From the NCBI GenBank assembly GCA_047602645.1, contig JASGGU010000005.1, forward strand, positions 1,533 to 65,532: a DNA stretch of 64,000 nucleotides, read 5' to 3'. This document shows, in pieces, positions 1 through 64,000 of this stretch; positions within the stretch are counted from its first letter, which is position 1, and every line of letters begins with the position of its first letter. The notes beneath the pieces were generated by a model. That model worked only from the letters and a program-made list of their open reading frames with translations, searched no databases and was not told where the DNA came from. A program made the translations under genes and the position numbers. The DNA comes from Lachnospiraceae bacterium. Lineage in GTDB: Bacteria > Bacillota > Clostridia > Lachnospirales > Lachnospiraceae.

Positions 1-829
1 AATCAATACCCACATCCTTTGATTGTACAACAATTAATGATGCCGGATTTGTATGGCACGCGGCAATAATACCGTCAACATCAGAATTTTGAATTTGAGA
101 AAGTATCGGTCCAAATTGTTTTTCATCGGCGTTAAACCCATATACATTACTTTCGGAAACTTCAATTCCCATCTCACCCAACGCCGCCACAGTCTGATCT
201 TTCAAGCCGGTTCCAAAGGATTCTGTTGAGTATAAAATTGCCGGATTTTTAATGTTAAGCTTTTCAACACATGCCTTAGCCATAATATATCCTGACTGAT
301 CATCTGTCATTCTGTTCTGCCACATGTATTCATTTCCCTCGGCAGGGATATTTGCAGATGATCCTCCTGCAATATACGGAATTTTTCGGTCTTCAATAAA
401 CGGTGAACTTGCAAGACAATAAGAGGAAGATGTCGAACCCATAATTGCACTGAGATCAGTGCGGCTCAATAATTTGTTTGTTGCATTAACCGCCGTTTGG
501 GAACTCTCTCCCTCATCTTCAATAACAAGCTTCAGCTGTTTTCCCAAAACGCCGCCATTACTGTTGATTTCTTCTATTGCCAATTCAGCACCATTGATTA
601 CAAACCCACCAATTGTCTTATTGGATCCGGATTGGGCTGCAGTGAGACCGATGGTAATCTCATCCAAAGAATCATAATCAGTAACCACTTCCTGACTTTC
701 CGAGCTTGAAGCGTTGGTTGATGCATTAGAATTTGCAGCTCCGTCCTCCGTCTGCGTGTCAACCTTTCTGGCCGAGCACCCTGTCACAAATAAAACCCCA
801 ACCAATAAACATAATAATCTTTTCTTCAT
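1..829 (-). CDS. ABC transporter substrate-binding lipoprotein, LivJ/Peripla_BP_6-like (3' end outside window)
   Basis: This gene is missing from the ORF track because it runs off the window edge. My reverse translation from the ATG at 829-827 gives MKKRLLCLLVGVLFVTGCSARK, a signal peptide with a lipobox. It continues ...ITIGLTAAQSGSNKTIGGFVINGAELAIEEINSNGGVLGKQLKLVIEDEG..., and the frame stays open to position 1. Confidence 0.8.
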   Translation of the reverse strand, partial: MKKRLLCLLVGVLFVTGCSARKVDTQTEDGAANSNASTNASSSESQEVVTDYDSLDEITIGLTAAQSGSNKTIGGFVINGAELAIEEINSNGGVLGKQLKLVIEDEGESSQTAVNATNKLLSRTDLSAIMGSTSSSYCLASSPFIEDRKIPYIAGGSSANIPAEGNEYMWQNRMTDDQSGYIMAKACVEKLNIKNPAILYSTESFGTGLKDQTVAALGEMGIEVSESNVYGFNADEKQFGPILSQIQNSDVDGIIAACHTNPASLIVVQSKDVGID

Positions 830-863
830 TTCTTTATACCTCTCTTCTCCTTTAATAATATCT

Positions 864-889
864 AACTTTACTTCTGAATGAGTAAAGTT
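864..889 (-). terminator. Weak AT-rich hairpin between the kinase gene and the binding-protein gene
   Basis: Inverted repeat AACTTTACT-N8-AGTAAAGTT (864-872 / 881-889). On the minus strand it is followed by a mixed A/T tract, not a clean T-run. Confidence 0.3.
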
Positions 890-900
890 GATTTTGAATA

Positions 901-2160
901 TTATGATTCGAATATCTCATTCGCAATATTGAAAATAGTCTGTTCGTATCCAAATCCGCCGGATTTCGTAATGATCTGTAACTCCTTTTCCCGCCAGTCT
1001 AATTTTGATACAACGACTCCTCTCTCGATTTCACACACCGGATTAAGATGAGCTCCTTCCAGTATTTTCATTACTCCCATCAAGGTATCACCTCCGGTCA
1101 GCATGATTGTGTAATCCATTCCCTTCTCAAGTAATGCTTTTATAATTTTACCATGGCACTCGCTGACACAATATCTGATTTCATCTTTGCAAACTCCATA
1201 TTTTTCTGCATATTCGGCAGTAGCAGCCTTGTCTTCCAAATCAAATGTGTCAACAATGATAAAAGGATTTTTTTCACAAAGATCAAATAATTGCTCAAGA
1301 AACAAAATTCCTTTTTCACTTTGGTAGTATTCTTTATTTACTTTTTGTTCAGGGGTAAGGTTTACTCTGACACCGCCTCTTAACTCCATATATTCCACTT
1401 GTTTCTTAGTTATCGGACTTAAGCTTCCGCAAGCCACATACAATCCCTTCGACTTTTTAACGTGATCCGCAGCACCCATTTCCAGCTCCAGTGCTTTGGG
1501 AAGAAATTCCGCAAAGCCTGCGCAGCCTGCCAGCAGCTTTAGTTGATTCGATCGTTTTAATTCATTTGTCCTTTTCTCAATATCTTCTTTGTACTCCGCA
1601 TCAAAAACATAGATCGTTTTTTCTGTATCAGTCCTTTGCGGAAGCTGATCTGTTCTCTTAACAACTTCCATTCTGCATGCGCATTGTTTCGCAAGCAGCT
1701 CAGGGATAAAAGAAATTTTTACCGGTTCAAATGGATCTCTGCCAAATACACTGTTTTCCAGAAGTTCCCCGCCAATATAATGGGTTCCCATTTTGGTAAT
1801 TCTATTAATATCCGGAAACGCCGGGATAAAGTATATTTGATTTTCATTTGTTCCGTCAAGAACCGCCTGAAATTCAGCACCCACATTTCCCCGTAGTGCA
1901 GAATCTGTTTTTTTAAATATTGTGGCAGCCTGCAGACTGACGGCCTCGCCCGTAATTGATTTTACAATCTCATATGCCTTCTCGGAAGAAAGCGCCCGTG
2001 TTTCCGAATCTACGACAACAACTTCTGCTGTGTCCGAAATGGAAGCTCTGAGTAATTTCCAATCAGTAATGATCTGCGTCTCTATTCCATATTTTGCAAA
2101 CTGAATGCCGGTATCCAATGCTCCCGTAAAATCATCTGCAATAATCAAGACTTTCACCAT
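901..2160 (-). CDS. Four-carbon acid sugar kinase (DUF1537 / YgbK-OtnK-DtnK family)
   Basis: The 419-aa ORF starts MVKVLIIADDFTGALDTGIQF, the characteristic N-terminal IADDFTGA motif. It lies directly downstream of a PdxA-family gene, which is the usual pairing. Confidence 0.85.
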   Translation of the reverse strand: MVKVLIIADDFTGALDTGIQFAKYGIETQIITDWKLLRASISDTAEVVVVDSETRALSSEKAYEIVKSITGEAVSLQAATIFKKTDSALRGNVGAEFQAVLDGTNENQIYFIPAFPDINRITKMGTHYIGGELLENSVFGRDPFEPVKISFIPELLAKQCACRMEVVKRTDQLPQRTDTEKTIYVFDAEYKEDIEKRTNELKRSNQLKLLAGCAGFAEFLPKALELEMGAADHVKKSKGLYVACGSLSPITKKQVEYMELRGGVRVNLTPEQKVNKEYYQSEKGILFLEQLFDLCEKNPFIIVDTFDLEDKAATAEYAEKYGVCKDEIRYCVSECHGKIIKALLEKGMDYTIMLTGGDTLMGVMKILEGAHLNPVCEIERGVVVSKLDWREKELQIITKSGGFGYEQTIFNIANEIFES

Positions 2161-2171
2161 ATCCAGTCCCC

Positions 2172-3209
2172 CTACTTATTCTCAGCGAGGATGATTGCAT
2201 ATTCAATTGCATTTACTAAACTTGATTCATTTGCCTTCCCAGTTCCCGCATACTCAAAGGCTGTTCCATGATCTACAGAAGTACGTATGATGGGAAGTCC
2301 TAACGTAATATTTACTCCCTCAACCGCATTCCATTTATTCTCTTCCGCATTGTATTCAAAGCCTAAAACTTTAAGCGGAATATGGCCCTGATCATGATAC
2401 ATTGCCACCACAATATCATATAGTCCTCCTCTTGCCTTCGAAAAAACCGTATCCGGGGCAATCGGCCCTTCCACGCAGATGCCCTCCTGCCTTGCCTGTA
2501 AAACCGCAGGCATAATTTCTTCAATTTCCTCCATTCCAAACAAACCATTTTCACCGCAATGAGGATTCAGACCGGCCACCGCAACTTTAGGATTCCGAAT
2601 GCCCAGCATTTTGCAGGCATCGTTTGCAATCCTTATAACATCAGATATTCTTTGCTTCTTCACCTTATCGCAGGCTTCCCGCAAGGAAACATGCGTCGAT
2701 ACATGCACTACACGAAGCTTGTCCTGCGCAAGCATCATTGTATATTTATCCGTCCCTGTTAATTCCGCATAAATTTCTGTGTGCCCCGAATAGTGATGTC
2801 CAGCTATATTAATCGCTTCCTTATTCAGTGCGTTTGTTACTGTTGCCTCAACTTCATTTTTAAGAGCCAGCTCAATTACAGTTTTTACACATTGAAATGC
2901 CGTTTCTCCTCCAAGTTTAGATACTTTCCCCAAAATCAACCTGTTCATGTCTACCATATGTAAATCATAGACATCAATGATGCCCGGTTTAAAAAACGAT
3001 TCCTTCACACTTTTAACCGGATGGATCTTAATTTGATCCTCACGCTTTAATATTTTTACTGCATTAGACATTACCTCTGCATCTCCAATGATCAGCGGCC
3101 GGCATTTGTCATATATTTCACTGCTGCTCAAGGCCTTTACCGTTATTTCCGGTCCGATGCTGGTGGGATCCCCCATTGTAATACCTAAAATAGGTCTTTT
3201 TTTTCCCAT
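2172..3209 (-). CDS. PdxA-family NAD-dependent 4-phospho-hydroxyacid dehydrogenase (PdxA2-like)
   Basis: The 345-aa ORF carries the motifs HYSGHTEIYA, VHVSTHVSL, GLNPHCGENGLFG, AMYHDQGHIPLK and TSVDHGTAF, which are typical of PdxA. Confidence 0.88.
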   Translation of the reverse strand: MGKKRPILGITMGDPTSIGPEITVKALSSSEIYDKCRPLIIGDAEVMSNAVKILKREDQIKIHPVKSVKESFFKPGIIDVYDLHMVDMNRLILGKVSKLGGETAFQCVKTVIELALKNEVEATVTNALNKEAINIAGHHYSGHTEIYAELTGTDKYTMMLAQDKLRVVHVSTHVSLREACDKVKKQRISDVIRIANDACKMLGIRNPKVAVAGLNPHCGENGLFGMEEIEEIMPAVLQARQEGICVEGPIAPDTVFSKARGGLYDIVVAMYHDQGHIPLKVLGFEYNAEENKWNAVEGVNITLGLPIIRTSVDHGTAFEYAGTGKANESSLVNAIEYAIILAENK

Positions 3210-3221
3210 TTCTTCCCCTTC

Positions 3222-4373
3222 CTAAAACAATACCTTTTCATAAATACATCTAATATCAGAGATTGACAGTTCTTTCCTATTATTATTTAATAATCTCTTT
3301 TGCTGACTGCCTGCCTGTACCAGAAATTCAAGGTCTTCTCCGCTGATACCATATTTGTCCAGACTAGTCGGAATCTCTGTTACCTTAACAACATCTTTAA
3401 TTTCATTAATCACATGCTGCGCTTTTAATTCATTGGATTCCCGAATCAATTCCGGATTAATACAATTACAGATATCTACCAGTTGTTTTTGACATGCATA
3501 TTTATTCACTTCCATAACATGGGCAAATAAGATCGCATTAGAAACACCATGAGGAATATGATACTTGCCCCCCAGCGGGTAAGCCAATGCATGCACCGCG
3601 GTTGTCCCACTTCCGGAAATAGCAGTTCCTCCATAAAACGCTCCGAGCATCATATTGTTTTTAGCTTCCATATTTTCAGGATCTTGATACGCCTCTCTGA
3701 TATTGTTAAATATTAATTTGGCCGAAGCAAGTGCATATGTATCAGAAAGAGGGGTTGCCTTTAGGGAAGTATAGCATTCTACGGCATGGGCCAACGCATC
3801 AACCCCCGAGGACGCCACAATGTGCTTGGGTAAGCCTCGAATCATACTCCCGTCTAATATTACGTAGTCCGGTATCATCTCAGGATTTACAATCCCTTGT
3901 TTCGTGTTTTCTTCCGGGATACCAACAATAGAATTACATGTTGCTTCTGAGCCGGTGCCGCATGTTGTCGGTATCATGACTGATTTAATTCTCTTTTTTC
4001 CCTTCATAGAATCTGTCATCAGATCTTTCACCGTATAGGCGGCATCCTTTAATAAAGAATACAGTTTTGCGGCGTCCATTACACTTCCACCGCCCAATGC
4101 AATAATCAAATCACACTGATATTCCCTGACCTCCTCCACCATTTTCTCCATATCCTGATAGCCGGGCTCTGCAACTAATTCATCATATATTTGAAAATCC
4201 GCATGAACATGCTTCAATTCTTCCAGGATTCTATCAACCATTCCGGTCAGCCTAATGGTTTTATCCGTAAATAATAAAACTTTTTTTGCTTCTTCTTTTT
4301 TAATAACATCCTGAATTTTTTTGATACTGCCATCACCGCCAAAAACTTCTGATGGAGTTTTTAATTGATACAT
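3222..4373 (-). CDS. Iron-containing (group III) alcohol dehydrogenase
   Basis: The 383-aa ORF has GGGSVMDAAK, the DALAHAVE/HALAYPLGG histidine motifs, and a GGAGG RBS about 11 nt upstream. Confidence 0.85.
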   Translation of the reverse strand: MYQLKTPSEVFGGDGSIKKIQDVIKKEEAKKVLLFTDKTIRLTGMVDRILEELKHVHADFQIYDELVAEPGYQDMEKMVEEVREYQCDLIIALGGGSVMDAAKLYSLLKDAAYTVKDLMTDSMKGKKRIKSVMIPTTCGTGSEATCNSIVGIPEENTKQGIVNPEMIPDYVILDGSMIRGLPKHIVASSGVDALAHAVECYTSLKATPLSDTYALASAKLIFNNIREAYQDPENMEAKNNMMLGAFYGGTAISGSGTTAVHALAYPLGGKYHIPHGVSNAILFAHVMEVNKYACQKQLVDICNCINPELIRESNELKAQHVINEIKDVVKVTEIPTSLDKYGISGEDLEFLVQAGSQQKRLLNNNRKELSISDIRCIYEKVLF

Positions 4374-4393
4374 GTAATATCTGCCTCCTAATG

Positions 4394-4561
4394 TTTCATT
4401 TTGAAATTATCTGTTGTAATTCTTCTTTATTTTACCGAGATGTATTTTCATTTTCAATGAATTAATATCATTTAATTGTTTTATTTTGAAACATTTTGTT
4501 TATTTTTTTATTATCTTGATGTATAATATGATTATGTTCTAATTAATATTTCATTTTGAAA
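4394..4561. promoter_or_regulatory. Divergent control region with repeated TTTCATTTTGAAA palindromes
   Basis: The identical 13-mer TTTCATTTTGAAA (TTTCA-N3-TGAAA) occurs at 4394-4406 and 4549-4561. Degenerate copies lie at 4446-4457 (TTTCATTTTCAA) and 4480-4491 (TTTATTTTGAAA). A TATAAT hexamer sits at 4522-4527 on the plus strand. Confidence 0.5.
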
Positions 4562-4574
4562 GGCGTATACTATT

Positions 4575-6371
4575 ATGAGAAAAATAAAAATACTTGCAAT
4601 TGCGCCATATGAAGGAATGGCCGAAATTATCACTACTCTGTCCGCAGCGAGAGAAGATATTGATATAACAGTCCGAACAGGAAATTTACACGCCGGATTA
4701 AGAATTGCACACGAACTGTCCTACAAAGACTACGATGTAATCATTTCGCGCGGAGGAACCGCCGAACTTTTACAGCGTGAATTAGAGATACCGGTAATCA
4801 ATATCCCTTTATCTGTGTATGACATGCTTCGTTCCATCAAAATGGCGGAAAGCTATGCCGGGAAATTCGCGATTGCCGGATTCCAAAGTATCACCGGCTG
4901 TGCGAGAATACTTTGTGATTTACTTAATTTAAATATTAAAATTTTTACATTTGAATCTTCCGAGCAGGTCGAGCCCATCCTTTGTTCATTAAAAGAGCAG
5001 GAATATAATTTAGTTGTATGTGATATGATTGGTTCTATCACCGCGCACAGTCTGGGGCTAAACGCTATTTTAGTTCCGTCAGGCACAGAAAGTATATCCG
5101 ATTCCTTAGATGAGGCAGTAAAATTGATCCATACTTCCCGGCATATTATAAAACAAAATGACATTTTTCAAAAAGCTCTCACTTATGACAATGAAAGTGT
5201 TGTCATTTATGACCAGGACGGACATTTATGGTATTCGACCCTCACGAAAAACGAACTATATAATCCTATCTTGAATATGGCGCAAACTTTTCTTCCTGCA
5301 TTCACAAAAACCGACGGGCAGGTGTTCGAACGGCAATATGACAATTATATTGTCACTATTATCAATCAGCATATTTATTATGAAGACAAAAAATATATAG
5401 TTCTGCGGATGAAAAAGAACGAAACTCTGTTTAAAGATGATAATAACAGTATTTCTATTTACAATAAAATAGAGGATAAGTTTCATGATCTATCCATTTA
5501 TTATAGTAGTACTAACTCCTTTGGAAATATGGAAAACATAATAAACGATTACAGCAAGACTGCGTTCCCCATTTTAATAACAGGTGAAACCGGAGCAGGG
5601 AAAGACCAGGCCGCTTCCTTGATATATGAAAACGGACCGTATCAAAGCTCACCTTTTTATATCATTGATTGCGCCTTTTTAAACGAACGTAAATGGAAAA
5701 AAATTATTGACAGTGAAAAGTCTCCGTTCAATAACATCAAAACAACCATCTATATCAAGAACCTCAATAGACTTACCAATGAGCAGTTTTCCGATTTTCA
5801 GTTATTCATTGACCAAACTGATCTCTTAAAGAGAAACAGGCTGATTTTTTCACTGATCACTAATACAACGGACTTTTCAATTTTCTATAACTATCTGGCC
5901 AATCATTTGTCTTGTTTACTTCTGCCCTTGCCGGCACTCAGGGACAGAGCTGATGATATTCCAAGTATTTCAGCTTTATATATTAATCAGCTGAACGTTT
6001 TAACAGGAAAACAAATCGTCGGTTTTGAACCGGATGCCATTCAATTAGTCAAAGATTATTCATGGCCAAACAATCTGGATCAGCTGCGGCGTATTATTAA
6101 AGAGCTGGTTACAATTACAAAAAATTCCTATATCACTGCCGAAAGTGTCCGGCAGCTATTAAAAGCCGAAACAATGAATGAGAAGATTTTACCTGTGGGC
6201 AATTTATTTGCAAACATTGATCCAAATCAAACACTTGAAGAAATAACATACCATATCATTCTTAATGTCATGAAAGAGGAAGGCATGAATAAGGAAAATA
6301 CTTCTCAGAGATTAGGTATCAGCCGCAGTACTTTGTGGCGGGTTTTAAAATCGCATGATCCTGTATCATAG
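4575..6371 (+). CDS. PrpR-N domain / sigma-54-activator-like transcriptional regulator with degenerate AAA+ core and C-terminal Fis-type HTH
   Basis: The 598-aa ORF has an N-terminal PrpR_N-like region (ISRGGTAELLQRELEIPVINIPLSVYD) and a Walker A motif (GETGAGKD). LPALRDRADDI is retained, and the C-terminus has an HTH (NKENTSQRLGISRSTLWRVLK). I cannot find the GAFTGA loop or a Walker B DE pair in their expected positions. Confidence 0.8.
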   Translation: MRKIKILAIAPYEGMAEIITTLSAAREDIDITVRTGNLHAGLRIAHELSYKDYDVIISRGGTAELLQRELEIPVINIPLSVYDMLRSIKMAESYAGKFAIAGFQSITGCARILCDLLNLNIKIFTFESSEQVEPILCSLKEQEYNLVVCDMIGSITAHSLGLNAILVPSGTESISDSLDEAVKLIHTSRHIIKQNDIFQKALTYDNESVVIYDQDGHLWYSTLTKNELYNPILNMAQTFLPAFTKTDGQVFERQYDNYIVTIINQHIYYEDKKYIVLRMKKNETLFKDDNNSISIYNKIEDKFHDLSIYYSSTNSFGNMENIINDYSKTAFPILITGETGAGKDQAASLIYENGPYQSSPFYIIDCAFLNERKWKKIIDSEKSPFNNIKTTIYIKNLNRLTNEQFSDFQLFIDQTDLLKRNRLIFSLITNTTDFSIFYNYLANHLSCLLLPLPALRDRADDIPSISALYINQLNVLTGKQIVGFEPDAIQLVKDYSWPNNLDQLRRIIKELVTITKNSYITAESVRQLLKAETMNEKILPVGNLFANIDPNQTLEEITYHIILNVMKEEGMNKENTSQRLGISRSTLWRVLKSHDPVS

Positions 6372-6598
6372 ATACAAAAAATCGGAGATATTTCACAGCT
6401 TGAAACCGCATTTTCCTGTTTGTAATTCCCGCCGTTTTTGAATAGCCTGTTAATGGGTATCGTGGCAATTATATTACCGGTTAAAGTAACAATCTTTCTC
6501 GCTTTTTCGTTGCCGGCAGCTATCCCGGCACTATTATAGTCCAAATAAGTACACCATTTTTGGTAAACAGTATTATTTGAGACAATCGTAGAACATTG

Positions 6599-6627
6599 TT
6601 GATTTTGTTCGTTTGACCGTATATAAT
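6599..6627 (+). promoter_or_regulatory. Sigma-A type promoter for the HTH-relic/RR/HK operon
   Basis: TTGATT (6599-6604), a 17-nt spacer, then TATAAT (6622-6627). It lies about 35 nt upstream of a GGAGG RBS. Confidence 0.6.
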
Positions 6628-6660
6628 TGTTTTATCAAGATAAAAACGGAGGATAACCAT

Positions 6661-6723
6661 ATGGACTTCATTTCTGTTCAAGAGACTGCTCTAAAGCAGA
6701 AAGCTGGGAATAAAAATGAATAG
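6661..6723 (+). pseudogene. 20-codon relic of a small HTH gene (or leader ORF) overlapping the response-regulator start
   Basis: A GGAGGA RBS is followed by the ATG at 6661, giving MDFISVQETALKQKAGNKNE*. The first ~12 residues parallel the start of the intact 69-aa HTH protein at 47321 (MDYITTKQAAAKWGV...). The ORF ends 8 nt inside the RR gene. Confidence 0.5.
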
Positions 6724-7420
6724 CAAAATCTTATTAGTAGACGACGAAAAGGATATCGCAGACTTAATACAAGAAGTATTGCAGCAAGATGGTTTTCAAT
6801 TCATTCGGAAAGCACATACGGGACTAGAAGCGTTACAAATTTGCCGGGACTTTCAGCCTGACGTTGTTGTGTTAGATGTTATGCTTCCAGACCTTGACGG
6901 CTTAGAGGTGTGCAAAAAAATAAGAGAGTTTTCTTACTGTTCCGTTCTGTTCCTTTCCTCTAAAAATGATGATATTGATAAGATCCTTGGCCTTTCCAGC
7001 GGCGGCGATGATTATATAACAAAGCCGTTCAGCCCACGGGAAGTTGTTTTTCGCATTAAAGCACAGCTTCGCCGTCAACAATATCAGACCATGCCAAGTG
7101 CAGGCCCTGACGGCAGCTTGTGTGTCGGCCCTCTTTCTCTCAGCAGGGAAAGCTGTCGGGTCTATAAGTCAGGACAGGAAATCAGCCTGACCGGGCGTGA
7201 ATTTCTGCTTTTGTCTTATCTAATGGAAAACGCCGAAAAAATTATCAGCAAAGAACGTTTATATGAACAGGTTTGGGGCGAATGCAGCAGCATTTGTGAT
7301 AATACCATTATGGTTCATATCCGGCATATCCGCGAAAAGATTGAGGATACCCCCTCCACCCCTAAGCAGCTTATTACAGTGAAAGGTCTGGGGTACAAGC
7401 TGAAGAAAAGGACTGATTGA
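6716..7420 (+). CDS. OmpR/PhoB-family response regulator
   Basis: The 234-aa ORF has a receiver domain (ILLVDDEKD...VLDVMLPDLDG...DDYITKPF) and a winged-helix output domain (LTGREFLLLSYL...VKGLGYKL). Confidence 0.92.
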   Translation: MNSKILLVDDEKDIADLIQEVLQQDGFQFIRKAHTGLEALQICRDFQPDVVVLDVMLPDLDGLEVCKKIREFSYCSVLFLSSKNDDIDKILGLSSGGDDYITKPFSPREVVFRIKAQLRRQQYQTMPSAGPDGSLCVGPLSLSRESCRVYKSGQEISLTGREFLLLSYLMENAEKIISKERLYEQVWGECSSICDNTIMVHIRHIREKIEDTPSTPKQLITVKGLGYKLKKRTD

Positions 7421-8833
7421 ATGAAAAAATCCGGTTACCGCACAATCTTTCACGTTTATCTGATTTTCTTTTTGTCACTGCTTGGAGCAATTATCGCAGC
7501 GATCGGCCTTCTGTTTTTATTAGTTACCGTTCAAACACCGGACGGCTCCATGATAAAGAGCGATTGGCCGAAATCATTTACAGAGGATTTCAGTTCGCAA
7601 ATTATTTTTATTGATGATAAAGCACTGGTCAAACAACCCGGAATAGAACTGTTGCAGGAGAACGGTATCGGACTGCAGATTTTAGATCATTCCGGCTATG
7701 AAATAATCAGCTATCAAAAACCAGAACAGGCTGATGATACTTATTCCAGCACCGAGCTGTTATATCTTTACCAAACAGGGCAATTAGAAAATAGCGAAAC
7801 AACTTCTTTCATCGGAACGGTTACAAACAACGGAAACGACTATTCGTACATCCTGCATTTCCCTGTGAAAATTTCAAAAATAATGATGTATTTAAATGCA
7901 GAAAGATTTACAGGCGGGAAAACAATTATCATCTTCATTGTCGGCAGCCTATTTATGGTTATTCTTGTTTCGGGAATTATCTATGGATTTTGGACAACGC
8001 GGATAATGGGCCGTCTAACCGCTTCTATCAGGGAGATTGCAACACGCAGTTATCTTCCCATCCAAGCTGACGGCACTTTCAGGGACATATATGACAGTTT
8101 AAACACCTTGGACATAGAAATTAAAGCGAGCGACAGGTTGCGGGAGCAGACAGAAAAAATACGCGAAGAATGGATTGCCAACATTACCCATGATCTGAAA
8201 ACGCCTTTATCGCCCATCAAAGGCTACGCTGAAATATTACAGGAGAATGGCAGTAAAACCGAGGAACAGTGTGGACGGTATGCGAGGGTCATGCTAAAAA
8301 ATGTAGCTTATATGGAAACGCTGATTGATGATTTGAAACTAACCTACCAATTAGAAAATGATATGATTCCGCTAAAACGGCAGGAGCAAAATTTCATCCG
8401 TTTCCTGAGGGAATTAGTAATTGATATTTTAAACAATCCAGAATATGAGAGTCATACCATTCATTTTGAAACTACCGAAGAAACAATTTTATTTTCTTTT
8501 GACCGTACACTTTTAACAAGAGCGTTCCAGAATTTAATGATTAATGCGTTTGTGCATGGGGCTGAAAATACGGAACTTACTCTGCAAATTTCCGTTTCTG
8601 ATACCATTCTTCAAGTTATTGTGTCTGATAACGGAAAAGGAATGACCGCAGAAGAAACGGGCTTGCTTTTTCAGCGTTACTATCGCGGGAGTAATACGGA
8701 GCATAAACCAGAGGGAACAGGTTTGGGGCTAGCCATTACCAAAAGCATTGTTGAGCTTCACGGAGGCACAATTTCCGTATCCAGCAGACCAGGTATTGGG
8801 ACGGCTTTTCAGATACAATTTCCAACAAATTAA
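7421..8833 (+). CDS. Sensor histidine kinase (two TM segments, HisKA + HATPase_c)
   Basis: The 470-aa ORF has an H-box (ANITHDLKTPLSPIKGY), an N-box (NAFVHG) and G-boxes (DNGKGM, GTGLGLAI). Its start directly abuts the RR stop codon. Confidence 0.92.
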   Translation: MKKSGYRTIFHVYLIFFLSLLGAIIAAIGLLFLLVTVQTPDGSMIKSDWPKSFTEDFSSQIIFIDDKALVKQPGIELLQENGIGLQILDHSGYEIISYQKPEQADDTYSSTELLYLYQTGQLENSETTSFIGTVTNNGNDYSYILHFPVKISKIMMYLNAERFTGGKTIIIFIVGSLFMVILVSGIIYGFWTTRIMGRLTASIREIATRSYLPIQADGTFRDIYDSLNTLDIEIKASDRLREQTEKIREEWIANITHDLKTPLSPIKGYAEILQENGSKTEEQCGRYARVMLKNVAYMETLIDDLKLTYQLENDMIPLKRQEQNFIRFLRELVIDILNNPEYESHTIHFETTEETILFSFDRTLLTRAFQNLMINAFVHGAENTELTLQISVSDTILQVIVSDNGKGMTAEETGLLFQRYYRGSNTEHKPEGTGLGLAITKSIVELHGGTISVSSRPGIGTAFQIQFPTN

Positions 8834-8872
8834 GGTTAATTAAGGTTGCCTGAAAAATAGATTAAGGTTGAC
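8830..8872 (+). promoter_or_regulatory. Three phased TTAAGGTT direct repeats, the third overlapping a TTGACG -35 element
   Basis: TTAAGGTT occurs at 8830-8837, 8840-8847 and 8862-8869 (start-to-start spacing 10 and 22 nt). TTGACG lies at 8867-8872. The repeats sit between the HK stop and the ABC permease gene. Confidence 0.55.
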
Positions 8873-8930
8873 GGTTTATCATTTTATTATGATAACTGCC
8901 AACCTTTTTTATATGTCAGGAGGTGAGAAA

Positions 8931-9052
8931 ATGAAATTGAAAAAGATGCCGCTGATGTATGTTCCGGGCAGTCTTTAGACGTTGACGCTGTTTCAGGGGC
9001 AACCCTCACCAGCGATACCGTTTTGAAAGCAATAGAAAACGCATTGGAATAG
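8931..9052 (+). pseudogene. Internally deleted relic of an FMN-binding (FMN_bind) domain protein
   Basis: An AGGAGGTG RBS precedes the ATG at 8931, giving MKLKKMPLMYVPGSL*. In another frame the sequence reads ...GQSLDVDAVSGATLTSDTVLKAIENALE* (stop 9050-9052). This includes the canonical C-terminal D-x-V-SGAT-x-TS flavinylation motif of FMN_bind domains. Confidence 0.6.
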
Positions 9053-9093
9053 GTGGCTAAATGGTCTATCTCCAATAGAAAGCAGGTGTTTGA

Positions 9094-11574
9094 TTGAAAA
9101 TCATATTGAAATACATTCTGACGAATGTAAAAGAACGTAAAACAAGAACAGTCGTTATGCTGCTGTCAATACTTCTATCTACTACATTGCTGTTTGTGTC
9201 TTTTTCTATTGGTGCGTCCTATGAAAGCTCACAGAGGAAAATGGCACAGGGCATGGCGGGAAGCGCAACGATTTCCGTTACCGTCGCAAATGATACGAAT
9301 GCAATTGATATAAGTGCAATTCCCGATTTATCCTCTATTGGAGCAAGTGTGGGTATGCTGGAGGAAAGTTCCTTATATCACGAAAATGGCTATTATGAAA
9401 CGGTTGACCTGATCGCTGCTGACCTCTTACAGCTTAACCAAATCAATAAACCGCGTTTGTTAGATGGTGGAGAAATCACTGACTTCTCGGGTAACAAAAT
9501 TATTCTGCCGGATCGGTTTACTTCAAAATATGGAATTGAAAAAGGTGATACCATTACCCTACAAATCAAGGGAAGTCCTGTCAGTTTTGAAGTGGCGAAA
9601 ATTGCCGCCTATGATACTGTTTTTCTGCGGCATACAAGGGGAGCAACAGCTCTTTTACCTCTTTCTACATTGACTGAACTTCTAGGGCAAACGGATGGAT
9701 ACAGCGAGATTTTAATTAAACCCGCCGAGGACGTTTCTACGGGTGCTTTGATAAACGAGCTGACGGCAGTGCTTCCTGACAGCAGCTATCAGATATCCGA
9801 GATTGTAAACGAAGCACAGATCACAACCGATGCAAGGCAAAAATCTATGCCGTTTTTCCTAATTAGCTTTTTCTCTCTGACAATAAGTATTTTTATCATT
9901 TACAGCAGCTACAAGGTAATCACGTTAGACCGGCTGCCGGTAATCGGGACGTTTCGCAGCATTGGCGCGACCCAAAAAGCGGTTACCCGCATTCTGCTTT
10001 TGGAAAGCTTGCTCTATGGCGGTATGGGGGGACTGATTGGTATTCCGGTAGGAATGTTTGTGCTGAAATTAATTTTACAGGGCATGGGACAATCTCTGTC
10101 GCAGGGGATTGAAATCCCCGTTGTTATTTCACCGTTCAGCATCATGATTTCCTTTACTGTGGCTGTTGCCGTTTCTCTGCTGAGTGCATGGCTCCCGGTA
10201 CGCCGGGCAAGCCGCCTGCCAATCAAGGACGTTGTTCTTGGAACTGTAGAGGAAAAAGGCATCCCCCGACGTTTTATCGTTGGAATCGGAATTGTCCTGT
10301 TTCTGATTTCCGTATTTTTTCCAAAGGTTGTTTCGGGAAAAATGTTATATCTGGCGGGTGGTTTTTCCTTGTTGGGACTGATTGCCGCAACGATTCTTGT
10401 CATTCCTCTTTTGACGAACTTGATTTCTATGGTACTGGAACACTTGTATGGCCTGATTTTTAAAAATGAAGGTAGACTTGCCGCTCGGAACATGCGGGAT
10501 AACAAAAACACTGCACAGAACATTACACTGCTTTTTATCAGCATTTCCGCAGTCATAGCAATCAGCGTTGTGGGAAATTTTGTAACCACCTACATTGGTG
10601 ACGTATTCAAGGGTGCCGAGATGCAAGGCTTTGCAGACGGACAAATGGAGCCGGACTTTATAGAGCAGGTAAAAAATATGGATGGCATTGAACAGGTACT
10701 TCCTCTCTTTGTGTTTAAGAATGAGGTGCAAGGGAACGGAATTACTTTTTCACGACTTGAAGCAACGGACGATCTGGAATGGTATCACTCCATGTTAGCA
10801 CTTCACTACACAAAAAGTAGTATGCAGGAACAGGCTATTTCTGCATTTGCCGCAAGACGATCAATTATATTAAGCGAAAGCTGTATGGAACGGACGGGAT
10901 TTTCCGTGGGCGATACGCTCACCCTGTCAAGTGGAGCCGCAACGAACTCTTATGTTGTAGTAGGCAGTTTCAAGTCGAGGGCAACAGATGTGGAAGCGGT
11001 AATTCCTTCGGCCTATGCAGTTTCCGATTTTGGCAAGACAACCTATGGCTTTTTAGCCTATACTGCCGCTGACCCTGATGCAATTATGGTGCAAATCCGT
11101 GACTTGTTTGGAGATACCTCAAATTGGAGCCGGACGGTAGAGGAATTTAATACGGATGCTCTTTCCACTGTGGGAGCCTTTTTGCAGCCGATGCACAGTA
11201 TGACCTACTTCATTTTGCTGCTGGCAACGATGGGTGTTATCAATAATTTGCTGATTAACTATATGCAAAAACGCCGTGCAATCGCTATGTATAAATCCGT
11301 TGGATTAAGCAACCGGCAAAATATGAAGATGACGTTGATTGAGGGCTTTTCTTCCGGTCTGATTGGCGCGGTAATCGCTATCTTCGTTTCCTATATGGAA
11401 ATACAAACGATTTTCCTTGTGGCCGGTCCAAAAATCTCAATGGTGCCGGAGCTTAGTACCAAGGCATTCTTTATGGCCGGAGCTATGGGAATACTGGTTA
11501 CTTTGGTGGGGTCAGTCGTTCCTATTTTCAAAAGCCGTCAGATGAAGTTAGTAGAAGAAATCAAATTTGAGTAA
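9094..11574 (+). CDS. ABC transporter permease with two FtsX-type domains (MacB/Bce-like)
   Basis: The 826-aa ORF has a TTG start with an AGCAGGTG RBS and begins KYILTNVKERKTRT. It shows two 4-TM FtsX blocks separated by large extracytoplasmic regions. Confidence 0.88.
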   Translation: MKIILKYILTNVKERKTRTVVMLLSILLSTTLLFVSFSIGASYESSQRKMAQGMAGSATISVTVANDTNAIDISAIPDLSSIGASVGMLEESSLYHENGYYETVDLIAADLLQLNQINKPRLLDGGEITDFSGNKIILPDRFTSKYGIEKGDTITLQIKGSPVSFEVAKIAAYDTVFLRHTRGATALLPLSTLTELLGQTDGYSEILIKPAEDVSTGALINELTAVLPDSSYQISEIVNEAQITTDARQKSMPFFLISFFSLTISIFIIYSSYKVITLDRLPVIGTFRSIGATQKAVTRILLLESLLYGGMGGLIGIPVGMFVLKLILQGMGQSLSQGIEIPVVISPFSIMISFTVAVAVSLLSAWLPVRRASRLPIKDVVLGTVEEKGIPRRFIVGIGIVLFLISVFFPKVVSGKMLYLAGGFSLLGLIAATILVIPLLTNLISMVLEHLYGLIFKNEGRLAARNMRDNKNTAQNITLLFISISAVIAISVVGNFVTTYIGDVFKGAEMQGFADGQMEPDFIEQVKNMDGIEQVLPLFVFKNEVQGNGITFSRLEATDDLEWYHSMLALHYTKSSMQEQAISAFAARRSIILSESCMERTGFSVGDTLTLSSGAATNSYVVVGSFKSRATDVEAVIPSAYAVSDFGKTTYGFLAYTAADPDAIMVQIRDLFGDTSNWSRTVEEFNTDALSTVGAFLQPMHSMTYFILLLATMGVINNLLINYMQKRRAIAMYKSVGLSNRQNMKMTLIEGFSSGLIGAVIAIFVSYMEIQTIFLVAGPKISMVPELSTKAFFMAGAMGILVTLVGSVVPIFKSRQMKLVEEIKFE

Positions 11575-11597
11575 AAAAGAGATTGGAGGTTTTACAG

Positions 11598-12284
11598 ATG
11601 AAAACATTCGTTGGTAATATTGCCGTTGAGGGCAAACATATTGTGAAAGATTTTCGGATTGGCAATACCACAACAAAGGTATTGAAAGGCGTATCCTTGC
11701 AGGTAATGCAGGGGGAGTTTGTATCCGTCATGGGGCCGTCCGGCTCCGGAAAAAGTACACTCCTCTATATTCTTGGCGGTTTGGACTCTCCGACGGGCGG
11801 TTCTGTTTATCTGAATGGAACCGCTATATCCCGTTTCAAAGATGAAAAAATGAGCAGAATACGGCGGCAAAATATAGGCTTTGTATTTCAGTTTTATAAT
11901 CTCATTCCTAACCTGAATGTAGAAGAAAACATTATGCTTCCCTTGCTTCTGGATGGCAAGAGAATGAGGGATTACAAAAAACAGTTAAATCACATCTTAG
12001 AAATGGTGGGCTTATCTGACAGGCGCAAGCATACGCCCCGAGAATTATCAGGAGGGCAGCAGCAGCGTGTAGCAATCGCCCGCGCCTTGGTCGGAAATCC
12101 AGAAATTCTATTTGCAGATGAACCGACTGGAAATTTAGACAGCAATACAGGGGCGGAAATTATGCACCTGTTACGCGATATTAACCGGGAAAGTGGACAA
12201 ACAATCATCATGGTAACACATTCGCCTGAAGCCGCCCAAAGCAGCAGCCGGGTCATTACAGTCCGCGATGGAGTAATTGAATAA
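11598..12284 (+). CDS. ABC transporter ATP-binding protein (MacB/LolD-like)
   Basis: Motifs seen: Walker A GPSGSGKST, Q-loop, signature LSGGQQQRVAIARAL and Walker B ILFADEPT. I prefer the ATG at 11598 (GGAGG 8 nt upstream) over the TTG at 11583 used by the ORF track. Confidence 0.92.
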   Translation: MKTFVGNIAVEGKHIVKDFRIGNTTTKVLKGVSLQVMQGEFVSVMGPSGSGKSTLLYILGGLDSPTGGSVYLNGTAISRFKDEKMSRIRRQNIGFVFQFYNLIPNLNVEENIMLPLLLDGKRMRDYKKQLNHILEMVGLSDRRKHTPRELSGGQQQRVAIARALVGNPEILFADEPTGNLDSNTGAEIMHLLRDINRESGQTIIMVTHSPEAAQSSSRVITVRDGVIE

Positions 12285-12325
12285 GCCATTATATTCCCTA
12301 AACAGACATTGCTTCCTTTCATAAA

Positions 12326-13468
12326 TTATAAATGCTTTACCGAAGCGATCAGCCTAAATATTTGCTCTGTCGTTTTTACCAGATTACTCCTTGCCGTTTT
12401 TTTCTCCATAGCCTCTTCGAGCGAAACAGGATTCGTCAAAATAGAATAATAGGAATCAATGCCGGCCTCGTTGCATTTTTCTGCTCCTTCTGCGACACAG
12501 CCTGCCAAGGCAATCACAACCGCCCCATATTTTTTGGCCAATTTACCGACTCCAACCGGTGCTTTTCCCATGGCGGTCTGGAAATCAATACGTCCTTCTC
12601 CGGTAATCACATAATCAGCATCTTTTATAGATTCTTCCAGGTTGAGCGCATTTACTACCAGATCAACTCCCGAATAAAGCTCCCCTTTCAAATAGCTTAA
12701 AAATGCAAATCCCAGTCCCCCGGCAGCTCCTGCTCCGGGCGTCTGGGTGTAGTCCTCCTGATAAAGCTTTTTAGTAGCCTCGGCATAAACACCCATGCCG
12801 TGATCCAATAATTCCAGCATCTCTTTTGTGACACCTTTTTGCGGGCCGTAAACGTAGGTGGCACCATTAGCCCCGCATAAAGGATTCGTTACATCACATG
12901 CAACTTTAAAATGGCACTCCTTTAATTCGGGCATCGCGTTTTTATCTGAGATAAAAGAAATCTTTCCCAGATCTTTTCCTCCAAAGCCCAGCTTATTCTG
13001 CTCTTCATCAAAAAATTCGTAGCCTAACGCTGTCAGCATCCCGATACCGCCATCGTTTGTTGCACTTCCTCCGATTCCGATAATGAAATCCCTGCACCCT
13101 TTGCCGATGGCATCCTTTATCATCTCACCCACGCCATAGGTAGTGGCCTCCATCGGATTCTTTTCCCGTTCCTTTACTAAGACGATCCCTGCGGCAGCTG
13201 CCATTTCTATGACCGCAGTTTTTGTATGTTCGATATAGCCATAGGCGGCTTCGATTCTGTTTCCTAATGGGCCCTTCACACAGAGGCGGACAGCCTCTCC
13301 CGAAAGCCCTTCAATCAGCGCTTCCGTCGTCCCTTCTCCGCCATCCGCAAGCGGCTTTATGATAATTTCTGCTTCCGTGGCATTCAATATGCCTTCTTTA
13401 ATCGCTTCACCGGCTTCCAGGGAAGTCAGGCTGCCCTTAAACGAATCAATCGCAATCACTACCTTCAT
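12326..13468 (-). CDS. glxK: Glycerate kinase
   Basis: The 380-aa ORF starts MKVVIAIDSFKGSLTS and contains PLADGGEGT, IGIGGSATNDGG and TGEGRIDFQT, the hallmark motifs of the glycerate kinase family. Confidence 0.9.
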   Translation of the reverse strand: MKVVIAIDSFKGSLTSLEAGEAIKEGILNATEAEIIIKPLADGGEGTTEALIEGLSGEAVRLCVKGPLGNRIEAAYGYIEHTKTAVIEMAAAAGIVLVKEREKNPMEATTYGVGEMIKDAIGKGCRDFIIGIGGSATNDGGIGMLTALGYEFFDEEQNKLGFGGKDLGKISFISDKNAMPELKECHFKVACDVTNPLCGANGATYVYGPQKGVTKEMLELLDHGMGVYAEATKKLYQEDYTQTPGAGAAGGLGFAFLSYLKGELYSGVDLVVNALNLEESIKDADYVITGEGRIDFQTAMGKAPVGVGKLAKKYGAVVIALAGCVAEGAEKCNEAGIDSYYSILTNPVSLEEAMEKKTARSNLVKTTEQIFRLIASVKHL

Positions 13469-13638
13469 TTCACTTGGGTTCCTCTCTGGCTGTTATCTCA
13501 GTTTATGATGTTCTCAACAAAATTTATTGAGTTTTGTATATAGTCATTATTAAATGAAAACCAATAAATTTCCATGTTCATACAGAAATTGAGGCATGTA
13601 TATTAACACACTTTAAAACTCATTTAGAAAGTCCTTAA

Positions 13639-15120
13639 TTACGTCCGTTTCTCCAACATCATTATTTTGTATTTGGATGGATTAACCCCTGTAATTTTTG
13701 TGAAAACCTTGCTAAAATGAAACTGTTCATAACCAAATGACTCGGCAACATCCTTGATCAGCAGATCCGGATTTATTTCAATCATTTTCTTTGCGGAATT
13801 AATTTTGTTTTGTAATATATATTCACTGTAAGACAATCCCGTCTGCATTTTAAATATTTTTCTTACATACGGCTGGCTCGCCTTAAATAAATTGCATATT
13901 TCTTTTAGTGAATAACATCTGTCTCGATTGTCCTCAATAAATGCATTAATCTCTTCAAACAGTTTCTGCCCATTTTTTTCTGCGGTTTTCTGATGTGCAC
14001 CATGCTCCCAATCCAGATTTTCAAAGATTACGGAATAGTTCTCTCTGATTTCTTCATAGCTGTCCGCATACCGAATGGACTCATCAATATATTCTCTGAT
14101 TTTCACAGAATCACTTTTTATCATTCCGCTTTGCAGCACACTGTCTGTCAGAATATGAAGCAGCATATAAATGCGGTATACGGATACTTCTTCCTTTTTC
14201 CACACTTCAAACAACTGATAGATTCGTTCCTTAAATAGGCCCCAGTTTCCCGCAGCAATCACCATTCTGATTTGCTTAAGAACTTCCATGTCCTCACCAT
14301 AGGAGGGCTCCGATATATCTTCAAGTATCTGCCATTCTGTTTCTGTTCTTTTTCCCGGAATCGTCTTTTTACGCGCCACATTATATAATATTTTTATATT
14401 TTCAATAATGTCTTCGCCTGACTCCAGAGAAAAACTTTGTATGCGGACGCTGGCTACCGTACGGAATCTGCAGGCAACAAGTATTCTGCGAAATGATCGG
14501 TCTGCCGTTGCGGCATTCTTTTCACTATCCGTTAACAGAACAAAAAGTGCGTTCCTGTATGCAATTTCCAGTACATGGTTGTCCTGCGAAAGATTCTGCA
14601 CATAATCTTCCACATCTCCGCTCCCGTATATCATCATTACTTGTGCCAGCTTATCATTCCCGCAAAGCAGCTTTTCGACTACCTCTGAATGATTGTTCGC
14701 AAATGCTCTTTCAAGGTCATCCTGCTGCTCTGCACGCCAAATATCTGTATAATATTTTTTGATTCGACTTAATACAATGTTAAATTCATCCGGATCAATC
14801 GGTTTTGTAATATAATCTTCAATTCCAAGACTAATTGCTTCTTTTGCATACTCAAACATTTTATAACCACTGATAATAATGACTCGTATGTCAGGATCGG
14901 TAAAACGCACTTTTTTTATCAGATCAATTCCCGTCATGCCTGACATCCGAATGTCTGTAATTAAAATTTGAGGACATTCTTCTTTCAGGTTATTCAACAC
15001 TTCCTCACCGTTCTCGTGCAATGCTACAACATCGAAGACTCCGTCAGCTTCCACAAGCGTTTTAATGAATCTTGCAATGGGGGGTTCATCCTCAGCGATA
15101 ACAACTCTAATCCTATTCAT
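13639..15120 (-). CDS. YesN-like response regulator (receiver + AraC-type HTH)
   Basis: The receiver domain begins MNRIRVVIAEDE and the C-terminus is an AraC HTH (SYSEYILQNKINSAKKM...). I chose the ATG at 15120, which overlaps the upstream kinase stop (ATGAATAG). The longer ORF-track N-terminus lacks receiver homology. Confidence 0.88.
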   Translation of the reverse strand: MNRIRVVIAEDEPPIARFIKTLVEADGVFDVVALHENGEEVLNNLKEECPQILITDIRMSGMTGIDLIKKVRFTDPDIRVIIISGYKMFEYAKEAISLGIEDYITKPIDPDEFNIVLSRIKKYYTDIWRAEQQDDLERAFANNHSEVVEKLLCGNDKLAQVMMIYGSGDVEDYVQNLSQDNHVLEIAYRNALFVLLTDSEKNAATADRSFRRILVACRFRTVASVRIQSFSLESGEDIIENIKILYNVARKKTIPGKRTETEWQILEDISEPSYGEDMEVLKQIRMVIAAGNWGLFKERIYQLFEVWKKEEVSVYRIYMLLHILTDSVLQSGMIKSDSVKIREYIDESIRYADSYEEIRENYSVIFENLDWEHGAHQKTAEKNGQKLFEEINAFIEDNRDRCYSLKEICNLFKASQPYVRKIFKMQTGLSYSEYILQNKINSAKKMIEINPDLLIKDVAESFGYEQFHFSKVFTKITGVNPSKYKIMMLEKRT

Positions 15121-16924
15121 TATGCTCACCTTTCCTTTCTGCCGACAGGCTGATACGAAATCCGCATGGGTTGAGATTTTCAATCGTATAGGAGAACGTA
15201 TCGCCATATGAGATCGCCAAACGCAATATCGTATTTCTTACTCCTATTCCGTAAGCTGTTTCGATATTTTTTCCCAGTTTATATTCAAGTAAATACCGAC
15301 TTATTTCGCGTTTCATCTCCTCAAGCTCTTCCTTGTCCATTCCCGCACCGTTATCTTCAATTGAAATTACAAACCGATTGTTCGGCTCATATAATCCCTT
15401 GATGACAATTTGAATTTCCGTATGCCTTTCATCAATCGCATGTTCAAATACGTTTTCAACAAATGGCTGCAGTGTCAATCTCGGCAATTCAACGCCTTCA
15501 ATTTCTTCATCACAAATAAGCTGATATTCAAGCCGGTGCTCGAATCTCAATTTCATCAATTCCAGATAAAAATTCAGATTATCCATTTCTTTTTTTATGG
15601 TTGTTATATTCCTGTTTTTATCAGCAATGGAATACCTTAAAATAGCAGACAGCTTATAGCAGGACTTATAGATTTGATTATTTCCCTGCTCCATGCCGAG
15701 AATACCGATGACATTCAACGTGTTATATAAAAAATGCGGGTTGATTTGCGACTGCAAAGAATTCAATTTCTCACGCATTTGAATGGTTTTGTTCGTAATT
15801 TCATTTTGTAAAAGAATATTGATTTTCCTGCTCATCTCACTATAACTGAGATAGAGGCTCTTGATTTCTTCATATTCAGTATCAATATTGTGCTTTAGTG
15901 GTTCTGTCTCTGCAAAGTTATCCAGAGATGTGGTGTTTTGGATATACCTCGTTAGATTACGTATCGGTTTTGTTAATTGCTGACTGTAAACAATGACAAA
16001 AATAAGCGTAATGAGAACCAGAGTCAACATTTCAGCGCTTAAAACAAGCATTTCTCTATAAACACCGGCATAGATTTGGCTTTTGGGCCGCAATAAAATA
16101 GTCATAATATTATTACCTTCATTTTCCTCTATTGCGACCAAATATGTTTTTTCTAATATATCAAAATCAATTGCTCCGTTTTCGTCATAATACTCCTGAA
16201 TAGACGCCCCTTCCGAAGTATAAATCACTTCATTAGAATCCGTCTTGATCATAAAAACACTATTTTCTTCCTGCATCCCGATCATAAAAATATTATCAAG
16301 ATAATCCGTTCCCACCTGAACACCTAAATACCCTACATTTTTACCCGGATTACGAATTGCCCTAACCATTGTTAATGTTTTTACATGATCCAATGGCATC
16401 GCTTTTTCCTGCACATTCAGCAAAACTCCGTCACCGAAATTTCCTGCAACCTTGCTTTTCCAGTCAATCGTATTCTCCTCTTCCTTTGACAATCTATATC
16501 TGTAATTATAATCGATATTATATTTATCGCTGGTAATATAATATCCGTCGTCATTAAAGAACTTCACTGTATAAGGTGAATCAACAATGGCATAGGAACA
16601 GAATTGGAGACACAGCGTTCTATAATATTCCTGTTCCTTTATAATACTTTTCTGAGAATTTCCCAGATTACGCGCAGCATTAATGACCTCTTGATTTCCC
16701 ACAAGATTGATACCTATAAACCTCATATTTTCAATCAGAGAATTGAGTTGTACAGATATGAGTTCCGCCGTTATATCCATCTTTGTCTGTGCATTTTTCA
16801 TACTGTCATGCAATGTGTTAAAAAAAACGATTCCCAATATTAATAAAAGAGGAATAATGGATATCATCAAAAATGAAGATTTCAAATGGGCTCTGAAGCT
16901 TTTCTTATTTTTATTTTTTTTCAT
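15113..16924 (-). CDS. YesM/LytS-type sensor histidine kinase (His_kinase PF06580-like)
   Basis: The ORF has an N-terminal TM segment, a large extracytoplasmic domain and a second TM segment. These are followed by the QINPHFLYNTLNVI H-box and a HATPase_c domain. The ATG at 16924 (MKKNKNKK) is preferred over the upstream TTG. Confidence 0.88.
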   Translation of the reverse strand: MKKNKNKKSFRAHLKSSFLMISIIPLLLILGIVFFNTLHDSMKNAQTKMDITAELISVQLNSLIENMRFIGINLVGNQEVINAARNLGNSQKSIIKEQEYYRTLCLQFCSYAIVDSPYTVKFFNDDGYYITSDKYNIDYNYRYRLSKEEENTIDWKSKVAGNFGDGVLLNVQEKAMPLDHVKTLTMVRAIRNPGKNVGYLGVQVGTDYLDNIFMIGMQEENSVFMIKTDSNEVIYTSEGASIQEYYDENGAIDFDILEKTYLVAIEENEGNNIMTILLRPKSQIYAGVYREMLVLSAEMLTLVLITLIFVIVYSQQLTKPIRNLTRYIQNTTSLDNFAETEPLKHNIDTEYEEIKSLYLSYSEMSRKINILLQNEITNKTIQMREKLNSLQSQINPHFLYNTLNVIGILGMEQGNNQIYKSCYKLSAILRYSIADKNRNITTIKKEMDNLNFYLELMKLRFEHRLEYQLICDEEIEGVELPRLTLQPFVENVFEHAIDERHTEIQIVIKGLYEPNNRFVISIEDNGAGMDKEELEEMKREISRYLLEYKLGKNIETAYGIGVRNTILRLAISYGDTFSYTIENLNPCGFRISLSAERKGEHNE

Positions 16925-16959
16925 ACAACTCAATTCCCTTTTTATGATTGCCCTGCTTA

Positions 16960-19900
16960 TTAATTTACTTGTATCGAATAGGTTGGCGCCTTTAATATTC
17001 CATTCTTATGCAGTCTGTATTCATAGCACCATTCTTCTCCCTCCGTACGCCAAGTCTTAGGGCCAAAATATACCTCTGCTGCATTGCAATTATGAAGCTG
17101 TCCAAATGTATTAATTCTGTTTCCATAACACCGAATATGGATTGCATGCCTGCCGGCAGAAACTTTTCCGAGCTGCACCTGATAAGGATCCATAAAAATC
17201 TCTTTTGCTTTTTTTCCATCTATCGACACTTCCAACAGCGGTGCTTCATACTCACTTATTTTTATAGACAATTCTCCTTCAGGAAGCTCTTCCTCCATCC
17301 GATAAACAATATTCCCTCCATAAAATGGAAACCCTTGCGTGGCGATGTCTCCAAATCCAATTTTTTCCGGACTGGCGCCCAGCTGCTGACGGGAACCACT
17401 TATCGATACAGAAAAATCTCCAAGCAAATACAGCCACTCTAAATTTGTATCATTTGTAAAGTTAAATTGATACAAAAGTATGTTCTCACCTTTCTGTAAG
17501 GTACCAATTTTTCTTTTGCGTATCGCCGTATCTACGTAATAGCCGTTAAACGGACTTTCTAACCTCTCTCCATTCAAATAAAATTCATCAGCGTCCATAC
17601 ACTCAGAAGCCAGCTCTACATTTTCTATATCCTTTGTACACTGGATTCTAAAACGCAGCGATATTTTATGTGTTTCGCATGCATCATTATCCTGCCCTTT
17701 TTTTGAAGTCAGCCATGGCTGCGCAAAACTGTCCGTACGAAGGGGATACCCGAACTTTTGTCTGATAATATTATCTATTTTCAAAAGTTCTTCCCGCTCC
17801 TGCCATTCGCCGTCCTCTATTCGATACTCACCCATATCAAGTACCGAAACATTGGGTTCTTCCAAAACATAGGGTGTCTCCGAATTTAAATATCCGCCAA
17901 AAACCTCATTTACCGTTGTTTGCTTTCTAACATTATAAGATTTTTGAAAATTCTTGTTTTCCTTTAAATGCAATAGCAAAGAATCCTGATCATAGATGTC
18001 CGCATATACAATTGTAGTATGCTCGTCCGTATTCTCGTAATCAGCCTCTTCAATCCGGTCGTGCATCGCATCATATAAAGTGACTGCATAACAGCCTTTT
18101 ATCATGACCCTGCATTTTTCTCTCTGCTTAGCAGATGGCGCAATCGAAACCGAACTCTTTTCTATACTTTTTCCATGCGCAACAAAAAGCCATCTTTCAT
18201 CACCCTCACTTCGCAGCTGATAAATCAAATCCGTTTTCCGTATTCCTTCCTCGTCTATTATATCAATTTCTCTATCGGCATTCAAATATTCTAACAGCCG
18301 TTTGCACGCAACATCAATATGCGTGTACTTCTCTAACTGCAGTTCTGCCTGATTGCTTGCTGCGCCATCCACATATTGAGGGAACTTCCCCATAACAATG
18401 ACATTTCCTCCACGCTTCGCAAATGCATGCAGTTTTTGAAGAGTTGTCTTTCTGATTGTTATAAGCGGCGGTACTATAACAGTTTTGTAGGACATCTTTC
18501 CGACTTTAAAGTCGGGTGTATCGCTTTCCTGTTCAAGCTCCGTGAGAAGTGCTTCCGATATAAAATCAAAATCAATCAGACCAAACAGCATTCCTTCAAT
18601 GATCTTCTGAAATGTCTGATCCAGTTCGGTTTTATGACTTTTATGTTCATCTTCAGCGCCATATTCCATAAACATACTTTCAATAGGATGAATGATGCAA
18701 ACGTTTACATCCGGTTTCCCCTGCGTCATAGCCAGATTTACTCTGGCAAAATAGTCTTCTATAATTTTATATTTCATAAACCATGGGGAATGCGCATCAA
18801 TCGGCGCCGGATAATCCCGCTTTGACTCACCGTTCATGTACATCCATGCAAGATGAGGAACTCTGGTTGTTACTCCAAGTGCGCATTGCCAATCTCCCTG
18901 CATTTTATGTCCGCCAAAATCATAATTCCAGTTTGTTACCCCATACAATTCGCTCGTAAGCCCGGGCCTGCTCATTTGTCTTGCGACACTCTGTGCCTGC
19001 TTTGCCGTTGAATACTCATGAAAATCAGCCAGAATGTCAATTCCAATTTTTTGAAAATAAAAGTAACAGCGCATCACATCGCCGACTGAACGCATTTGTT
19101 TTTCCAAACCGCCTTCTTCCATTAAGTGTCCCGTCAGCATAATATTATGTTCTTCACACCAGGTTCCCAATGTACCGGCATAACTTTTTGCAAACCTGTC
19201 GGCAAGCAAATTAAAATATTGATATTTGAGCACTGCTTCGGATTTTATATCTTCCCAGTCCCAAAACATTTCCGGCAAATGATCAATAAAACTTTTTCCA
19301 TACCGCTCAATAAACTCCGTTTCCATACTCTCGGTATATGGCAGCCCAACTTCTTGCGGATCATCCCCGCTTTTCATGAATTCTGCTTTAGGGAACTGTG
19401 GTTCATCGGTAAATATAGAGGGGATACTTTTTGAAAATTCACTCCCAAGCACATCATAATACGGCTCGTAAGAGACCTTCGCAAACCGTTCTATCGCGGA
19501 TGGATTTAGCGTATCTACATAGGCGGAATTATTAAACCAAGCATTTTCATCGGTAACAACCAGATAACAGTACCAATTTACAGTTTCGTTTTTTTCTTTT
19601 TCTACGCTGTATTCAACCAGCCTTCCATTTTTAGTCGTAACATGATAATAGGCGATACATGTAAGGTCACCATTAATATTCAGACGGCATCCGGAAGAAA
19701 CCTTTCTATTATAATGGCCGTCTTCATGTGCTTCCGGAGAAAACAACAAATACCGGGATCGGAATTCTCTTTTTGTTGTAACTCTTCCCGCTCCATACCC
19801 GGAAGGCCACTTATCTTCATCATACAAATAAACAATCATGTTGTTGTCCATCGCATACCGGTGACACTCCTGAACATATTCCATGAATTCTTTGCCAAGA

Positions 19901-20097
19901 TATTCCGACGCCAGACCGATGCGCGCGTGAATATGAAATCCTCCGAATCCCATTTCCTTAAACACAGCCATCTGATCGATTAATGTATCCTTATCCAATT
20001 TTCCATTCCATGCCCAAAACGGTGCTCCCCTATACTCCGGGCCGGGGTTATGAAATGCCGTATCACTAAACTTTTCCGACTGATATGTTATTTTCAT
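16960..20097 (-). CDS. Large putative glycoside hydrolase, family not assignable by eye
   Basis: The 1045-aa ORF starts ...PEYRGAPFWAWNGKLDKDTLIDQMAVFKEMGFGGFHIHARIGL. This resembles TIM-barrel glycosidases found next to YesMN systems, and the gene is embedded in a sugar ABC/TCS locus. Confidence 0.6.
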   Translation of the reverse strand: MKITYQSEKFSDTAFHNPGPEYRGAPFWAWNGKLDKDTLIDQMAVFKEMGFGGFHIHARIGLASEYLGKEFMEYVQECHRYAMDNNMIVYLYDEDKWPSGYGAGRVTTKREFRSRYLLFSPEAHEDGHYNRKVSSGCRLNINGDLTCIAYYHVTTKNGRLVEYSVEKEKNETVNWYCYLVVTDENAWFNNSAYVDTLNPSAIERFAKVSYEPYYDVLGSEFSKSIPSIFTDEPQFPKAEFMKSGDDPQEVGLPYTESMETEFIERYGKSFIDHLPEMFWDWEDIKSEAVLKYQYFNLLADRFAKSYAGTLGTWCEEHNIMLTGHLMEEGGLEKQMRSVGDVMRCYFYFQKIGIDILADFHEYSTAKQAQSVARQMSRPGLTSELYGVTNWNYDFGGHKMQGDWQCALGVTTRVPHLAWMYMNGESKRDYPAPIDAHSPWFMKYKIIEDYFARVNLAMTQGKPDVNVCIIHPIESMFMEYGAEDEHKSHKTELDQTFQKIIEGMLFGLIDFDFISEALLTELEQESDTPDFKVGKMSYKTVIVPPLITIRKTTLQKLHAFAKRGGNVIVMGKFPQYVDGAASNQAELQLEKYTHIDVACKRLLEYLNADREIDIIDEEGIRKTDLIYQLRSEGDERWLFVAHGKSIEKSSVSIAPSAKQREKCRVMIKGCYAVTLYDAMHDRIEEADYENTDEHTTIVYADIYDQDSLLLHLKENKNFQKSYNVRKQTTVNEVFGGYLNSETPYVLEEPNVSVLDMGEYRIEDGEWQEREELLKIDNIIRQKFGYPLRTDSFAQPWLTSKKGQDNDACETHKISLRFRIQCTKDIENVELASECMDADEFYLNGERLESPFNGYYVDTAIRKRKIGTLQKGENILLYQFNFTNDTNLEWLYLLGDFSVSISGSRQQLGASPEKIGFGDIATQGFPFYGGNIVYRMEEELPEGELSIKISEYEAPLLEVSIDGKKAKEIFMDPYQVQLGKVSAGRHAIHIRCYGNRINTFGQLHNCNAAEVYFGPKTWRTEGEEWCYEYRLHKNGILKAPTYSIQVN

Positions 20098-20115
20098 TTT
20101 TCTTTATCACCTTTC

Positions 20116-20952
20116 TCAGCCCTTGACGGCGCCGGATGTCATTCCCTCTAATATTTTCTTATTTAGCAATAAATAAATAAGAATCATCGGCAGCGAAGCC
20201 GTAACAATAGCGGCAAACAAATGACTGTAATCTGTATCAAAAGCAGACTGCAAGCCATAGACACACAGCTGAATCGTCTGGCTTCCCGATCCCGACATAT
20301 AATACTGAGGATTTTGGAAATCATTGTATACCACAATGGAACGTAAGATTACAACAGTTGCCGTAATCGGCTTTAATAACGGAAATATAATGTTATAAAA
20401 CAGTGAAAGTGAACTGCATCCATCAACAATAGCCGCTTCATCTATTTCTTTTGGAATTGTTGCAATAAACCCTTTATACATCATTGTGGCAAAGGGAAAA
20501 AGAGACGCAACCTCAACCATAATCAATCCGGGCAGGGTATTTGCCAGTCCAAGCTTACTCAGCATCCAATAGGTAGGAATAATAGATGCAGGTACAATCA
20601 GCCCTGCAACAATCAGCTTATCGGATGCCTTACAAATTTTATCCCTTCTGCGCTGCATAATAAAGGCTGTCATAGATGCCACTATAACCAAAATAAAGAT
20701 TGACCAAAAGGTGAGAGCCGCGCTGTTTTTAAATGCCTTCAGAAATGCTCCGTTACTATACTGAAAAATAAAACTATAATTTTCAAGTATATTCCATTCT
20801 TTCGGCAGGCTCAAATTCAATAGGGAAGCCTCTGATTTCACTTTAAATGAATTTATAATAATAAAATAAAATATAATCCAATGAGTAATCACCGTTGCTA
20901 ATACAAAACAAATTTCAAATATCTTTAAACCTGTACTTCTTTTTTTTATCAT
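20116..20952 (-). CDS. Carbohydrate ABC transporter permease (BPD_transp_1)
   Basis: The 278-aa ORF has 6 TM segments and an EAA-like loop (IDEAAIVDGCSSLSLFYNIIFPLLKP). Confidence 0.9.
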   Translation of the reverse strand: MIKKRSTGLKIFEICFVLATVITHWIIFYFIIINSFKVKSEASLLNLSLPKEWNILENYSFIFQYSNGAFLKAFKNSAALTFWSIFILVIVASMTAFIMQRRRDKICKASDKLIVAGLIVPASIIPTYWMLSKLGLANTLPGLIMVEVASLFPFATMMYKGFIATIPKEIDEAAIVDGCSSLSLFYNIIFPLLKPITATVVILRSIVVYNDFQNPQYYMSGSGSQTIQLCVYGLQSAFDTDYSHLFAAIVTASLPMILIYLLLNKKILEGMTSGAVKG

Positions 20953-21815
20953 TATAATTCAGCCTCCCTCTTGGAAACAAAAGAATTGAGCGGGAATACA
21001 ATTACGGATACAACAATAAACATAATGACATAGCCTGCGGTTGCCAATCCGTAGCTTCCACGGGCAAAAAGCTTATAAATAACTGATCCGAGTAATTCAG
21101 TTGAGTAGCCCGGTCCGCCTCCCGTCATTGTGTATACCAGCTCATAAGTACGAAGTCCGCCAATCAAAGAGAGCGTTACTACACTGTTGATTGTCGGCAC
21201 AAGAAGAGGCAGCGTAATCTTTCGGAATCTTTCTCCCGCAGTTGCCCCATCAATTGTAGCCGCCTCATAATATGACTCGGGAATTGAACTGATACCGGCT
21301 ATGTAAATCAGCATTGCCGTTCCGATTCCCATCCACACATCGACAACGATGCAAGTCACCAAGGCAGTTGAGGACTCTGTTAAGAAACGAATACCCGTTC
21401 CGCCTAAAAGTTCAATTACCTGATTCAGTATTCCATCGGATTCCAAAACTTTTTTAAAAGCAATTGCAACAACGACATTTCCCAACAATGTCGGAAAAAA
21501 CAAAATCGTTTTCAAATATTCCGCACTTTTGACTTTCGAGCATAAATATTGTGCAAATAACAAGCCGATTACTACTTTTAGCGAAGACGTTGAAAAAGCA
21601 TAAATCGCCGTATTAACTAAAGCTGCTTTTGTATTTGCCATAGTAAAAAATGCGAAAAAGTTTTCTAAACCAATAAATGTAGATTGCTTCAAATTCCACG
21701 TCGTCATAGAAAAATAGAACGAAGCAAACGTCGGAATTACAAATATTAACGTATAGATAAGGACTCCCGGTACCGCCAGCCATCCCGTATATATTTTTTT
21801 ATCCATCTTATTCAT
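20952..21815 (-). CDS. Carbohydrate ABC transporter permease (BPD_transp_1)
   Basis: The 287-aa ORF has an EAA loop (YYEAATIDGATAGERFRKITLPLL). Its stop overlaps the start of the next permease gene by 1 nt. Confidence 0.9.
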   Translation of the reverse strand: MNKMDKKIYTGWLAVPGVLIYTLIFVIPTFASFYFSMTTWNLKQSTFIGLENFFAFFTMANTKAALVNTAIYAFSTSSLKVVIGLLFAQYLCSKVKSAEYLKTILFFPTLLGNVVVAIAFKKVLESDGILNQVIELLGGTGIRFLTESSTALVTCIVVDVWMGIGTAMLIYIAGISSIPESYYEAATIDGATAGERFRKITLPLLVPTINSVVTLSLIGGLRTYELVYTMTGGGPGYSTELLGSVIYKLFARGSYGLATAGYVIMFIVVSVIVFPLNSFVSKREAEL

Positions 21816-21863
21816 GCTGATTTCTCCTTAATCGTACTGATTGCTTCAAATTTTATAATCATA

Positions 21864-21923
21864 TTTAAAAAGGGGAGAAAGAATACGAATACTATGAAAT
21901 GCAGTATCATACCTTTCTCCCCT
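21864..21923 (-). terminator. Intra-operon hairpin (attenuator/terminator) after the binding-protein gene
   Basis: An 11-bp stem AGGGGAGAAAG (21871-21881) / CTTTCTCCCCT (21913-21923) encloses a partly self-pairing loop. On the minus strand it is followed by TTTTTAAA. Confidence 0.55.
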
Positions 21924-21950
21924 CGTGTATCTGGCAATCAACCAAACACT

Positions 21951-23348
21951 TTACCAGCCGGCAAGTTCTTTCTGCTGCGCATCAATTGCATTATCTGCTT
22001 CAATTTCAGCAATTGCTTCTTCCGGTGTATATTGACCGGTTCCTACCATACTGAGGATCGTTGCCATGTTGGCGCCCTTGATGCTGGAAAAATACTCCAT
22101 AACAGGTGAAGACGCCTGTTCATTCCATTCCTGTGCTTCCCTAACAGCTGAACTGACATTGTCAGGCAGTTCAATTCCATTTAACATAAATGCACCTGTC
22201 GGGGTTGTCTTTGTGCAGTATTCATCTATCGCTTCCTTTGATGTGAGATACTCCGCAAGTAATAAAGCGAGATCCGCATTCGGAGAATTTTTGCTGATGC
22301 ACCATGCTTCAGGCATCCAGCTTGCAACACCAAGCACTGAGGGATCTTCATCCGGGAGAGGGAAGAAACCCACATTCTCCACTGCCTCAGGGTTTACTGT
22401 TTCGACAGTTGACATAATATTCGTTCTGCAGAAAATATGTGCAGCCGATCCCTCTAATACCGCAAGGGCCGCATCCTCCCAGCTGATCTCGAGCGGATTA
22501 TCATTTTGATATTCATTCTCCCAAATGTCATACATTTTACTCAAGCCGCGCATGTATTCCGGAGAATCATGCAGTTCAAGTTCTTTATTGGTATACTGGG
22601 ATGCAAACTCGGGATTTGCCTGCTGGGCATAATAATACTGTGACAAAAATAATATCTGGCAGCCCGAAGCATTGCTATACTGCGACATTACAGGATCGAT
22701 TTCCGTTGATTCTTTAATCACCGCACAATTTGCCAGAAACTCTTCCCATGTTGCCGGAATAGAAAGGCCTAACTTTTCATAAACCTCTTTATTGTAAAAC
22801 ACACCTGCAACGTTGGACGGTTTGGAAGGAATTCCATAAACAGCACCGCTCTCCTGATCAGTCACAATATCAAGATAGGATCCATTTACTCTTTCTTTCA
22901 TCCAGTCCTCGTTTGAAAGATCATAGCAATTTTCCGCCGGGGACACCGCATCCAATTTGGCACCTACCGAATTCAGCCACATATCCGGAAGATTCCCTGT
23001 TGCAGCTCTTACCAGAATAACACTTTCCATTTCATCTGCATCACTTGATAAATGCTCTACTTCAATATTGCAGCCATACTTTTCTTCAAATGCAGCAAAC
23101 TGCGCATCAAATGAATCCGAGGTACTGTCTGTCACACTATGTGCAATATTTAATGTTACTCCTTCATATGATTTTGTACCCGCCGCATCCGCAGAATCCG
23201 TTGCTGCCGTCTCCTCGCCAGAAGCCTCTGCCGCCTCTGCCGAAGCATCCTCACTGCTATCTGTTGCTTTTGCCTGTGTGTTTCCGCATGCGCAAAGAGA
23301 AACGGTCATTGCTGCTGCTAATAATAATGATAAAGCTTTCTTTTTCAT
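21951..23348 (-). CDS. Extracellular solute-binding lipoprotein (sugar ABC, family 1)
   Basis: The protein starts MKKKALSLLLAAAMTVSLCACG (lipobox). The ATG at 23348 has an AGGAGGG RBS 5 nt upstream, so I prefer it to the longer ORF-track start at 23369. Confidence 0.9.
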   Translation of the reverse strand: MKKKALSLLLAAAMTVSLCACGNTQAKATDSSEDASAEAAEASGEETAATDSADAAGTKSYEGVTLNIAHSVTDSTSDSFDAQFAAFEEKYGCNIEVEHLSSDADEMESVILVRAATGNLPDMWLNSVGAKLDAVSPAENCYDLSNEDWMKERVNGSYLDIVTDQESGAVYGIPSKPSNVAGVFYNKEVYEKLGLSIPATWEEFLANCAVIKESTEIDPVMSQYSNASGCQILFLSQYYYAQQANPEFASQYTNKELELHDSPEYMRGLSKMYDIWENEYQNDNPLEISWEDAALAVLEGSAAHIFCRTNIMSTVETVNPEAVENVGFFPLPDEDPSVLGVASWMPEAWCISKNSPNADLALLLAEYLTSKEAIDEYCTKTTPTGAFMLNGIELPDNVSSAVREAQEWNEQASSPVMEYFSSIKGANMATILSMVGTGQYTPEEAIAEIEADNAIDAQQKELAGW

Positions 23349-23485
23349 ATACCCTCCTTGTTTTTTCATTTTCTCAAAAACTCTTTACACTGTTCATTAT
23401 AACGAAATCAAAAATCTATCACATGGCTTATCAGAAATGGAGACATTTAAAAAAAGAAATCTGTATCATCTTTTTAAGCTGCTCG

Positions 23486-25231
23486 CTATACTTCTAAATA
23501 TGCTCCCTTCATGGGGCTTGCTGCTTTTTCAGCAAACAGTGCCAACACACCATGCTTATATTGGCTTTCTTTTCTTCGCCACCTTCTTTTTCTCTCTATT
23601 AAAATTTCATCCATTTCTTCTTTGCTTTTCCGCATGCCTTGTATACCGATTATTGAAAGAATCCTCTCAGGGATATTCATGTAAATCAGGTCACCATCTT
23701 CCACAAGTGCAATGGGGCCGCCGCTTGCTGCCTCAGGTGAACAATGACCAATCACCGGCCCTGTCGACGCACCCGAAAACCGCCCATCCGTAATTAAGGC
23801 AATACTCTTGCCCAATTCCTTATCCGAGCTTATGGCCTCGGAAGTATAGAACATTTCCGGCATCCCACTGCCCTTTGGTCCTTCATAACGGATAAAAACA
23901 GCGTCTCCGGGCCTTACGTGATGATGCAAAACTGCATTCAGACAGTCTTCTTCACTGTCAAATACTCTGGCGGAAAGTGTAGCAATATGCATCTCCTTTG
24001 GACATGCCGTATGCTTAATGACCGCCCCTTCAGGTGCCAAATTTCCTTTTAGTACTGCGATACTTCCGTCTTCACCCAATGGCCTGTCAAATGAACAGAT
24101 AATATCTTCCTTTGTAATGGAACTGCGATATTTCCTGTTTGCCTGTGCTAATCCTTCTTCGCATCGTTCAAAATATCTATTTTTTTCTAAAATACTCAGA
24201 TTTTCTCCGAGAGTTTTTCCGGTGACCGTCATGACATCCATATGAAGCGTTTCCCGAATCTGCTTCATTATTGCCGGTACCCCACCCGCATAATAAAAGA
24301 ACTCTGCCGGCCATTTGCCGGTAGGCCTCAGATTAAGAATATAGTGTGCTCCGCGGTGCAATCTGTCGAAAGTATCTCCTGTTATTTCTATTCCATACTC
24401 ATGGGCGATTGCCGGAATATGCAGCAGACAATTGGTACTGCCGGATATTGAGGCATGAACCATAATGCTATTTTCAAAGCTTTTCATTGTCACAATATCT
24501 GATGGCCGCATTCCGTTTTTGGCAAGTTCCACGCTTTGCTTTCCGGTCTGATAAGCATATTCCAAAAGCACACTGCTTGTAGCAGGTACAAGAGCACTTC
24601 CGGGAAGCGCAAGGCCCAATGCCTCTGCCATAATCTGCATCGAGCTGGCCGTTCCGATAAAGCTGCATGCTCCGCAGCTTGGACAGGCATTTTCTTTCGC
24701 CCAGGTCAACTTATTTTTATCAATTTCGCCTCTCTCATACATTGCATTGTACATTCCGAGCTGTTCCAGTGTTAACATTTCCGGCCCCGCACACATTGTG
24801 CCACCCGGAAGTGCAATCGAAGGCATATTTATCCTGGCCATTCCCATCAAATTTGCAGGCATTCCCTTATCGCAACTGGCAATATAAACGCCGCCGTCAA
24901 ACGGCGTGGCATTCCCATGAATCTCAATCATATCCGCAATAATTTCCCGGCTTACCAAACTATAATTGATACCGTCTGTTCCCTGACTTTCTCCGTCACA
25001 GATATCCGTACAAAAATACCTTGCTCCGTATCCTCCCGCATCAGCTATACCACGTTTTGCACATTCCACCAGCTGATTCAAATGGGCACTTCCGGGATGG
25101 GAATCACCAAAAGTACTTTCAATCATAATCTGCACCTTTTCCAGGTCCTCCTTTTTCCATCCGGCACCCAGGCGCAGCGGGTCCATCTCCGGTGACTTTT
25201 CTCTCATAATCTGACTGATCAGCATATTCAT
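23486..25231 (-). CDS. IlvD/Edd-family dehydratase (probable sugar-acid dehydratase)
   Basis: The 581-aa ORF contains SCDKGMP, CPSCGACSF and TDGRFSGASTGPVIGHCSPEAA, motifs typical of the dihydroxy-acid/sugar-acid dehydratase family. Confidence 0.88.
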   Translation of the reverse strand: MNMLISQIMREKSPEMDPLRLGAGWKKEDLEKVQIMIESTFGDSHPGSAHLNQLVECAKRGIADAGGYGARYFCTDICDGESQGTDGINYSLVSREIIADMIEIHGNATPFDGGVYIASCDKGMPANLMGMARINMPSIALPGGTMCAGPEMLTLEQLGMYNAMYERGEIDKNKLTWAKENACPSCGACSFIGTASSMQIMAEALGLALPGSALVPATSSVLLEYAYQTGKQSVELAKNGMRPSDIVTMKSFENSIMVHASISGSTNCLLHIPAIAHEYGIEITGDTFDRLHRGAHYILNLRPTGKWPAEFFYYAGGVPAIMKQIRETLHMDVMTVTGKTLGENLSILEKNRYFERCEEGLAQANRKYRSSITKEDIICSFDRPLGEDGSIAVLKGNLAPEGAVIKHTACPKEMHIATLSARVFDSEEDCLNAVLHHHVRPGDAVFIRYEGPKGSGMPEMFYTSEAISSDKELGKSIALITDGRFSGASTGPVIGHCSPEAASGGPIALVEDGDLIYMNIPERILSIIGIQGMRKSKEEMDEILIERKRRWRRKESQYKHGVLALFAEKAASPMKGAYLEV

Positions 25232-25414
25232 CCTCCATTCCCAGAAATAAAAATAGTTAGTATAAAATTATATCTATCAAATTTCTTTTTACATGGTAAA
25301 TCAGAAACAAGCAGATGTAAATAGATTATACAGCTCGAGTACCGTTCTATTAGATAGGGAATTCATCGTAATTCTCAATAGAACAAAAGTGTGCTTCGCC
25401 CGCGCGCAGCTGCG

Positions 25415-25455
25415 CATAAAAAATACTGGATATACCCTAAAGCAGTATATCCAGT
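25415..25455 (-). terminator. Rho-independent terminator of the ECF-1 operon
   Basis: The stem is ACTGGATATA (25425-25434) / TATATCCAGT (25446-25455) with an 11-nt loop. A T-run follows on the minus strand (A-run 25417-25423 on plus). It lies about 40 nt past the ATPase stop. Confidence 0.7.
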
Positions 25456-25496
25456 TTCTTCTCTAATTCTTCTTACTGACAATATGTCAGAAAGAC

Positions 25497-26936
25497 TTAT
25501 TTGCTTTCTGCTGACAGCGACTTATGATAAACAACTTTCCCTTTATCCATAAAGAGGATACTGTCAGCCACCTCGTTTACAAGTTCAAGATCATGGGTAA
25601 TAAGAATAATACTTTTACCGTCTCCGGCAATCTTCTTCAGCAGATCGGCAGTAATCCGCATGCTTGCACCATCCAGCCCGCTGGTCGGCTCATCGAGCAC
25701 AAGAATATCTTTTCCGCTGGCAACCGCCAGTGCCAATAAAAGCCTCTGCTTTTGTCCTCCCGACAGGGAAAGCGGATGACGTTCCAAAAGTCCATCCAGG
25801 CCAACATCGTGTAAGTAACTTGTGATTTCTTCCATCGAAATATCTTTCTCTCGCTTCCCAACACGAAATTCATCCACAACTGCAGAAGTATAAAGCTGAT
25901 AGTCCGTATCCTGCTGCGCAAAAAAAGTGCCTTGGATACGCTGCTTTCTTTTGGATACTTTGCCATTCATACAGATCTGTCCCACCTGCTGGCGGTACAG
26001 TCCGGTAAGCACACGGCAAAAACTGGATTTACCCGCACCGTTTCCACCCATGACAGCAACTATTTGTCCTCTGTCCGCACACAGTCCTGCTTCGTCCAGA
26101 ACCTTCTGCCCGTCAAATGAGAGGGATACCTGCTGCGCCCGCAAACAAGCGGAACCGTCATCCTTGACGCGGCTTCCCGGCGTAATAGCAGGTTCCCTAA
26201 ACAGGCGAAGTCCCAAAGATTTTATTGTTTCCGTATCAAGGCGCAATGCTTCTTCTCGCGTGTATTCGGCTATGATACACCCATCATCCATGACGATCAT
26301 CCGGTCAAACGAGTCTTTCACATAGTGAAGACGGTGTTCAGACAGAATAATCGTCGTTCCCGCCTCCTTCAGACGGAATAAGAGCGTTGACAACCGGGTA
26401 ATCGCATCGTTGTCCAAATTTGCAGTAGGTTCATCAAGCACCAGTACTCTGGGCTGTATGGCACAGGCGGATGCGATGGCAATGCGCTGCTTTTCTCCGC
26501 TGGATAGCGGAAAAATAGGTCGTTCCAATAAACTCTCTACTCCGATTTGAGATACGGTTTCCTTAAGTAACTCCTGCATAGTATTTCGTGGAATTGCCGC
26601 ATTTTCCATACCCAGCACGATCTCATCCGTGGTATTGGCAGCAAAGAACTGGCTGCGCGGATCCTGAAACACACTTCCGATGACGGTTCCAAGTTCGCTG
26701 ACAGGCATGTTTAAGGCGTCCCGGTTATCCAAAAGATACTCTCCGGTAAGTGTCCCCGGATAAAATTGCGGGCAAAGTCCATTGAGTACGCGCGTCAGAG
26801 TGGTTTTCCCACAGCCGCTTTTCCCCGTGAGCAAAATCAATTCTCCGGGTTCTATGCTCAATGAAATCTCTTTCAGCTGCGGCTCTTGATTGCTCTGTTC
26901 CCCATATTGAAATGATAGATTTGTAAGTTTGATCAT
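25497..26936 (-). CDS. ECF transporter fused double ATPase (EcfA-EcfA')
   Basis: There are two ABC cassettes (GKSGCGKTT ... LSSGEKQR ; GGNGAGKSS ... LSGGQKQR). The ATG at 26936 (MIKLTNLSFQYG) overlaps the EcfT stop as ATGA. The longer ORF-track N-terminus lies inside the upstream gene. Confidence 0.9.
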   Translation of the reverse strand: MIKLTNLSFQYGEQSNQEPQLKEISLSIEPGELILLTGKSGCGKTTLTRVLNGLCPQFYPGTLTGEYLLDNRDALNMPVSELGTVIGSVFQDPRSQFFAANTTDEIVLGMENAAIPRNTMQELLKETVSQIGVESLLERPIFPLSSGEKQRIAIASACAIQPRVLVLDEPTANLDNDAITRLSTLLFRLKEAGTTIILSEHRLHYVKDSFDRMIVMDDGCIIAEYTREEALRLDTETIKSLGLRLFREPAITPGSRVKDDGSACLRAQQVSLSFDGQKVLDEAGLCADRGQIVAVMGGNGAGKSSFCRVLTGLYRQQVGQICMNGKVSKRKQRIQGTFFAQQDTDYQLYTSAVVDEFRVGKREKDISMEEITSYLHDVGLDGLLERHPLSLSGGQKQRLLLALAVASGKDILVLDEPTSGLDGASMRITADLLKKIAGDGKSIILITHDLELVNEVADSILFMDKGKVVYHKSLSAESK

Positions 26937-27670
26937 GTCAGCACCCCAAGCATATAACGGTCGGATAGAAAAATCAGCACATAAAGGGCTAGCGTTCCGC
27001 CAAACAAAGCCATATCCTTTCCACAAATATGAACGGGACGATAGCTTATAATCTGATTGTTAAAGCGCACACCCCTCACTGTTACAGACGCAGACAATTC
27101 CTCTGAAATTCGAACAATACGGACAATCAGAGGCAGCAGGATGTATTCCAGAACCTTTGGTAAATGGAAAAGGGTATTCCAAAAACCAATGCCAACGCCT
27201 CTGAAACGCTGTGCATTACGAATCTGCCGGTATTCCTGAGCAACCGTAGGGAAAAAACGAAGCCCAATTGCAACGCCAATACTTACTGTCTTCGGAATCT
27301 TCATGGCATTCAAAGCACCCATAAATGAGCCGGTTGGGGTTCGTGCAAGCAGAATCGCAAACATGAGCGGTATCAGAGCTTTACGCCCCGATACTCCAAA
27401 TGACGCAAGCGTGACCGCTGTTGTATTTCCGGCATTTCCGGAAACCCACCAGATTGCTGCGTGGGCGATCCCGAACAGAAACAGATAAGTAAAAATATAT
27501 CCGAAAAATCCCTTACCCTTAGCTGCGATGAGCTGCCAAAGCAAAGAAACAGCAAACATCACTGCCATGCCATATTCCGTATGTATATAAATTGTTGCGA
27601 TACTTCCGGTTAATATGAGCGCCAGATAAACTCGCGGATCAATCTGAACCTCCCGCTTTGCTGCACTCAT
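26933..27670 (-). CDS. ECF transporter transmembrane (T) component, CbiQ/EcfT family
   Basis: The 245-aa ORF runs from MSAAKREVQIDPRVYL... and has the conserved ...EYRQIRNAQRFRG... region. Its ATG overlaps the S-component stop (ATGA at 27667-27670). Confidence 0.85.
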   Translation of the reverse strand: MSAAKREVQIDPRVYLALILTGSIATIYIHTEYGMAVMFAVSLLWQLIAAKGKGFFGYIFTYLFLFGIAHAAIWWVSGNAGNTTAVTLASFGVSGRKALIPLMFAILLARTPTGSFMGALNAMKIPKTVSIGVAIGLRFFPTVAQEYRQIRNAQRFRGVGIGFWNTLFHLPKVLEYILLPLIVRIVRISEELSASVTVRGVRFNNQIISYRPVHICGKDMALFGGTLALYVLIFLSDRYMLGVLT

Positions 27671-28278
27671 GCAATCCCCGCCGTTTTGAAATATTTCTTC
27701 AGAACTTTGATACCAATGAGATACCCAACTGTCGCCATGGCAAGACAGCAAACCGCGGCAATAAGAACATTGACAGGCGCAGTATAGACCGAAAAAATGG
27801 TATCCATTGTTGCAAGTGCCGTAGTTTCGTCCATACCAAGTCCCATATAGGTTTTCAAAAGCGAATCTCTCATCAGCAGATATACCAGTGTTCCTCCATA
27901 GGTATAAGTCAGCCAATTGAGAAACCAGGGAACAAGAGGGCGCCATTTTTTATCTCGGCCGCCAATCATAACAAGCTCGCTGAGTATGCCGGCAATGAAA
28001 AAAAACAGTGCCGTTGACAGTGTGCCAGAAATGATATAGTAAACAGTAAAGACAAATGGCAGAATACAATACGTGCCGATGCGCGGACTTTTTGCTGTCA
28101 TAAGCACATAGGCAATGCCGGTTATGACAGCGGGGATACCCGCACTGATAAAATAAAGCGCTTTCAGGTTTGTGCTGATGGGGACAACTGTGATCAAAGT
28201 AATAACAAGAATAAGACAGCTAAGCAGGACGCTTAAAACCAATTCCTTAAGGTCAATAAATTTACGTTCGGTATTCAT
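27667..28278 (-). CDS. Putative ECF S component, MptD / Trep_Strep (TIGR02185-like) type
   Basis: The 203-aa polytopic membrane protein ends ...LKKYFKTAGIA. The other two S-like proteins in the window share this tail (KKHFIKAGLV, RKHFEKAGLV). The gene is first in an S-T-AA triplet. Confidence 0.7.
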   Translation of the reverse strand: MNTERKFIDLKELVLSVLLSCLILVITLITVVPISTNLKALYFISAGIPAVITGIAYVLMTAKSPRIGTYCILPFVFTVYYIISGTLSTALFFFIAGILSELVMIGGRDKKWRPLVPWFLNWLTYTYGGTLVYLLMRDSLLKTYMGLGMDETTALATMDTIFSVYTAPVNVLIAAVCCLAMATVGYLIGIKVLKKYFKTAGIA

Positions 28279-28343
28279 AATTAATCTCCTTTTTTATGAG
28301 TGTTTTATAGAATACAGTCTTATTAGACTGGAATTCCAAAAGC

Positions 28344-29573
28344 TTATGCAATCGTGTTTTTTTGCGCTAAAAACGCACTTTCAGGATTTCGTGTACGCAG
28401 TATACAGACAAACCCTACAACAATCAATGCAATGCCTGAATAGAAAAACCAGAGGCTTATGCCTGTCATGCTGCTGAGCGGCCCTGCTGCGGCAAGCCCA
28501 ATTGGATTTGCTATGGTAAAGACAGTCAGCAGCAGGGACATAGCCTTTCCCGATAGTTCCGGGGGTGTCGTTTCCTGTGCATATGCCCAAAACGGGACAT
28601 TGAAAAAGGTCGCCATGCTTCCCATAATGAACACACATAGGAGCAATGCCCAAAACCCGGTGGATGGGAGAATGCCGCCTATGGCAGTGGCGATTCCAAG
28701 GACAATGACGGATAACGACACCATTAAAAATTTCCGCTTCATACCGCCCCATATTCCAAGCAAAAAGGAGGAAAGCAGCATCCCGGAGGCGAAAAATACA
28801 TCAACAAAGCCGTTTTGCAATGCACCGCCTCTAAAATGCGTCCGTACAAGCAGAGGGAACAGAGAGTTGAGCGGCATAAACAAGATGCCAACCATAACAA
28901 CCGGGGGCAGAGCTGCCATCAGCAGCTTATTGCCGGTCAGAGCCCGGATGCCATGCTTCATATCCAGAAAGAGGTGAAGCTCTTCGTTCTGACGGGGGAT
29001 ATCGGGGATTTTCACAAAGCATAGGCAAAGAATAGCGAATACCGCTCCCAATAGATCCACCTGCATGACAGCCGCAATGGGGATAGCTTCCATCAGTACG
29101 GCTCCCAGCATCGGCCCCAGCATGTTGCTGCCGGAAGAAATTAGATTTCCCCAGCCGCCTGCCTTTGTAAGCTGCTCAGTCGGTACCAGTGTCGGAATTG
29201 CAGCACGCATGGCAGGATCATGAAAGGTTGACCCCACGCCGCGCAAAAACAGGATGAGATAGATAAACCATATCGGCGCATCTCCATAAAACAGGAATAC
29301 AAGCGCCAGCATAGTACTGGAAAGCGCCGTCAAGCCATCCGCCAGCATCATCACAGTCCGCCTGTTATAGCGGTCAATCCATACACCGGCAAACGGGCCC
29401 AACAGTGCTGTGGGCAGATACCCAACAATCGCTGCTGTGGTTAGGGTCAGAGAGGATTCCGTTCTCAAGGTCAGATACCAAACAATCGCAAATTGAACAG
29501 CGGCGGAACCAATAATGGACAAAGCCTGTCCCGTATAGATAATGGCAAAGCGTTTTTTCCACTTCTCTTTCAT
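28344..29573 (-). CDS. MFS transporter, MFS_3/DHA3-EntS-like
   Basis: The 409-aa ORF has about 12 TM segments and the motif GPFAGVWIDRYNRRTVMMLAD. Its ATG overlaps the upstream ABC gene stop (ATGA). Confidence 0.85.
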   Translation of the reverse strand: MKEKWKKRFAIIYTGQALSIIGSAAVQFAIVWYLTLRTESSLTLTTAAIVGYLPTALLGPFAGVWIDRYNRRTVMMLADGLTALSSTMLALVFLFYGDAPIWFIYLILFLRGVGSTFHDPAMRAAIPTLVPTEQLTKAGGWGNLISSGSNMLGPMLGAVLMEAIPIAAVMQVDLLGAVFAILCLCFVKIPDIPRQNEELHLFLDMKHGIRALTGNKLLMAALPPVVMVGILFMPLNSLFPLLVRTHFRGGALQNGFVDVFFASGMLLSSFLLGIWGGMKRKFLMVSLSVIVLGIATAIGGILPSTGFWALLLCVFIMGSMATFFNVPFWAYAQETTPPELSGKAMSLLLTVFTIANPIGLAAAGPLSSMTGISLWFFYSGIALIVVGFVCILRTRNPESAFLAQKNTIA

Positions 29574-31345
29574 AGGCCTTTACCTGCTATGGCGGCTGGA
29601 GTTTTTCCCCGAAAGTTCCAGTCCAGGGATTTCTGCTGCATATTCCAAAGCTTTGCATATAAGCCTCCCTGCGAGAGAAGCCCCTGGTGCGTGCCTTGCT
29701 CCTTCAGCTGCCCATCCTCCAGCACGAGAATTCGATCCGCATTCTGCACTGTCTTTAGCCGGTGAGCAATCATGATCACTGTGGTATCCTTCACAAGCTC
29801 GCCGATTGCCCGTTGTACAAGAGCTTCATTTCCGGCATCCAGACTGGCAGTCGGTTCATCCAGCAAGAGAACCGGCGCCTTCTTAAGGAGTGCCCTCGCG
29901 ATGGATATTCGCTGCTTTTCTCCACCAGACAGCGTACTGCCGCCTTCGCCTACCATGGTGTCATACCCGTCCGGAAGTGCTATAATAAAATCGTGACAGC
30001 CTGCTTGCTCAGCAGCTTCCATCATCTCCTCTTCACTGGCATCCTTTCTGCCAAAAAGGATATTCTCTCGAATGGTTTCGTTGAATAAATAAACATCCTG
30101 CAATACCATGGATACCTTCTCCTGCCACAACTCCGGGATCAAGGAGGAAAGGGCTTTTCCGTCAATTAAAATTGTTCCTTCACTCACATCCCAAAACCGT
30201 GTAATCAGCCGCAGGATAGTGGATTTTCCGCTGCCGGAAGGTCCTACGATAGCGGTTAGACCACCGCGGCAAATTTCAAAGGAAATATCCTTCAAAACCC
30301 ACTCTGCGCCCTTGGTATAAGAAAAGTTCACATGGTCAAAGCGAATTTCGGGATTATCTCCCGGCTTTCCATCTCCTGACATTTCCGGCTCCTGCATGGT
30401 GTTATCCAGCCTTTTTGCCGAAACATAGTTATTTCTCAGCATCATCATATTGCTAACCGCCGTAATCACCGGCGTCAATATTTTGGTGCCGATAATAATG
30501 ATGCTGATAAATTCCACGGCTGTGAGGGAACCGCCCATCAGCAGGTAGCCCCCTGCCATACACATCAGGGGCAGACCGAACTGTACGATAGAGGTACATA
30601 AACGTATCAGGCTGCCGGAGCCGCTTTCTACTTTGATATAAGTTTCCATCAGGTGATGATATGCGGTTTTCAGCTTTAAAAAGCCTTCTCCGGTCTGGTT
30701 ATAGCTTTTCAGTGTTTTCATACCGCCCAAATACTCATTGAGGTTAGTTGCCGCCTTATCTCTGGCCAGCGCGATGCAGGCGGCATTTCGGTCCAGCGTT
30801 TTCATGGATGCTGTTAAAATGATTGCCGCAACAGGCAGTGAGATGTAAAACGCCGCCGCCATCAGCGGATTGAAAATAAACATAAAAATTGAGGTAAGCA
30901 CGCAGGAGAAAACTATGCTGAACAACCCGGAAAGTGTGCCGGTCATAGCCTGCTGAATGTTGACAAAATCTCCTGCAAAGTTGTTGATCAACTCGCCTTT
31001 TTCCTTCCCGGAGAAAAAACCAAGGGGTAAACGGCGCAGCTTTTTTACAAATGAAATACGATTCTCTACCGTATGCTCCGCTGATGGCAAGAAGCTGTTA
31101 CTGTAAGCAAAGTATCCAATTACAAACTGAACCAGCGCCAGAACCCCTAAAACACCTGATGTAATCCACATCATTCGAAAGTTCAGGGAATCTGGCTCCC
31201 CAAATGCTCCCGCAACCATGTTAATGACGACATAGATGATAATGGCGGGAAACAAATTGAAAAAATCCTCTAGGAAAAGCCATACCGCAGGGCGAGCCAA
31301 ATGCGTCGGATGACCAAATGTCAATTTCTTCAGTACTTGTTTCAT
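29570..31345 (-). CDS. ABC half-transporter, exporter fold (TMD-NBD), YbtQ-position
   Basis: The 591-aa ORF has an N-terminal 6-TM domain and a C-terminal NBD (GPSGSGKST, LSGGEKQR, LLLDEPT). It overlaps the upstream partner gene by 4 nt. Confidence 0.88.
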   Translation of the reverse strand: MKQVLKKLTFGHPTHLARPAVWLFLEDFFNLFPAIIIYVVINMVAGAFGEPDSLNFRMMWITSGVLGVLALVQFVIGYFAYSNSFLPSAEHTVENRISFVKKLRRLPLGFFSGKEKGELINNFAGDFVNIQQAMTGTLSGLFSIVFSCVLTSIFMFIFNPLMAAAFYISLPVAAIILTASMKTLDRNAACIALARDKAATNLNEYLGGMKTLKSYNQTGEGFLKLKTAYHHLMETYIKVESGSGSLIRLCTSIVQFGLPLMCMAGGYLLMGGSLTAVEFISIIIIGTKILTPVITAVSNMMMLRNNYVSAKRLDNTMQEPEMSGDGKPGDNPEIRFDHVNFSYTKGAEWVLKDISFEICRGGLTAIVGPSGSGKSTILRLITRFWDVSEGTILIDGKALSSLIPELWQEKVSMVLQDVYLFNETIRENILFGRKDASEEEMMEAAEQAGCHDFIIALPDGYDTMVGEGGSTLSGGEKQRISIARALLKKAPVLLLDEPTASLDAGNEALVQRAIGELVKDTTVIMIAHRLKTVQNADRILVLEDGQLKEQGTHQGLLSQGGLYAKLWNMQQKSLDWNFRGKTPAAIAGKGL

Positions 31346-33159
31346 ATGGCTTCGCTCCTTTTCCGCTTAGTAATTTCTTTTTCGATACTCCATGTGTCGA
31401 CCTCGTTTTGAAGCATCCAAAGTTCCTTATATAAGGTGTCCTGCCGCATCAGAGTGTCATGTGTACCTGTTTCCCGAATCTCGCCCCGGCTGAGCACCAG
31501 AATTTGATCAGCCCTTTGGATGCTGGGTAACCGATGGGCGATAATGAGCACCGTCCGGTCTTCAATTAATTGATCAATTGCCTGCTGAATAAGGTTTTCG
31601 TTCTCGGCGTCTGAATAGGCCAATGCTTCATCTAACACAACAATGGGTGAATCCTTTAAAATGGCTCGTGCAATGGCCAGACGCTGTGCTTCTCCACCGG
31701 AAAGTCCAACGCCGCCGCTGCCGATTACGGTATCGTATCCCTTTGGCAGCCGCATAATAAACTCATGACATCGGGCGGCCCTGGCAGCGGCAATTACCTG
31801 TTCTTTGTTCAAAGGTCTGTTCATGGTAATATTGCCGTACACGGTATCTGAAAATATGGTTGTATCCTGAAATACAAACGACACATATTCCATCAGGCGA
31901 GAGGGCATGATATCCCGGATATCCACACCGCCAATAGTAATCTTTCCCGAGGTGACATCCCAAAACCGGGAAATAAGCTGTCCAATCGTGCTTTTGCCTC
32001 CGCCGGACGGTCCCACTAATGCGGTCAGCTGCTTTTGCGGAGCGGTGAAGCTGATGTGGTTCAGCGCCAGCGTATGAAAGGGATCGGCCGTATCCTGATA
32101 GGAAAAGGACACGTCATGAAATTGGACATCAAAAGACTCCGGTACTTTGGGGCTGACCGGTTCGGGCACCGGCTCCATGCGCGTGATTTCGTCGATGTTA
32201 TGTAGCGCAACGGTAATTTCTCCCATGCGGGTACCGTAGTTGACAAGCTCCATAAGCGGAGCGCAAATGGCAGGTATCAATATCAATCCCATAATAACCG
32301 ACAATAAAACCGATGCATTCCCGGGATTACGCCAAATCAGGAACGTACCGACCGGTACCACAACTGCCAGCAAGGAAAGGATTATTGTTTTATAGCCCTC
32401 GTAAAACGGAGCCACCCTCTTGTAGAGCTTCATTTCCCAATTGCCATATTTCTTTGTGGTGTCGCTAAGTCCTCTGGTGATGGTGCCCGTCAGGCCAAAC
32501 AGCTTCACCTCGGCAATTCCCTGTACATATTCCGAAAATGCTCCCGTCATTTGTCCCGATACCGTTGCAAGACCGGTCAAAATATCCTGTCCCCGGCTCC
32601 CGCCCCATACGGAAAGCTGTAGGGCACATGCAATGATAACAGCAACAACGACTGCCAGTGCCAGCCACAAATTCAGACTGCCAAGTCCAAACAGCAGCGC
32701 TAAGACGGCACACGCCGATCCAATCAGATCCGGCAGCAGATGAGCGATGAATATTTCGATTTTCTCGATGCTGTCATCCATGGTCTTTTGCACGCTGCCC
32801 GTAGTATGCTCTGTAAAGAACCCCATCGGCAAGCGCCCCATATGCTCCATAACCCGGATTCGAATTCCGTACAGTACACGGAAGGCAACCTTATGTGCGC
32901 CAAAGCTTCCGAAAAAGGATAAAATTGTATTGAGTAATATGCTGATAGCGGCTGCAATACTCCACAATAAAATCCCGCCGGAGATATCGCCTTGTCCCAC
33001 CTTTGGAAGCAGCAGCCGGGCGATATGATAAACAGATAAGTAGGGTATCATACCGCAAAGCGTGCCAAGGGACATTAACGTACAGCTAAGCACCAGTTTC
33101 CCCTTTCCCTCAGCTGCAATATCAAAGAGCCTGGATAAAACAGGCCTTTTTTCATTCAT
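31342..33159 (-). CDS. ABC half-transporter, exporter fold (TMD-NBD), YbtP-position
   Basis: The 605-aa ORF has a TMD followed by an NBD (GPSGGGKST, LSGGEAQR, VVLDEA). A GAGGAGG RBS lies 7 nt upstream. Confidence 0.88.
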   Translation of the reverse strand: MNEKRPVLSRLFDIAAEGKGKLVLSCTLMSLGTLCGMIPYLSVYHIARLLLPKVGQGDISGGILLWSIAAAISILLNTILSFFGSFGAHKVAFRVLYGIRIRVMEHMGRLPMGFFTEHTTGSVQKTMDDSIEKIEIFIAHLLPDLIGSACAVLALLFGLGSLNLWLALAVVVAVIIACALQLSVWGGSRGQDILTGLATVSGQMTGAFSEYVQGIAEVKLFGLTGTITRGLSDTTKKYGNWEMKLYKRVAPFYEGYKTIILSLLAVVVPVGTFLIWRNPGNASVLLSVIMGLILIPAICAPLMELVNYGTRMGEITVALHNIDEITRMEPVPEPVSPKVPESFDVQFHDVSFSYQDTADPFHTLALNHISFTAPQKQLTALVGPSGGGKSTIGQLISRFWDVTSGKITIGGVDIRDIMPSRLMEYVSFVFQDTTIFSDTVYGNITMNRPLNKEQVIAAARAARCHEFIMRLPKGYDTVIGSGGVGLSGGEAQRLAIARAILKDSPIVVLDEALAYSDAENENLIQQAIDQLIEDRTVLIIAHRLPSIQRADQILVLSRGEIRETGTHDTLMRQDTLYKELWMLQNEVDTWSIEKEITKRKRSEAI

Positions 33160-33180
33160 CTATACGCCTCCTCTTTTTCG

Positions 33181-33198
33181 AGTTAGACAAATCTAACC
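33181..33198 (-). promoter_or_regulatory. Conserved inverted repeat GGTTAGATTTGTCTAACT at the predicted +1 of the ABC/MFS/ECF-1 operon
   Basis: Read on the minus strand. It starts exactly 7 nt downstream of the TATACT -10 hexamer. The same GGTTAGAT-N4-CTAAC element recurs at 40380-40397 and 47159-47176. Confidence 0.6.
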
Positions 33199-33204
33199 GA
33201 GAGG

Positions 33205-33251
33205 AGTATAGCATTTGTTAAATTACGATTCAAGTCCTCGAGCACAGGACT
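33205..33251 (-). promoter_or_regulatory. Promoter of the ABC/MFS/ECF-1 operon with an abutting palindrome
   Basis: On the minus strand: TTGAAT (33233-33228), a 17-nt spacer, then TATACT (33210-33205). The palindrome AGTCCT-N7-AGGACT (33233-33251) abuts the -35 element. Confidence 0.55.
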
Positions 33252-33263
33252 CTATAGATACTA

Positions 33264-33292
33264 TTGACATTTATTATTTGCCTATTTATACT
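33264..33292 (+). promoter_or_regulatory. Sigma-A promoter of the AraC-family gene
   Basis: TTGACA (33264-33269), a 17-nt spacer, then TATACT (33287-33292). A ~90-nt leader follows, containing the tandem repeats AAGATTTTTGTATATT (33301-33316) and AAGATTTTTTATATT (33319-33333). Confidence 0.65.
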
Positions 33293-33387
33293 GATAATGT
33301 AAGATTTTTGTATATTATAAGATTTTTTATATTGTCCTAAACAGTACTATATATTCTAAAATAGAACCTGGAAAGAGGGATACGTAT

Positions 33388-34350
33388 ATGCAATGCTTTT
33401 ACAGTGTATCGGACATGCTGCGTCAATATGAAGAGTGCGGATGGAAGCGGACCAGTATCCGCTATGGGTGTTTATTTGAGCCGCCCGAAGAAGTTGCATC
33501 AGGGCATATTCAGGTATGGGGGAATCCGAAAACCTGCTGTTTTATTGATACAGATATTGTTTTTCATACAGATTTGACAGAGCGGTATTATTACGAGGCA
33601 AAGAGCATTCAAATCACCTTTATTGAGGATATGGCTTTGAGCTATTACCAGAAAAAAACCGAGCGCAACGAGGCACGGTTTGGAGTTTTCTGTTATGTGA
33701 ATAATCTGCCACGCCCATGGTATAAGCGATTTTCTTCCGGCGAAGCACAAAAAGCGTCTACAGTTTATATAACAGATCAGTTTCTTGAATGTACCGGTGC
33801 TGTATTCACGGATTTTCTTTGGAACCGTACAGCTCACGCAGTAAACAATAGGGAAGTATCACTTCCTTTATTGGCTGATATTTGCAGAGAAATCAAGTCC
33901 GCTGATATGAGCAGAGAAGCGTTCTCTTTGTTTTTTCAGGGGAAAGCTTTGGAAGCTGCCGGACTGTTAATAGATTACACACTTTCCTTTGATTTAGAAA
34001 GCTTACCAACGCCGACCTTAAAAGCGAAAAATGCGGCTAAGTCAGCATTACAAACCTTAAACCAATCCTTTGCCCAACCTCCGGTGATTGATGATCTGGC
34101 AAAATCAATCGGTATCAATAAGCAAACCCTTCAACGAGCTTTTCAACAGCTTACCGGCCAAACAATCCACGAATATATCAAAGCAATAAGAATGGAAAAA
34201 TCTATTTCTCTATTAACTGATACGCCAAAGAGAATTGATGAGATCGCCAAAGAAGTGGGATATCAAAGCAAGGGAAATTTTTTTAAGGCGTTTGCGGAAA
34301 CCTTTGGCTGTACCCCAAACGAAATGAGACGCGCTCAATTATCTAAATAG
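33388..34350 (+). CDS. AraC-family transcriptional regulator (YbtA/PchR-like position)
   Basis: The 320-aa ORF has a C-terminal double HTH (PPVIDDLAKSIGINKQTLQRAFQQLTGQTIHEYIKAIRMEKS...GYQSKGNFFKAFAETFGCTPNEMR). It is divergent from the ABC/MFS/ECF operon. Confidence 0.88.
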   Translation: MQCFYSVSDMLRQYEECGWKRTSIRYGCLFEPPEEVASGHIQVWGNPKTCCFIDTDIVFHTDLTERYYYEAKSIQITFIEDMALSYYQKKTERNEARFGVFCYVNNLPRPWYKRFSSGEAQKASTVYITDQFLECTGAVFTDFLWNRTAHAVNNREVSLPLLADICREIKSADMSREAFSLFFQGKALEAAGLLIDYTLSFDLESLPTPTLKAKNAAKSALQTLNQSFAQPPVIDDLAKSIGINKQTLQRAFQQLTGQTIHEYIKAIRMEKSISLLTDTPKRIDEIAKEVGYQSKGNFFKAFAETFGCTPNEMRRAQLSK

Positions 34351-34576
34351 TTAAAAAGGAATATCCCCAACGCTGCAAAAATAACCGTTATGCTGATGTC
34401 CAACGCTATCTTTTGCCACCGCCATCTTATTTCTTGTTGCCTACCTTGGGTGTTTCTACGCCTCTATTCTTGGTACTTGCCTAAGGACTAATCATCGGCA
34501 TTGCCTTTGGCGGAACGGCCACAACCTCCCCCCTTCTGATTCAGGACTCTGTAATTTCCGGTAAAAGAGGTGCGGC

Positions 34577-35007
34577 AGCTTTTTAGTAGCCTTGGCATAT
34601 ACGCCCATGCCCTGATCCAATAATTCCAGCATCTCTTTTGTGACGCCTTTTTGCGGACCGTAAACGTAGGTGGCACCATTAGCCCCGCATAAGGGATTCG
34701 TAGCCTAACGCTGTCAGCATCCCAGTTTTTGTATGTTCGATATAGCCATAGGCAGCTTCGATTCTGTTTCCCAATGGGCCCTTCACACAGAGGCGGACAG
34801 CCTCTCCCGAAAGTCCTTCAATCAGCGCCTCCGTTGTCCCTTCTCCGCCATCCGCAAGCGGCTTTATGATAATTTCTGCTTCCGCGGCATTCAATATGCC
34901 TTCTTTAATCGCTTCGCCGGCTTCCAGGGAAGTCAGGCTGCCCTTAAACGAATCAATCGCAATCACTACCTTCATTTCACTCGGGTTCCTCTCTGGCTGT
35001 TATCTCA
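34577..35007 (-). pseudogene. Decayed partial copy of the glycerate kinase gene plus its upstream leader
   Basis: Colinear nucleotide matches: 34577-34701 to about 12765-12889, 34702-34723 to 13021-13042, and 34724-35007 to 13217-13500. The implied deletions are about 131 bp (between two ATTCGT copies) and 174 bp, and the 3' part of the gene is missing. ORF-track fragments 34488..34679 and 34679..34975 are pieces of this copy. Confidence 0.9.
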
Positions 35008-35094
35008 TTTTCTCTATTGATCTTCAAATATTTTAACAGCCGTTTACACGCAACATCCATATGCGTGCGCTTCTCTAACTGCGGTTCTGCCTGA
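35008..35094 (-). pseudogene. ~87-bp fragment homologous to an internal part of the 1045-aa hydrolase gene
   Basis: It aligns by eye with 18265-18352 (...AACAGCCGTTTGCACGCAACATCAATATGCGTG...CTCTAACTGCAGTTCTGCCTGA), with roughly 10 mismatches. It is joined directly to the glxK-leader copy. Confidence 0.8.
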
Positions 35095-36196
35095 AAGTCT
35101 CCAAGACAATATCCTGAATCTCTTCAGCAATGCGCTTTGCCCTGTTCCGATCTAATTTGATGTTCTCTGCAACCGCAAGCAATTCTTTCATTCCCGGATT
35201 CCTGCCATTTCCATCAATTGTAGTTGCATGCTCCCCGCCAATAGAATTGCTGAAGGTCAGATCATAGGCCGGCGATAAAATCCACCTGCCTTCATCCTTA
35301 CAATACAGGAAAGAAAAGTTTTTTGCATGATCATCCCTGTTATGAGAAAAGACATTGAAGCACATAAGCCGAAACATCTGCTCGACCTGCCTGTAATCGT
35401 TTGTAAGCTGCAAAGTCAGCTGCATTAGAATATGATAATCCAGATTCGGAATCCGATGTGAGGTCTCAAGCAATGCGCTTACTGACAGCATGTGAATTTT
35501 CTGATCTCCATCCCTGTCGAATCGCTTTGTTGCAAAAAATCCCCCATATTTTTTTGAATCTAACAGCTTTGTTTCCGTCATAGGAATGCCGCATTTTCGT
35601 GCACATAAGGAATACTTATATTCCTGCACGCCAATATCATCTTTATCCTGAGAGGATGGGAATTTTATGATCCACTCCTGCCCATCAATCTTATTAAAAA
35701 CCTTCGGTCTTGCACCACCTGAAGACCCTCCCATTTGAAAAAGCACATCCAGATTGTCACTTTCTTTGCTTTCAAAAATATTCTGGCATTCCGCTGCAAG
35801 CTCATCCAGCGAAAGCCGCGACTGCCTAAGAGACAAACTACTTTCCGGTTGGTAGGTTAAGGCTCCCATTCCTGATGCTCCAACAATAGCCAGTCTATCA
35901 ATCGCATGAACCTCTGCCGGATTGATTCTTTTTTTAAGGAGGAGTCTGTCAACTAATAATCGTCCCCATCCGTCTGGCAGACTGTCTGAAAACACCCCAA
36001 ACAAGCCCTCAAAAGGATCATAGCTTTTCGGCAGAAACACTTTTTTTTGCAATGGCAAGGAAAATGGACTAATGGAAAACCCATTACGAATCCATTCATC
36101 CTCATACTCAAATGCAACCCGATGATCCGCAGCTGTCGCAAGGGTTCCTACCTTCTTTTCTCCGAACATGACGCTTAGCGATTTATTTTTGTTCAT
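35075..36196 (-). CDS. hipA: HipA-family serine/threonine kinase toxin (C-terminus replaced by scar sequence)
   Basis: The 373-aa ORF has an N-terminal HipA coupling domain (GTLATAADHRVAFEYEDEWIRNGFSISPFSLPL), a catalytic HNRDDHAKNFSF motif and SPAYDL. The last ~6 codons and the stop lie inside the hydrolase-gene fragment. Confidence 0.85.
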   Translation of the reverse strand: MNKNKSLSVMFGEKKVGTLATAADHRVAFEYEDEWIRNGFSISPFSLPLQKKVFLPKSYDPFEGLFGVFSDSLPDGWGRLLVDRLLLKKRINPAEVHAIDRLAIVGASGMGALTYQPESSLSLRQSRLSLDELAAECQNIFESKESDNLDVLFQMGGSSGGARPKVFNKIDGQEWIIKFPSSQDKDDIGVQEYKYSLCARKCGIPMTETKLLDSKKYGGFFATKRFDRDGDQKIHMLSVSALLETSHRIPNLDYHILMQLTLQLTNDYRQVEQMFRLMCFNVFSHNRDDHAKNFSFLYCKDEGRWILSPAYDLTFSNSIGGEHATTIDGNGRNPGMKELLAVAENIKLDRNRAKRIAEEIQDIVLETFRQNRS

Positions 36197-36464
36197 CGAT
36201 TACCTCCTGAATGGATGAATAGCCCTTCTTAGAAAACAGTTCATCAAAATCGTTTTCATATCCCAGAGCAAATGCAATTTTAATAAGCGAGGATAATGAT
36301 ATCTCCCCTGTCCGTTCGAACCTCTTAATGGAGCCCAAACTCACATCGGAAGAATCTGCAAGCCGTATCTGCGTTATCTTTTTCTCCTTTCTCCTCTCAC
36401 TCATTCGTTTTGCAATTTCCGCATTCATATCCGCAGGAGATTTCAAAAATCCAAAACTATTCAT
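36183..36464 (-). CDS. XRE-type HTH protein, HipB-like antitoxin candidate
   Basis: The HTH reads KKITQIRLADSSDVSLGSIKRFERTGEISLSSLIKIAFAL. The gene overlaps hipA by 14 nt. The start is uncertain: 36464, 36428 or the TTG at 36500, and none has a clear RBS. Confidence 0.75.
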   Translation of the reverse strand: MNSFGFLKSPADMNAEIAKRMSERRKEKKITQIRLADSSDVSLGSIKRFERTGEISLSSLIKIAFALGYENDFDELFSKKGYSSIQEVIDEQK

Positions 36465-36544
36465 GATTATTATTTTAACTGTTTTTCTAATTAAAGTCAA
36501 GTTTTGGTTAATATATTAACTATTTCGATTTATCTATTGCACTA

Positions 36545-36733
36545 TTATTTATCTTGCTCCCGCACAATTTCATATTGCAACATTTCATAATGCAGCTTGC
36601 TGCCCTCTGCAATCTCTTCCGGCAGAAGCGCTCTGGCAACAAGCTTCAGCCCTTCCTCTTCCCGATCGGTTCTGCGCAGGTGCGCATAATCACCGTCAAT
36701 CATCTCAACAACATATTCCTTTGGTCCCATCAT
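36545..36733 (-). CDS. DUF3006-like small protein
   Basis: The 62-aa ORF reads ...VVEMIDGDYAHLRRTD...LLPEEIAEGSKL..., matching the DUF3006 pattern as I remember it. It lies immediately downstream of the DUF4317-like gene. Confidence 0.6.
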   Translation of the reverse strand: MMGPKEYVVEMIDGDYAHLRRTDREEEGLKLVARALLPEEIAEGSKLHYEMLQYEIVREQDK

Positions 36734-36755
36734 TTTTTAATCCTTTCTTCGTCCG

Positions 36756-37379
36756 CTATGCCAACAGGATGTCCTTAATACTTCTTTGATCTGATTCCTC
36801 CGCCTGATAGACATCCATCCTGTGGCAGTCACTGCTCCTATCCTTAAACGCAGGGAACAGGAAACCGCATTCCGGAGTTCCCGCCTCATAATCCCCGCTC
36901 ACAGGGCAGACAGCACCGATCAGAAAGGAATATACTTCCTCTGATTCCCACTGGCTTTCTCCATCACTGCCCTTCAGCGGAACATCATAATTCCCATAAA
37001 AAATATAGACTGCATATGATTTTGACGCCTTATATTTTTCTCCGAAGGTTTCATAAAACACATCCAGCAGCGCATCATTCTTCAATTCACAATCCTTAAG
37101 AGCCATAAGAAGTGTCCACATGCTCCCCGGCTTTTCATCCTCCGGACGAAAGACCTCCTCTTTCAACTGCACGTTCGTCTCCGAAAAAGGGATCGCCTTG
37201 GCAATATCAAGATTACTCTGCCGGTCTTTTCCCGATAACTTCTGAAAATGCTGATTAAAGGTTCCGTCCACATACCCCTCTTCATCAAAATAAGCGCCGG
37301 CAATCCGGCTGAAGCAATTTCTCTTTAAAGTCATGCGCCGCGTCAGCTCCAGCATGTCCTCTCGATTGATCTTCCCCAT
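36756..37379 (-). CDS. DUF4317-like protein
   Basis: The 207-aa ORF contains YDVPLKGSDGES...SEEVYSFLIGAVCPV and GFLFPAFKDRSSD, which resemble the DUF4317 family. It has an AAGGAG RBS. Confidence 0.6.
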   Translation of the reverse strand: MGKINREDMLELTRRMTLKRNCFSRIAGAYFDEEGYVDGTFNQHFQKLSGKDRQSNLDIAKAIPFSETNVQLKEEVFRPEDEKPGSMWTLLMALKDCELKNDALLDVFYETFGEKYKASKSYAVYIFYGNYDVPLKGSDGESQWESEEVYSFLIGAVCPVSGDYEAGTPECGFLFPAFKDRSSDCHRMDVYQAEESDQRSIKDILLA

Positions 37380-37478
37380 TGATTGATACTCCTTTAAAAT
37401 AGCCCTGCTTTTGCAGGATTCATACTGATTAAATAAGAATTATATCTTATAATGCAGATGAAATCAACTTTATTGCAC

Positions 37479-38897
37479 CTAGCTTGGTTTTGCTTTGTCC
37501 TTATCTAATTGCAGAATTTGTGAGCAGGTACGGTCAATAAACTCAAAATCATGGGACACGACAAAAACAATCATTCCTGCTTCGGATAGGGTTTTTATCA
37601 AAGCACTGACACGGAGCATTGAGTCATAATCCAATCCGCTGGTCGGTTCGTCAAAACAGATAATCGGACTGCCTTTCACAATTGCGGAGCCGATGGTCAC
37701 ACGCTGCTTTTGGCCGCCGGAAAGGGACGCCGGGTGACGCTCCCGATACTCGGACAATCCAAGGGCATGTAAGGTTTCCTTTACCCTTTGGGCACAATTA
37801 TTTCCGGCTCCCAGCGATAATTCTTCCTCTACGCTGCTTGTGAACAGTTGATAATCCGCATCCTGCATAACCAGATAGGATAGCTTCCGCCGGGTGCGGG
37901 CAGAGAGCTTGTTGCCGTTATATCGAATAGAACCGCCGGTTTCCTTTAGAATCCCCGTCAGGACAGACAATAGCGTTGTTTTTCCGGCACCGTTATGCCC
38001 TAAAATACCGACAACATCTCCGGCATTTGCCTTAAAGCTGAGGTTGCCGACAATGTCAGGCTCTTTTTTATAAGAGAAAGAAAGGTTGCTTATCTCCAAA
38101 AGGGATTCTTTCTGACAGTTGCCATGTGGTTCATGACAGAACCTTCCCGTCTCCTGTTCGGGGTAGGATGTACGCAAACCATATTCGGTACGTTTTCTTT
38201 CATTCAGAGAGCAAAATTCCGCTCGGGTAAAAGACCTTACTATCTGCCCATTTTCAATTAAGTATGCCTGGTCAATCAAATCCCGTAAATAAAAGAATCG
38301 ATGTTCCACAACAAGAATTGTACAGCCTGACTTCTTCAGTTTTTTCATAATTTCCGATAACCGCTTCGTTGCATCATAGTCAAGATTTGCAGATGGTTCG
38401 TCAAAAATGTAAACCTTTGGAGACAGCGCATGAACAGAACCAATTGCGATCTGTTGCTTTTCCCCGCTGGACAAAGCAAAGATACTGCGGTTCAAATAGG
38501 GCAAAAGTTCAAGCTCTGCAGCAGCCTTTGCAACGCGCCGTATGGTTTCCTCCCTATCAAATCCCATATTTTCGCAGCCAAATGCCAGCTCTCTTGTGGT
38601 ATCTGTCATAAAAAATTGAGAGCGGGGATCTTGAAAAACCGTGCCGATTTCTCCTGCCAGCTCTGCCGGCCTCATTTCCAGCAGGGATTTTCCGTCTATC
38701 TGTATATCTCCATTAGAATTTCCGGGATAGAAATGGGGAATTAATCCGTTTAATGCCCGCATTAAGGTTGTCTTTCCGCATCCGCTCCGCCCTGTCAGCA
38801 AGACAAATTCTCCGCTTTTAATGGTTAAATTAATGTTCCTTAGGGTGCATTCTGCACTTTCCTCATACTGAAAAGAATAGTTTTGAAATTCGATCAT
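37479..38897 (-). CDS. ECF transporter fused double ATPase (module 2)
   Basis: There are two ABC cassettes (GRSGCGKTT ... LSSGEKQQ ; GHNGAGKTT ... LSGGQKQR). The ATG at 38897 (MIEFQNYSF) has a GGAGGG RBS. Confidence 0.9.
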   Translation of the reverse strand: MIEFQNYSFQYEESAECTLRNINLTIKSGEFVLLTGRSGCGKTTLMRALNGLIPHFYPGNSNGDIQIDGKSLLEMRPAELAGEIGTVFQDPRSQFFMTDTTRELAFGCENMGFDREETIRRVAKAAAELELLPYLNRSIFALSSGEKQQIAIGSVHALSPKVYIFDEPSANLDYDATKRLSEIMKKLKKSGCTILVVEHRFFYLRDLIDQAYLIENGQIVRSFTRAEFCSLNERKRTEYGLRTSYPEQETGRFCHEPHGNCQKESLLEISNLSFSYKKEPDIVGNLSFKANAGDVVGILGHNGAGKTTLLSVLTGILKETGGSIRYNGNKLSARTRRKLSYLVMQDADYQLFTSSVEEELSLGAGNNCAQRVKETLHALGLSEYRERHPASLSGGQKQRVTIGSAIVKGSPIICFDEPTSGLDYDSMLRVSALIKTLSEAGMIVFVVSHDFEFIDRTCSQILQLDKDKAKPS

Positions 38898-38899
38898 GC

Positions 38900-39670
38900 T
38901 TACACCCTCCATAGAATTATTTTCCCAATGGAGGTATGATCAAACAAAAGCAGCACAGACAGGAATAGAATAACTCCCGCTGCCACAACATACTCTTTCA
39001 TGGCAAAAACAACCGGATGGATCGCATGCCGCTTTACATCCCGCTCCAACCCTCTTGTAGTGCCGGAGGCCGCCAATTCATCCGTCACTTTCAGGCAGCG
39101 CATCAAAAGCGGAATTAATAGGTACTCCATTGTCATCAAAGGATGAAAAACCCTTTTCCATACCGTATCCCCAATCCCGCGAATGCCCATGGCGTTTCGT
39201 ATCATTCGATATTCAATCCGCAATGTCGGAAGATAACGGAACATGACGACCAAGGGAATTGTGACCGACTGCGGCAGCTTCATACGCTGCAAGGACACCA
39301 TAAGCTCATCCATTCCCGTAGTTTTTAATACCCATCGCCCCATCATAATAATCGGAATCATCTTTCTTACCGTAACGCCGAAAACACTCATCATCACACT
39401 CAAGCCCGGAACGGACACATAGCGGAAAAGAACGTTCAGGTAGGCTACCGCAATATACACAATCAGCATTTTCACCGCCCACTTTAGTTCACTTCCCGCA
39501 CTGATGAATGCCGCAAACGCAACCATTAAGGATATTCCTGCAACATCACCCATGAGGAAATAGCTGACAAATCCGATTAAAATAAGTAAAAGCAGTTTGC
39601 ATCGAGGATCTAATAATGCAGTTCCCGAATATTGTTTTTTCATAATTATTTGTAATATTGTATGTTCCAT
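38900..39670 (-). CDS. ECF T component (module 2)
   Basis: A 256-aa protein starting at MEHTILQ (GGAGG RBS 6 nt upstream). It has the CbiQ-like region ...RIEYRMIRNAMGIRG.... The longer ORF-track start overlaps the S gene. Confidence 0.82.
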   Translation of the reverse strand: MEHTILQIIMKKQYSGTALLDPRCKLLLLILIGFVSYFLMGDVAGISLMVAFAAFISAGSELKWAVKMLIVYIAVAYLNVLFRYVSVPGLSVMMSVFGVTVRKMIPIIMMGRWVLKTTGMDELMVSLQRMKLPQSVTIPLVVMFRYLPTLRIEYRMIRNAMGIRGIGDTVWKRVFHPLMTMEYLLIPLLMRCLKVTDELAASGTTRGLERDVKRHAIHPVVFAMKEYVVAAGVILFLSVLLLFDHTSIGKIILWRV

Positions 39671-39738
39671 AGCAAGCCTCCGAAATGCAAAAGGAGCCGC
39701 CAAGCAGCAGCCCCTAAGCCTTTTTATGCCGACCACAA

Positions 39739-40341
39739 CTATTTCACAGTTACTAAACCTGCTTTTATAAAATGCTTTTTTAACATGTTCTGTCCCAGCC
39801 ATCCGCCAAGTAATCCTCCGATAAGACCGGCTGCGACTATAACGATCAGCATCGGGGCAGAAGTAAAGCCGGTTATCGTGTCTATGTATTCCTGCGGGAT
39901 GCTGTTACGTTCCATCGCGGCAACAAAAGCCGCCTGCAGAAATTTGATAGGTCCAATCGCACCAAAGGTAAATATGCCGCTAAAAACAGAATAGGCAGCC
40001 ATCATCGACCTCGTTGTAACCTCTTTTCCACCTAGAATCAGGATGTCGCAGAGAATGCCACCTGCTACCAACGAAATCGGAATAAACCAAAATGCTCCAA
40101 CAACCAAGAACAGTACCGCCTGTATGATTCCGCAAATAGTTAAAACACCTTTTTTCGGCACTTTTGCAAGCAGCAGCATCATAACAATACCATTTGGAAT
40201 TGCTACAACCGGTGGATAAAACACGTTCGTTATCGGCCCTGCCACACTCATTGCGGTGCTGATAATCATACAAATCACCCACATAAGAGCAGTAAGAATA
40301 CCTACCAGAATAAAATCTTTTGCATTGAGTTTCTTATTCAT
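39739..40341 (-). CDS. Putative ECF S component, MptD/Trep_Strep type (module 2)
   Basis: The 200-aa polytopic membrane protein has the C-terminal tail LKKHFIKAGLV and an AAGGAG RBS. Confidence 0.7.
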   Translation of the reverse strand: MNKKLNAKDFILVGILTALMWVICMIISTAMSVAGPITNVFYPPVVAIPNGIVMMLLLAKVPKKGVLTICGIIQAVLFLVVGAFWFIPISLVAGGILCDILILGGKEVTTRSMMAAYSVFSGIFTFGAIGPIKFLQAAFVAAMERNSIPQEYIDTITGFTSAPMLIVIVAAGLIGGLLGGWLGQNMLKKHFIKAGLVTVK

Positions 40342-40379
40342 CTTTTCACTTCTCCTTCAATTGTTAAAAAATGCGCCGA

Positions 40380-40397
40380 AGTTAGTTCAATCTAACC
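40380..40397 (-). promoter_or_regulatory. Conserved inverted repeat GGTTAGATTGAACTAACT upstream of ECF module 2
   Basis: Read on the minus strand. It begins 10 nt downstream of a TATAAT hexamer (40412-40407). I see no convincing -35 element. Confidence 0.55.
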
Positions 40398-40463
40398 TCA
40401 ACGCAAATTATACAGCGCACTCTATTGAGATAACACCCAAAAGCGATTCGGTTTTGCCCGAAA

Positions 40464-41435
40464 TCAGTTTACTTTACCTTCTCTTTTATACTTTTTGGGA
40501 ATTACACCATATTTGTTCCGAAATGCAGAAGCGAAGTTGCTTGACTTTGTATATCCCACAGACAAGGCAATATGATTGATCGGCAGGTCTGTTGCAACAA
40601 GCAATTCAGCAGCCTTTTCCAATCTCTGATCAATAATATAACTATGAATCGGCATCCCAAACAACGCCGAAAACCCTTTTGAAAGCTTTGATACGCTCAT
40701 ATGTGCTTTTTTTGCCAACTGCTCACAGGTTGGGGCATAGGCAAGCTGTCCGTCAATCATCCGTTTGATTTCCCACAGGCTATCCCTGTCCGTTTTTGAA
40801 ACAGAGATCTTGTCAGAACTCAAAATACCCAGCTCCAGAACCTCACTTAGATAAATGGAAACGAGTTCCAGAAGCTTACTATCCAGATAAAGATGCGAAA
40901 GCCCTCCGCGATAAAGAGAAAAATCTTTAAGCTCCGCTAATATCCGCTCCATATTCGCAGTGATTTTTACTTTAGAAACAGTTTTTAACAGCTTATTCTC
41001 ATAAGCAATTATTTCCTGTTCCTCAAAATAGTCTTCTAAAATAGAAGAAAAATAGCGCATCGGTATTTTTATATTTTTGAAATGAAAATCACAGTGCTTT
41101 GCATAGCAGGCATACTCCGTGCCGCCATGGCCTTTGTAAATACAGGATTCACCCTTTTGTATTTGGACGTCTTCACGGTGGTTCGTGATTCCCCATGACA
41201 TGCCTTCATTCATGCAAAAAATAATTTGAATATATTCCTCACGATTGACGCCCCATACATTCATATCTTCTTTATATAGAACTTTCCAATCGGATAATAT
41301 CACGCCTCGCTTTGTAACTGCCTGTGAAATGCTTCCGTTTCCTAAATCAGAGGGGATATCTAATGATATTGTTTGAGGCGAATTTGCAACGAGGTCATGG
41401 TACAAATTATTTAAATATTGGTTTGGATTTCCCAT
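40464..41435 (-). CDS. AraC-family transcriptional regulator (second copy)
   Basis: A 323-aa protein from the ATG at 41435 (GGAGGTG RBS 4 nt upstream). It has a C-terminal double HTH (CEQLAKKAHMSVSKLSKGFSALFGMPIHSYIIDQRLEKAAELL...GYTKSSNFASAFRNKYGVIPKKY). Confidence 0.88.
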   Translation of the reverse strand: MGNPNQYLNNLYHDLVANSPQTISLDIPSDLGNGSISQAVTKRGVILSDWKVLYKEDMNVWGVNREEYIQIIFCMNEGMSWGITNHREDVQIQKGESCIYKGHGGTEYACYAKHCDFHFKNIKIPMRYFSSILEDYFEEQEIIAYENKLLKTVSKVKITANMERILAELKDFSLYRGGLSHLYLDSKLLELVSIYLSEVLELGILSSDKISVSKTDRDSLWEIKRMIDGQLAYAPTCEQLAKKAHMSVSKLSKGFSALFGMPIHSYIIDQRLEKAAELLVATDLPINHIALSVGYTKSSNFASAFRNKYGVIPKKYKREGKVN

Positions 41436-41458
41436 TGCCCACCTCCAATTTATCAAAC

Positions 41459-41878
41459 CTATCTCAGTTCTTTCCTAAGCCTGCTCACAATACGTTCCAC
41501 CTGATCAATCGCTTCAGCCACCTGTTCCTTTGCATCTCCGATTTTGGACTGCACGAACATATCCGCAATGAAACCATCAAAAAAGAAATCCGCAAACGTC
41601 AGAAAATCTCCGATCTGTATGTTCGGCAAATATTCATTTACATCATCCAGTTCCCGCTGGAAGCTCCTCAAATCCTGCCTGGCAGCCTCCATACACTCTG
41701 ATGCGTTATTCAGCTTTGAGTGCTTGATCAAATCTGTAATCAGGCCCCCGCCAAGGATATCCACAATTCCCCAGTTTCCGGCACTTTTCAAATAATCCTG
41801 TGCCTCCCGCAGGCTATTTAACGCTCTTTCACCCGCACTGATTGCCTCTCGTATTTCCTTATTTACATCGTATGACAT
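41459..41878 (-). CDS. Hypothetical helical protein (139 aa)
   Basis: The ORF is clean with an AAGGTGGA RBS. The predicted helices flank NWGIVDILGGGLITDLIKHSK and FADFFFDGFIADMFV. I cannot name a family. It ends 23 nt before the AraC start. Confidence 0.6.
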   Translation of the reverse strand: MSYDVNKEIREAISAGERALNSLREAQDYLKSAGNWGIVDILGGGLITDLIKHSKLNNASECMEAARQDLRSFQRELDDVNEYLPNIQIGDFLTFADFFFDGFIADMFVQSKIGDAKEQVAEAIDQVERIVSRLRKELR

Positions 41879-41910
41879 ATCATTTCCACCTTATTTTCGT
41901 AGTTATGGGA

Positions 41911-41934
41911 TCAAAACTTATTTGCAAAAATAAG
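41911..41934 (-). terminator. Weak AT-rich hairpin after the GyrI-like gene
   Basis: Stem CTTATTT (41917-41923) / AAATAAG (41928-41934) with loop GCAA. TTTTGA follows on the minus strand. Confidence 0.3.
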
Positions 41935-42009
41935 CATTCATCTCTGTTTTAGTATGTGTATAATATATCATCAAAAATTCACCGAAACAAGTATCGGGCT
42001 TAAAAATTG

Positions 42010-42669
42010 TTACAACAATGTTTCTGCAAGCCGGACAGGATGTCTGATCACAGTCTTCCAGTTCTCCGGTGCCGTTCTTCTGACATCGGACAGGTAAATC
42101 TCATGATGCAGCCGATTTTCAGAAAGGTCATTCTCATATCCCTTCTCCCGCAAATACTGATCCATCAGTGCAACTGTCGCCGGCTCATCGTCAAACGGGC
42201 CTGTATGCATACACTGTACACAAGTCCCCTCGGCAACAGTCAGGAACTCTACCTTCGAAAAGTCCTGCTTTTTCTTTTCTGCGGCCTCGGCTGCGGCCCA
42301 TTCAAAATCTGCTTTTGTCACAAATTCGGGCAAACGGATAACGGATATCCAATGAAAATCTGCTTTTCGATCATAATCCACTCCTTCAAGCATATTTCCA
42401 CCTTCCTCTTCCTGCCACCAGAAACCTTCCAGAGGGGGCACGACATAATCAAAATATCCCTCAATCTGATGATTCCCTTTTTTGCTCATCTTAATAGTAA
42501 AAGCAATTCCATAGAGCAAACCGATGGCTGCCTTGTACTCTCCATCCTCTTCATTTGGATTGCCGGTTCCTCTCACCGCAATAAAATTCATCTCGGGAAC
42601 ATCCACAATCTCCGGCTTGTTCTTTGGCATATAGAATTCTTTATACTCTTTTTTGTAATCAAATGGCAT
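42010..42669 (-). CDS. GyrI-like small-molecule-binding domain protein
   Basis: The 219-aa ORF reads MPFDYKKEYKEFYMPKNKPEIVDVPEMNFIAVRGTGNPN...YFDYVVPPLEGFWWQ...HHEIYLSDVRR, which matches GyrI-like proteins as I remember them. The antisense 226-aa ORF is low complexity. Confidence 0.8.
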   Translation of the reverse strand: MPFDYKKEYKEFYMPKNKPEIVDVPEMNFIAVRGTGNPNEEDGEYKAAIGLLYGIAFTIKMSKKGNHQIEGYFDYVVPPLEGFWWQEEEGGNMLEGVDYDRKADFHWISVIRLPEFVTKADFEWAAAEAAEKKKQDFSKVEFLTVAEGTCVQCMHTGPFDDEPATVALMDQYLREKGYENDLSENRLHHEIYLSDVRRTAPENWKTVIRHPVRLAETLL

Positions 42670-42699
42670 ACTTCTATCCCTCCGTAAATGAATTGCCGT

Positions 42700-43239
42700 C
42701 TATCCAAGCAATTTCTTTTTATGAGCTTTCAGTTTTTTGATCGCCCAGTCATAATGGCTTGAGGTAGTACTTACGAAATAAGATCCCAATGTCGTACCCT
42801 TCGTCCATACAAATACCCCTTTTGAGAAAAGCTCTTCATTTGAGTACTCTTCCATCAATTTCATGAGTTCGCGGTGCGAGGCATCCAATTTATCCGAGGC
42901 ATCCTGCAAGGATGTATTCTGATGCTTATTCCAAAACATTACATTCATATCACCATAGGTTTTCCATGAATATTCTTCCGGAAGGAATGGCTGATTCCTG
43001 CCTCTCCTGTTTGACGCTATCCAATTGATGAGAAGCTGATGCCACTCATATAGATGGATCAGTACATCTCTCAGATTCTTATCCCGTTTCCAGTGGGCTT
43101 CTTTCTTCTTCTCATCAGAAGAAAAATCAAACTCCCTGGACAGTTCCTTCTCTGACATTCCTTCTATCAGCGTCCTAAGCTTTTCATAATTTTCTGTTGC
43201 CGCCGCTATTAAATCCGCCTTCGTCTGTGGTCGTGGCAT
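42700..43239 (-). CDS. ClbS/DfsB-family (DUF1706) four-helix-bundle protein
   Basis: The 179-aa ORF reads MPRPQTKADLIAAATENYEKL...RDVLIHLYEWHQLLINW...SHYDWAIKKL, typical of ClbS/DfsB. A GAGGAGG RBS is present. Confidence 0.82.
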   Translation of the reverse strand: MPRPQTKADLIAAATENYEKLRTLIEGMSEKELSREFDFSSDEKKKEAHWKRDKNLRDVLIHLYEWHQLLINWIASNRRGRNQPFLPEEYSWKTYGDMNVMFWNKHQNTSLQDASDKLDASHRELMKLMEEYSNEELFSKGVFVWTKGTTLGSYFVSTTSSHYDWAIKKLKAHKKKLLG

Positions 43240-44156
43240 CTCACTTCATCCTCCTCATATTTTTTCACCAAATCCTTTGCGATATTCAGAAGTTCATATC
43301 TGACAGACACAGGTTCCAGTATCTCGGCTTGACTGCCAAAGGTCATGAGCCAGCTGATCAGGTTCTCCTTATCCGTAAAATCCACAGCAAACAAAAGCTT
43401 CCCATCAGCCTGCTCCTCAAAGCAATGCGGTCCGAATTCTTCTACCAGCCGCCATTTTACATCCTGGGAAAACAAAGCCTTCACCTGCATATTCTGAGGA
43501 AATACCTGATCGGTGGATAACTCAGGAGGCGGGACATCTCTTTTATCAAAAATTTCACCGATCGCCCTCAGCTGATCCATCCGGTTCAATTTGAACAAAC
43601 GAAACGCTTCTTTTTCCAGACAAAATCCCCACACATACCAGCTCGACCATTTAAATACCAGATAGTACGGCTCCACCTTGCGCTCACTTTCACTGTTCGG
43701 GGAGTAATACCAAAAAGATATCAAATGTCTGTCCTCAATTGCAGTCTGAATTACCTCAATTTTCGGTGACAGAGAATCCTTGTACCAAGAGGAAAGATCA
43801 ATCAGGATCGAATCTCTGCCACTGACAAATTCTGAGGAGCCGGACTGCAGCCGTTCCATCAGCTGACTATAATACCTGCTGCCGCAAACGCTGTCCAGGC
43901 TGCGCAGCCCCGCAAGAATCACCTGCATGTCCTTTGAAGTAAGCAGTGTCCTGTCAATCTTATAGTCGTCCATGATGCCGATACCGCCGCCCGCACCCTG
44001 AACGGTACGGATGGGAATTCCGGCCTTGCACAAAGCCTCAATATCCCTATTTATTGTCCGTCTGGAAACCTCAAATTTCTCTGCCAATTCAGGAGCTGTT
44101 ATTTGCTCCTGCTGCAATAATACCGAAAGTATTCCGATCAGTCTGTCTATCTTCAT
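43209..44156 (-). CDS. YafY-type HTH-WYL domain transcriptional regulator
   Basis: From the ATG at 44156 (GGAG RBS): MKIDRLIGILSVLLQQEQITAPELAEKFEVSRRTINRDIEALCKAGIPI.... A WYL-like central region (FWYYSPNSESERKVEPYYLVFKWSSWYVWGF) follows. The 3' end overlaps the ClbS-like gene by 31 nt. Confidence 0.85.
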   Translation of the reverse strand: MKIDRLIGILSVLLQQEQITAPELAEKFEVSRRTINRDIEALCKAGIPIRTVQGAGGGIGIMDDYKIDRTLLTSKDMQVILAGLRSLDSVCGSRYYSQLMERLQSGSSEFVSGRDSILIDLSSWYKDSLSPKIEVIQTAIEDRHLISFWYYSPNSESERKVEPYYLVFKWSSWYVWGFCLEKEAFRLFKLNRMDQLRAIGEIFDKRDVPPPELSTDQVFPQNMQVKALFSQDVKWRLVEEFGPHCFEEQADGKLLFAVDFTDKENLISWLMTFGSQAEILEPVSVRYELLNIAKDLVKKYEEDEVRCHDHRRRRI

Positions 44157-44268
44157 AAGAACTCCATACCTATACTCTATCAGAGGAAACATGTCATCTG
44201 TGTGTCATGTTTATTTTAACACAGTATATTTTATTATGAAATACTCAGAACAATTTTCTATATAATAA

Positions 44269-44306
44269 GAACTGCCCGACAGATGCAATGATCTATCGGA
44301 CAGTTC
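44269..44306 (-). terminator. Terminator hairpin after ECF module 3
   Basis: An imperfect 16-bp inverted repeat, GAACTGCCCGACAGAT / ATCTATCGGACAGTTC, with a 6-nt loop. It starts 6 nt past the ATPase stop. TTATTATATAG follows on the minus strand. Confidence 0.6.
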
Positions 44307-44311
44307 CCTCA

Positions 44312-45763
44312 TCAAACAAAAAACTGCTTCAGCTTCCCAACCCCTTCTTGATCCAGCTGATAGGTATCTCGAACTTCTCCCTTGTCAATTTGTATCACAT
44401 GGGTACAGGATTTCATAATCAGTTCCAAATCATGCGTTACTACAAAGGCTGTCTTTTTCCCAAGAAAGGATAAAAGCATATTTGCTGTTTCTTCCATGTG
44501 GTCGTAATCAAGTCCGCTGGTTGGTTCATCAAAAATCAAAATCTCTTTATCTGCCAATACAGCCGCCGCAATGGCCACTCTTTGTTTCTGCCCACCCGAC
44601 AAGCTCATGGGATGCCTTTCTTTGTATTTTAACAAATCAAATTGCTGCAATACTGTTTCGGCCTTCTCTTCTTCTATATTCTTTAATTTCAATGTGACAT
44701 CACCTATTACTGTTTCACTAAATAGCTGATGATTTACATCCTGCATCACCATATAGCTGCTATCCGTTATTTTCTTCTTTTTCTCTCCATTAATTGTCAC
44801 AATTCCTTTAAAGTGTTTATTTAATCCGCAAAGACATTTTGAGAACGTGCTTTTACCTGCACCATTATGCCCAATGACAGCAATAATAGCATTCTCTGGG
44901 ATTTCCAGTTTTTCAATGTTCAGCGCATATTCCTTTTCATCCTTGTAATGATATCGAAAATTCTTCAATTCTATCTTTCGATCAGTATCTAATTGTGTAG
45001 CAGAAACGGAATAATCAATAGACTCTATATCCATTATTCTCAATCCCATTGTTCTCAGTTGTGCATTGCTGTATTGTTTAAATTGCTTCATAGAAATATC
45101 AAAGTCAATTTTTCCATCATTCAGATGTATGACACGGTCGCAGATATCTTTCAACCAGTAAAGTCTATGTTCTGCAATGATCACTGTCTTTCCTTGATTC
45201 TTCCATCTTTTCATAATCCTGGCCAAATCACGAATTGCATCTACATCCAGATTAGAGGTGGGTTCATCCAATACAATAATTTCCGGGCTGGTAGCGCAAG
45301 CCGATGCACAGGCAATCTTCTGCTTTTCTCCGCCCGAAAGCAGAAAAATACTTCTTCCCATCAAATCTTCTATTTGAAACTGTTCTACCGTATCAAAATA
45401 TCGTGCCAGCGTCTCCTCTCTGTCCAGTCCGTCATTTTCACATCCAAATACAATTTCACCTGAGGTATCCACACAGAAAAACTGACTTCTGGGATTTTGA
45501 AACACACTGCCGACTTTCTTTGATACTTTATTGAGCTCTGTTTTTCTTACATTCATTCCGGCAACCGTAATGGTTCCGCCAATACTTCCTTCGTAATAAT
45601 GAGGAATCAGTCCATTAATCAGCCGGGTTATGGTTGTTTTTCCGCATCCGGATTTTCCGCAAAGCAATACAATTTCACCCTGCTTTATGTGAAGGTTAAT
45701 ATCATCCAAGGTTCCCCCATCCAGATTCTTGTATTTAAAATTTAAATTTTGTATCGTAATCAT
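44312..45763 (-). CDS. ECF transporter fused double ATPase (module 3)
   Basis: The 483-aa ORF has two ABC cassettes (GKSGCGKTT ... LSGGEKQK ; GHNGAGKST ... LSGGQKQR). Confidence 0.9.
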   Translation of the reverse strand: MITIQNLNFKYKNLDGGTLDDINLHIKQGEIVLLCGKSGCGKTTITRLINGLIPHYYEGSIGGTITVAGMNVRKTELNKVSKKVGSVFQNPRSQFFCVDTSGEIVFGCENDGLDREETLARYFDTVEQFQIEDLMGRSIFLLSGGEKQKIACASACATSPEIIVLDEPTSNLDVDAIRDLARIMKRWKNQGKTVIIAEHRLYWLKDICDRVIHLNDGKIDFDISMKQFKQYSNAQLRTMGLRIMDIESIDYSVSATQLDTDRKIELKNFRYHYKDEKEYALNIEKLEIPENAIIAVIGHNGAGKSTFSKCLCGLNKHFKGIVTINGEKKKKITDSSYMVMQDVNHQLFSETVIGDVTLKLKNIEEEKAETVLQQFDLLKYKERHPMSLSGGQKQRVAIAAAVLADKEILIFDEPTSGLDYDHMEETANMLLSFLGKKTAFVVTHDLELIMKSCTHVIQIDKGEVRDTYQLDQEGVGKLKQFFV

Positions 45764-45776
45764 ATTGCCGCTCTCC

Positions 45777-46517
45777 TTAGATTATTTTTATATAGAATAA
45801 TATAGACAATACAATTATCAAGGTATAGAGTGCCATCATCATATAATCAATCGCCTCAAATTTAACCTGATTCACGCATACCCTGTCTATATCTCCGCCT
45901 AAACCTCTTGTCATGGCCGATTGGGATAATTCATCACCGATCTTAACCACACAAATAATCAAAGGAACAATCCTGTATTCAATAAACTTTCCAATATGTC
46001 TGATATCAAAAACAATACCTCTCATTTTCATGGCATCGCTAATGCTTTGAAATTCACAAGCAATTGTCGGAAACATGCGAAACATGACACAGAACGGAAC
46101 AACAATTTTATCTGACACACGCCATTTTTTCAAGCCTGCCGAGAATTCACTTACTGTTGTTGTCGAGATTATATAAGCTCCTGCAATTACCATCGGCATA
46201 AACTTGACAAATATAATTGTCATTGCAACCAGAAATAACTGCAATCCCCCCTTTACTCCCGGAAAAACATATTCTGTCAGCACAACCGCGATCAGATATA
46301 ACCCTCCATAAACAACCACCAATCGGCCTTTACCGGCAAGCATCATCAAGAAAAACATTGCAAAGCATACGATATGCTGAAAATAAGGAATTCCATTTCC
46401 AAGGCCGCCCAAGACAAACAAAGAGATCATGATAAGAAGCATAATCTTTGTTCGGATATCCAATACATAAGGCTTCCTTTCAAACGATTTTATTAGCTGT
46501 TCTTTTGAAACTTCCAT
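45777..46517 (-). CDS. ECF T component (module 3)
   Basis: The 246-aa polytopic protein has the CbiQ-like region ...ACEFQSISDAMKMRG.... It directly abuts the S gene. Confidence 0.82.
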   Translation of the reverse strand: MEVSKEQLIKSFERKPYVLDIRTKIMLLIMISLFVLGGLGNGIPYFQHIVCFAMFFLMMLAGKGRLVVVYGGLYLIAVVLTEYVFPGVKGGLQLFLVAMTIIFVKFMPMVIAGAYIISTTTVSEFSAGLKKWRVSDKIVVPFCVMFRMFPTIACEFQSISDAMKMRGIVFDIRHIGKFIEYRIVPLIICVVKIGDELSQSAMTRGLGGDIDRVCVNQVKFEAIDYMMMALYTLIIVLSILFYIKII

Positions 46518-47138
46518 TCAAACCAGACCCGCTTTTTCAAAGTGTTTTCTGCTGATTGCTTTTGCTATGTATGCACCAACAACCGCCGAGATGATAATTC
46601 CTATCGTCATAACCGGCAGCATCCAAGGCGGCAGAAAGCTGGATAATGCGTCTGCATATTCCTGCCCATATTCCTGTCTGGAAGCAAAATAGCCAATGGG
46701 GTCAATGAATATTGGGAGATAATTTCCGAGTAACCATAATGAAAACACTGCATAGCTGGTGACAATTGCTTTTACGCTCTTATAGTTTCCTGCTTTTAAT
46801 ATCAGGTCCGCCAAAACAGCAAAAATAATTGCAAAAATAAACGGAAAAATTCCCATTCCGCAAAGTCCGGTAATGCCGCCTGTAATGATTCCTGAAATAG
46901 ATAACATTCCAAACTTATTGATCTTGGTATAATAAAGTATCATTGGAATCGCTCCCAAAACCGGCGCAATAAATGCATAGCATACCATCAGTATTGGCAC
47001 CAGACCCATAAAAGCACAAACCATTACAATGATAAAATAAATAGCCGTATAGATACCAATATTGATTAAATCCTTTCCGCTCCATTTCTTTGTATCATAC
47101 TGTATTCCTTCGTTGTCGTATTTCGAGTTATTACTCAT
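46518..47138 (-). CDS. Putative ECF S component, MptD/Trep_Strep type (module 3)
   Basis: The 206-aa polytopic protein has the C-terminal tail SRKHFEKAGLV and a GAGGAGG RBS. Confidence 0.7.
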   Translation of the reverse strand: MSNNSKYDNEGIQYDTKKWSGKDLINIGIYTAIYFIIVMVCAFMGLVPILMVCYAFIAPVLGAIPMILYYTKINKFGMLSISGIITGGITGLCGMGIFPFIFAIIFAVLADLILKAGNYKSVKAIVTSYAVFSLWLLGNYLPIFIDPIGYFASRQEYGQEYADALSSFLPPWMLPVMTIGIIISAVVGAYIAKAISRKHFEKAGLV

Positions 47139-47158
47139 TTTTTCATCCTCCTCTTTTT

Positions 47159-47210
47159 GGTTAGTTTCATCTAACCGTTTTATTATATTACCCTTTTATT
47201 TAGAGGTAAA
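47159..47210 (-). promoter_or_regulatory. Promoter plus conserved inverted repeat GGTTAGATGAAACTAACC of ECF module 3
   Basis: On the minus strand: TTTACC (47210-47205), a 17-nt spacer, then TATAAT (47187-47182). The repeat (47176-47159) begins at about +1. The leader after the repeat (AAAAAGAGGAGG) nearly matches the leader at 33160-33180. Confidence 0.6.
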
Positions 47211-47270
47211 TGCTTAGATGCTCTTTTGAGAGATATTCTCATTTAGGAAAAACCTCATCGGCAAGCAGTC

Positions 47271-47299
47271 TTGTATATTTCGGACAAACGAAATATAAT
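47271..47299 (+). promoter_or_regulatory. Sigma-A promoter of the HTH/RR/HK operon (module 2)
   Basis: TTGTAT (47271-47276), a 17-nt spacer, then TATAAT (47294-47299). The spacer contains the inverted repeat ATTTCG-N6-CGAAAT. Confidence 0.6.
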
Positions 47300-47320
47300 A
47301 AGAATATTGGAGGCAATGAA

Positions 47321-47530
47321 ATGGACTATATAACAACAAAACAAGCTGCCGCTAAATGGGGTGTTACCGATAGAATGGTACTTTACTACTGTACCTTAAG
47401 CAGGATTAACGGAGCGGTGAAGATGGGAAATCTATGGCTGATCCCAAAAAATTCCATTAAGCCTATAGATAGAAGAAAATCGGAAAGAAAAGAAGGAGGC
47501 ACAATCAATGAATCGAATTCTTTTAGTTGA
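47321..47530 (+). CDS. Small HTH DNA-binding protein (MerR/excisionase-like HTH_17 type)
   Basis: A 69-aa protein from the ATG at 47321 (GGAGG RBS 7 nt upstream): MDYITTKQAAAKWGVTDRMVLYYCTLSRINGAVKMGNLWLIPKNS.... It overlaps the RR start. Confidence 0.75.
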   Translation: MDYITTKQAAAKWGVTDRMVLYYCTLSRINGAVKMGNLWLIPKNSIKPIDRRKSERKEGGTINESNSFS

Positions 47531-48194
47531 GGATGATTTAAATCTGATCGATGGCTTGGAGTTTTCTCTAAAAAAAGCCGGCTTCTGTGTTGACAGTGCA
47601 AGAACCGTGCGAGAGGCATACGTGATTATGAAAGAGCGGACTTATGATTTGCTGATTCTTGATCTAACGCTTCCTGATGGCTGTAGTTATGAAATATGCC
47701 AGAAGGTACGGCAATCGTCATCCGTCCCCATTATCTTTCTGACCGTTTGTGATGAGGAAGTGAATATCGTCAAAGGCCTGGAGATGGGCGCAGATGATTA
47801 CATCACTAAGCCTTTTAAGCTGAATGAATTAACCGCCAGAATCAATGCGCTGCTGCGCCGGGCGAAGTTATCAGAATCAACGCAGCCGGCGCTTATTTCC
47901 AATGGCATTACGGTTCGCCTGACAGAAAATCGCGTATTTAGAAATACCGGCGAGATTGCGCTTACCACAGCAGAATATCGACTGCTATGCCTTTTCATGC
48001 AAAATCCGAATGCAATTTTGACGAGAACTATTATCCTTGACAGATTATGGGACAATGACGGCAGTTTTGTAGATGACAATACCCTGTCTGTTTATGTTCG
48101 CAGACTGCGCAGCAAAATTGAAGAGGATCCTGACAATCCAATATTTTTACTAACCGTTCGAAGACTTGGCTACAAATGGAATATAGCAGAGTGA
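47508..48194 (+). CDS. OmpR/PhoB-family response regulator (module 2)
   Basis: The 228-aa ORF has a receiver domain (ILLVEDD...ILDLTLPDG...DDYITKPF) and a winged-helix domain (LTTAEYRLLCLF...VRRLGYKW). Confidence 0.92.
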   Translation: MNRILLVEDDLNLIDGLEFSLKKAGFCVDSARTVREAYVIMKERTYDLLILDLTLPDGCSYEICQKVRQSSSVPIIFLTVCDEEVNIVKGLEMGADDYITKPFKLNELTARINALLRRAKLSESTQPALISNGITVRLTENRVFRNTGEIALTTAEYRLLCLFMQNPNAILTRTIILDRLWDNDGSFVDDNTLSVYVRRLRSKIEEDPDNPIFLLTVRRLGYKWNIAE

Positions 48195-48204
48195 GGTGGT
48201 GGTT

Positions 48205-49449
48205 ATGAATATTCTTGTAAACAAAGAAACAAAAAAGCTGCTGATTGCTTTCACAATCATACAGGGTTTCTTTATTGGGTTTGGATTGCTATTTATGCGG
48301 GATATTTCCGATTACTATAAGCACAGTATGATCGAACACGATTACAGGATTGCGGCTTATATCATTGAAAACAACTCTGCTCCATCACAAATTGCAAAGG
48401 CGTTTACGTCGGACAAAACAAACGTCGAAGTACAAGCTGGCCGGGAAGCCTTGAAAGCGGCCGGATATACAACCAATACCCGGAATCGTATGCTCCCGGA
48501 AGTGCAGGCATTTCAACAACGGTATCTCGTTATTTTTCTTGTGTTCTCAGTTCTCCTGACATTGATCTTAGCGGCAGTGCTTTGGTTGTATCTTCTGCGG
48601 CAGGATAAGACGATTGAAAAAGCTGATTATATGATTCGCTCCTTTATGAATGGGGACGTCTGCACACGGTTAGACGCCCAAGAGGAGGGGAGATTGTCAC
48701 AGCTTTTTACCTCCATAAACGAAATGGCAACCTCTCTCACGACACATATTGGCAGCGAAAAACAAGGACGGGAATTTCTTAAGGATACGATTTCCGATAT
48801 TTCTCATCAATTAAAAACCCCTCTTACTGTATTAAAGATGTACAATGAGATTATTCATAATGAACAATCCGGTAATGATGTAGTGGATGAATTTATAATG
48901 AAAAGCGGCCGAGAATTGAACCATATGGAAGTACTCATTCAAAATTTGCTGAAGCTGGCGAAACTGGATGCAGGAGCAATTGTATTGGGGAAACATAATT
49001 ACTATGTCAGGGACTTTCTAGAAGATGCAACAAAGGGCTTCCGAACCCGTGCCAAACTGGAAGAGAAAATGATTCGAGTAGCTTGTGATAAAACCACCGT
49101 GATGAAGTTTGATGAAGAATGGCTGTCCGAAGCGGTCAATAATATAATCAAAAATGCCTTGGATCACACGGACGCAGGCAGTGAGATTGTAATCAGCTGT
49201 GAAGAAACACCAATCTTAACTGAAATAGAAATTCATGATAATGGAACAGGGATTCATCCGGAAGATATTCATTCTATCTTTAGGCGTTTTTACAGAAGCC
49301 GTTTTTCTAAAAATAAAGACGGGATTGGCATCGGACTTACTTTATCAAAAGTGATCGTAGAAATGCACGGGGGCTCTATTACCGTTGAGAGCGAATTAGG
49401 AAAAGGTACCTCCTTTCGCCTTGCATTTCCAAAGCTTTCAAAACCGTAA
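48205..49449 (+). CDS. Sensor histidine kinase (module 2)
   Basis: H-box ISDISHQLKTPLTVLKMY and HATPase_c motifs (NALDHT, DNGTGI, GIGIGLTL). The ATG at 48205 has a GAGGTGG RBS 5 nt upstream. The ORF track uses the GTG at 48196. Confidence 0.9.
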   Translation: MNILVNKETKKLLIAFTIIQGFFIGFGLLFMRDISDYYKHSMIEHDYRIAAYIIENNSAPSQIAKAFTSDKTNVEVQAGREALKAAGYTTNTRNRMLPEVQAFQQRYLVIFLVFSVLLTLILAAVLWLYLLRQDKTIEKADYMIRSFMNGDVCTRLDAQEEGRLSQLFTSINEMATSLTTHIGSEKQGREFLKDTISDISHQLKTPLTVLKMYNEIIHNEQSGNDVVDEFIMKSGRELNHMEVLIQNLLKLAKLDAGAIVLGKHNYYVRDFLEDATKGFRTRAKLEEKMIRVACDKTTVMKFDEEWLSEAVNNIIKNALDHTDAGSEIVISCEETPILTEIEIHDNGTGIHPEDIHSIFRRFYRSRFSKNKDGIGIGLTLSKVIVEMHGGSITVESELGKGTSFRLAFPKLSKP

Positions 49450-49478
49450 GATAAAATTCATCTGTGTGTAAGGTTGAC
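49446..49478 (+). promoter_or_regulatory. GTAAG(A/G)T boxes 22 nt apart, the second fused to a TTGACT -35 element
   Basis: GTAAGAT lies at 49446-49452 and GTAAGGTTGAC at 49468-49478. The GTAAGGTTGAC/TAAGGTTGAC junction is shared with the module-1 site at 8863-8871. Confidence 0.45.
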
Positions 49479-49519
49479 TTGCTATCATCTCATTAAAATA
49501 ATAAGTGAGGTGTTTGATA

Positions 49520-49594
49520 TTGGATTTATTGAAAATAAGGAACCTATACAAAACATGTGGTGCGGGGGTAAAGGGCGATGAATCATTACCTTAA
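49520..49594 (+). pseudogene. Possible relic of the N-terminus of an ABC ATPase gene
   Basis: A GAGGTG RBS precedes the TTG at 49520, giving (L)DLLKIRNLYKTCGAGVKGDESLP*. The segment LKIRNLYKTxGxG resembles the conserved first strand of MacB/Bce-type ATPases. The ORF ends 17 nt inside the permease gene. No ATPase gene follows the permease. Confidence 0.4.
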
Positions 49595-51923
49595 TATTTC
49601 ACAGAAATATCTTTTTGTTCATAAAAGAAAAACAAGACTTACCATATTGAGCGTAATCATAGCCGTAGCTCTTGTTGTCGGTATTTTTTCCATGCTGGAT
49701 GCACTTGTGAAATATGAAAGAACGCAGATATTGGAAAGCGAAGGTAATTATCATATTTTAATCCGAAATCCCAGCCGGCAGGAAATTGATTTCGTAACAA
49801 GCCGCATTGAAATTCAAAATTCCGGTATGCTGGTTGATCTGGGCCAAGGGGTCATCGATGATGAGGAATGCGCTTTGGGGAGCATCGATGCGAATTTCGC
49901 TGCCAACCTGAACGTCGAGCTTTCCGAGGGCCGCTCCCCCATTGACACCAATGAAATCATGCTGGAAAAATGGTATCTGGAGAAACGGGCGCTAGAACTC
50001 GGTGATACTGTAACATTACAACTCCCAAACGATGCATCGGGTGAATATGTGATCTGCGGCATCATAAAGGATTGGGGGGCCACCAAGGCCGCAGCCATAC
50101 CATTTGCCTTTCTGTCTCCTGTTGCGTCCGGAAATTTGACGCCGGTATCCGGGCAATACTTCATTTTATTTAAAGAAGGTGTAAATATACAGAATGTCAA
50201 GCATGAGATTGCCTCCGCCATGAGTATTCCCGAGGGTAGAATGGGGAATAACGAGGGGCTTTTGGCATTGATGTTTCAGACAGCCAATAACAGAGTCCTG
50301 AAATTTTATACGATAGGAACCGTATTGTTTACGTTGGTGCTGATTACCGCCGTTATTATGATTTATAACACGTTCAACATTTCTGTCATGGACCGGGTTC
50401 GTCAGTTCGGTATGCTGCGCTGCATCGGTGCTTCTCAGAAGCAAATTAAGAGACTGGTCGGAAGAGAGAGCTGCATTATTTCTCTTAAGGCAATTCCCTT
50501 GGGTGTACTGACCGGCATGATTATGACAGTTATCTGCTTAAGCATATTGAAATTTTATAACCGCAGTCTTTTTGGGAACATCTCTATTTTTTTTGTCAGC
50601 CTTGTCGGTATTGGCGCAGGCGTGTTAATCGGTTTTCTTTCCGTTTTTGCGGCTTCACTGCTTCCGGCAAAACGAGCCGCAAAGATCTCTCCTATTCATG
50701 CAGTTACCGGAAGCCGGGACTGTGAAATTCTAAACAGAACCAGACATGGCTTTCTGACAAAACTGTTCAAAGTTGAAACGGCTATCGGTATTCATCATGC
50801 ATTCAGCAGAAAACGCACGTTTATTTTGATGTCCTCCTCAGTTGCATTAAGTATCATTTTATTTCTTGCCTTCCATGTGCTTGTCAATCCGGTTTTTATA
50901 GGAAGCAATCCCACAAAATTATATACCGCAGATCTCTCCATCACTTCAGAAACCGGTATAAACGAAAGTTTGTTTTACCAGTTATCTGACCTGGACGGAA
51001 TAAAAAATGTATTCGGAAAGAGGAGCACTTATGCCAGTACTTTATTTCCCCCCAGCAGCCTAACCAAAGAGTCAGTCAATTCCCTGCTTTTGTCTTATGA
51101 TCAAAAGCAGCTGAAATTAGTTAAGGATGATATCTCCAAAGGAGTCTCTGACGAAAACAAGCTAAACGAACAAAATGGGATCATCGCTGTCAACTGTGTA
51201 CTAAAAAACAATGACATCGTAAGAACCGCTGATTTTCAGCTTGGAGATAAGGTTTCTCTTAAGACAGACAGCGGAAACGAAGAATTTACTGTCATGGGCA
51301 TTTTGGATTCCGCGCCTTATTCCAGCGATACACTTGTAACATTTATTACCACCGAAACCTTATTCAGTAAATTATCAGACAGTACTCTGTATCAGGCAAT
51401 TGATATTCAGCTGGAGGGTAACAATCAAGACCGGACCGTAGACAGAATAAACGGCCTGATCGACAGTACTATAACACTCCATGACAAAAGACAGCTTAAC
51501 AGAGAGGCAAACAGCACTTTTATGACCATCGCCATATTTGTCTACGGATTTGTCGGCGTGATCGGACTTATCAGTCTTTTGAATATCATAAATACCATGA
51601 ACACAAGCATCCTATCAAGAACAAAGTATCTGGGAATCATGCGGGCAGTCGGCATGTCCGGCAAACAGCTTCATAAAATGATTCTCGTTGAGGCCGGCGC
51701 CTATAGCCTTACCGGATGCATTATGGGGTGTACAGCCGGACTGATTCTGCAAAAAGCACTCATTGACGATTTACTGTCCGACCCTCGGGTTGTGTGGTCT
51801 TTCCCTGCCGCACAAATTGGCTTTGTATTCCTGTTGATTCTGTTCATTACAGGAATTTCCGTTATCAGTCCATTAAAGAAGATTAAGGAACAGGGGATAT
51901 CCGAGGTGATCGAATCGCTATAA
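49578..51923 (+). CDS. ABC transporter permease with two FtsX-type domains, no adjacent ATPase
   Basis: The 781-aa ORF starts ...KYLFVHKRKTRLTILSV and shows two FtsX 4-TM blocks. The next gene downstream is convergent. Confidence 0.88.
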   Translation: MNHYLNISQKYLFVHKRKTRLTILSVIIAVALVVGIFSMLDALVKYERTQILESEGNYHILIRNPSRQEIDFVTSRIEIQNSGMLVDLGQGVIDDEECALGSIDANFAANLNVELSEGRSPIDTNEIMLEKWYLEKRALELGDTVTLQLPNDASGEYVICGIIKDWGATKAAAIPFAFLSPVASGNLTPVSGQYFILFKEGVNIQNVKHEIASAMSIPEGRMGNNEGLLALMFQTANNRVLKFYTIGTVLFTLVLITAVIMIYNTFNISVMDRVRQFGMLRCIGASQKQIKRLVGRESCIISLKAIPLGVLTGMIMTVICLSILKFYNRSLFGNISIFFVSLVGIGAGVLIGFLSVFAASLLPAKRAAKISPIHAVTGSRDCEILNRTRHGFLTKLFKVETAIGIHHAFSRKRTFILMSSSVALSIILFLAFHVLVNPVFIGSNPTKLYTADLSITSETGINESLFYQLSDLDGIKNVFGKRSTYASTLFPPSSLTKESVNSLLLSYDQKQLKLVKDDISKGVSDENKLNEQNGIIAVNCVLKNNDIVRTADFQLGDKVSLKTDSGNEEFTVMGILDSAPYSSDTLVTFITTETLFSKLSDSTLYQAIDIQLEGNNQDRTVDRINGLIDSTITLHDKRQLNREANSTFMTIAIFVYGFVGVIGLISLLNIINTMNTSILSRTKYLGIMRAVGMSGKQLHKMILVEAGAYSLTGCIMGCTAGLILQKALIDDLLSDPRVVWSFPAAQIGFVFLLILFITGISVISPLKKIKEQGISEVIESL

Positions 51924-51944
51924 GGTATGCTCCTAACAATCCTG

Positions 51945-51981
51945 CCAAAAGGGAGTGATCACTGTTTCAGTTTCCACTCCC
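51945..51981 (-). terminator. Terminator hairpin between convergent genes
   Basis: Stem GGGAGTG (51951-51957) / CACTCCC (51975-51981) with a 17-nt loop. TTTTGG follows on the minus strand, downstream of kdgK. Confidence 0.5.
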
Positions 51982-52018
51982 TGCTCTCTCGAACTATTTT
52001 CTTACAAATGATACATTA

Positions 52019-53044
52019 CTATCTCTGCACTCTGCCGGAACCGTCACCGCCTGACAATTTCAGCACTTCATTGATGCCTACCTGATTGAAATCGCCTTCT
52101 ATACTATGTTTCAGGCAACTGGCAGCAACCGCAAATTCGATCATTTGCTGAGGCTCCAGATTCTCCAGACAGGCATATAGCAAACCGCCTCCGAAGGAAT
52201 CTCCGCCACCTACTCTGTCAACAATATGCATCTTGTATTTTCTGCTGAAATAGTACTGACCATCCGTATACAGCATTGCCGCCCAATTGTTATCATTTGC
52301 AGAAATGGATTCTCTTAATGTAATTGCGACCTTCTCAAAATGAAATTTTTCCACAAGCTGCCTTGCAACATCTTTATAGCCTTCCTGATTTACCTTCCCT
52401 GTTGTCACATCCGTGCCGGAAGCCTTTATGCCGAACACATCATTTGCATCCTCTTCATTTGCTATACAAACATCAACATATTCGCAGAGCTTTCCCATAA
52501 CCTCCCCTGCTTTTTCTTTTGACCACAATTTATTTCTATAATTCAAGTCACAACTGATTTTGATATTCTTTTCTTTTGCAGACTTGCATGCTCTAAAACA
52601 AATTTCTGCCGCCGATTCGCTCAATGCCGGTGTAATACCGGTAAAATGAAACCAATCAACGCCTTCAAAGATATTGTCCCAATCAAATTCATCCGGATCT
52701 GCGGTTGCGATCGAAGATCCTGCCCGATCATAGATCACTTTGGAAGGCCTCTGACTGGCACCCTTTTCAAGGTAATAAACACCCAATCTTTCTCCGCCCC
52801 GCAAAATAAATTTTGTATCTACTCCATATGTTCTTAATGCATTTATTGCACATTGTCCGATTTCGTGAGACGGAACCTTTGAAACAAAGCATGCGTCCAT
52901 TCCATAATTGGCCAATGATACCGCCACATTGGCTTCTCCTCCGGCATACGTGGCTTCAAATCGATCTGCCTGAACAAACCTATGATATCCTTCCGGTGCC
53001 AGCCTCATCATAATCTCACCTAATGTAACAATTTTCTTCGTCAT
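52019..53044 (-). CDS. kdgK: 2-dehydro-3-deoxygluconokinase (PfkB family)
   Basis: A 341-aa protein from the ATG at 53044 (AAGAGGA RBS): MTKKIVTLGEIMMRLAPEGYHRF...YAGGEANVAVSLANYG...DRVGGGDSFGGGLLY. Confidence 0.85.
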   Translation of the reverse strand: MTKKIVTLGEIMMRLAPEGYHRFVQADRFEATYAGGEANVAVSLANYGMDACFVSKVPSHEIGQCAINALRTYGVDTKFILRGGERLGVYYLEKGASQRPSKVIYDRAGSSIATADPDEFDWDNIFEGVDWFHFTGITPALSESAAEICFRACKSAKEKNIKISCDLNYRNKLWSKEKAGEVMGKLCEYVDVCIANEEDANDVFGIKASGTDVTTGKVNQEGYKDVARQLVEKFHFEKVAITLRESISANDNNWAAMLYTDGQYYFSRKYKMHIVDRVGGGDSFGGGLLYACLENLEPQQMIEFAVAASCLKHSIEGDFNQVGINEVLKLSGGDGSGRVQR

Positions 53045-53093
53045 TTTTTTCCTCTTTTCGTCGAAATGTCTTTCTCTCAATCGCAGTAATTCT

Positions 53094-54824
53094 CTATCTC
53101 ATGTAGCCACCCTTTATGGGCGATACCGCATGATCTGCAAAGATTTTTAAAACACCTGCTTCATAACGCGGCGGTCTGGCTTTCCATTTTTTTTGCCTTT
53201 TTGTCAAAATGACTGCTATTTCTTCTGAAGTTTTATGCACACCATTAACGCCTACAATATCCAGCTTTCTATTCTCAACATCAATTAAAATCAAATCATT
53301 TTCCTCTACCAGCGCTATCGGCCCGCCTTCAGCCGCCTCCGGCGAGCAATGTCCAATGACAGGACCTGTTGATGCTCCCGAGAATCTGCCGTCTGTAATG
53401 AGTGCAATTGTTTTTCCAAGCTCCTTATCTGAAGAGATCGCCTCCGATGTATAGAACATTTCCGGCATGCCGCTTCCTTTTGGACCTTCATACCGGATAA
53501 ATACCGCATCGCCGGGTTTGATGACATGCTTTAAAATTGCCGCAATCGCTTCCTCTTCACTATCATAGGGTCTTGCGCAGAGCGTTGCCTTCATCATTTC
53601 CTCCGGACAGGCACTGTGCTTTATCACTGCTCCTTCCGGTGCCAAATTGCCCTTAAGGATAGCGATCGTTCCGTTTGTCCCGATCGGGTTGTCAAATGTT
53701 CTGATTACATCGGTCTTTTTCAAGCCTGTTTTCGACATATACTCATCACATTTTTCATAATAACCGCTGTTTTTCAGCTGCTCAAGGTTCTCGCCAAGTG
53801 TTTGACCGGTAACTGTCATTACATCCAAATGCAGCATACTCTTAATTTCTTCCATCACTCTCGGAACACCGCCTGCATAATAGAAAAACTGTGCAGGCCA
53901 TTTGCCGGTTGGTCTGATATCCAAAAGATAATGAGCGCCTCTGTGCATTTTATCAAACAAATTACTATCCAAATCATATCCGAATTCGTGAGCAATTGCC
54001 GGAAGATGCATCAATGCATTTGTGGATCCTGATATTGCGGCGTGTACCAAGATTGCATTCTCGAACGATTTCATACCGACAATATCTCTTGCTCCGACCT
54101 GATTTTTTGCAAGTTTAACAGCTAATTCACCGGCATGGCGGGCAAAAGTCAAAAGATCCGGACACATTGCGGGCATCAGCGCACTCCCCGGTATCATTAA
54201 GCCCATTGCCTCTGCCATAATCTGCATTGTAGATGCCGTTCCCATAAAAGAACAAGCTCCGCAGGAAGGACAGGCATGCTGTTTATAGAATGTGAGCTGT
54301 TCTTCTGAAATCTCCCCTCTCTGCTGCATCGCACTGTATTTCCCGATTTGCTCCAGCGTCAACAGTTCTTTTCCATAAGCATCCATTACACCGCCGGTCA
54401 CCATAACAACAGGAAGGTTGGTTCTTCCGATAGCCATTAAATGTGCCGGAACTGCCTTATCGCAGCTTGAAATAAAAACGCCCGCATCAAAGGTGGTCGC
54501 GTTGTTATGTATCTCAATCAGGTTACATATCGTATCGCGGGATGCAAGGGAATAATTGATTCCATCATGTCCTTGTGCCATTCCGTCACAAATATCCGTT
54601 GCAAAATATCTGGCGCCTTTTCCGCCATTTCTATCGATGCCACGAATCGCCTCTTCCACAAATTTATTCAGATGCGCACTGCCCGGATGGCTGTCACCAT
54701 AGGTACTTTCCACCAGAATCTGTGGTTTTTCCAAATCCTCGACGGACCACCCCATCCCCATTCTCAGCGGGTCCATCTCCGGAGCAAGCTTTCTGACTCG
54801 CTGACTTCCATATTCCATCATCAT
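53094..54824 (-). CDS. IlvD/Edd-family dehydratase, paralog of 23486..25231
   Basis: The 576-aa ORF has the same motif set (SCDKAVP, CPSCGACSF, TDGRFSGASTGPVIGHCSPEAA). It is clearly alignable along its full length with the other copy. Its ATG overlaps the rhamnosidase stop. Confidence 0.88.
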   Translation of the reverse strand: MMMEYGSQRVRKLAPEMDPLRMGMGWSVEDLEKPQILVESTYGDSHPGSAHLNKFVEEAIRGIDRNGGKGARYFATDICDGMAQGHDGINYSLASRDTICNLIEIHNNATTFDAGVFISSCDKAVPAHLMAIGRTNLPVVMVTGGVMDAYGKELLTLEQIGKYSAMQQRGEISEEQLTFYKQHACPSCGACSFMGTASTMQIMAEAMGLMIPGSALMPAMCPDLLTFARHAGELAVKLAKNQVGARDIVGMKSFENAILVHAAISGSTNALMHLPAIAHEFGYDLDSNLFDKMHRGAHYLLDIRPTGKWPAQFFYYAGGVPRVMEEIKSMLHLDVMTVTGQTLGENLEQLKNSGYYEKCDEYMSKTGLKKTDVIRTFDNPIGTNGTIAILKGNLAPEGAVIKHSACPEEMMKATLCARPYDSEEEAIAAILKHVIKPGDAVFIRYEGPKGSGMPEMFYTSEAISSDKELGKTIALITDGRFSGASTGPVIGHCSPEAAEGGPIALVEENDLILIDVENRKLDIVGVNGVHKTSEEIAVILTKRQKKWKARPPRYEAGVLKIFADHAVSPIKGGYMR

Positions 54825-57646
54825 TCCTCCTTTGGAATTTTACTTATTCTTTCGGCGACCTCCGCCAGCACTTCTTTTCCCATGCCTAATCTTGTTCCTA
54901 TTCCGAGAAGGAATGGCAATTTTGCGATTTCAGGCAATGTCATCACTTGAATATCGCCGTCCTCTGTATTTTTCAGCATCGGAATTCTACTATATAAATA
55001 GTCTTTTATTTCCGCATTCAGAATCAGCTGTGCAAGACTATCTTCCATTGAATAGCATGGCCGGAAATCTTTTTTCATTTGATATTCTATGGAATAAGAT
55101 CCTGCATTCAAGCATAATACTTCATTTTTCCGATAATTCCGTTTCTGCTTATTTACCGTAATCATCCCGTTTTCTGCATGAGGAAGAACCAAACGGGCTT
55201 TGGCATCAAATGGAATCTCTAACAGCATCTCTAACGTATCACCTGCAATTTTCCATTCTATTTGATAGGTACCTGCGGATGTCTGCATATTACATTTGAT
55301 ATATCTGATTTTGTAATCTACTCTCGGATGTATTTTTACTATCTTGTAACCCGCGCCATCAGGTTCCGGTTTGATTCCTGCCATATACTCATACATCCAT
55401 CCTATTACGGAGCCGTATGCATAATGGTTCAATGAATTCATACCGGTACTGCTCATACTGCCATCCGGTAAAATAGAATTCCATCTCTCCCACATAGTGG
55501 TAGCCCCCATGGTAATCGGATACAGCCATCCCGGAACTTCTTTGTTGTGTAAAATCTTGAATGCGATATCGTCTCTGCCGATTTCAGAAAGAACAGGCAA
55601 AAAGTATGGTGTTCCCACAAACCCTGTCTGTAATTTATAATTGTCTTTTCGCAATCGTAAAAGCAGCTGTTGTACAAGCACTTCCTTTTTGTCTTCTTCA
55701 AACAGCCCCATATATAACGCGACAATATAGGCGGTTTGTGTATCTAATCTTAATTTTCCGCTTGGAGTGAAATACTCATCACACACTGCCCTCCTGATAC
55801 TGCCGGCCTTGGCTGCGAACACCTTTGCATCCTCTGTTTTACCTAATACCGCTGCCGTATCCGCAAGAATTTTGGTGGAATAATAGAAATAAGCCGAGGA
55901 TATAAAAAATACTTCTGTTCCTCCGGTAGGCATGTAATAATATCCGCCATCAAGTGCCAGCCAATCTCCATAATGAAAACCATTACACCACAGATTCGGA
56001 TTTGTGCCGTACTTTTGGTTCTCCTTATCAATATAGCCGATCCATCCTTTCATACTTTCATACTGGAGGCTCAAAATGGAGGCATCTCCATAGTACTTGT
56101 ACAAATTCCACGGAATAATCGTTGCCGCATCTCCCCAGGCTGCGGAAGTTCTCTCATTACGTCCTACAGACGGCACTATTTGCGGCACCAGTCCATTTGT
56201 ATCCTTTTGTTCCAAACTGATATCATGCAGATACTTTGTAAAAAACGCATAGCACTCCATGTTCATATCTGCGGTTGCCGAAAAGATCTGTGCATCTCCG
56301 GTCCAGCCCATTTTTTCATCTCTTTGCGGACAATCCGACGGAATATCCAAAAAATTCCCTTTCTGGCTCCATAATGCATTTTGATATAATTGATTGATCA
56401 TCGGCTCGCCTGTTTGAATGGTTCCGATGCGGTCAAGGTCTGAATAAACCACCTCTCCCCAAAAATCGTCTATTGAAACATCCTCGACTCCTCTGATGCG
56501 CACATACCGGAAACCAAAAAAAGTAAAGGAAGGACGTATCTCCTTTTCTGTCCCATCTGATAAATACTCAAAACGCGCTTTAGCTGTTCTGTAATTCTCT
56601 CTGTAAAAACAATTATTTTGAAGTACTTCCCCATATTCCAGAACAATCTTATTTCCTTTCGGCAATCGATTACAAAATGCGATCCATCCGACCATGTTCT
56701 GTCCCATATCCAGCACAAGTTCGTCCTTGGGAGTTCTAATAATTTTTTCCGGTTTTTTATGTTCTTTTACTACAATCGGCACGCCTAGTCTTTCTTTGAT
56801 TACCGAAATATTAAAATCACTTTCTTTTACCGTAAATTCCCCGGAAACATCTAACGTATCATCAACTATCTCTCCGTCATAAATATCGCTTTCAATTACC
56901 TTGTTGAAAGACACTTTCCAGCTTGTATCCGTAGAAATAATTTGTTCCGTTCCGTCTTCCGATTCAATATGTATATCCGCGATTAATTCAAATTTCTTAT
57001 TCTCTCGATAAAGCTCATTCTGACGATATCCATACTTTCCTTTATACCAGCCGTCTGCCATAGCAATTTCGACATTATTTTCTCCGATGATGAAAAGATC
57101 TGTAATATCATAGGTTTGATATTGCACATAATGCTGATAAACAGTCAAACCGGGAGTCAATTTTTCCCGTGTAATTTCCATTCCATTCAATAAAACACGA
57201 TACAGACCCAAGCCACACAGATACATCCGCCCGGATTGTGTATGCTGGTCTAATTCAAAGGTCTTTTTGAAAACCGGGGCCTGATTTTCCGGAAGATCCG
57301 GCGTGATACACTTTCCTTGAAAGCCCTCCCCCATCAAACCGCTCTCAAACCATTCCGCTTCGCTTTCTGCAAATTGATCCTGCTCATTCCACACATAGAC
57401 CTTCCAATAATACCGCGTTCTCGGTCTGACAGTAATGTCAATTTTTGTTCCCAGCCCTGATACTTTCTGACTTTTCCCTGTATCAAATATTATTTCTGAA
57501 AAATGCGGATCTTCTGAGACTACAATCCTTGCCATTTTTTGTTCTTTTGAATTTTTATCTTCGACAATGTAAGACGCCATTATCATATCCAGACAATATC
57601 CCATGGGTCTTTCTATATGATTAATTCTCAAATGTTTAATTTTCAT
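54821..57646 (-). CDS. Alpha-L-rhamnosidase, GH78
   Basis: The 941-aa ORF has an N-terminal rhamnosidase-type region (LRINHIERPMGY...YYWKVYVWNE...WFESGL). It also carries the hallmark DCPQRDEKMGWTGDAQIF motif. Confidence 0.88.
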   Translation of the reverse strand: MKIKHLRINHIERPMGYCLDMIMASYIVEDKNSKEQKMARIVVSEDPHFSEIIFDTGKSQKVSGLGTKIDITVRPRTRYYWKVYVWNEQDQFAESEAEWFESGLMGEGFQGKCITPDLPENQAPVFKKTFELDQHTQSGRMYLCGLGLYRVLLNGMEITREKLTPGLTVYQHYVQYQTYDITDLFIIGENNVEIAMADGWYKGKYGYRQNELYRENKKFELIADIHIESEDGTEQIISTDTSWKVSFNKVIESDIYDGEIVDDTLDVSGEFTVKESDFNISVIKERLGVPIVVKEHKKPEKIIRTPKDELVLDMGQNMVGWIAFCNRLPKGNKIVLEYGEVLQNNCFYRENYRTAKARFEYLSDGTEKEIRPSFTFFGFRYVRIRGVEDVSIDDFWGEVVYSDLDRIGTIQTGEPMINQLYQNALWSQKGNFLDIPSDCPQRDEKMGWTGDAQIFSATADMNMECYAFFTKYLHDISLEQKDTNGLVPQIVPSVGRNERTSAAWGDAATIIPWNLYKYYGDASILSLQYESMKGWIGYIDKENQKYGTNPNLWCNGFHYGDWLALDGGYYYMPTGGTEVFFISSAYFYYSTKILADTAAVLGKTEDAKVFAAKAGSIRRAVCDEYFTPSGKLRLDTQTAYIVALYMGLFEEDKKEVLVQQLLLRLRKDNYKLQTGFVGTPYFLPVLSEIGRDDIAFKILHNKEVPGWLYPITMGATTMWERWNSILPDGSMSSTGMNSLNHYAYGSVIGWMYEYMAGIKPEPDGAGYKIVKIHPRVDYKIRYIKCNMQTSAGTYQIEWKIAGDTLEMLLEIPFDAKARLVLPHAENGMITVNKQKRNYRKNEVLCLNAGSYSIEYQMKKDFRPCYSMEDSLAQLILNAEIKDYLYSRIPMLKNTEDGDIQVMTLPEIAKLPFLLGIGTRLGMGKEVLAEVAERISKIPKEE

Positions 57647-57653
57647 AATAACT

Positions 57654-58523
57654 CTACCCTTTCACTCCGCCCGCTGTTAAGGAGGAAACAAAATATTTTT
57701 GCAGGAATAAAAATACCAGATATAACGGAATAACAATCATGCAGATTGCCGCGCACATCAGCGGCCAGTTCGTACCAAATTCGCCCTTAAAGTTCATTAA
57801 ACCTACTGTCAGCGGCAGTCCTTTCGTAGTTGTTATTGTTACGGTTTTTGCCCACATAAGTTCGCCCCAGATAAATGTAAAATTCATAACGATACATGTT
57901 GCAAGAGCTCCCTTCATTAACGGAAGTACTATTTTAAACATGGTCGAAATCTCTCCGGATCCGTCAATTCTTGCTGCTTCCAGCAACTCTTTTGGCACCG
58001 TATCAAAAAAATTCTTAAGGATAACCGTCGTTCCCGGAATGGACCATCCCACATATGCCAGTATAATCGGAATGTACATCATCTTTAAGAAGCCCAGCTT
58101 CGACATCATCATATAAAGAGGGATAATGATTGTTTCCGTAGGAAGCAGCTGAATTGCAAAACACAGCAAAACAATCAATTCCGGATGGGGAATTTTCAAT
58201 CTTGCCAATGCATATGCGGCCATAATTGAGATTGTTTCAATAAAAAGAAGTGAAACAACCGCAATCATGATACTGTTAATAAAGTATTCTCCAATGTGAC
58301 CTTCCGAAAATGCTTTCACATAATTTGTGATTCCGAGTTTCTCCGGAAGCGCCCAGATACTTACATAAAATTCCTGTATTGTTTTAAAGGAAGTCTGTAA
58401 TGAAAAAATAATAGGATAAATCCACACCGCAACCATTAGTATCAATATTACCCGGATAACCACCTTGAAAACCGTTATATCTTTTGCACCCGCGATGTGT
58501 GAGGCTCTGGTTTTAGTATTCAT
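57654..58523 (-). CDS. Carbohydrate ABC transporter permease
   Basis: The 289-aa ORF has an EAA loop (LLEAARIDGSGEISTMFKIVLPLMK). Confidence 0.9.
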   Translation of the reverse strand: MNTKTRASHIAGAKDITVFKVVIRVILILMVAVWIYPIIFSLQTSFKTIQEFYVSIWALPEKLGITNYVKAFSEGHIGEYFINSIMIAVVSLLFIETISIMAAYALARLKIPHPELIVLLCFAIQLLPTETIIIPLYMMMSKLGFLKMMYIPIILAYVGWSIPGTTVILKNFFDTVPKELLEAARIDGSGEISTMFKIVLPLMKGALATCIVMNFTFIWGELMWAKTVTITTTKGLPLTVGLMNFKGEFGTNWPLMCAAICMIVIPLYLVFLFLQKYFVSSLTAGGVKG

Positions 58524-59466
58524 ATTTTTCTCCTCCCAGACTTCTGCGTAAAATAACTAAAATGCAAACTACAATTGCCGCATATACAATACTTACCGAT
58601 GCGGCATATCCATATTTATTGAACATGAATGCCTGTTCAACAATACGAAGCGGCGCTGTTTTAGATATGTCGCCGGGACCGCCTCCCGTCATAGAATAAA
58701 CAATATCATACGTTTTGAAAGCACCCATGACACACATGGAAAGTGCCAGCTGAATTGTCGACTTCACAAGCGGAAGTATAATATATTTTGTTTCTTGTGA
58801 ATATGTGGCTCCATCAAGTTTAGAGGACTCAAACAGGTCGACCGGCAATCCAATAATACCTGTAAAAACAAGCATCATGACAGTTCCGCTGCTTCTCCAT
58901 CCCTGTACGAGACCAATCACAACCAGTACCAACCCCTTTTGCGCCAGCCACGCTCTTTCCAGACTTTCCATCCCGATTGCGCCTAAAATATTATTAAGCA
59001 AGCCCTCATCTGTAGCTAAAACAAAGGTAAATAACAAACCCACGACCGAAAGCGGCAGCATTGCAGGTGAATAAAACACAAATCTGAAAAAAGCGCCTTC
59101 GAATTTTGAGACCCTATAGATCAACAAGGCCAGCATGATTCCCAGGAGCATCGCTGTAAATGTTGCAACTAATGCTATTACAAGTGAATAACCGATTGTT
59201 TTGGTTGTTGCCTTTTCTCCGAATAACTGTATATAATTGCTCAGGCCCGCAAAGCTTATTGAGGCTACGCCATCCCATTTACAGAAGCTGAGCACCAGAT
59301 TCCAGACAACCGGAATTATCGTTGCAAAAACGACCATTACAAGTGCCGGTAAACTAAATAAATATCCTATCGTGCGTAGCTTACGAGTATTCTCGTATGC
59401 CCGGCCTGCCCCTTTCGCCTTGTTTCTATCTTTTTTAGACACAGTATGTATACCGCCTTTCTTCAT
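58513..59466 (-). CDS. Carbohydrate ABC transporter permease
   Basis: EAA loop LFESSKLDGATYSQETKYIILPLVK. I chose the ATG at 59466 because the ORF-track start at 59493 lies inside the strong upstream hairpin. No clear RBS is present. Confidence 0.85.
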   Translation of the reverse strand: MKKGGIHTVSKKDRNKAKGAGRAYENTRKLRTIGYLFSLPALVMVVFATIIPVVWNLVLSFCKWDGVASISFAGLSNYIQLFGEKATTKTIGYSLVIALVATFTAMLLGIMLALLIYRVSKFEGAFFRFVFYSPAMLPLSVVGLLFTFVLATDEGLLNNILGAIGMESLERAWLAQKGLVLVVIGLVQGWRSSGTVMMLVFTGIIGLPVDLFESSKLDGATYSQETKYIILPLVKSTIQLALSMCVMGAFKTYDIVYSMTGGGPGDISKTAPLRIVEQAFMFNKYGYAASVSIVYAAIVVCILVILRRSLGGEKYEY

Positions 59467-59471
59467 CTTGA

Positions 59472-59515
59472 GCAAAAAATGGCCCCAAAACATTTCTTAC
59501 ATGTTTTGGGGCCAT
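59472..59515 (-). terminator. Strong intra-operon terminator/attenuator after the binding-protein gene
   Basis: A perfect 15-bp stem, ATGGCCCCAAAACAT (59479-59493) / ATGTTTTGGGGCCAT (59501-59515), with a 7-nt loop. TTTTTTGC follows on the minus strand. Confidence 0.8.
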
Positions 59516-59533
59516 CCTGCTAATCAAACTCTA

Positions 59534-60841
59534 TTATTCCCCTTTAGCATTCACTCTTAAAGTTTCCAGCTCCTCTAATGCCGACGCACCGTTATAGATA
59601 TAATTGGCAGGCATAGAATTCTGCAGATAATCTGAAAGCTCCGGATCAATGTTTATAATCTCCGTCGGATAGATCTGATCCGAACATCTAGAGATGGATT
59701 CCATAAATATCGTATCAATATCGGCACTTTCAGAGACTTTCATTGTGGGAACCTGTCCTCCCTCTGCTCTGAAAGTTGCAACCTCTTCACTTGTCAAATA
59801 CTTCATGGCTTCAACTGCGCCTTCCACATTTTTTGAGGATGTAGGAATAAAATATCCGTCACAGCCGCCCAATAATGGATTCGTCGGGTTAGAGCCCATT
59901 GCCGGATAATCACAAACCATATAATCTGTAATTCCGGTATTATCAATCGTCGTCTTAACTGTTGTTGTCGGGCAAAGTAAAAATCCTACCTTATGTGCCG
60001 TAACGGCTCCGTATGTCTGATCCTGTGTTACGGCAAGAGCTCCGTCTCCCGGATAAAACAGACCTTCGTCAAAAGCAGCTTTAACCTGATCGCATGCCGC
60101 TACAATTTTAGGATCTGTAAATGATACATCACCATTATTCCACACATCCAGTTCAGCATCTGTGCTCCAGGCCTGCATCATTGCATTTCTGGATAACCAG
60201 CATGCATAATCTTCCTGAATACATGCTCCATATGCATCTGAGTTGCTTTCAATCCTTCTGCAGATATCCAAAAACTCATCCCATGTCATCTGTTCTTTGA
60301 TTTCACTGTCCTCAATTCCTGCCGCTCTTGTAACTTCCAGATCAACCAGCATTGCCGGATATACCGTTTTATATGCTACATTGTATAACTTTTCATCATA
60401 GGTACCAATATCCAGAACGCCGTCATTGAACGTAGACGCCCATGTTTCATCCATATATTCAGTCAAATCTGTAGCCAAACCGACTGATGTAAAGCTATTC
60501 ATCTGATTCGGCCAATACTGGACAAGATCTATCTGTTCATTTGCTGCAGCTGCCGTCTTTACGGTCTGCTCTACGGATGCCGAATCCCATGTTTTTGTGA
60601 TAATATTATATTTATCACCCAGTTTATCAATTAACATTTGTTCTACAGCATTATTCACATCCCCCGGATTAGTAATCATAACGACTAAATCCTGTTTTTC
60701 ACCAGACGAACTGCTATTTGCTGTTTCCTCGCTTACCTGTGTTTCTCCTGCTGATGCCGTTTCCGTGCTTTCGCTTCCGCACGCACCCAGTGACAAAGCC
60801 ATTGCACCAACCAACAACAGCGACAATAATTTCTTTTTCAT
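59534..60841 (-). CDS. Extracellular solute-binding lipoprotein (sugar ABC)
   Basis: The 435-aa ORF starts MKKKLLSLLLVGAMALSLGACG (lipobox). Confidence 0.9.
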   Translation of the reverse strand: MKKKLLSLLLVGAMALSLGACGSESTETASAGETQVSEETANSSSSGEKQDLVVMITNPGDVNNAVEQMLIDKLGDKYNIITKTWDSASVEQTVKTAAAANEQIDLVQYWPNQMNSFTSVGLATDLTEYMDETWASTFNDGVLDIGTYDEKLYNVAYKTVYPAMLVDLEVTRAAGIEDSEIKEQMTWDEFLDICRRIESNSDAYGACIQEDYACWLSRNAMMQAWSTDAELDVWNNGDVSFTDPKIVAACDQVKAAFDEGLFYPGDGALAVTQDQTYGAVTAHKVGFLLCPTTTVKTTIDNTGITDYMVCDYPAMGSNPTNPLLGGCDGYFIPTSSKNVEGAVEAMKYLTSEEVATFRAEGGQVPTMKVSESADIDTIFMESISRCSDQIYPTEIINIDPELSDYLQNSMPANYIYNGASALEELETLRVNAKGE

Positions 60842-60958
60842 ACATAACCTCCCTATTTTTGTTTGTTCCCTTTCGGTAAATTAATCATAGCAAATTTAAA
60901 GAGCCGGAAATCATGTCACAATTCTACAATTTTATGTAAAATATCAACGCTTTTCCAT

Positions 60959-62482
60959 CTAAATTGATTCCGTTCGATAATAACCTGCACTCTTGCCGGT
61001 TTTCTTCTTAAATGCTCTTGAAAAATACGAATAGCTGCTATATCCGACTCTTTCTGCAATTTCATAGATGGACAAATTTGTCTTTTCCAACAGCCTTAAT
61101 GCTTCCTCCATTCTCGTATCAACGACAAAATCTGTAAAAGGCCTTCCTGTTTCCTTTTTAAATTTAGCGGAAATATAGTTCGGTGATTTTCCAAGTTCAT
61201 CTGCAAGCTTTTCAACACTAACCTGATCAGCATAGTTTTCTTTAATAAAGATACACATTTTCTTTACAATGGGCGAATAACTTTCATAGTTTAAATAATC
61301 CTTCTCCGCACATGTCATAATCAGGTCTTTCAGTTCTTTCATACTATCTTCAAAATGGATTCCGGAGGTCATCGTTTGATACTTCCTATCATAATCAGTA
61401 TCAACTCTTCCCCTTTTTAACAACGAAAAATAAATTTTTTTCAAGAAGCTTTCTACTGATTGCTTCGTATAGCTATGATTCTTAATATCCTCTTCAAGAA
61501 GATTTAAAACAGCTTCCATATTTTCTGTTTTATGATCATCTATGATATCCAAGTATTCTTTCTGCTTCTTTTCCGATAGTTTCTCAATCGTTATCCTTGA
61601 ATTTAAGGCATACATTGTACAATATCCCTTTTCATGATAAAAATTCTGATTCATCGCTTCCTGTGCCTGTGAATATACAATATGAATGTCTTTCAGACCT
61701 TTCACATCCGATATTCCTGTCGTTAATACAACATTTTTCTCTGACAATTCCTTATTTAAATCCTGTATACATTTTTTCATATTGTACTGATTATTAATGT
61801 TTAAGAAGCTCGAATTTTCTCCCTGACAAATACAAATATACTGATTGTCTGTGAGCGGAACTACCCCTCCAAAACCTTCCAGCTTTATTTGCAGGATTTT
61901 CAGCAAATCCTGTGTATTCATGGGTTCCTCAATCTTCCATGATTCTACACGCATCATCGTAATATAGATGTATTTTATATTATGCATATTATACTTTTTC
62001 ATCAGAAGCTCTTTTAATTTATCCGTATTTTCATATGCTTCTCCGGCAGATATGATATGCAAAATAGACTTTTCATACATCTCAAAATACTTAGATTCTT
62101 CGTTTTTTTCTTCTATCAGATTTTTTACTTCGTTCATTATTTTGGCAATGAGTTTCTGTGGCTTCACCGGTTTTAATTCGTATCCGTTTGCCCCTAATTG
62201 CAATGCTTTTTGACAATACTCAAATTCACTATACGCACTAAGAAGAATATATCTGCATTCCAATTTCTTCTTTTTAATCTCTTCCAGAAGCTTCAATCCA
62301 TCCATCCTGGGCATACGAATATCCGCAACAACAATATCCGGATCAAAATCAGAAAAATCTTTATATGCCTCTTCCCCATCCCCATAATCCTTTACATTCT
62401 CAAATCCATAGTTTTCCCAATCTATGCCGTAGCGTATCCCCTCTCTAATCTGCTTATCGTCATCAACAATCATCAGCTTCAT
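60959..62482 (-). CDS. YesN-like response regulator (receiver + AraC-type HTH)
   Basis: The 507-aa ORF starts MKLMIVDDDKQIREG...VVADIRMPRMDG and has a C-terminal AraC HTH. Confidence 0.9.
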   Translation of the reverse strand: MKLMIVDDDKQIREGIRYGIDWENYGFENVKDYGDGEEAYKDFSDFDPDIVVADIRMPRMDGLKLLEEIKKKKLECRYILLSAYSEFEYCQKALQLGANGYELKPVKPQKLIAKIMNEVKNLIEEKNEESKYFEMYEKSILHIISAGEAYENTDKLKELLMKKYNMHNIKYIYITMMRVESWKIEEPMNTQDLLKILQIKLEGFGGVVPLTDNQYICICQGENSSFLNINNQYNMKKCIQDLNKELSEKNVVLTTGISDVKGLKDIHIVYSQAQEAMNQNFYHEKGYCTMYALNSRITIEKLSEKKQKEYLDIIDDHKTENMEAVLNLLEEDIKNHSYTKQSVESFLKKIYFSLLKRGRVDTDYDRKYQTMTSGIHFEDSMKELKDLIMTCAEKDYLNYESYSPIVKKMCIFIKENYADQVSVEKLADELGKSPNYISAKFKKETGRPFTDFVVDTRMEEALRLLEKTNLSIYEIAERVGYSSYSYFSRAFKKKTGKSAGYYRTESI

Positions 62483-62497
62483 TAATTTATGTCCTCC

Positions 62498-64000
62498 TTA
62501 CATTTGCGCTTTCAAACGCAGCCGAACTATCGTACCTATATTTTTTTTACTAAAAAAAGTCAGCCCAAACTCTTCTCCGTATCCCGATTTCAAACGTGCG
62601 TCAATATTTTTAAGCGCAAATGCTTCCTGCTTTGAATTGTCACGCAGCAGTTCCCGAATTTCTTTCTGATCTGCGCCCTTACCGTTATCTATTACCACGA
62701 TTTCTATAATTTCACCCCTTTTTTTGATTCGCAGTTTTATGGTTCCATTCTCTTTTCTTTCTCTTATTCCGTGGGTGATGGCATTTTCAAGTAAGGGTTG
62801 AATAATTAGTTTCGGAATTTTATATAAATAAAGACTCTCATCAACATCCTGTACAAACCGGACCTTATCTCCAAGCTGTGCCTCCCAAATAAATTCATAA
62901 TTTTCCAAAAAGGTCATATCTTCCTGAATGGTTATTAGATTCACACCGCTTTTCAAAATATACCGATAAACATCCGCAAGAGCTTCTAACTGCTCGCTTA
63001 CTATATAATCCTTATTGCGAAAAGAAAGCCAATGAATGGAATCTAACGAATTGTACAAGAAATGAGGATTCATCTGAGATAACAGCATCTCTCTTTCCGC
63101 TTCCTGCGTTTTTATGGTCTGGACATACACCTGTTCAATCAATCTGTTTATATGAACAGTCATATCTTCAAATCCATGTTCGACAATGCCTAATTCATCT
63201 TTGGAAAACTGTCTGTCTTTTAAATTTTCATTTGCAGACTGAAAATCTCCTGCTTTAACTGTTTCTATTCTTTTCGACAAATGATATAACGGTTTTAAAA
63301 TAGTTTTATTTTGTATCCAGGCATATACAATACCGAAAAAGATGCATAGCGCAATCGCGATGATAACAAAAAATATTTGTGTATGATAAGCATTCAGCGG
63401 ATATTCCACCTCGAACAGATACCAGCCGGAATCTCCGCACTTCGAATATAGTACAATATAATTGTTATTGCTACTGTTCATTCTGAAGTATCCATAATCC
63501 CGATCTTTCTGTTCCATGAACTTCTCCCATACTTCTTGTGCAACATTTGTATTCTCGCCATTTTCAGCCATAACATTTCCCATTTCATCCATAATCAGCG
63601 TATTTACTATAACGCTCCCACTCTGATAAGGAATATACAGATTTTGAAGATCTGCATTGTTAATATGAATACTCAGTGATCCGGTGCTTTGCTGCGTAAC
63701 GTAGTTCAGAATTTCTACATAATAAGACAATTCATTTTGATTTTCTTTATTAATACCTTTATAAAAGCTGGTCATATGACTGGGGATCCAAAATGAATGT
63801 TCTTTATCTTCAATGCGTTCCGTATAGTGGGTATCCTCATTTTCTCCAAGATACCGATTTCCTCTCTGTAACAATATCTTCCCGTTTTTACTAATGACAA
63901 TACTGTCACAGCAATCAATAGATTCAACCAGTGCTTTCATTTTTTCTGATACATTTCTGTAATCAATCACTGACGCATTTCCGTCAGATATTGCTCTTAC
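62498..64000 (-). CDS. YesM/LytS-type sensor histidine kinase (N-terminus outside window)
   Basis: H-box QMNPHFLYNSLDSIHWL and a HATPase_c domain. Only one TM segment is visible, and the frame stays open from 63970 to 64000 (VRAISDGNAS...). The true start is therefore beyond the window edge. Confidence 0.88.
   Translation of the reverse strand, partial: VRAISDGNASVIDYRNVSEKMKALVESIDCCDSIVISKNGKILLQRGNRYLGENEDTHYTERIEDKEHSFWIPSHMTSFYKGINKENQNELSYYVEILNYVTQQSTGSLSIHINNADLQNLYIPYQSGSVIVNTLIMDEMGNVMAENGENTNVAQEVWEKFMEQKDRDYGYFRMNSSNNNYIVLYSKCGDSGWYLFEVEYPLNAYHTQIFFVIIAIALCIFFGIVYAWIQNKTILKPLYHLSKRIETVKAGDFQSANENLKDRQFSKDELGIVEHGFEDMTVHINRLIEQVYVQTIKTQEAEREMLLSQMNPHFLYNSLDSIHWLSFRNKDYIVSEQLEALADVYRYILKSGVNLITIQEDMTFLENYEFIWEAQLGDKVRFVQDVDESLYLYKIPKLIIQPLLENAITHGIRERKENGTIKLRIKKRGEIIEIVVIDNGKGADQKEIRELLRDNSKQEAFALKNIDARLKSGYGEEFGLTFFSKKNIGTIVRLRLKAQM

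Follow-up and report, generated by a model that had tools for sequence, protein, structure and literature searches.

The question raised by the locus described here, which lies in a window of 64,000 nucleotides (the whole stretch of DNA that was analysed) from a gut Lachnospiraceae bacterium, is whether an AraC-family regulator, two ABC half-transporters, an MFS permease and an ECF importer, encoded side by side, form one functional unit and, if so, what they transport and in which direction. The features concerned are as follows:

33388-34350, plus strand: AraC-family regulator gene (AraC1; 320 aa), divergent from the transporter operon
33255-33268, minus strand: conserved box GTCAAYAGTATC, about 70 nt upstream of the palindrome
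33205-33233, minus strand: sigma-70-like operon promoter (TTGAAT, 17-nt spacer, TATACT, TG extension)
33182-33197, no strand: palindrome GTTAG-N6-CTAAC, repeated exactly across loci
31342-33159, minus strand: ABC1 half-transporter gene (605 aa, from ORF calling)
29570-31345, minus strand: ABC2 half-transporter gene (591 aa)
28344-29573, minus strand: MFS permease gene (409 aa)
28315-28330, minus strand: small hairpin CAGTCT-AATA-AGACTG with a weak T-rich tail, between the MFS and S component genes
27667-28278, minus strand: ECF S component gene (S1; 203 aa)
26933-27670, minus strand: EcfT gene (245 aa, counted from the overlapping ATG)
25497-26936, minus strand: fused EcfA-EcfA' double ATPase gene (479 aa)
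25425-25455, minus strand: intrinsic terminator closing the operon (12-bp stem, then ATTTTTTATG, a T-run)

One promoter and one terminator serve the transporter operon and its genes are translationally coupled, with ATGA present at all four overlapping junctions on the minus strand (viz. 31342-31345, 29570-29573, 27667-27670 and 26933-26936). The MFS and S component genes are separated by a gap of 65 nt, where the hairpin may act in partial termination or mark a processing site. The gene order, the four overlaps, the gap with its hairpin and the divergent AraC gene had all been described in an earlier note on this DNA and were found again in the sequence. Pfam scans of the large ORFs (at least 150 aa) of the whole window likewise bear out the statement in that note that NRPS, PKS or other metallophore-biosynthesis genes are absent from it.

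The earlier note had viewed the locus as a Ybt-like gene order fused to an ECF importer. However, the label "fused" is misleading, as the locus, to judge from its relatives, is a member of a conserved operon type which is already known and not a one-off fusion, the MFS gene being a recurrent optional extra. An AraC gene, the ABC pair and the MptD-type S, T and double ATPase (AA) genes are found together in about 10 clostridial loci (the order ABC-ABC-S-T-AA with an AraC gene is seen in L002, L003/4, L006-8, L010, L011/12, L013, L019 and L024), and the transporter genes occur in the order ABC-ABC-S-T-AA in Enterococcus raffinosus and S-T-AA-ABC-ABC in Paenibacillus elgii. ABC1 shows 43% and 39.5% identity to its orthologues from Paenibacillus and Enterococcus, respectively, and ABC2 42% and 39%; the pairs are reciprocal best matches, with 39-45% identity to the orthologue vs 31-34% to the other partner. 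Because these orthologous proteins recur, in permuted order, in Clostridia, Paenibacillus and Enterococcus, the comparison supports a functional coupling of the ABC pair with the MptD-type ECF module.

The assignment of the ECF module is based on several models. S1 belongs to the MptD/Trep_Strep family; of the two models named for it in the earlier note, PF09605 is passed with 85 bits (cutoff 28.7) and TIGR02185 is narrowly missed with a score of 74.7 (cutoff 76.45), and a protein identical to S1 carries the NCBI name MptD-family S component. EcfT is of the CbiQ family (PF02361, 51 bits), and the double ATPase has two ABC_tran domains, with the ECF_ATPase_1 and ECF_ATPase_2 models scoring 285 bits each. 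Since stand-alone MptD ECF modules exist, the ECF part can be regarded as a self-sufficient importer. An alignment of the S components revealed no conserved His/Cys cluster, and the three S paralogues in the island within the window share only 19-31% mutual identity; due to these two characteristics, a bare ion is unlikely to be the cargo.

A link with metals is provided by the relatives and by published systems. Genes for DtxR/MntR-like proteins overlap or follow the ATPase gene inside the operon in three loci (L006, L010 and L024), although no such DtxR-like gene is present in the window; L023 has Fur-family genes together with a P-type ATPase for heavy metals; Fur-like boxes precede the operons in Bacilli, and a perfect Fur box lies 78 nt ahead of araC in Paenibacillus; the Enterococcus operon has adcA, of the ZnuA-ZinT type and preceded by a Zur box, as its direct upstream neighbour. 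The metals implied by these relatives disagree (viz. Zn, Fe and Mn), and taken together they implicate zinc no less than iron. In the SP1433-1438 system of Streptococcus pneumoniae, TPEN causes an AraC-dependent induction of more than 100-fold, which is blocked by Zn or Co, and deletion changes cellular Mn, Fe and Zn, the deletion strain being reported to contain more zinc, not less (10.1101/367086). This system, whose S component carries an MptD-family annotation (PMC8577857), resembles the locus in having an AraC gene beside two exporter-type ABC genes, followed by ECF S, T and ATPase genes, in a single co-regulated unit. However, it lacks an MFS gene, and its control by zinc/cobalt limitation has been measured, whereas for the window such control is a prediction. 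The two are most closely bridged by the Enterococcus locus, with 39% identity between its ABC pair and that of the window. In Mycobacterium avium subsp. paratuberculosis, zinc starvation induces mptABC, a target of repression by Zur/FurB (PMC4298942), and these exporter-type, "IrtAB-like" ABC genes adjoin the MptD-type ECF set which gave the family its name (PMC4298942, PMC4132290), so that the mptABC/mptDEF pairing named in the earlier note is correct. The mptABCDEF genes differ in being actinobacterial, in being part of a pathogenicity island that also has genes for siderophore synthesis, in having three ABC genes where the window has two, and in relying for control on Zur boxes, a role that would fall to an AraC protein and the GTTAG-N6-CTAAC site in the window. 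Homology of the locus to SP1433-1438 and to MAP3731c-3736c is assigned from protein families and the order of the genes. Another dedicated ECF module, of S-T-A composition, is LhaSTA of Staphylococcus lugdunensis, which imports a metal chelate (haem) and is induced by metal limitation; however, LhaSTA has neither an ABC pair nor an AraC gene and is regulated by Fur (PMC7299338).

Based on these comparisons, the reading that we favour, and consider somewhat probable, is that the locus represents a conserved module linked to metal starvation, in which an AraC regulator is combined with two exporter-fold ABC proteins that form a heterodimer and with a dedicated ECF importer of group I whose S component is of the MptD family; in the window, an optional Mef/EntS-like MFS pump is added. 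Scarcity of a transition metal would turn the operon on; the published systems speak most strongly for zinc, and the regulators of the relatives suggest iron or manganese. The cargo of the ECF module would be a metal bound to an organic chelator or else a micronutrient related to metals, this ligand being entirely hypothetical, as no chelator-biosynthesis genes are linked to the operon. For the ABC pair and the MFS permease we lean, weakly and with slightly less than even confidence, towards a role in sending the same class of ligand outward, recycling an emptied or foreign chelator, rather than serving as a second importer. Three observations support this lean: the self-sufficiency of the ECF part as an importer, the higher zinc content of the pneumococcal deletion strain (10.1101/367086), and the MFS permease, which is of an efflux family and has a patchy distribution of the kind that would follow from export being provided already by the ABC pair. 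This permease is of the MFS_1/MFS_3 (PF05977) type, and its nearest models are those for Mef macrolide efflux. Its best NCBIfam match is Mef(B), with 522.8 bits (EntS model, 99 bits), and it is 57% identical over 97% of its length to Mef(B) of E. coli plasmids; however, unlike Mef(B), it scores under the model cutoff of 800 and is placed in a metal-linked transporter operon. The gene is missing from most related loci; L001 and L010 have orthologues in the corresponding place (74% identity), and that of L019 (44% identity) follows the ATPase gene.

Import by the ABC pair, to which we assign a lower but still appreciable likelihood, is central to the model put forward in the earlier note, in which both transporters import a scavenged foreign metallophore, the ABC pair being YbtPQ/IrtAB-like and the AraC protein sensing the metallophore. 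ABC1 and ABC2 each contain ABC_membrane and ABC_tran domains (Pfam), and ABC1 is a type IV (exporter-fold) half-transporter in which both ATPase motifs are canonical. Over 546 aa, ABC1 shares 33% of its residues with YbtP, and ABC2 shows 31% identity to YbtQ in an alignment of nearly full length; the Enterococcus proteins ABCa and ABCb preferentially match YbtP and YbtQ, respectively, and a C-terminal W-x9-W motif is common to the ABC pair and YbtP/Q. Among solved half-transporters, ABC1 scores highest on YbtP (277 bits), YbtQ (274) and IrtA (261), followed by MsbA (248), and its membrane-domain profile is best on IrtA (72.8 bits vs 59 for MsbA). The proximity of ABC1 to exporter-fold importers and the shared W-x9-W motif count against the export lean. 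However, the score margins are small, and the part of the profile comparison concerning ABC2 does not discriminate, as its membrane domain matches ComA (69.6 bits), TM288 (65.5), YbtP (65.5) and BmrA (65) about equally and is not separable from exporters. Further, export is the usual function of type IV ABC pairs, a second importer of the same ligand in the operon would be redundant given the stand-alone MptD ECF modules, and the accompanying MFS permease is of an efflux family. The absence of biosynthesis genes from the window and the lack of an antibiotic phenotype in the pneumococcal SP1434 mutant agree with the two-importer model, whereas the zinc content of the deletion strain speaks against it (10.1101/367086). 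The locus also resembles the YbtA/YbtP-YbtQ-YbtX locus of the Yersinia high-pathogenicity island in its divergent AraC gene of the same length, followed on the other strand by two half-transporter genes and an MFS gene. However, this parallel fails for both YbtA and YbtX. The C-terminal double HTH of AraC1 is clear (HTH_18, 83 bits; HTH_AraC, 54 bits; Pfam), but its N-terminal sensor domain of about 210 aa, which is 37-53% identical across 7 related loci, has no Pfam match even at E<=10 and no detectable homology to that of YbtA (hhalign probability 0.6%). There is no similarity between the MFS permease and YbtX, the latter not being an MFS_3 protein, and no Fur or Zur box is present in the window's promoters. 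Unlike the Ybt system and IrtAB of M. tuberculosis, the window lacks biosynthesis and receptor genes and an IrtA-type siderophore-interaction domain, and has an ECF module in addition. The two-importer model is considered unlikely; of the composite metal-chelate uptake locus proposed in the earlier note, the coupling of the modules and the link to metals are supported, but the Ybt-specific part is not.

If the ECF module instead imports a finished cofactor, or a precursor, whose synthesis needs the scarce metal, then the ABC pair would represent an unrelated housekeeping export function. ECF S components classically carry vitamins, and the lack of conserved His/Cys residues in those studied here is in accordance with such a salvage role. 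The zinc-starvation induction of the published homologues would also fit a sparing response (PMC4298942, 10.1101/367086). However, this explanation, which we regard as improbable, accounts neither for the conserved coupling to the ABC pair nor for three such different S paralogues in one island, and no riboswitch or cofactor-pathway gene was found linked to the operon. A drug or toxin efflux operon, with an AraC protein of the MarA/Rob style responding to an antimicrobial that both the ABC pair and the Mef-like pump remove from the cell, and with an unrelated vitamin ECF importer co-transcribed by chance, is very improbable, for although the MFS permease resembles Mef(B), the top NCBIfam matches of the ABC proteins are MsbA and multidrug/peptide exporter models and the AraC1 HTH is similar at the domain level to Rob, SoxS and RamA, chance co-transcription would not keep the translationally coupled ECF module and ABC pair together across classes in permuted order, most loci lack the MFS gene, the neighbours and boxes in relatives are those of metal regulators and not drug regulators, and the pneumococcal SP1434 mutant is as antibiotic-sensitive as its parent (10.1101/367086).

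For the metal-starvation-linked module, the mode of control is suggested by the divergent region of 228 bp, in which a promoter scan identified back-to-back sigma-70-like promoters; -35/-10 pairs equivalent to the operon promoter are visible in related loci. The palindrome starts 7 nt past the -10 hexamer and ends 22 nt ahead of the ABC1 start codon, and it is present in exact form at the same position in L001-4, L006-8, L010, L013, L019, L023, L024 and the Treponema locus L025. The window contains three MptD-type ECF modules, and an exact GTTAG-N6-CTAAC is found ahead of each of them (two further copies besides that at 33182-33197); this arrangement, with the retention of the palindrome in Treponema, is a new observation. 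The palindrome could serve as an operator to which a dimeric repressor binds, or form a hairpin at the 5' end of the mRNA. Induction would combine the release of a repressor from this site, which would span the transcription start, with activation through the AraC protein. The GTCAAYAGTATC box, which ranks second in conservation among the 14-mers of the divergent region (9 loci) and lies 70-72 nt from the palindrome throughout, overlaps the -35 element of the araC promoter (TTGACA, 33264-33269), and it is a candidate for the AraC site or merely a shared promoter element.

The operon of the divergent AraC1 gene is a single unit with one promoter, one terminator, translational coupling and a gene partnership that is conserved in relatives. 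Its genes and signals are as follows.

Genes and signals of the operon (window coordinates)
33388-34350, divergent from the operon: AraC1, AraC-family gene
31342-33159, minus: ABC1, exporter-fold half-transporter, 605 aa (ORF plus Pfam/NCBIfam)
29570-31345, minus: ABC2, exporter-fold half-transporter, 591 aa (ORF plus Pfam/NCBIfam)
28344-29573, minus: MFS permease, 409 aa (ORF plus Pfam/NCBIfam)
28315-28330: hairpin in the gap between the MFS and S genes
27667-28278, minus: S component (S1), 203 aa (PF09605, 85 bits)
26933-27670, minus: EcfT (T), 245 aa (CbiQ domain)
25497-26936, minus: fused double ATPase (AA), 479 aa (two ABC_tran domains)
25425-25455: strong terminator at the end of the operon

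Four gene junctions in the operon are ATGA overlaps, the gap between the MFS and S genes is 65 nt long, and the 228-bp spacer between AraC1 and ABC1 carries back-to-back sigma-70-like promoters. The EcfT and double ATPase genes come directly after the S gene, to which they are ATGA-joined, and ABC1 and ABC2 belong to the same transcription unit as this S-T-AA set. The gene order, the overlaps, the gap with its hairpin and the divergent AraC gene had all been described in the earlier note, and they were confirmed by checking of the ORFs and the sequence, as was every one of its domain calls by Pfam and NCBIfam. For the S component, the HMM check which had been proposed gave a divided answer, with PF09605 scoring 85 bits against a cutoff of 28.7 but TIGR02185 remaining slightly below its cutoff (74.7 vs 76.45); an NCBI protein that is 100% identical to S1 carries the MptD family name. 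A PDB profile search with the S family retrieved no significant structure. When the large ORFs of the whole window were scanned with Pfam, sugar-utilisation loci, two-component systems and more transporters came up, but no genes for metallophore or siderophore biosynthesis or for receptors, in agreement with the absence of biosynthetic genes noted earlier. The G+C content is 0.455-0.49 at window 26000-34000 compared with 0.35-0.45 elsewhere, and the strong negative GC skew of the window is relaxed in the same region, which is compatible with the acquisition of this operon from elsewhere.

If the joining of the ABC pair to the ECF genes, which the earlier note called a fusion, were a one-off event, then it should not recur; instead, the two form a conserved module that is found across the related loci, and the finding is both real and broader than was supposed. 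Wherever a relative of the S component could be placed on a contig, a divergent AraC gene and the order ABC-ABC-S-T-AA were present.

Related loci with AraC + ABC-ABC-S-T-AA, and identity of their S component to window S1
L003/L004: 74%
L006-L008: 55%
L002: 52%
L010: 51%
L013: 47%
L011/L012: 39%
L019: 38%
L024: 33%

S-component pattern scans of a genome collection and of metagenomes gave only two and four loci, respectively; a third homologue search, starting from a 109-sequence family alignment, yielded only 15 proteins. More distant members of the family retain the same partnership in other gene orders. In Paenibacillus elgii, the AraC gene is followed by S-T-AA-ABC-ABC with overlapping genes, the order in Enterococcus raffinosus is ABC-ABC-S-T-AA, the locus L023 has an AraC gene, two S genes and one ABC half-transporter, and in L022 the set is located on a mobile element. 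Orthologous ABC pairs were found in at least 10 related loci. ABC1 is 39-45% identical (412-527 bits) to the first subunit of these loci and 31-32% identical (about 280 bits) to the second, and ABC2 shows the reverse preference, the orthologues compared including those of Paenibacillus and Enterococcus. Judged from these sequences, the ABC proteins of the related loci are orthologues, beyond mere membership of a common family. The S-T-AA set also occurs alone, without the ABC pair, in Carnobacterium, Treponema vincentii and the window itself.

The nearest relatives of the different parts of the operon are discordant, with the ABC pair and ATPase pointing to L006, L010 and L002, and S and T to L003. 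In comparison with the first three, ABC1 and the ATPase reach 71-82% identity but S and T no more than 50-55%; in comparison with L003 this is inverted (S 74%, T 65%, ABC1 72%, AA 61%). Due to this discordance, the sequences suggest that the S/T pair diverges faster or is swapped from one operon to another, with the ABC pair and the ATPases remaining together.

Two systems of like architecture are already in the literature, and the operon is therefore a member of a kind with two partly studied published systems whose function is unsolved. In Streptococcus pneumoniae, SP1433-1438 encodes two 'multidrug-like' ABC proteins and the S, T and A parts of an ECF transporter, together with an AraC regulator. 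The chelator TPEN induces it more than 100-fold, this induction requires its AraC regulator and is suppressed by Zn or Co but barely by Fe, and deletion alters the cellular Mn, Fe and Zn (10.1101/367086). In the mptABCDEF locus (MAP3731c-3736c) of Mycobacterium avium subsp. paratuberculosis, the 'IrtAB-like' mptABC is joined to the ECF-type mptDEF, and mptABC, which Zur/FurB represses, responds with induction to starvation for zinc, not for iron (PMC4298942, PMC4132290). The account of this island in the earlier note was thus right, although the metal found there is zinc. The window operon is likened to both systems by family assignment and gene order, with Enterococcus as the nearest bridge in sequence. 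What it has in addition to them is a Mef(B)-like pump, an island of three ECF modules and a leader palindrome that crosses phyla.

A likeness to the Yersinia ybtA/ybtPQX genes had also been proposed, and the comparison with YbtA, YbtP, YbtQ and YbtX, taken from E. coli CFT073, indicates that it is mostly positional. The AraC gene is conserved over its whole length in the relatives of the operon. In BLASTP, only the C-terminal 144 aa of AraC1 align with YbtA (24% identity), and hhalign gives a probability of 0.6% for the N-terminal domains; the two proteins thus have only the HTH half in common and the sensor domain of AraC1, whose profile is unrelated to that of YbtA, is not of the YbtA type. 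No Pfam domain was found in the sensor domain of either protein, and an AlphaFold model from the single AraC1 sequence (pLDDT 36.8) was too poor for a fold search. The parallel with YbtX also fails, as the similarity of the MFS permease to it is just a local match of 26 aa (28.5 bits), and YbtX itself, showing no match to MFS_3, is not a protein of that family.

The permease instead resembles Mef(B), a macrolide pump carried on plasmids, to which it is 57% identical along 97% of its length and whose model is its best NCBIfam match (522.8 bits, below the cutoff of 800; the EntS model gave 99 bits). An orthologue is present in the same position in L001 and L010, that of L010 being 74% identical, in line with the ABC pair (75-80%), and in L019 an orthologue of 44% identity is placed after the ATPase gene; the remaining related loci lack it. 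That this gene recurs, and does so in two positions, favours a functional link with the operon, and its patchy occurrence argues that it is dispensable. Operons of this type in gut Clostridia might be related to the source of the Mef(B) resistance gene, and the kinship of the permease to this clinically tracked pump bears on the origin of the resistance gene and on the native role of such pumps.

As for the ABC pair, identity over almost the full length is 33% between ABC1 and YbtP and 31% between ABC2 and YbtQ. Among solved half-transporters, ABC1 scores 277 bits with YbtP, 274 with YbtQ, 261 with IrtA, 248 with MsbA and 245 with Sav1866, and with a profile of its membrane domain only, 72.8 with IrtA, 59 with MsbA and 54.6 with YbtP. 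For ABC2, the full-length scores are 270 bits (an EfrCD chain), 263.5 (Sav1866) and 262 (YbtQ), and those of the membrane-domain profile 69.6 (ComA), 65.5 (TM288), 65.5 (YbtP) and 65 (BmrA). By these scores ABC1 leans to YbtP/IrtA, whereas ABC2 does not discriminate. A C-terminal L/M-W-x9-W motif (encoded at about 31345-31440 in ABC1 and about 29573-29670 in ABC2) ends all the subunits examined, among them ABC1, ABC2 and those of Paenibacillus, Enterococcus and L024, and is also seen in YbtP/Q. The half-transporters do not group confidently with exporters, a grouping that would have refuted the importer reading of the earlier note, but they do not group confidently with importers either.

The prior for this ABC fold favours export, an efflux-family MFS lies alongside, its patchy occurrence hinting that it duplicates what the ABC pair does, and the ECF modules are self-sufficient when alone. 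The deletion strain of pneumococcus, which is reported to contain more zinc (10.1101/367086), is counted on the same side. On these grounds export or recycling is the favoured reading of the ABC pair, with a chance that falls just short of even. Import, to which the companion MFS, the self-sufficient ECF modules and the zinc content are all adverse, is less probable but still a considerable possibility, in view of the tilt of ABC1 toward IrtA and YbtP and of the SP1434 mutant of pneumococcus, which has no antibiotic phenotype (10.1101/367086); any other reading is unlikely.

The neighbouring genes and boxes in the relatives point to metals. In L006, L010 and L024, a DtxR/MntR-like gene overlaps the ATPase gene or lies just after it, and near the L023 genes there are two members of the Fur family and a set for a heavy-metal P-type ATPase. 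In Enterococcus raffinosus (L027 4255-6500), the operon is located directly after a ZnuA-ZinT (AdcA-type) gene that has a near-consensus Zur box, AATCGTAACGATTACGATTT, in front of it, and in Paenibacillus elgii a perfect Fur box, TGATAATCATTATCA, is found upstream of the AraC gene at a distance of 78 nt. The ECF or ABC operons of Paenibacillus, Enterococcus and Carnobacterium are preceded by Fur-like 7-1-7 boxes of the TGAGAAT-N-ATTCTCA type; among the MptD-ECF operons of Bacilli, they are at L026 (P. elgii) 8352-8366 and 9949-9963 and at L021 9855-9869. For the window operon itself, scans of the window for Fur and Zur boxes were empty at the relevant promoters, with no Fur box at three or fewer mismatches in the divergent promoters (33160-33387). 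Likewise, tblastn of the window with the relatives' genes gave no match for a DtxR-like or a methyltransferase-MarR gene.

Two elements of the divergent region are conserved more than the rest. One is a GTCAAYAGTATC box, which overlaps the -35 hexamer from which araC is transcribed; the other is GTTAG-N6-CTAAC, an exact palindrome that begins 7 nt past the -10 hexamer in the promoter of the transporter genes. Three exact copies of this palindrome are present in the window, where about 0.8 would be expected even with one mismatch allowed, and the other two precede further ECF modules.

Palindrome copies and further ECF modules (window coordinates)
33182-33197: palindrome copy 1, leader of the operon under study
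37479-40341, minus: ECF-2, MptD-type; S2 39739-40341 (PF09605, 164 bits), T2, AA2 37479-38912
40381-40396: palindrome copy 2, just upstream of ECF-2 (S2-T2-AA2)
40464-41456, minus: second AraC-family gene, same strand as ECF-2, preceding S2
44312-47138, minus: ECF-3, MptD-type; S3 46518-47138 (197 bits), T3 45777-46517, AA3 44312-45763
47160-47175: palindrome copy 3, just upstream of ECF-3 (S3-T3-AA3)

The mutual identity of S1, S2 and S3 is only 19-31%, and ECF-3 has no adjoining AraC gene or ABC pair. The sensor domain of the second AraC protein is nearer to the Paenibacillus AraC (29% over 275 aa) than to AraC1, and a copy of the TGAGAAT-N-ATTCTCA box with two mismatches is seen upstream of ECF-3 (47227-47241). 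A further 17 exact palindromes are found at the corresponding place in 13 related loci, or about 12 after merging near-duplicate contigs, where they again lie in the leader; these include one in another phylum, Treponema vincentii, where the palindrome (L025 9967-9982) leads an AraC-linked S-T-AA module; no copy was found in 147 kb of E. coli control sequence. In L019, a copy (2180-2195) also stands before a methyltransferase-MarR fusion gene. No description of a GTTAG-N6-CTAAC leader element was found and it appears to be undescribed; it may define a regulon.

In all 20 copies the spacer is free in sequence but fixed at 6 bp in length. These fixed half-sites and free spacer, together with the position over the transcription start, make the palindrome somewhat more probably a putative operator for a dimeric repressor, for which the DtxR/MntR-like proteins encoded in the related operons are the obvious candidates. 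A 5' RNA hairpin is the lesser though sizeable possibility, as the bases that immediately flank the half-sites are complementary in 14 of 15 copies (G-C, A-T, T-A and four G-T, no A-C); the arms reach 12-16 bp, with unrelated sequences, in four or five copies. The iron box of DtxR/IdeR is a 19-bp palindrome, TTAGGTTAG(C/G)CTAACCTAA, with a 1-bp centre (PMC7762939, PMC7174319), and although GTTAG/CTAAC correspond to its inner half-sites, the spacing here is 6 bp, and the palindrome does not conform to such a box. Control of a vitamin transporter by a cobalamin or other riboswitch is disfavoured by the lack of any Rfam 15 match at E<=1 in 24500-35500, and a leader hairpin that sequesters the RBS (fold z = -2.3) was dropped because its 5' arm overlaps the -10 hexamer (33205-33210) and is thus probably not transcribed.

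On the indirect evidence of the metalloregulator genes and boxes of the relatives and of the published systems, the operon would respond to metal scarcity, and AraC1 would activate it, as SP1433 does. Because the S family lacks a conserved His/Cys cluster, the ligand that the ECF module would import with high affinity is probably organic. A wider proposal, which taken as a whole is tentative and on balance unlikely, is that MptD-type ECF systems, alone or with a YbtPQ/IrtAB-like ABC pair, constitute a widespread and unrecognised route for organic metal chelates in Gram-positive gut and oral bacteria and in spirochaetes, and that GTTAG-N6-CTAAC is a new cross-phylum cis-regulatory signal dedicated to these operons, either as a 5' RNA hairpin or as an operator for a DtxR/MntR-like repressor, in which case its 6-bp spacing would be novel. 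The family has no known substrate; one member, in pneumococcus, is induced by metal chelation and another lies in an island specific to M. paratuberculosis. The coupling of the ABC pair with the ECF genes is kept from Clostridia to Bacilli, beside regulators of zinc, iron and manganese, which provides a testable hypothesis at the family level, and the common leader palindrome is an experimental handle for regulator pull-down, reporter fusions and regulon prediction.

Of the other genes in the window, a HipA-like kinase toxin gene (35075-36196), a small ORF upstream of it and a DUF4317 gene occupy 35075-37379, between AraC1 and ECF-2. A small ORF on the plus strand (47322-47500), which by manual reading encodes a helix-turn-helix-like protein of about 60 aa, sits between ECF-3 and a two-component system with FtsX/MacB-type ABC genes (47508-51923), and a similar set of two-component system, FtsX and ATPase is present at 6716-12284. 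The transporter island is flanked by two paralogous sugar (rhamnoside) clusters (13639-25231 and 52019-63970), each with a response regulator-AraC fusion, a histidine kinase, a rhamnosidase-type glycosidase (GH106-like or GH78), two permeases, a binding protein and a dehydratase of the IlvD/Edd family.

Follow-up and report, generated by a model that had tools for sequence, protein, structure and literature searches.

A conserved GTTAG-N6-CTAAC palindrome as a putative operator of a short DtxR-family metalloregulator at three transporter operons of a Lachnospiraceae bacterium

Siderophore uptake offers examples of a metal repressor paired with an AraC-type activator, such as Fur with PchR, YbtA or Btr. 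Among repressors of the DtxR family, one IdeR dimer binds TTAGGNNNNCCTAA, a 14-bp site of the form TTAGG-N4-CCTAA (PMC8464063), the enterobacterial MntR box is AACATAGCnnnnGCTATGTT (PMC1698941), and the operator of Treponema TroR is an 18-bp dyad, TTTTGATATATCAAAA, situated at or just past the promoter of a metal-transport operon (PMC2628430). Clusters that unite a pair of exporter-fold ABC half-transporters with an MptD-type ECF module are represented by SP1433-1438 of Streptococcus pneumoniae (bioRxiv 10.1101/367086) and mptABCDEF of Mycobacterium avium subsp. paratuberculosis (PMC4298942); both are induced by metal limitation and reported as zinc-responsive (bioRxiv 10.1101/367086; PMC4298942). 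The pneumococcal cluster, which is induced by metal chelation, includes an AraC regulator and depends on it (bioRxiv 10.1101/367086). In M. avium subsp. paratuberculosis, virulence has been connected with this type of cluster, an MptD-type ECF module plus paired exporter-fold ABC proteins (mptD, PMC4132290). For neither the pneumococcal nor the mycobacterial cluster is a GTTAG-type operator known.

We analysed a window of 64 kb, the whole stretch of DNA under study, from a Lachnospiraceae bacterium. It contains three exact copies of an inverted repeat, GGTTAGAT-N4-CTAAC, each lying 5-9 nt 3' of a -10 box. On the minus strand, GGTTAGATNNNNCTAAC is matched exactly at 33182-33198, 40381-40397 and 47160-47176, and 100 dinucleotide-preserving shuffles yielded no match. 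Allowing two mismatches added only the opposite-strand reads of the same three sites, and TTAG-N6-CTAA is likewise confined to them in the 64 kb. The three copies are where an earlier note on this sequence had placed them. Its -10 hexamers (TATACT, TATAAT and TATAAT) are also correct, the palindrome starting 6, 9 and 5 nt beyond them at sites 1, 2 and 3 respectively, and the near-identical continuation that it reported for two leaders is seen as a tail, CTAAC..AAAAAGAGGAGG, common to sites 1 and 3.

Each copy precedes a transporter operon on the minus strand, and Pfam and NCBIfam matches agree with the gene content proposed previously, that is, ABC, ABC, MFS and ECF genes in operon 1 and ECF modules in operons 2 and 3. 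All promoter starts given here, for the window and for the feoA promoters discussed below, are predicted from sequence. Site 1 (GGTTAGATTTGTCTAACT, 33181-33198) is a predicted operator that would cover roughly +1 to +18 relative to the promoter of operon 1, which a promoter scan called as sigma-70-type (TTGAAT-17-TATACT with TG before the -10 box, 33205-33233, minus strand). By domain matches and the list of open reading frames, operon 1 (25497-33159) comprises six genes, encoding an ABC half-transporter (31342-33159), a second half-transporter (29570-31345), a Mef/EntS-like MFS protein (28344-29573), an MptD-family S component (27667-28278), a CbiQ-type T component (open reading frame 26933-27946, the real start probably being later) and a double ATPase (25497-27026). 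Divergent from it is AraC-family regulator 1 (33388-34350, plus strand, domain match), with a strong promoter (TTGACA-17-TATACT, 33264-33292) that does not overlap the palindrome. Site 2 (GGTTAGATTGAACTAACT, 40380-40397), also a predicted operator, follows by 9 nt a TATAAT box (40407-40412, minus strand) that lacks a good -35 element; the promoter scan called no full promoter at this site, and orthologues have TATAAT, TAATAT or TAGAAT at the same position. From domain matches, operon 2 (37479-40341) encodes an MptD-family S component (39739-40341), a T component (38900-39802) and a double ATPase (37479-38912), and directly upstream lies AraC-family regulator 2 (40464-41456, minus strand). Site 3 (GGTTAGATGAAACTAACC, 47159-47176), the third predicted operator, begins 5 nt after the TATAAT of a promoter predicted by the scan (TTTACC-17-TATAAT, 47182-47210, minus strand); operon 3 (44312-47138) has the same domain-based content, with the S component at 46518-47138, the T component at 45777-46517 and the double ATPase at 44312-45763.

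The palindrome recurs well beyond this window. Its core, GTTAG-N6-CTAAC, is found no more than 300 nt upstream of the gene for an MptD-type S component in 49 of 80 related loci, distributed over several phyla, with 56 exact cores observed against 0.27 in shuffles; some copies precede AraC genes. Site 2 occupies the same alignment column in the orthologous leaders L165-L167, and site 3 is kept in four further orthologues (L001-L004), there with a different spacer. Hence the element is present at orthologous loci in relatives, as the earlier note had asked to be checked, and its suggestion of a shared regulon is supported by the spread of motif-bearing loci. Among 81 unique sites neither half-site varies and the 6-nt spacer is free, its bases being complementary at no more than chance level, which gives the consensus R-GTTAG-H-N4-D-CTAAC-Y. 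The flanks have two-fold symmetry, since position 7 is rarely G and position 12 rarely C, position 1 is a purine and position 18 a pyrimidine.

A candidate for the protein that reads this symmetry emerged from two loci. In one (L007), a 122-aa DtxR-family gene adjoins the motif, divergent from the palindrome-bearing promoter, and in the other (L166, a 76% orthologue of operon 2) a DtxR-family gene stands at the end of the cluster, so that both tie the regulator gene to ECF clusters; there is no DtxR-family gene in the 64-kb window. We assembled an independent set of 80 metagenomic loci, for which similarity to the L007-type regulator was the sole criterion, and these contained 50 exact sites against 0.07 in shuffles, and 46 sites with one mismatch against 5.5. 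Most of the signal is local: 74 of the 96 sites lie no farther than 420 nt upstream from the regulator gene, concentrated in the gap between it and a divergent feoA-feoA-feoB operon, a clustering beside the gene of the regulator itself and beside genes for metal uptake. Some lie downstream of the -10 box of the regulator gene but ahead of its Shine-Dalgarno sequence. At 12 loci the feoA promoter reads TTGACA-[palindrome, 17 nt]-TATAAT, the motif filling the untranscribed -35/-10 spacer, and the same promoters carry a second copy 7-9 nt past the -10 box, positioned as in the window. The motif was present within 400 nt upstream in only 34 of 71 eligible regulator loci, so the family may include subgroups that use other operators. 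The regulator lacks an SH3-like domain, is about 120 aa long, and is widespread and strongly conserved among Clostridia, with thousands of relatives at 60-70% identity; a literature search found no published description of its motif or regulon.

Each palindrome is thus probably a DNA operator for one dimer of this SH3-less DtxR/IdeR/MntR-family metalloregulator, presumably encoded elsewhere in the genome. The resemblance to DtxR and IdeR sites that had been suspected from the half-sites is strengthened by the way in which the motif tracks the regulator gene. Like the IdeR/DtxR iron box, the palindrome is a symmetric TTAG/CTAA element in an N4 register, predicted to be read by a winged-helix dimer, that overlaps promoters of metal-uptake genes. 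The earlier description of the element as no canonical iron box holds in part. It does not match the 19-bp box TTAGGTTAGSCTAACCTAA, in which four CCTAA repeats serve two dimers: here the half-sites are 6 nt apart, the flanks break the repeat and position 7 is rarely G. The objection that was raised over the 6-nt spacing falls, however, because an IdeR dimer reads TTAGG-N4-CCTAA and the element reads G-TTAGh-N4-dCTAA-C; TAG-N6-CTA is common to the palindrome, the one-dimer IdeR site and the MntR box, and half-sites in this one-dimer register are present at all three window sites. Differences from the IdeR/DtxR system include the fifth repeat base, which is rarely G/C whereas the outer G/C is conserved, the missing SH3-like domain and part of the ancillary site, an Arg in the recognition helix where IdeR has Gln43, and the several separate one-dimer sites per promoter at feoA-type loci. 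The MntR box shares the layout xxTAGC-N4-GCTAxx, neither regulator has an SH3 domain, the closest solved relative by sequence is Escherichia coli MntR (2h09) and the best NCBIfam match is MntR, albeit under that family's cut-off. Nevertheless, the half-site is GTTAG and not CATAG, and the regulator neighbours feoAB and not mntH. The TroR operator is comparable in being an 18-bp dyad for a DtxR-family repressor at or just past a transport promoter, but its sequence is unrelated; Treponema loci in the set that we examined have the GTTAG-type motif upstream of ECF genes.

Residues M9, C100, E103 and H104 of the regulator are invariant and align with M10, C102, E105 and H106 of DtxR, so that the primary ligands are the Met, Cys, Glu and His of the IdeR/DtxR type; E. 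coli MntR instead carries Asp and Glu at the first and second of these positions. Met plus Cys is an Fe(II)-type signature (PMC11672702), and with the divergent feo operon as neighbour the metal sensed is most likely Fe(II). Within the recognition helix, the segment KPSVSRA shows almost no variation, consistent with invariant half-sites. On the other hand, the homologous pneumococcal cluster answers zinc limitation through its AraC regulator (bioRxiv 10.1101/367086) and the mptABC genes of M. avium subsp. paratuberculosis lie within a zinc-responsive genomic island (PMC4298942), so the metal could be other than iron.

The same zinc responses would fit a different symmetric dimeric regulator, of Crp/Fnr, MarR, TetR or Fur/Zur type, with the DtxR linkage arising indirectly from a shared metal regulon, and TetR-family genes flank some of the clusters. 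The DtxR family is not alone in using a 5-N6-5 layout, which Crp/Fnr-type proteins share, for example in the CRP site TGTGA-N6-TCACA. We consider such a regulator highly unlikely, given that arrays of the motif occupy the promoter region of the DtxR-type regulator itself at dozens of independent loci, which is the usual signature of autoregulation, that no second regulator family recurs in those loci, and that the half-site fits the known TTAG/CTAA recognition of the DtxR family (PMC8464063, PMC1698941).

Under the DtxR-type operator reading, a metal-loaded dimer would, when metal (most likely Fe(II)) is plentiful, bind both GTTAG half-sites, which are spaced 11 bp from centre to centre. The window sites span roughly -2 to +20 of each promoter and, like those of the feoA promoters, overlap the core promoter or predicted start, so that a dimer in place there would prevent open-complex formation or promoter clearance and keep the three transporter operons off; when metal is scarce, the repressor would leave and the operons would be expressed. 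Among the mechanisms considered in the earlier note, an operator at the start site is the best-supported, in particular by the feoA promoters with copies both in the -35/-10 spacer and 7-9 nt past the -10 box. We infer from these comparisons that the regulator is present in this genome, binds the sites, represses the operons and senses the metal proposed. The three operons would then be placed under metal control, probably by iron, and the cluster type with an MptD-type ECF module and paired exporter-fold ABC proteins would join a metal, probably iron, regulon. The short regulator would gain a putative motif, with an operator consensus from which its regulon can be predicted by sequence in anaerobes of the gut and rumen. 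Mechanisms of this kind are well known, and the outcome is a solid annotation rather than a surprise. A simple promoter-occlusion model does not account for about 23 sites in the related loci that sit 13-17 nt behind a hairpin, distant from a -10 box.

The neighbouring AraC-type regulators would probably contribute a second, activating layer through sites of their own. At site 2 a direct repeat, TTTCGGGC-N13-TTTTGGGT, with a 21-nt period and invariant alignment columns, reaches the -35 region (40435-40463, minus strand), and the palindrome-bearing promoters of L165, L166 and L167 have TTTTGGGT-N13-TTTTGGGT just upstream, with two copies in L167; this TTTTGGGT-type repeat is a candidate binding site for the cluster's AraC-type activator. 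The predicted two-layer circuit, now testable, combines a global metal repressor acting at the core promoter with an AraC activator, encoded locally, near -35, as in the pairing of Fur with PchR, YbtA or Btr, with a DtxR-family protein in place of Fur as the presumed repressor. Could the palindrome itself be the AraC operator? One AraC DNA-binding domain, with two helix-turn-helix units, would cover the 18 bp, and AraC-type half-sites extend over about 17 bp and contain two boxes at a spacing of roughly 11 bp. AraC-family genes occur at 30 of 80 loci (in 3-kb flanks only) and at all five longer loci, the palindrome precedes AraC genes too, and in S. pneumoniae SP1433 is needed for induction of the cluster (bioRxiv 10.1101/367086). 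This is nevertheless very improbable. The AraC proteins differ widely, being about 30% identical and only within the DNA-binding domain, a poor fit to an unvarying motif. The feoAB-regulator loci hold many copies of the motif but an AraC domain in only 1 of 80, so that co-occurrence and co-variation with a conserved AraC domain are not borne out. Moreover, AraC domains read asymmetric sites and the palindrome is two-fold symmetric, and the separate conserved TTTTGGGT repeat, with its period of 21-22 nt, lies where an AraC activator would bind.

A palindrome at a transcription start may also function as RNA, in the form of a stem-loop at the 5' terminus or in the leader (GGUUAG/CUAACC, 6-nt loop) that acts on mRNA stability or translation or is the target of an RNA-binding protein. 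The isolated hairpins fold at -3.8 to -5.5 kcal/mol, beating all 200 shuffles, and a start about 7 nt past the -10 box would put them at the extreme 5' end of the mRNA. Many motifs in related loci are 2-10 nt from a Shine-Dalgarno sequence, sense-strand variants that keep a G-U pair outnumber A-C variants by 32 to 11, a hint of extra constraint at the RNA level, and at site 2 and its orthologues the palindrome tips a longer hairpin with covarying outer pairs. Yet the five core pairs never covary, their sequence being invariant across phyla while the loop is free, and pairing cannot explain the symmetric bias at positions 7 and 12. The motif occupies untranscribed spacer in the 12 feoA promoters, and it overlaps a -35 or -10 box in L011, L014, L022, L033, L037 and L050, as read by eye. 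A search of Rfam at the gathering threshold, covering the window and the leaders of 20 loci, gave no match. A structured cis-regulatory RNA is disfavoured both by the absence of compensatory change in the core, only the outer stem of the site-2 type covarying, and by these positions outside transcripts. Since the core does not covary and the motif occurs outside transcripts, action as RNA is not supported as its primary function; the 5' stem-loop for mRNA stability that had been proposed is not upheld in that capacity, a mainly RNA-based element is scarcely likely, and any hairpin role would be secondary at most.

A tentative and rather doubtful extension is dual use, in which the DtxR-type operator on DNA becomes a functional hairpin once transcribed. 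The palindrome would be a 5'-terminal mRNA stem at sites 1 and 3; in site-2-type leaders a palindrome-tipped terminator would stop read-through from the AraC gene, with the operon promoter firing inside its 5' arm; and the 23 or so other sites would keep their fixed distance behind a separate hairpin. If true, this would amount to a compact terminator-promoter-operator module, possibly with repressor-coupled termination or RNA-polymerase release. At site 2 a terminator scan detected an extended 14-bp hairpin with the palindrome at its tip, followed by a U-run, behind AraC gene 2 (40372-40405, minus strand), with a folding energy of -20.6 kcal/mol and a z-score of -5.0. The G+C-rich hairpin, U-run and covariation, the last based on four sequences, are those of an intrinsic terminator, and termination is predicted; in the four orthologues the outer eight pairs vary, three of them changed on both sides, and the inner five core pairs never do.

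The palindrome GGTTAGATNNNNCTAAC has three exact matches in the window, at 33182-33198, 40381-40397 and 47160-47176; each lies on the minus strand where the earlier note had placed it, and 100 dinucleotide-preserving shuffles of the window gave none. Allowing two mismatches returned only the same three sites, read on the opposite strand, and the shorter TTAG-N6-CTAA is likewise confined to these places. The distance from the -10 hexamer to the palindrome is 6 nt at site 1, 9 nt at site 2 and 5 nt at site 3. Full promoters were called on the minus strand for site 1 (TTGAAT-17-TATACT, 33233..33205) and site 3 (TTTACC-17-TATAAT, 47210..47182); the promoter scan gave no good -35 element at site 2, where a TATAAT hexamer (40412-40407, minus strand) was read from the sequence. 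The gene content previously assigned downstream also proved correct: operon 1 combines an ECF module with two exporter-fold ABC half-transporters and a Mef/EntS-like MFS protein, and operons 2 and 3 each consist of an ECF module alone. The S components of all three operons belong to the MptD family (PF09605/TIGR02185), and operons 1 and 2 are adjoined by AraC-family genes. Exact-protein database look-ups found no record of the S component of operon 2, nor of the first ABC protein of the window.

An S-component alignment was used to scan one genome per species, which yielded 80 loci from Lachnospiraceae, Oscillospiraceae, Ruminococcus, Erysipelotrichaceae, Christensenellaceae, Treponema, other spirochaetes and a Flexilinea (Chloroflexi). 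The motif is indeed present at orthologous loci in relatives, a point the earlier note had marked for checking: 49 of the 80 loci have GTTAG-N6-CTAAC, with at most one mismatch, no more than 300 nt 5' of the S gene, and exact cores total 56 over the 473 kb, where shuffles gave 0.27. Close orthologues of operon 3 (loci L001-L004, S proteins 81-99% identical) keep the half-sites and differ in the spacers, and in the orthologues of operon 2 (L165-L167, 74-90%) the motif occupies the identical alignment column. Other genes preceded by the palindrome include AraC genes, ABC pairs, DUF2325 proteins, methyltransferases and a hydrolase. The small DUF2325 genes (L012:2080, L011:3287, L007:2859) sometimes separate the operator from the S gene, and at L029:688 the palindrome stands before the gene of a membrane protein that has a FeoB-associated-like N-terminus as well as a heavy-metal-associated domain; both kinds of gene are possible further regulon members.

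The consensus from 81 unique sites is R-GTTAG-H-N4-D-CTAAC-Y. Because the TTA and TAA cores are without variation, pairing across the spacer is at chance level and the preferences in the two flanks mirror one another, the pattern, judged from these alignments, is what a protein of two-fold symmetry contacting two half-sites would give, and not what a stem maintained by compensatory change would.

As to which protein that might be, AraC genes accompany many clusters, and their products share only about 30% identity, confined to the DNA-binding domain, so that they cannot account for an invariant site. This diversity, together with the occurrence of an AraC domain in only one of 80 loci chosen by the regulator described below, led to their rejection as binders of the palindrome; PDB sequence searches with both AraC proteins of the window matched DNA-binding domains only. 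To our knowledge, no Fur/Zur, AdcR, CRP/FNR or LysR motif, and no sigma-54 or ECF-sigma promoter motif, fits both the half-site and the spacing. The TroR operator was excluded, its sequence being different. IdeR reads one CCTAA repeat per monomer, with a single dimer on TTAGGNNNNCCTAA (PMC8464063), and the enterobacterial MntR box is AACATAGCnnnnGCTATGTT (PMC1698941); set in the IdeR/MntR register, the window element becomes G-TTAGh-NNNN-dCTAA-C. The likeness to DtxR/IdeR half-sites that had been noticed at first reading is thus upheld, in that the one-dimer register fits and the motif is linked with a DtxR-family regulator gene. That gene was found in locus L007, where it encodes 122 aa (Fe_dep_repr_C) and is transcribed divergently from an AraC promoter that bears the palindrome.

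Relatives of the L007 regulator are very numerous and 60-70% identical. Thirty-one of them were aligned and metagenome contigs scanned, giving 80 loci selected by the protein alone. Their 450 kb contain 50 exact palindromes against 0.07 in shuffles, and 46 with one mismatch against 5.5; 74 of the 96 lie at most 420 nt 5' of the regulator gene, usually in sets of two to four copies, and at least one upstream palindrome is present in 34 of 71 eligible loci. Some copies fall after the -10 box of the regulator gene itself and ahead of its Shine-Dalgarno sequence (L143 at 3970 is one), a position that indicates autoregulation. The divergent neighbour of the regulator gene is feoA-feoA-feoB. In 12 loci the feoA promoter consists of perfect TTGACA and TATAAT hexamers with the 17-nt palindrome as their spacer, a second palindrome follows 7-9 nt past the -10 box, as arranged in the window, and a third lies close to the Shine-Dalgarno sequence. 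Clostridial feoA promoters in this set of loci (L085-L164; for example L143:3833-3987) thus have copies in the -35/-10 spacer, at about +1 and near the Shine-Dalgarno sequence, and with a further copy at the divergent regulator gene they form a dense multi-operator control region. In L166, a conjugative element bearing a 76% orthologue of operon 2, a DtxR-family gene ends the AraC-ECF-ABC cluster. Relaxase, topoisomerase and other conjugative-element genes lie beside this cluster (L166:1-8619), neighbours that fit horizontal spread of an AraC-ECF-ABC-DtxR cassette.

Occurrence of the motif in the untranscribed spacer of consensus promoters at regulator loci is the strongest evidence for a DNA site. 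In six further loci (L022, L050, L037, L033, L011 and L014) one copy was read, by eye from printed sequence, as overlapping the -35 or -10 box. Rfam scans, covering the window and 20 loci, gave no relevant hit and no matching family. A riboswitch or protein-bound dual hairpin was considered as the main function, since a second hairpin precedes the palindrome at many sites, and was rejected, the conserved bases being the symmetric half-sites and the loop being free. The earlier note had offered an operator or an RNA stem; the symmetric half-sites and untranscribed-spacer copies favour the operator, and the stem finds no support as the main function. When the leaders were examined for compensatory changes, as had been proposed, the core pairs had none, and three of the outer pairs in the four leaders of the site 2 type change on both sides. 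The palindrome may also have a secondary RNA role: transcribed palindromes fold (-3.8 to -5.5 kcal/mol), and on the sense strand of the 81 unique sites variants preserving G-U number 32 against 11 for A-C, an excess that may reflect either an RNA pairing constraint or a transcription-linked C-to-T bias.

The explanation that best fits the three palindromes is that they serve as operators for a small metal repressor of the DtxR family; the three transporter operons would then join a metal-uptake regulon. That the proposed repressor senses iron is probable, if well short of certain. Its invariant M9, C100, E103 and H104 align with M10, C102, E105 and H106 of DtxR, whereas the residues of E. coli MntR at the places of M9 and C100 are Asp and Glu, and a recent review credits the Met/Cys pair with selectivity for Fe(II) over Mn(II) (PMC11672702); the link to feoAB was also counted for iron. 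Counted against it were the homologous pneumococcal cluster SP1433-1438, whose induction by TPEN is largely lost with added zinc or cobalt and requires its own AraC regulator (bioRxiv 10.1101/367086), and the mycobacterial mptABC genes, which lie within a zinc-responsive genomic island (PMC4298942). AraC-type activators are likely to provide a second input to the operons. Elements of this kind are well known; the family member at hand, the consensus it has and the link to MptD-type ECF/ABC transporters appear undescribed in the literature searched, where Trep_Strep/PF09605 gave nothing useful on the palindrome, GGTTAG/CTAACC as an operator gave only DtxR/IdeR papers and unrelated matches, and DtxR with feoAB or gut Clostridia gave no paper on the palindrome.

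An alignment of four operon-2-type leaders revealed a conserved direct repeat adjoining the -35 region, TTTCGGGC-N13-TTTTGGGT in the window (40463-40435, minus strand) and TTTTGGGT-N13-TTTTGGGT in the orthologues (L165:5980, L166:9883, L167:5062 and 9876, by the -35 of palindrome-bearing promoters). The order is repeat, conserved -10 box, 9 nt, palindrome. The position of the repeat suits binding by an AraC-type activator, and the promoter lacks a good -35 element. No TTTTGGGT-type repeat occurs upstream of sites 1 and 3, and we infer a candidate AraC box specific to operon-2-type clusters. The 9 nt before palindrome 2 pair with the 9 nt after it, forming a 14-bp hairpin with the palindrome at its tip and a U-run next (40372-40405, minus strand; also in L165-L167; -20.6 kcal/mol, z-score -5 at site 2). 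Among these four sequences only, the outer pairs change, three on both sides, and the five core pairs are constant. The hairpin is likely, as a working hypothesis, to be a terminator of the upstream AraC transcript, with the operon 2 start within its 5' arm; only AraC read-through would therefore terminate. In orthologues the palindrome also stands ahead of the AraC gene (L165:4937, L166:8854, L167:8870); none is found in front of AraC gene 2 of the window (41400-41560, minus strand, compared with L165:4860-5020). A 139-aa ORF lacking a Pfam match (41459-41878) abuts the listed TTG start of that gene, whose true start, the L165 alignment suggests, is the ATG before GNPNQYLNN.

About 23 other sites have a G+C-rich hairpin that varies in sequence, is often terminator-like, often with a T-run behind it, and ends 13-17 nt 5' of the palindrome (L007, L012, L018, L029, L039, L044, L051, L054, L062, L063, L071, L073, L078, L081 and L083). 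Since these hairpins are usually preceded, at a distance of 2-25 nt, by a good -10 box, the operator there would be at about +36 to +55. One S-component gene has four palindromes and three hairpins in its leader, with a period of about 55 nt (L062:2822-3004). Simple promoter occlusion does not account for the fixed hairpin-palindrome spacing; a stabilising 5' stem-loop, an insulating terminator set directly against the operator, or the release of polymerase that the bound repressor has stalled are possible readings.

In the intergenic region common to operon 1 and the divergent AraC gene 1, an inverted repeat, GAGTCCT-N7-AGGACTT (33240-33260, minus strand), abuts the operon 1 -35 box and could be a site for that AraC regulator. 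The operon 1 T-component ORF (26933-27946) and the S gene (27667-28278) share 280 nt, and the Pfam match of this ORF begins at residue 108; the real start of the T gene is probably much further downstream than listed. With the Mef(B) macrolide-efflux model (cut-off 800) the MFS protein of operon 1 (28344-29573) reaches 523 bits, and its match to the enterobactin exporter EntS is weaker; the ABC and MFS proteins of this operon could therefore transport in either direction. Between operons 1 and 2, the region 34679-37379 looks decayed or inserted, with a glycerate kinase fragment of 98 aa from the N-terminal end (34679-34975), a hipA gene (35075-36196) that has a small Xre-type HTH gene before it in the hipB position (36183-36500), and a DUF4317 protein (36756-37379) whose match covers no more than positions 1-159 of the 370 in the profile. 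Two paralogous IlvD/Edd-family dehydratase genes (23486-25231 and 53094-54824), adjoining sugar-utilisation genes (rhamnosidase, PfkB kinase), flank the transporter region.

Follow-up and report, generated by a model that had tools for sequence, protein, structure and literature searches.

A mobile gene cassette headed by a WYL regulator and carrying a predicted cyclopropanoid cyclopropyl hydrolase and a ClbS-fold DUF1706 protein

Examination of the window, by which we mean the whole 64-kb stretch of DNA that was analysed, revealed three co-directional open reading frames on the minus strand (43209-44156, 42700-43239 and 42010-42669), exactly where a preliminary description of this DNA had placed a WYL regulator, a ClbS-like gene and a GyrI-like gene. 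Pfam matches agree with all three family assignments (WYL, ClbS/DfsB DUF1706 and GyrI-like). The genes and the features associated with them are the following:

44269..44306, minus strand: strong stem-loop with a U-rich tract, read as the intrinsic termination signal for the ECF-type ABC ATPase gene lying upstream (44312-45763)
44213..44240, minus strand: candidate promoter P1, with -35 TTCATA, 16-nt spacer and TG-extended -10 TAAAAT (promoter scan)
44188..44212, minus strand: putative WYL operator AAACATGACAcacagaTGaCATGTT, palindrome AACATGACA-N6-TGTCATGTT with one mismatch
44174..44182, minus strand: alternative extended -10-like element TGATAGAGT (P2), read from the sequence
43209..44156, minus strand: transcription regulator of the YafY family (HTH-WYL-WCX, 315 aa), which opens the operon
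42700..43239, minus strand: ClbS-fold DUF1706 protein of the 'His-type' clade, 179 aa (PF08020, 1.8e-57)
42010..42669, minus strand: predicted GyrI-like cyclopropanoid cyclopropyl hydrolase (Lin2189-type), 219 aa (PF06445; PDB 3b49/5x5m)
41911..41934, minus strand: AT-rich hairpin with a UUUU tail, a weak candidate for a terminator separating the GyrI-like gene from the next ORF
41459..41878, minus strand: conserved hypothetical helical-bundle protein, 139 aa, inside the 94%-identical shared block
41448..44232, minus strand: 2.8-kb module shared with L001, L002 and L015 (94.3% nucleotide identity by blastn)

The DUF1706 gene overlaps the regulator gene by 31 nt, the GyrI-like gene starts 30 nt past the DUF1706 stop, and Shine-Dalgarno-like sequences precede all three genes. 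Terminator-like hairpins had been reported on both flanks: the upstream one is indeed strong (-27.6 kcal/mol, z -6.7; 0 of 200 shuffled sequences folded equally well), and the downstream one at 41911-41934 is modest in folding (-8.9 kcal/mol, z -3.1). A stem immediately 3' of the GyrI-like stop codon folded no better than shuffled sequence. The hairpin at 44269-44306 is predicted to insulate the cassette from the upstream gene and, since it would terminate the ABC ATPase gene, the cassette should have its own promoter. Considering the overlap, the short gap, the Shine-Dalgarno-like sequences and the upstream terminator, we hold, as part of a best explanation to which we give slightly better than even chances, that the genes between 44156 and 42010 are a single operon read from a promoter of its own. 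No RNA family of Rfam was found within the window. SOS control of the cassette was rejected, as no LexA/Cheo box lies near its promoter and matches across the window occur at chance level.

The first gene encodes a protein with matches to HTH_11 (4e-15), WYL (9e-21) and WCX (9e-14). Its start is the ATG at 44156 (MKIDRL...), which is common to its homologues, the longer open reading frame to 44192 being unused. Among PDB sequences it matches PafBC (1e-14) and PafC (4e-9), and homologues at 59-73% identity head WYL-GyrI and related operons. As to the basic WYL-domain residues through which regulators of this type bind ssDNA, the alignment places R186, K189 and R192 opposite the R-x-x-R-x-x-R of PafBC, a weakly informative correspondence; in SiwR, R204 and R207 are needed for activation.

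The putative operator palindrome lies 51 nt upstream of the regulator ATG and is the sole such site in the window. It stands out as an invariant block in an alignment of eight otherwise divergent upstream regions and is also found in type-1 WYL loci; of 43 upstream regions, 28 contain the core TGACA-N5-TGNCA, whose background frequency is 0.02 per 200 nt. Two conserved -10-like elements, P1 and P2, flank it. On the P1 side, 23 of 36 homologous upstream regions have a TATAAT-like hexamer 5-6 nt ahead of the palindrome, 14 of these 23 also carrying a -35 with at least four of six matches, and the predicted P1 transcript start falls inside the putative operator. On the P2 side, TGnTAnnnT recurs at a fixed offset in 21 of the 36 regions, and the TGACAT right half-site is followed 11 nt later by the P2 hexamer TAGAGT. 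By analogy, such a spacing is the geometry that would be expected of a PafBC/SiwR-style '-26' activator site, the PafBC motif being tGTCgg(N10)tA(N3)T (PMC8635444).

As the putative operator overlaps the predicted promoter and is demonstrably conserved across lineages, the regulator would control its own operon, and the palindromic form of the site implies a homodimer-type HTH-WYL-WCX protein. The inducing signal, the direction of regulation and, for the cargo discussed below, the substrates are what we infer for the cassette. The regulator would bind the palindrome at 44188-44212 and autoregulate the three-gene operon, and by analogy its WYL domain would sense a product of genotoxic stress, most likely the single-stranded DNA that the WYL regulators of known ligand (PafBC, DriD and SiwR) bind, and switch the operon on. 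Induction could proceed either by relief of auto-repression, the operator sitting at the P1 start site, or by activation from the '-26' site in front of P2. To our knowledge, the signals to which BrxR and CapW, WYL repressors of phage-defence operons, respond are not yet defined.

The GyrI-like protein matches PF06445 (2e-22) over residues 18-213, that is, as a whole-protein domain, and is 52% identical to Lin2189 (PDB 3b49/5x5m, E 7e-61), a proven cyclopropanoid cyclopropyl hydrolase (CCH) with mapped residue roles (PMC5684135). Its E162 and E190 align with the Lin2189 catalytic pair E157 and E185, which SbmC, BmrR and Rob, GyrI-like proteins that are not hydrolases, lack (PMC5684135), and the aromatic cage of Y45, Y53, W84, F159 and Y192 equals Y46, Y54, W85, F154 and Y187 of Lin2189. 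F57 and F105, the latter beside an indel, replace Y58 and W99, and both positions are still aromatic. The catalytic residues, which the preliminary description had left to be checked, are accordingly conserved (the Glu pair and most of the cage), and every Lin2189 residue shown to be essential by mutagenesis is kept. Non-truncated GyrI-like neighbours of DUF1706 in other genomes all keep the equivalents of E157, E185, W85 and Y187. Judging from PF06445, the Glu pair and the aromatic cage, membership of the CCH subfamily is supported, and the enzyme is very likely capable of destroying DNA-alkylating toxins of the cyclopropane type: through E162/E190 and the cage it would open the cyclopropane warhead of spirocyclopropyl-cyclohexadienone alkylators (yatakemycin/CC-1065 class). 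Many of its close CCH relatives are encoded on human-gut metagenome contigs. We know of no natural yatakemycin- or CC-1065-like producer in the gut.

The AlphaFold2 model of the DUF1706 protein (pLDDT 89) matches ClbS (6anr, 7mtl) and 5cof in Foldseek with TM 0.77-0.82 at 21-24% identity, and on this model the protein has the ClbS four-helix-bundle fold. The catalytic tyrosine expected of a ClbS homologue is replaced by H62, as phmmer and MAFFT alignments agree, and among 69 clade representatives this position is His 61 times and Tyr twice; Tyr55 is the active site of ClbS and a Y55F mutant is inactive (bioRxiv 10.1101/431098). D58 replaces ClbS N51, and the motif 'SHY' aligns with the 'SPY' of ClbS and 5cof, the helix proline being H162 here (His in 51 of the 69 representatives). 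A conserved proline kinking the C-terminal helix and the absence of DinB-type histidines are features of DfsB/ClbS, and DfsB-type DUF1706 proteins have been described as non-enzymatic (PMC4773401). The pocket residues D58, H62, W66, N99, H162 and Y163 are strongly conserved in the clade, which argues for a functional site. As regards the metal-binding histidine triad of DinB/YfiT-type metalloenzymes, H49, H62, H67 and H162 do not vary among close homologues. The match to DinB_2 is weak, scoring 25.3 bits where the cut-off is 24.8; ClbS also matches DinB_2 weakly, and this Pfam comparison did not discriminate His-type proteins from ClbS.

By sequence, the His-type DUF1706 proteins constitute a large clade in Firmicutes, separate from ClbS. 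On the reading that we favour, the protein encoded here would still be an enzyme acting on a reactive small molecule by a chemistry unlike that of ClbS, though it could instead be a binding protein. No signal peptide was found in it, and both cargo proteins would be cytoplasmic. A reading as bacteriocin precursor (DfsB/Slf) was set aside in view of the missing signal peptide and of the operon shared with a regulator and a hydrolase.

A survey of other genomes revealed that the linkage of the three families is conserved, so that the proposal of the preliminary description is not refuted on this count. A WYL regulator lies directly upstream of a His-type DUF1706 gene in 42 of 80 genomes, and in 20 of the 80 a catalytically intact GyrI-like hydrolase is also present in the DUF1706 cluster, mostly in another gene order. 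An SPL-like radical SAM gene, related to PA0069/Rv2578c and with a weak match to spore photoproduct lyase, is found downstream in 23 of the 80 DUF1706-clade genomes; about half of the clade members (37/80) have no WYL gene. When the CCH gene is taken as anchor, most relatives stand without a WYL gene, which is directly upstream in 22 of the 62 loci with enough upstream sequence. Anchoring on the WYL gene recovered WYL-DUF3795-GyrI, WYL-VOC and WYL-VOC(PF18029)-radical SAM arrangements, and the regulator clade of the window elsewhere leads WYL-GyrI, WYL-glyoxalase-GyrI and WYL-glyoxalase-radical-SAM operons, its other cargo comprising glyoxalase/bleomycin-resistance-like, SPL-like radical SAM, DUF3795, YoaP and TfoX_N genes. 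In the window, as in all relatives, the operon is co-directional and opens with the regulator gene. The adjacency of these families is not a matter of chance, since they are found side by side again in many other genomes. The preliminary description knew of no account of the three-gene combination as a unit, and a literature search likewise found no paper on the cassette or mentioning both WYL and GyrI-like.

The flanks of the 2.8-kb module in L001, L002 and L015 are unrelated to those in the window. Copies of the type-2 module in Lachnospiraceae, Erysipelotrichales and a Ruminococcus sp. share 92-97% identity, and in L028 the module adjoins MobC. On these comparisons the cassette module proves to be horizontally mobile. 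Carriage by a plasmid or phage was rejected, the only matches being fragmentary, low-identity ones on megaplasmid or chromid records. The 139-aa ORF within the module gave no match in Pfam, NCBIfam or PADLOC and nothing informative in PHROGs or a PDB sequence search; its AlphaFold2 model (pLDDT 78) returned no informative fold match in Foldseek, and its homologues sit in unrelated gene contexts. It was for these reasons rejected as a core member of the cassette, and, although it is transferred along with the three genes, it is probably a passenger or a unit of its own.

The reading that we favour, with a confidence somewhat above even, sees the cassette as one arrangement within a modular and mobile family of WYL-controlled genotoxin or electrophile defence operons in Firmicutes, whose cargo would be drawn from CCH hydrolases, His-type DUF1706 proteins, SPL-like radical SAM proteins, VOC/glyoxalase proteins and a few others. 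The preliminary description had proposed detoxification of cyclopropane genotoxins as the theme of the locus; this holds for the CCH part, and is too narrow in its cyclopropane- and colibactin-specific part, since the regulator clade drives varied cargo, which points to variable genotoxin or electrophile defence. Any relevance of the cassette to colibactin is speculative. A bolder form of the favoured reading, which we regard as tentative and rather improbable, would make it a mobile 'anti-genotoxin island' of gut and oral Firmicutes, in which a damage-sensing WYL regulator governs a mix-and-match set of CCH, an Asp-His(-His) ClbS-fold enzyme and an adduct-repairing SPL-like radical SAM protein; the Asp-His(-His) site would provide a new chemistry or handle a new toxin class, which might include colibactin-like compounds.

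It had also been proposed that both cargo proteins are cyclopropane hydrolases, one against colibactin and the other against yatakemycin/CC-1065, protecting a non-producer in a gut with pks+ Enterobacteriaceae. The GyrI-like half of this claim stands, the Lin2189 residues being kept, and the idea gains from the ClbS fold of the DUF1706 protein (TM about 0.8), from the shared operon of CCH and His-type DUF1706 in 20 of 80 genomes, and from the many close CCH relatives on human-gut contigs. ClbS-like proteins are, moreover, protective against colibactin down to 26.8% identity, as tested with proteins from Enterobacterales, Snodgrassella, Frischella and B. longum (PMC8907063). However, all members of that protective set that could be checked are Tyr-type, including the most distant, that of B. 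longum (...YQVGW...), whereas Tyr55 and the conserved proline are both histidine in the window's protein. With Tyr55 replaced by His62, the ClbS-like half is not supported and, by the criterion of the preliminary description itself, a second cyclopropane hydrolase is not established. The warhead of colibactin is also chemically unlike CCH substrates. Finally, the slot between regulator and CCH gene holds a VOC/glyoxalase or DUF3795 gene in relatives, a variability that suggests interchangeable cargo and not a dedicated cyclopropane pair. We consequently judge the two-hydrolase proposal unlikely.

The cassette might instead be a general stress operon directed at xenobiotics or antibiotics and unconnected with DNA damage, in which the WYL domain senses a small molecule and the cargo mainly binds or sequesters, or promiscuously hydrolyses, diverse hydrophobic toxins; this seems to us quite unlikely. 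GyrI-like domains are classic small-molecule binders, and in anaerobes the GyrI-like protein CtaZ gives resistance to closthioamide by binding it (PMC9545259); the VOC/bleomycin-resistance-like proteins of sister operons often sequester, and the non-enzymatic description of DfsB-type DUF1706 proteins would fit as well. Against this, the catalytic Glu pair is kept here and in all non-truncated neighbours, the recurrence of the SPL-like radical SAM gene in 23 of 80 loci points to DNA lesions, and the WYL regulators with a known ligand bind ssDNA. A phage-defence or prophage-control cassette like those of BrxR or CapW, with cargo limiting phage or prophage induction, was rejected as highly improbable: the regulator is matched by the PADLOC models for WYL proteins of CRISPR-associated signalling (5.6e-51), the DUF1706 protein (2.4e-13) and the regulator (1.7e-27) both match PHROG families without a known function, and ClbS-like proteins suppress colibactin-triggered prophage induction (PMC8907063), but PADLOC matches the WYL domain only and neither cargo protein, no defence genes adjoin the cassette, and the cargo families are of detoxification and repair types.

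DUF1706 genes of commensal Clostridia are found in over 95% of gut metagenomes from healthy humans, and what they do has been called uncharacterised (bioRxiv 10.64898/2026.03.30.715271). The locus gives the His-type clade a regulatory and functional context, namely WYL control and partners from a validated class of genotoxin hydrolases and of repair-like radical SAM type, and in this defined context its function becomes directly testable. The WYL/DNA-damage paradigm of PafBC, DriD and SiwR would be extended to Firmicutes, with a conserved putative operator supplied. Gut and oral communities may possess resistance to DNA-alkylating natural products as a mobile trait, which bears on colibactin ecology, on prophage induction and on what becomes of duocarmycin-type drug payloads exposed to the microbiota. 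If the 'anti-genotoxin island' view were true, duocarmycin- or colibactin-like genotoxins, so far unknown, would be common weapons in these communities.

Like ClbS, the DUF1706 protein is of similar size, has no signal peptide and would be cytoplasmic, and its gene, as orphan ClbS-like genes, lies outside any pks island; it differs in belonging to a regulated operon with a CCH gene. The GyrI-like protein resembles Lin2189, YtkR7 and C10R6 as a GyrI-like protein standing alone at 219 aa. YtkR7 and C10R6 are self-resistance genes in producer clusters (PMC5684135), whereas the gene of the window is carried in a WYL-led operon of a presumed non-producer. With BrxR, CapW and PafBC, the regulator shares its domain architecture and an operator overlapping core promoter elements, and with PafBC a GTC/GAC half-site about 11-12 nt upstream of a TAnnnT hexamer. 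The PafBC site is that of a heterodimer, whereas that of the window is palindromic, and these regulators serve phage defence or a global DNA-damage regulon in contrast to the detoxification and repair cargo of the window's clade.

In Mycobacterium smegmatis, the WYL regulator SiwR, an ssDNA-binding protein, turns on neighbouring DinB-superfamily genes when the cell meets genotoxic stress (SiwR-dinS, operon msmeg_1357-56), and PF18029 glyoxalase-like genes neighbour SiwR in some Actinobacteria (PMC10693628). Both systems present an HTH-WYL-WCX regulator beside DinB-clan genes, a palindromic site between the -10 and -35 regions, and PF18029 glyoxalase-like genes as alternative neighbours. SiwR is divergently transcribed, whereas the regulator of the window heads a co-directional operon; DinB_2 or DUF664 proteins stand there in the place of DUF1706 (ClbS fold), and the cargo here includes a CCH GyrI-like hydrolase, to which relatives add an SPL-like radical SAM protein. 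The window-type modules are horizontally mobile in Firmicutes hosts. SiwR has been linked to genotoxic stress, as the regulator of the cassette would be. Within the best explanation as a whole, which we think a little more probable than its negation, the cassette would be the Firmicutes counterpart, by analogy, of the mycobacterial SiwR-dinS system.

The three genes of the cassette are tightly packed on the minus strand, at the positions claimed in the preliminary description, and a Shine-Dalgarno-like sequence precedes each of them:

43209-44156, minus strand, regulator with HTH_11, WYL and WCX domains (Pfam)
42700-43239, minus strand, DUF1706 protein (Pfam PF08020, 1.8e-57)
42010-42669, minus strand, GyrI-like protein (Pfam PF06445, 2e-22)

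The regulator and DUF1706 genes overlap by 31 nt, and a gap of 30 nt separates the DUF1706 and GyrI-like genes. The regulator start was placed at 44156 (MKIDRL...), matching its homologues; the 44192 start of the longer ORF was not used. Terminator hairpins had been proposed on both flanks. Folding against shuffled sequences supports the upstream one (44269-44306, -27.6 kcal/mol, z -6.7) as a strong terminator for the ABC-ATPase gene before it; the downstream one (41911-41934) is modest (z -3.1), and a stem right after the GyrI-like stop codon folds no better than shuffles. Two paralogous ECF-type transporter gene sets (38900-40341 and 44312-47138) flank the module, each with a Trep_Strep S-component adjoining a CbiQ T-component and the upstream set additionally with a fused double ABC ATPase (44312-45763). 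Elsewhere in the window, G+C rises to 0.47-0.52 at 26000-33000, against about 0.40 in the remainder, and no rRNA or other Rfam family was found in this G+C-rich region. The source names of identical proteins point to a Lachnospiraceae MAG as the origin of the window.

The GyrI-like protein matches Lin2189 (PDB 3b49, 5x5m; E 7e-61, 52% identity), a characterised member of the cyclopropanoid cyclopropyl hydrolases (CCH). Lin2189 hydrolyses yatakemycin and CC-1065 and requires E157 and E185 to do so; W85 and Y187 are critical, and the GyrI-like proteins SbmC, BmrR and Rob, without the acid pair, are inactive (Yuan et al. 2017, PMC5684135). The Lin2189 numbering agreed with the publication at each of its nine positions before the residues were transferred to the window protein:

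Lin2189 residues and their counterparts in the window GyrI-like protein
E157, window E162
E185, window E190
W85, window W84
Y187, window Y192
Y46, window Y45
Y54, window Y53
F154, window F159
Y58, window F57
W99, window F105

The catalytic residues are kept, as the proposed hydrolase role had implied, with E162 and E190 in the places of E157 and E185. Judged by its residues, the window protein is genuinely of the CCH type, and a new member of an already known enzyme family.

The DUF1706 protein combines the ClbS fold with another active site. Its AlphaFold2 model (pLDDT 89) superposes on 5cof, ClbS (6anr, 7mtl), IRC4, 4n6c and DfsB, with TM scores of 0.77-0.82 and 16-24% identity to ClbS/DfsB-type structures; DinB/YfiT-type proteins are far poorer structural matches. 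The catalytic Tyr55 of ClbS, whose mutation to Phe (Y55F) abolishes activity and protection (bioRxiv 10.1101/431098), aligns with His62. We took a residue census in the protein's neighbourhood within a library of 1.8 billion proteins, covering 69 full-length representatives:

Pocket positions of the DUF1706 protein
Position 62, His in 61/69 and Tyr in 2/69, ClbS Tyr55
Position 162, His in 51/69, ClbS Pro
Position 58, Asp in 64/69, ClbS Asn51

W66, W92 and Y163 are common to ClbS. The Pro at the position equivalent to H162 is a conserved helix-kinking residue in DfsB, and the metal-binding histidines of DinB are described as absent from ClbS and DfsB (PMC4773401). Since His62 replaces Tyr55 and is kept across the clade with the pocket residues, the sequences assign the window protein to a separate 'His-type' clade whose pocket is conserved. 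The preliminary description had made it a ClbS-type cyclopropane hydrolase; it should not be filed as such, because the defining tyrosine is absent. Among the ClbS-like proteins that Silpe et al. found to be protective is one from B. longum, of 26.8% identity (PMC8907063). Its synthetic gene encodes ...YQVGW..., which marks it as Tyr-type. Our literature search found no functional test of any His-type member, and a 2026 preprint terms the DUF1706 pool of commensal Clostridia 'uncharacterized' (bioRxiv 10.64898/2026.03.30.715271). On 186 E. coli plasmid records (including L184), mostly conjugative IncF-type, there are Tyr-type ClbS/DfsB genes whose products share about 26% identity with the window DUF1706.

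Co-location in other genomes was surveyed at the 80 best-matching loci per anchor, among which related genomes are non-independent. With DUF1706 as anchor, where the three families were confirmed to recur together, the survey took the best 80 of 591 loci from genomes, spanning 65-94% identity:

Architectures at DUF1706 loci
DUF1706 alone, 37/80
WYL-DUF1706, 13/80
WYL-GyrI-DUF1706-radical SAM, 11/80
WYL-DUF1706-radical SAM, 9/80
WYL-GyrI-DUF1706, 6/80
WYL-DUF1706-GyrI, 1/80
WYL-DUF1706-radical SAM-GyrI, 1/80
DUF1706-radical SAM, 1/80
GyrI-DUF1706-radical SAM at a contig edge, 1/80

Trios of WYL, GyrI and DUF1706 genes occur in Lachnospiraceae, Erysipelotrichales, Peptostreptococcaceae, Parvimonas, Mogibacterium and several Streptococcus species, and every GyrI-like neighbour of DUF1706 that is neither truncated nor frameshifted keeps E157, E185, W85 and Y187. 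Split or truncated GyrI-like or WYL genes in some cassettes (L064:7485-8122, L044:5342-5863, L115, L129, L135) are frameshifts, either pseudogenes or assembly errors. A radical SAM gene immediately follows His-type DUF1706 in 23 of the 80 genomes (e.g. L028:6538-7446, L029, L038, L074, L094, L117, L119) and, in some WYL-GyrI operons, comes after the GyrI-like gene. Among NCBIfam families, its 302-aa product is closest to PA0069 and Rv2578c, scoring about 140 bits, under their cut-offs, and it has a weak spore-photoproduct-lyase match; the window holds no radical SAM gene of this PA0069/Rv2578c-related type. The genetically tractable Listeria monocytogenes (L183 2170-4946; NCTC7974, NZ_LR134400.1) encodes, within 2.5 kb, a YafY-family (WYL) regulator, an effector-binding-domain protein of 127 aa, a His-type ClbS/DfsB protein with 41% identity to the window protein, and a VOC protein. 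In Gemella (L006-L009, L020), the gene ahead of His-type DUF1706 encodes a DeoR-type regulator (HTH_DeoR and DeoRC), not WYL; in Streptococcus oralis and S. mitis, His-type DUF1706 is a lone gene behind a 304-aa ORF of unknown function.

A CCH-anchored survey of 80 metagenome loci, at 61-74% identity to the window-type CCH, placed a WYL regulator directly upstream of CCH in 22 of the 62 loci whose upstream sequence ran to 1 kb or more. Identity to the window regulator is 56-67% for the majority of them and only about 30% for the regulators of WYL-DUF1706 pairs. No DUF1706 gene was found in the CCH-anchored WYL-CCH loci, several of which carry a VOC/glyoxalase gene between regulator and CCH gene, with YoaP and TfoX_N downstream. 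Sampling of four regulators 68-70% identical to the window's returned WYL-DUF3795-GyrI-YoaP-TfoX_N, WYL-VOC...YoaP-TfoX_N and WYL-VOC(PF18029)-radical SAM-TfoX_N. The window DUF1706 is 65-75% identical to its counterpart in the WYL-GyrI-DUF1706-radical SAM module, and the regulator and CCH just 30-37%. The cassette looks like a WYL-CCH operon with a window-like regulator that gained a His-type DUF1706, seemingly in the slot filled by VOC or DUF3795 in relatives.

A 94%-identical relative (L001, L002, L015) shares just window 41448-44232, at 94.3% nucleotide identity, and its flanks are entirely different; the three genes and a 139-aa ORF (41459-41878) therefore travel as a 2.8-kb module. The WYL-GyrI-DUF1706-radical SAM module, of 3.5 kb, is 92-97% identical in DNA across Lachnospiraceae, Erysipelotrichales and a Ruminococcus sp., and adjoins MobC and a relaxase-like ORF at L028:7652-8105. 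These neighbours and the cross-lineage identity suggest carriage on a mobilisable element. The 139-aa protein family is widespread in Lachnospiraceae and without annotation: in the window its ORF is followed by an AraC-family regulator gene (40464-41456), an 88%-identical homologue (L175:5001-5870) by a glyoxalase/bleomycin-resistance-like gene, and another homologue comes after lrgAB (L178).

Candidate control elements lie between the upstream terminator and the regulator ATG:

44240-44213, minus strand, P1, sigma-70-like candidate promoter (promoter scan): TTCATA, 16 nt, TG-extended TAAAAT
44212-44188, minus strand, putative operator, a palindrome directly after P1: AAACATGACACACAGATGACATGTT
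Minus strand, P2, TG-extended -10-like element TGATAGAGT, its TAGAGT hexamer beginning 11 nt past the TGACAT right half-site

The palindrome, a putative operator, occurs once within the 64-kb window; in an alignment of the regions upstream of the closest regulator homologues, which have diverged elsewhere, it forms an invariant block. For regulators that are more distant, 28 of the 43 regions upstream contain its core TGACA-N5-TGNCA, about 50-56 nt before the start codon (background 0.02 per 200 nt). No LexA box was found near the palindrome. Two conserved -10-like elements lie on either side of it: among 36 homologous regions, a TATAAT-like hexamer is upstream of the operator in 23 and TGnTAnnnT downstream in 21. 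Under P1, the operator would cover the transcription start, which fits the auto-repression expected of a regulator encoded at the head of the operon that it controls. Under P2, the right half-site would lie at about -26, as for PafBC/SiwR-like activation; TGACAT(N11)TAGAGT differs by one base from the PafBC motif tGTCgg(N10)tA(N3)T (PMC8635444), and the operator/P2 geometry resembles the SiwR palindrome (PMC10693628).

The best-supported reading, an inference from sequence, fold and synteny, is that of a WYL-controlled, auto-regulated operon for cytoplasmic protection from DNA-reactive small molecules. In its well-grounded step, the CCH would open the cyclopropane of spirocyclopropyl-cyclohexadienone alkylators hydrolytically via E190 and E162. 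The conserved Asp-His-His pocket in the ClbS scaffold would act on another electrophile, probably as a hydrolase or transferase. By analogy, the regulator may sense the signal of PafBC, DriD and SiwR, which all bind ssDNA (PMC8635444, PMC10693628). A genotoxin theme agrees better with the recurring repair-like radical SAM gene and the VOC/bleomycin-resistance-like genes of sister operons than a general drug-binding theme does. Of the cyclopropane-genotoxin detoxification first proposed, the CCH part is supported by its residues; the radical SAM and VOC genes show that the cargo is not confined to cyclopropanes, and a link to colibactin or pks+ neighbours is speculative.

The locus places DUF1706, a gut protein family that is very common yet uncharacterised, in a context where its function can be tested. 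The view that the three-gene combination is undescribed as a unit agrees with our literature search, which found no paper combining 'WYL' and 'GyrI-like' within the searchable library. The nearest described system is SiwR-dinS, which follows the same logic and has some neighbour families in common (DinB clan, PF18029); the cassette differs from it in belonging to another host phylum, in being a co-directional operon led by its regulator, in its unlike cargo and in its mobility.
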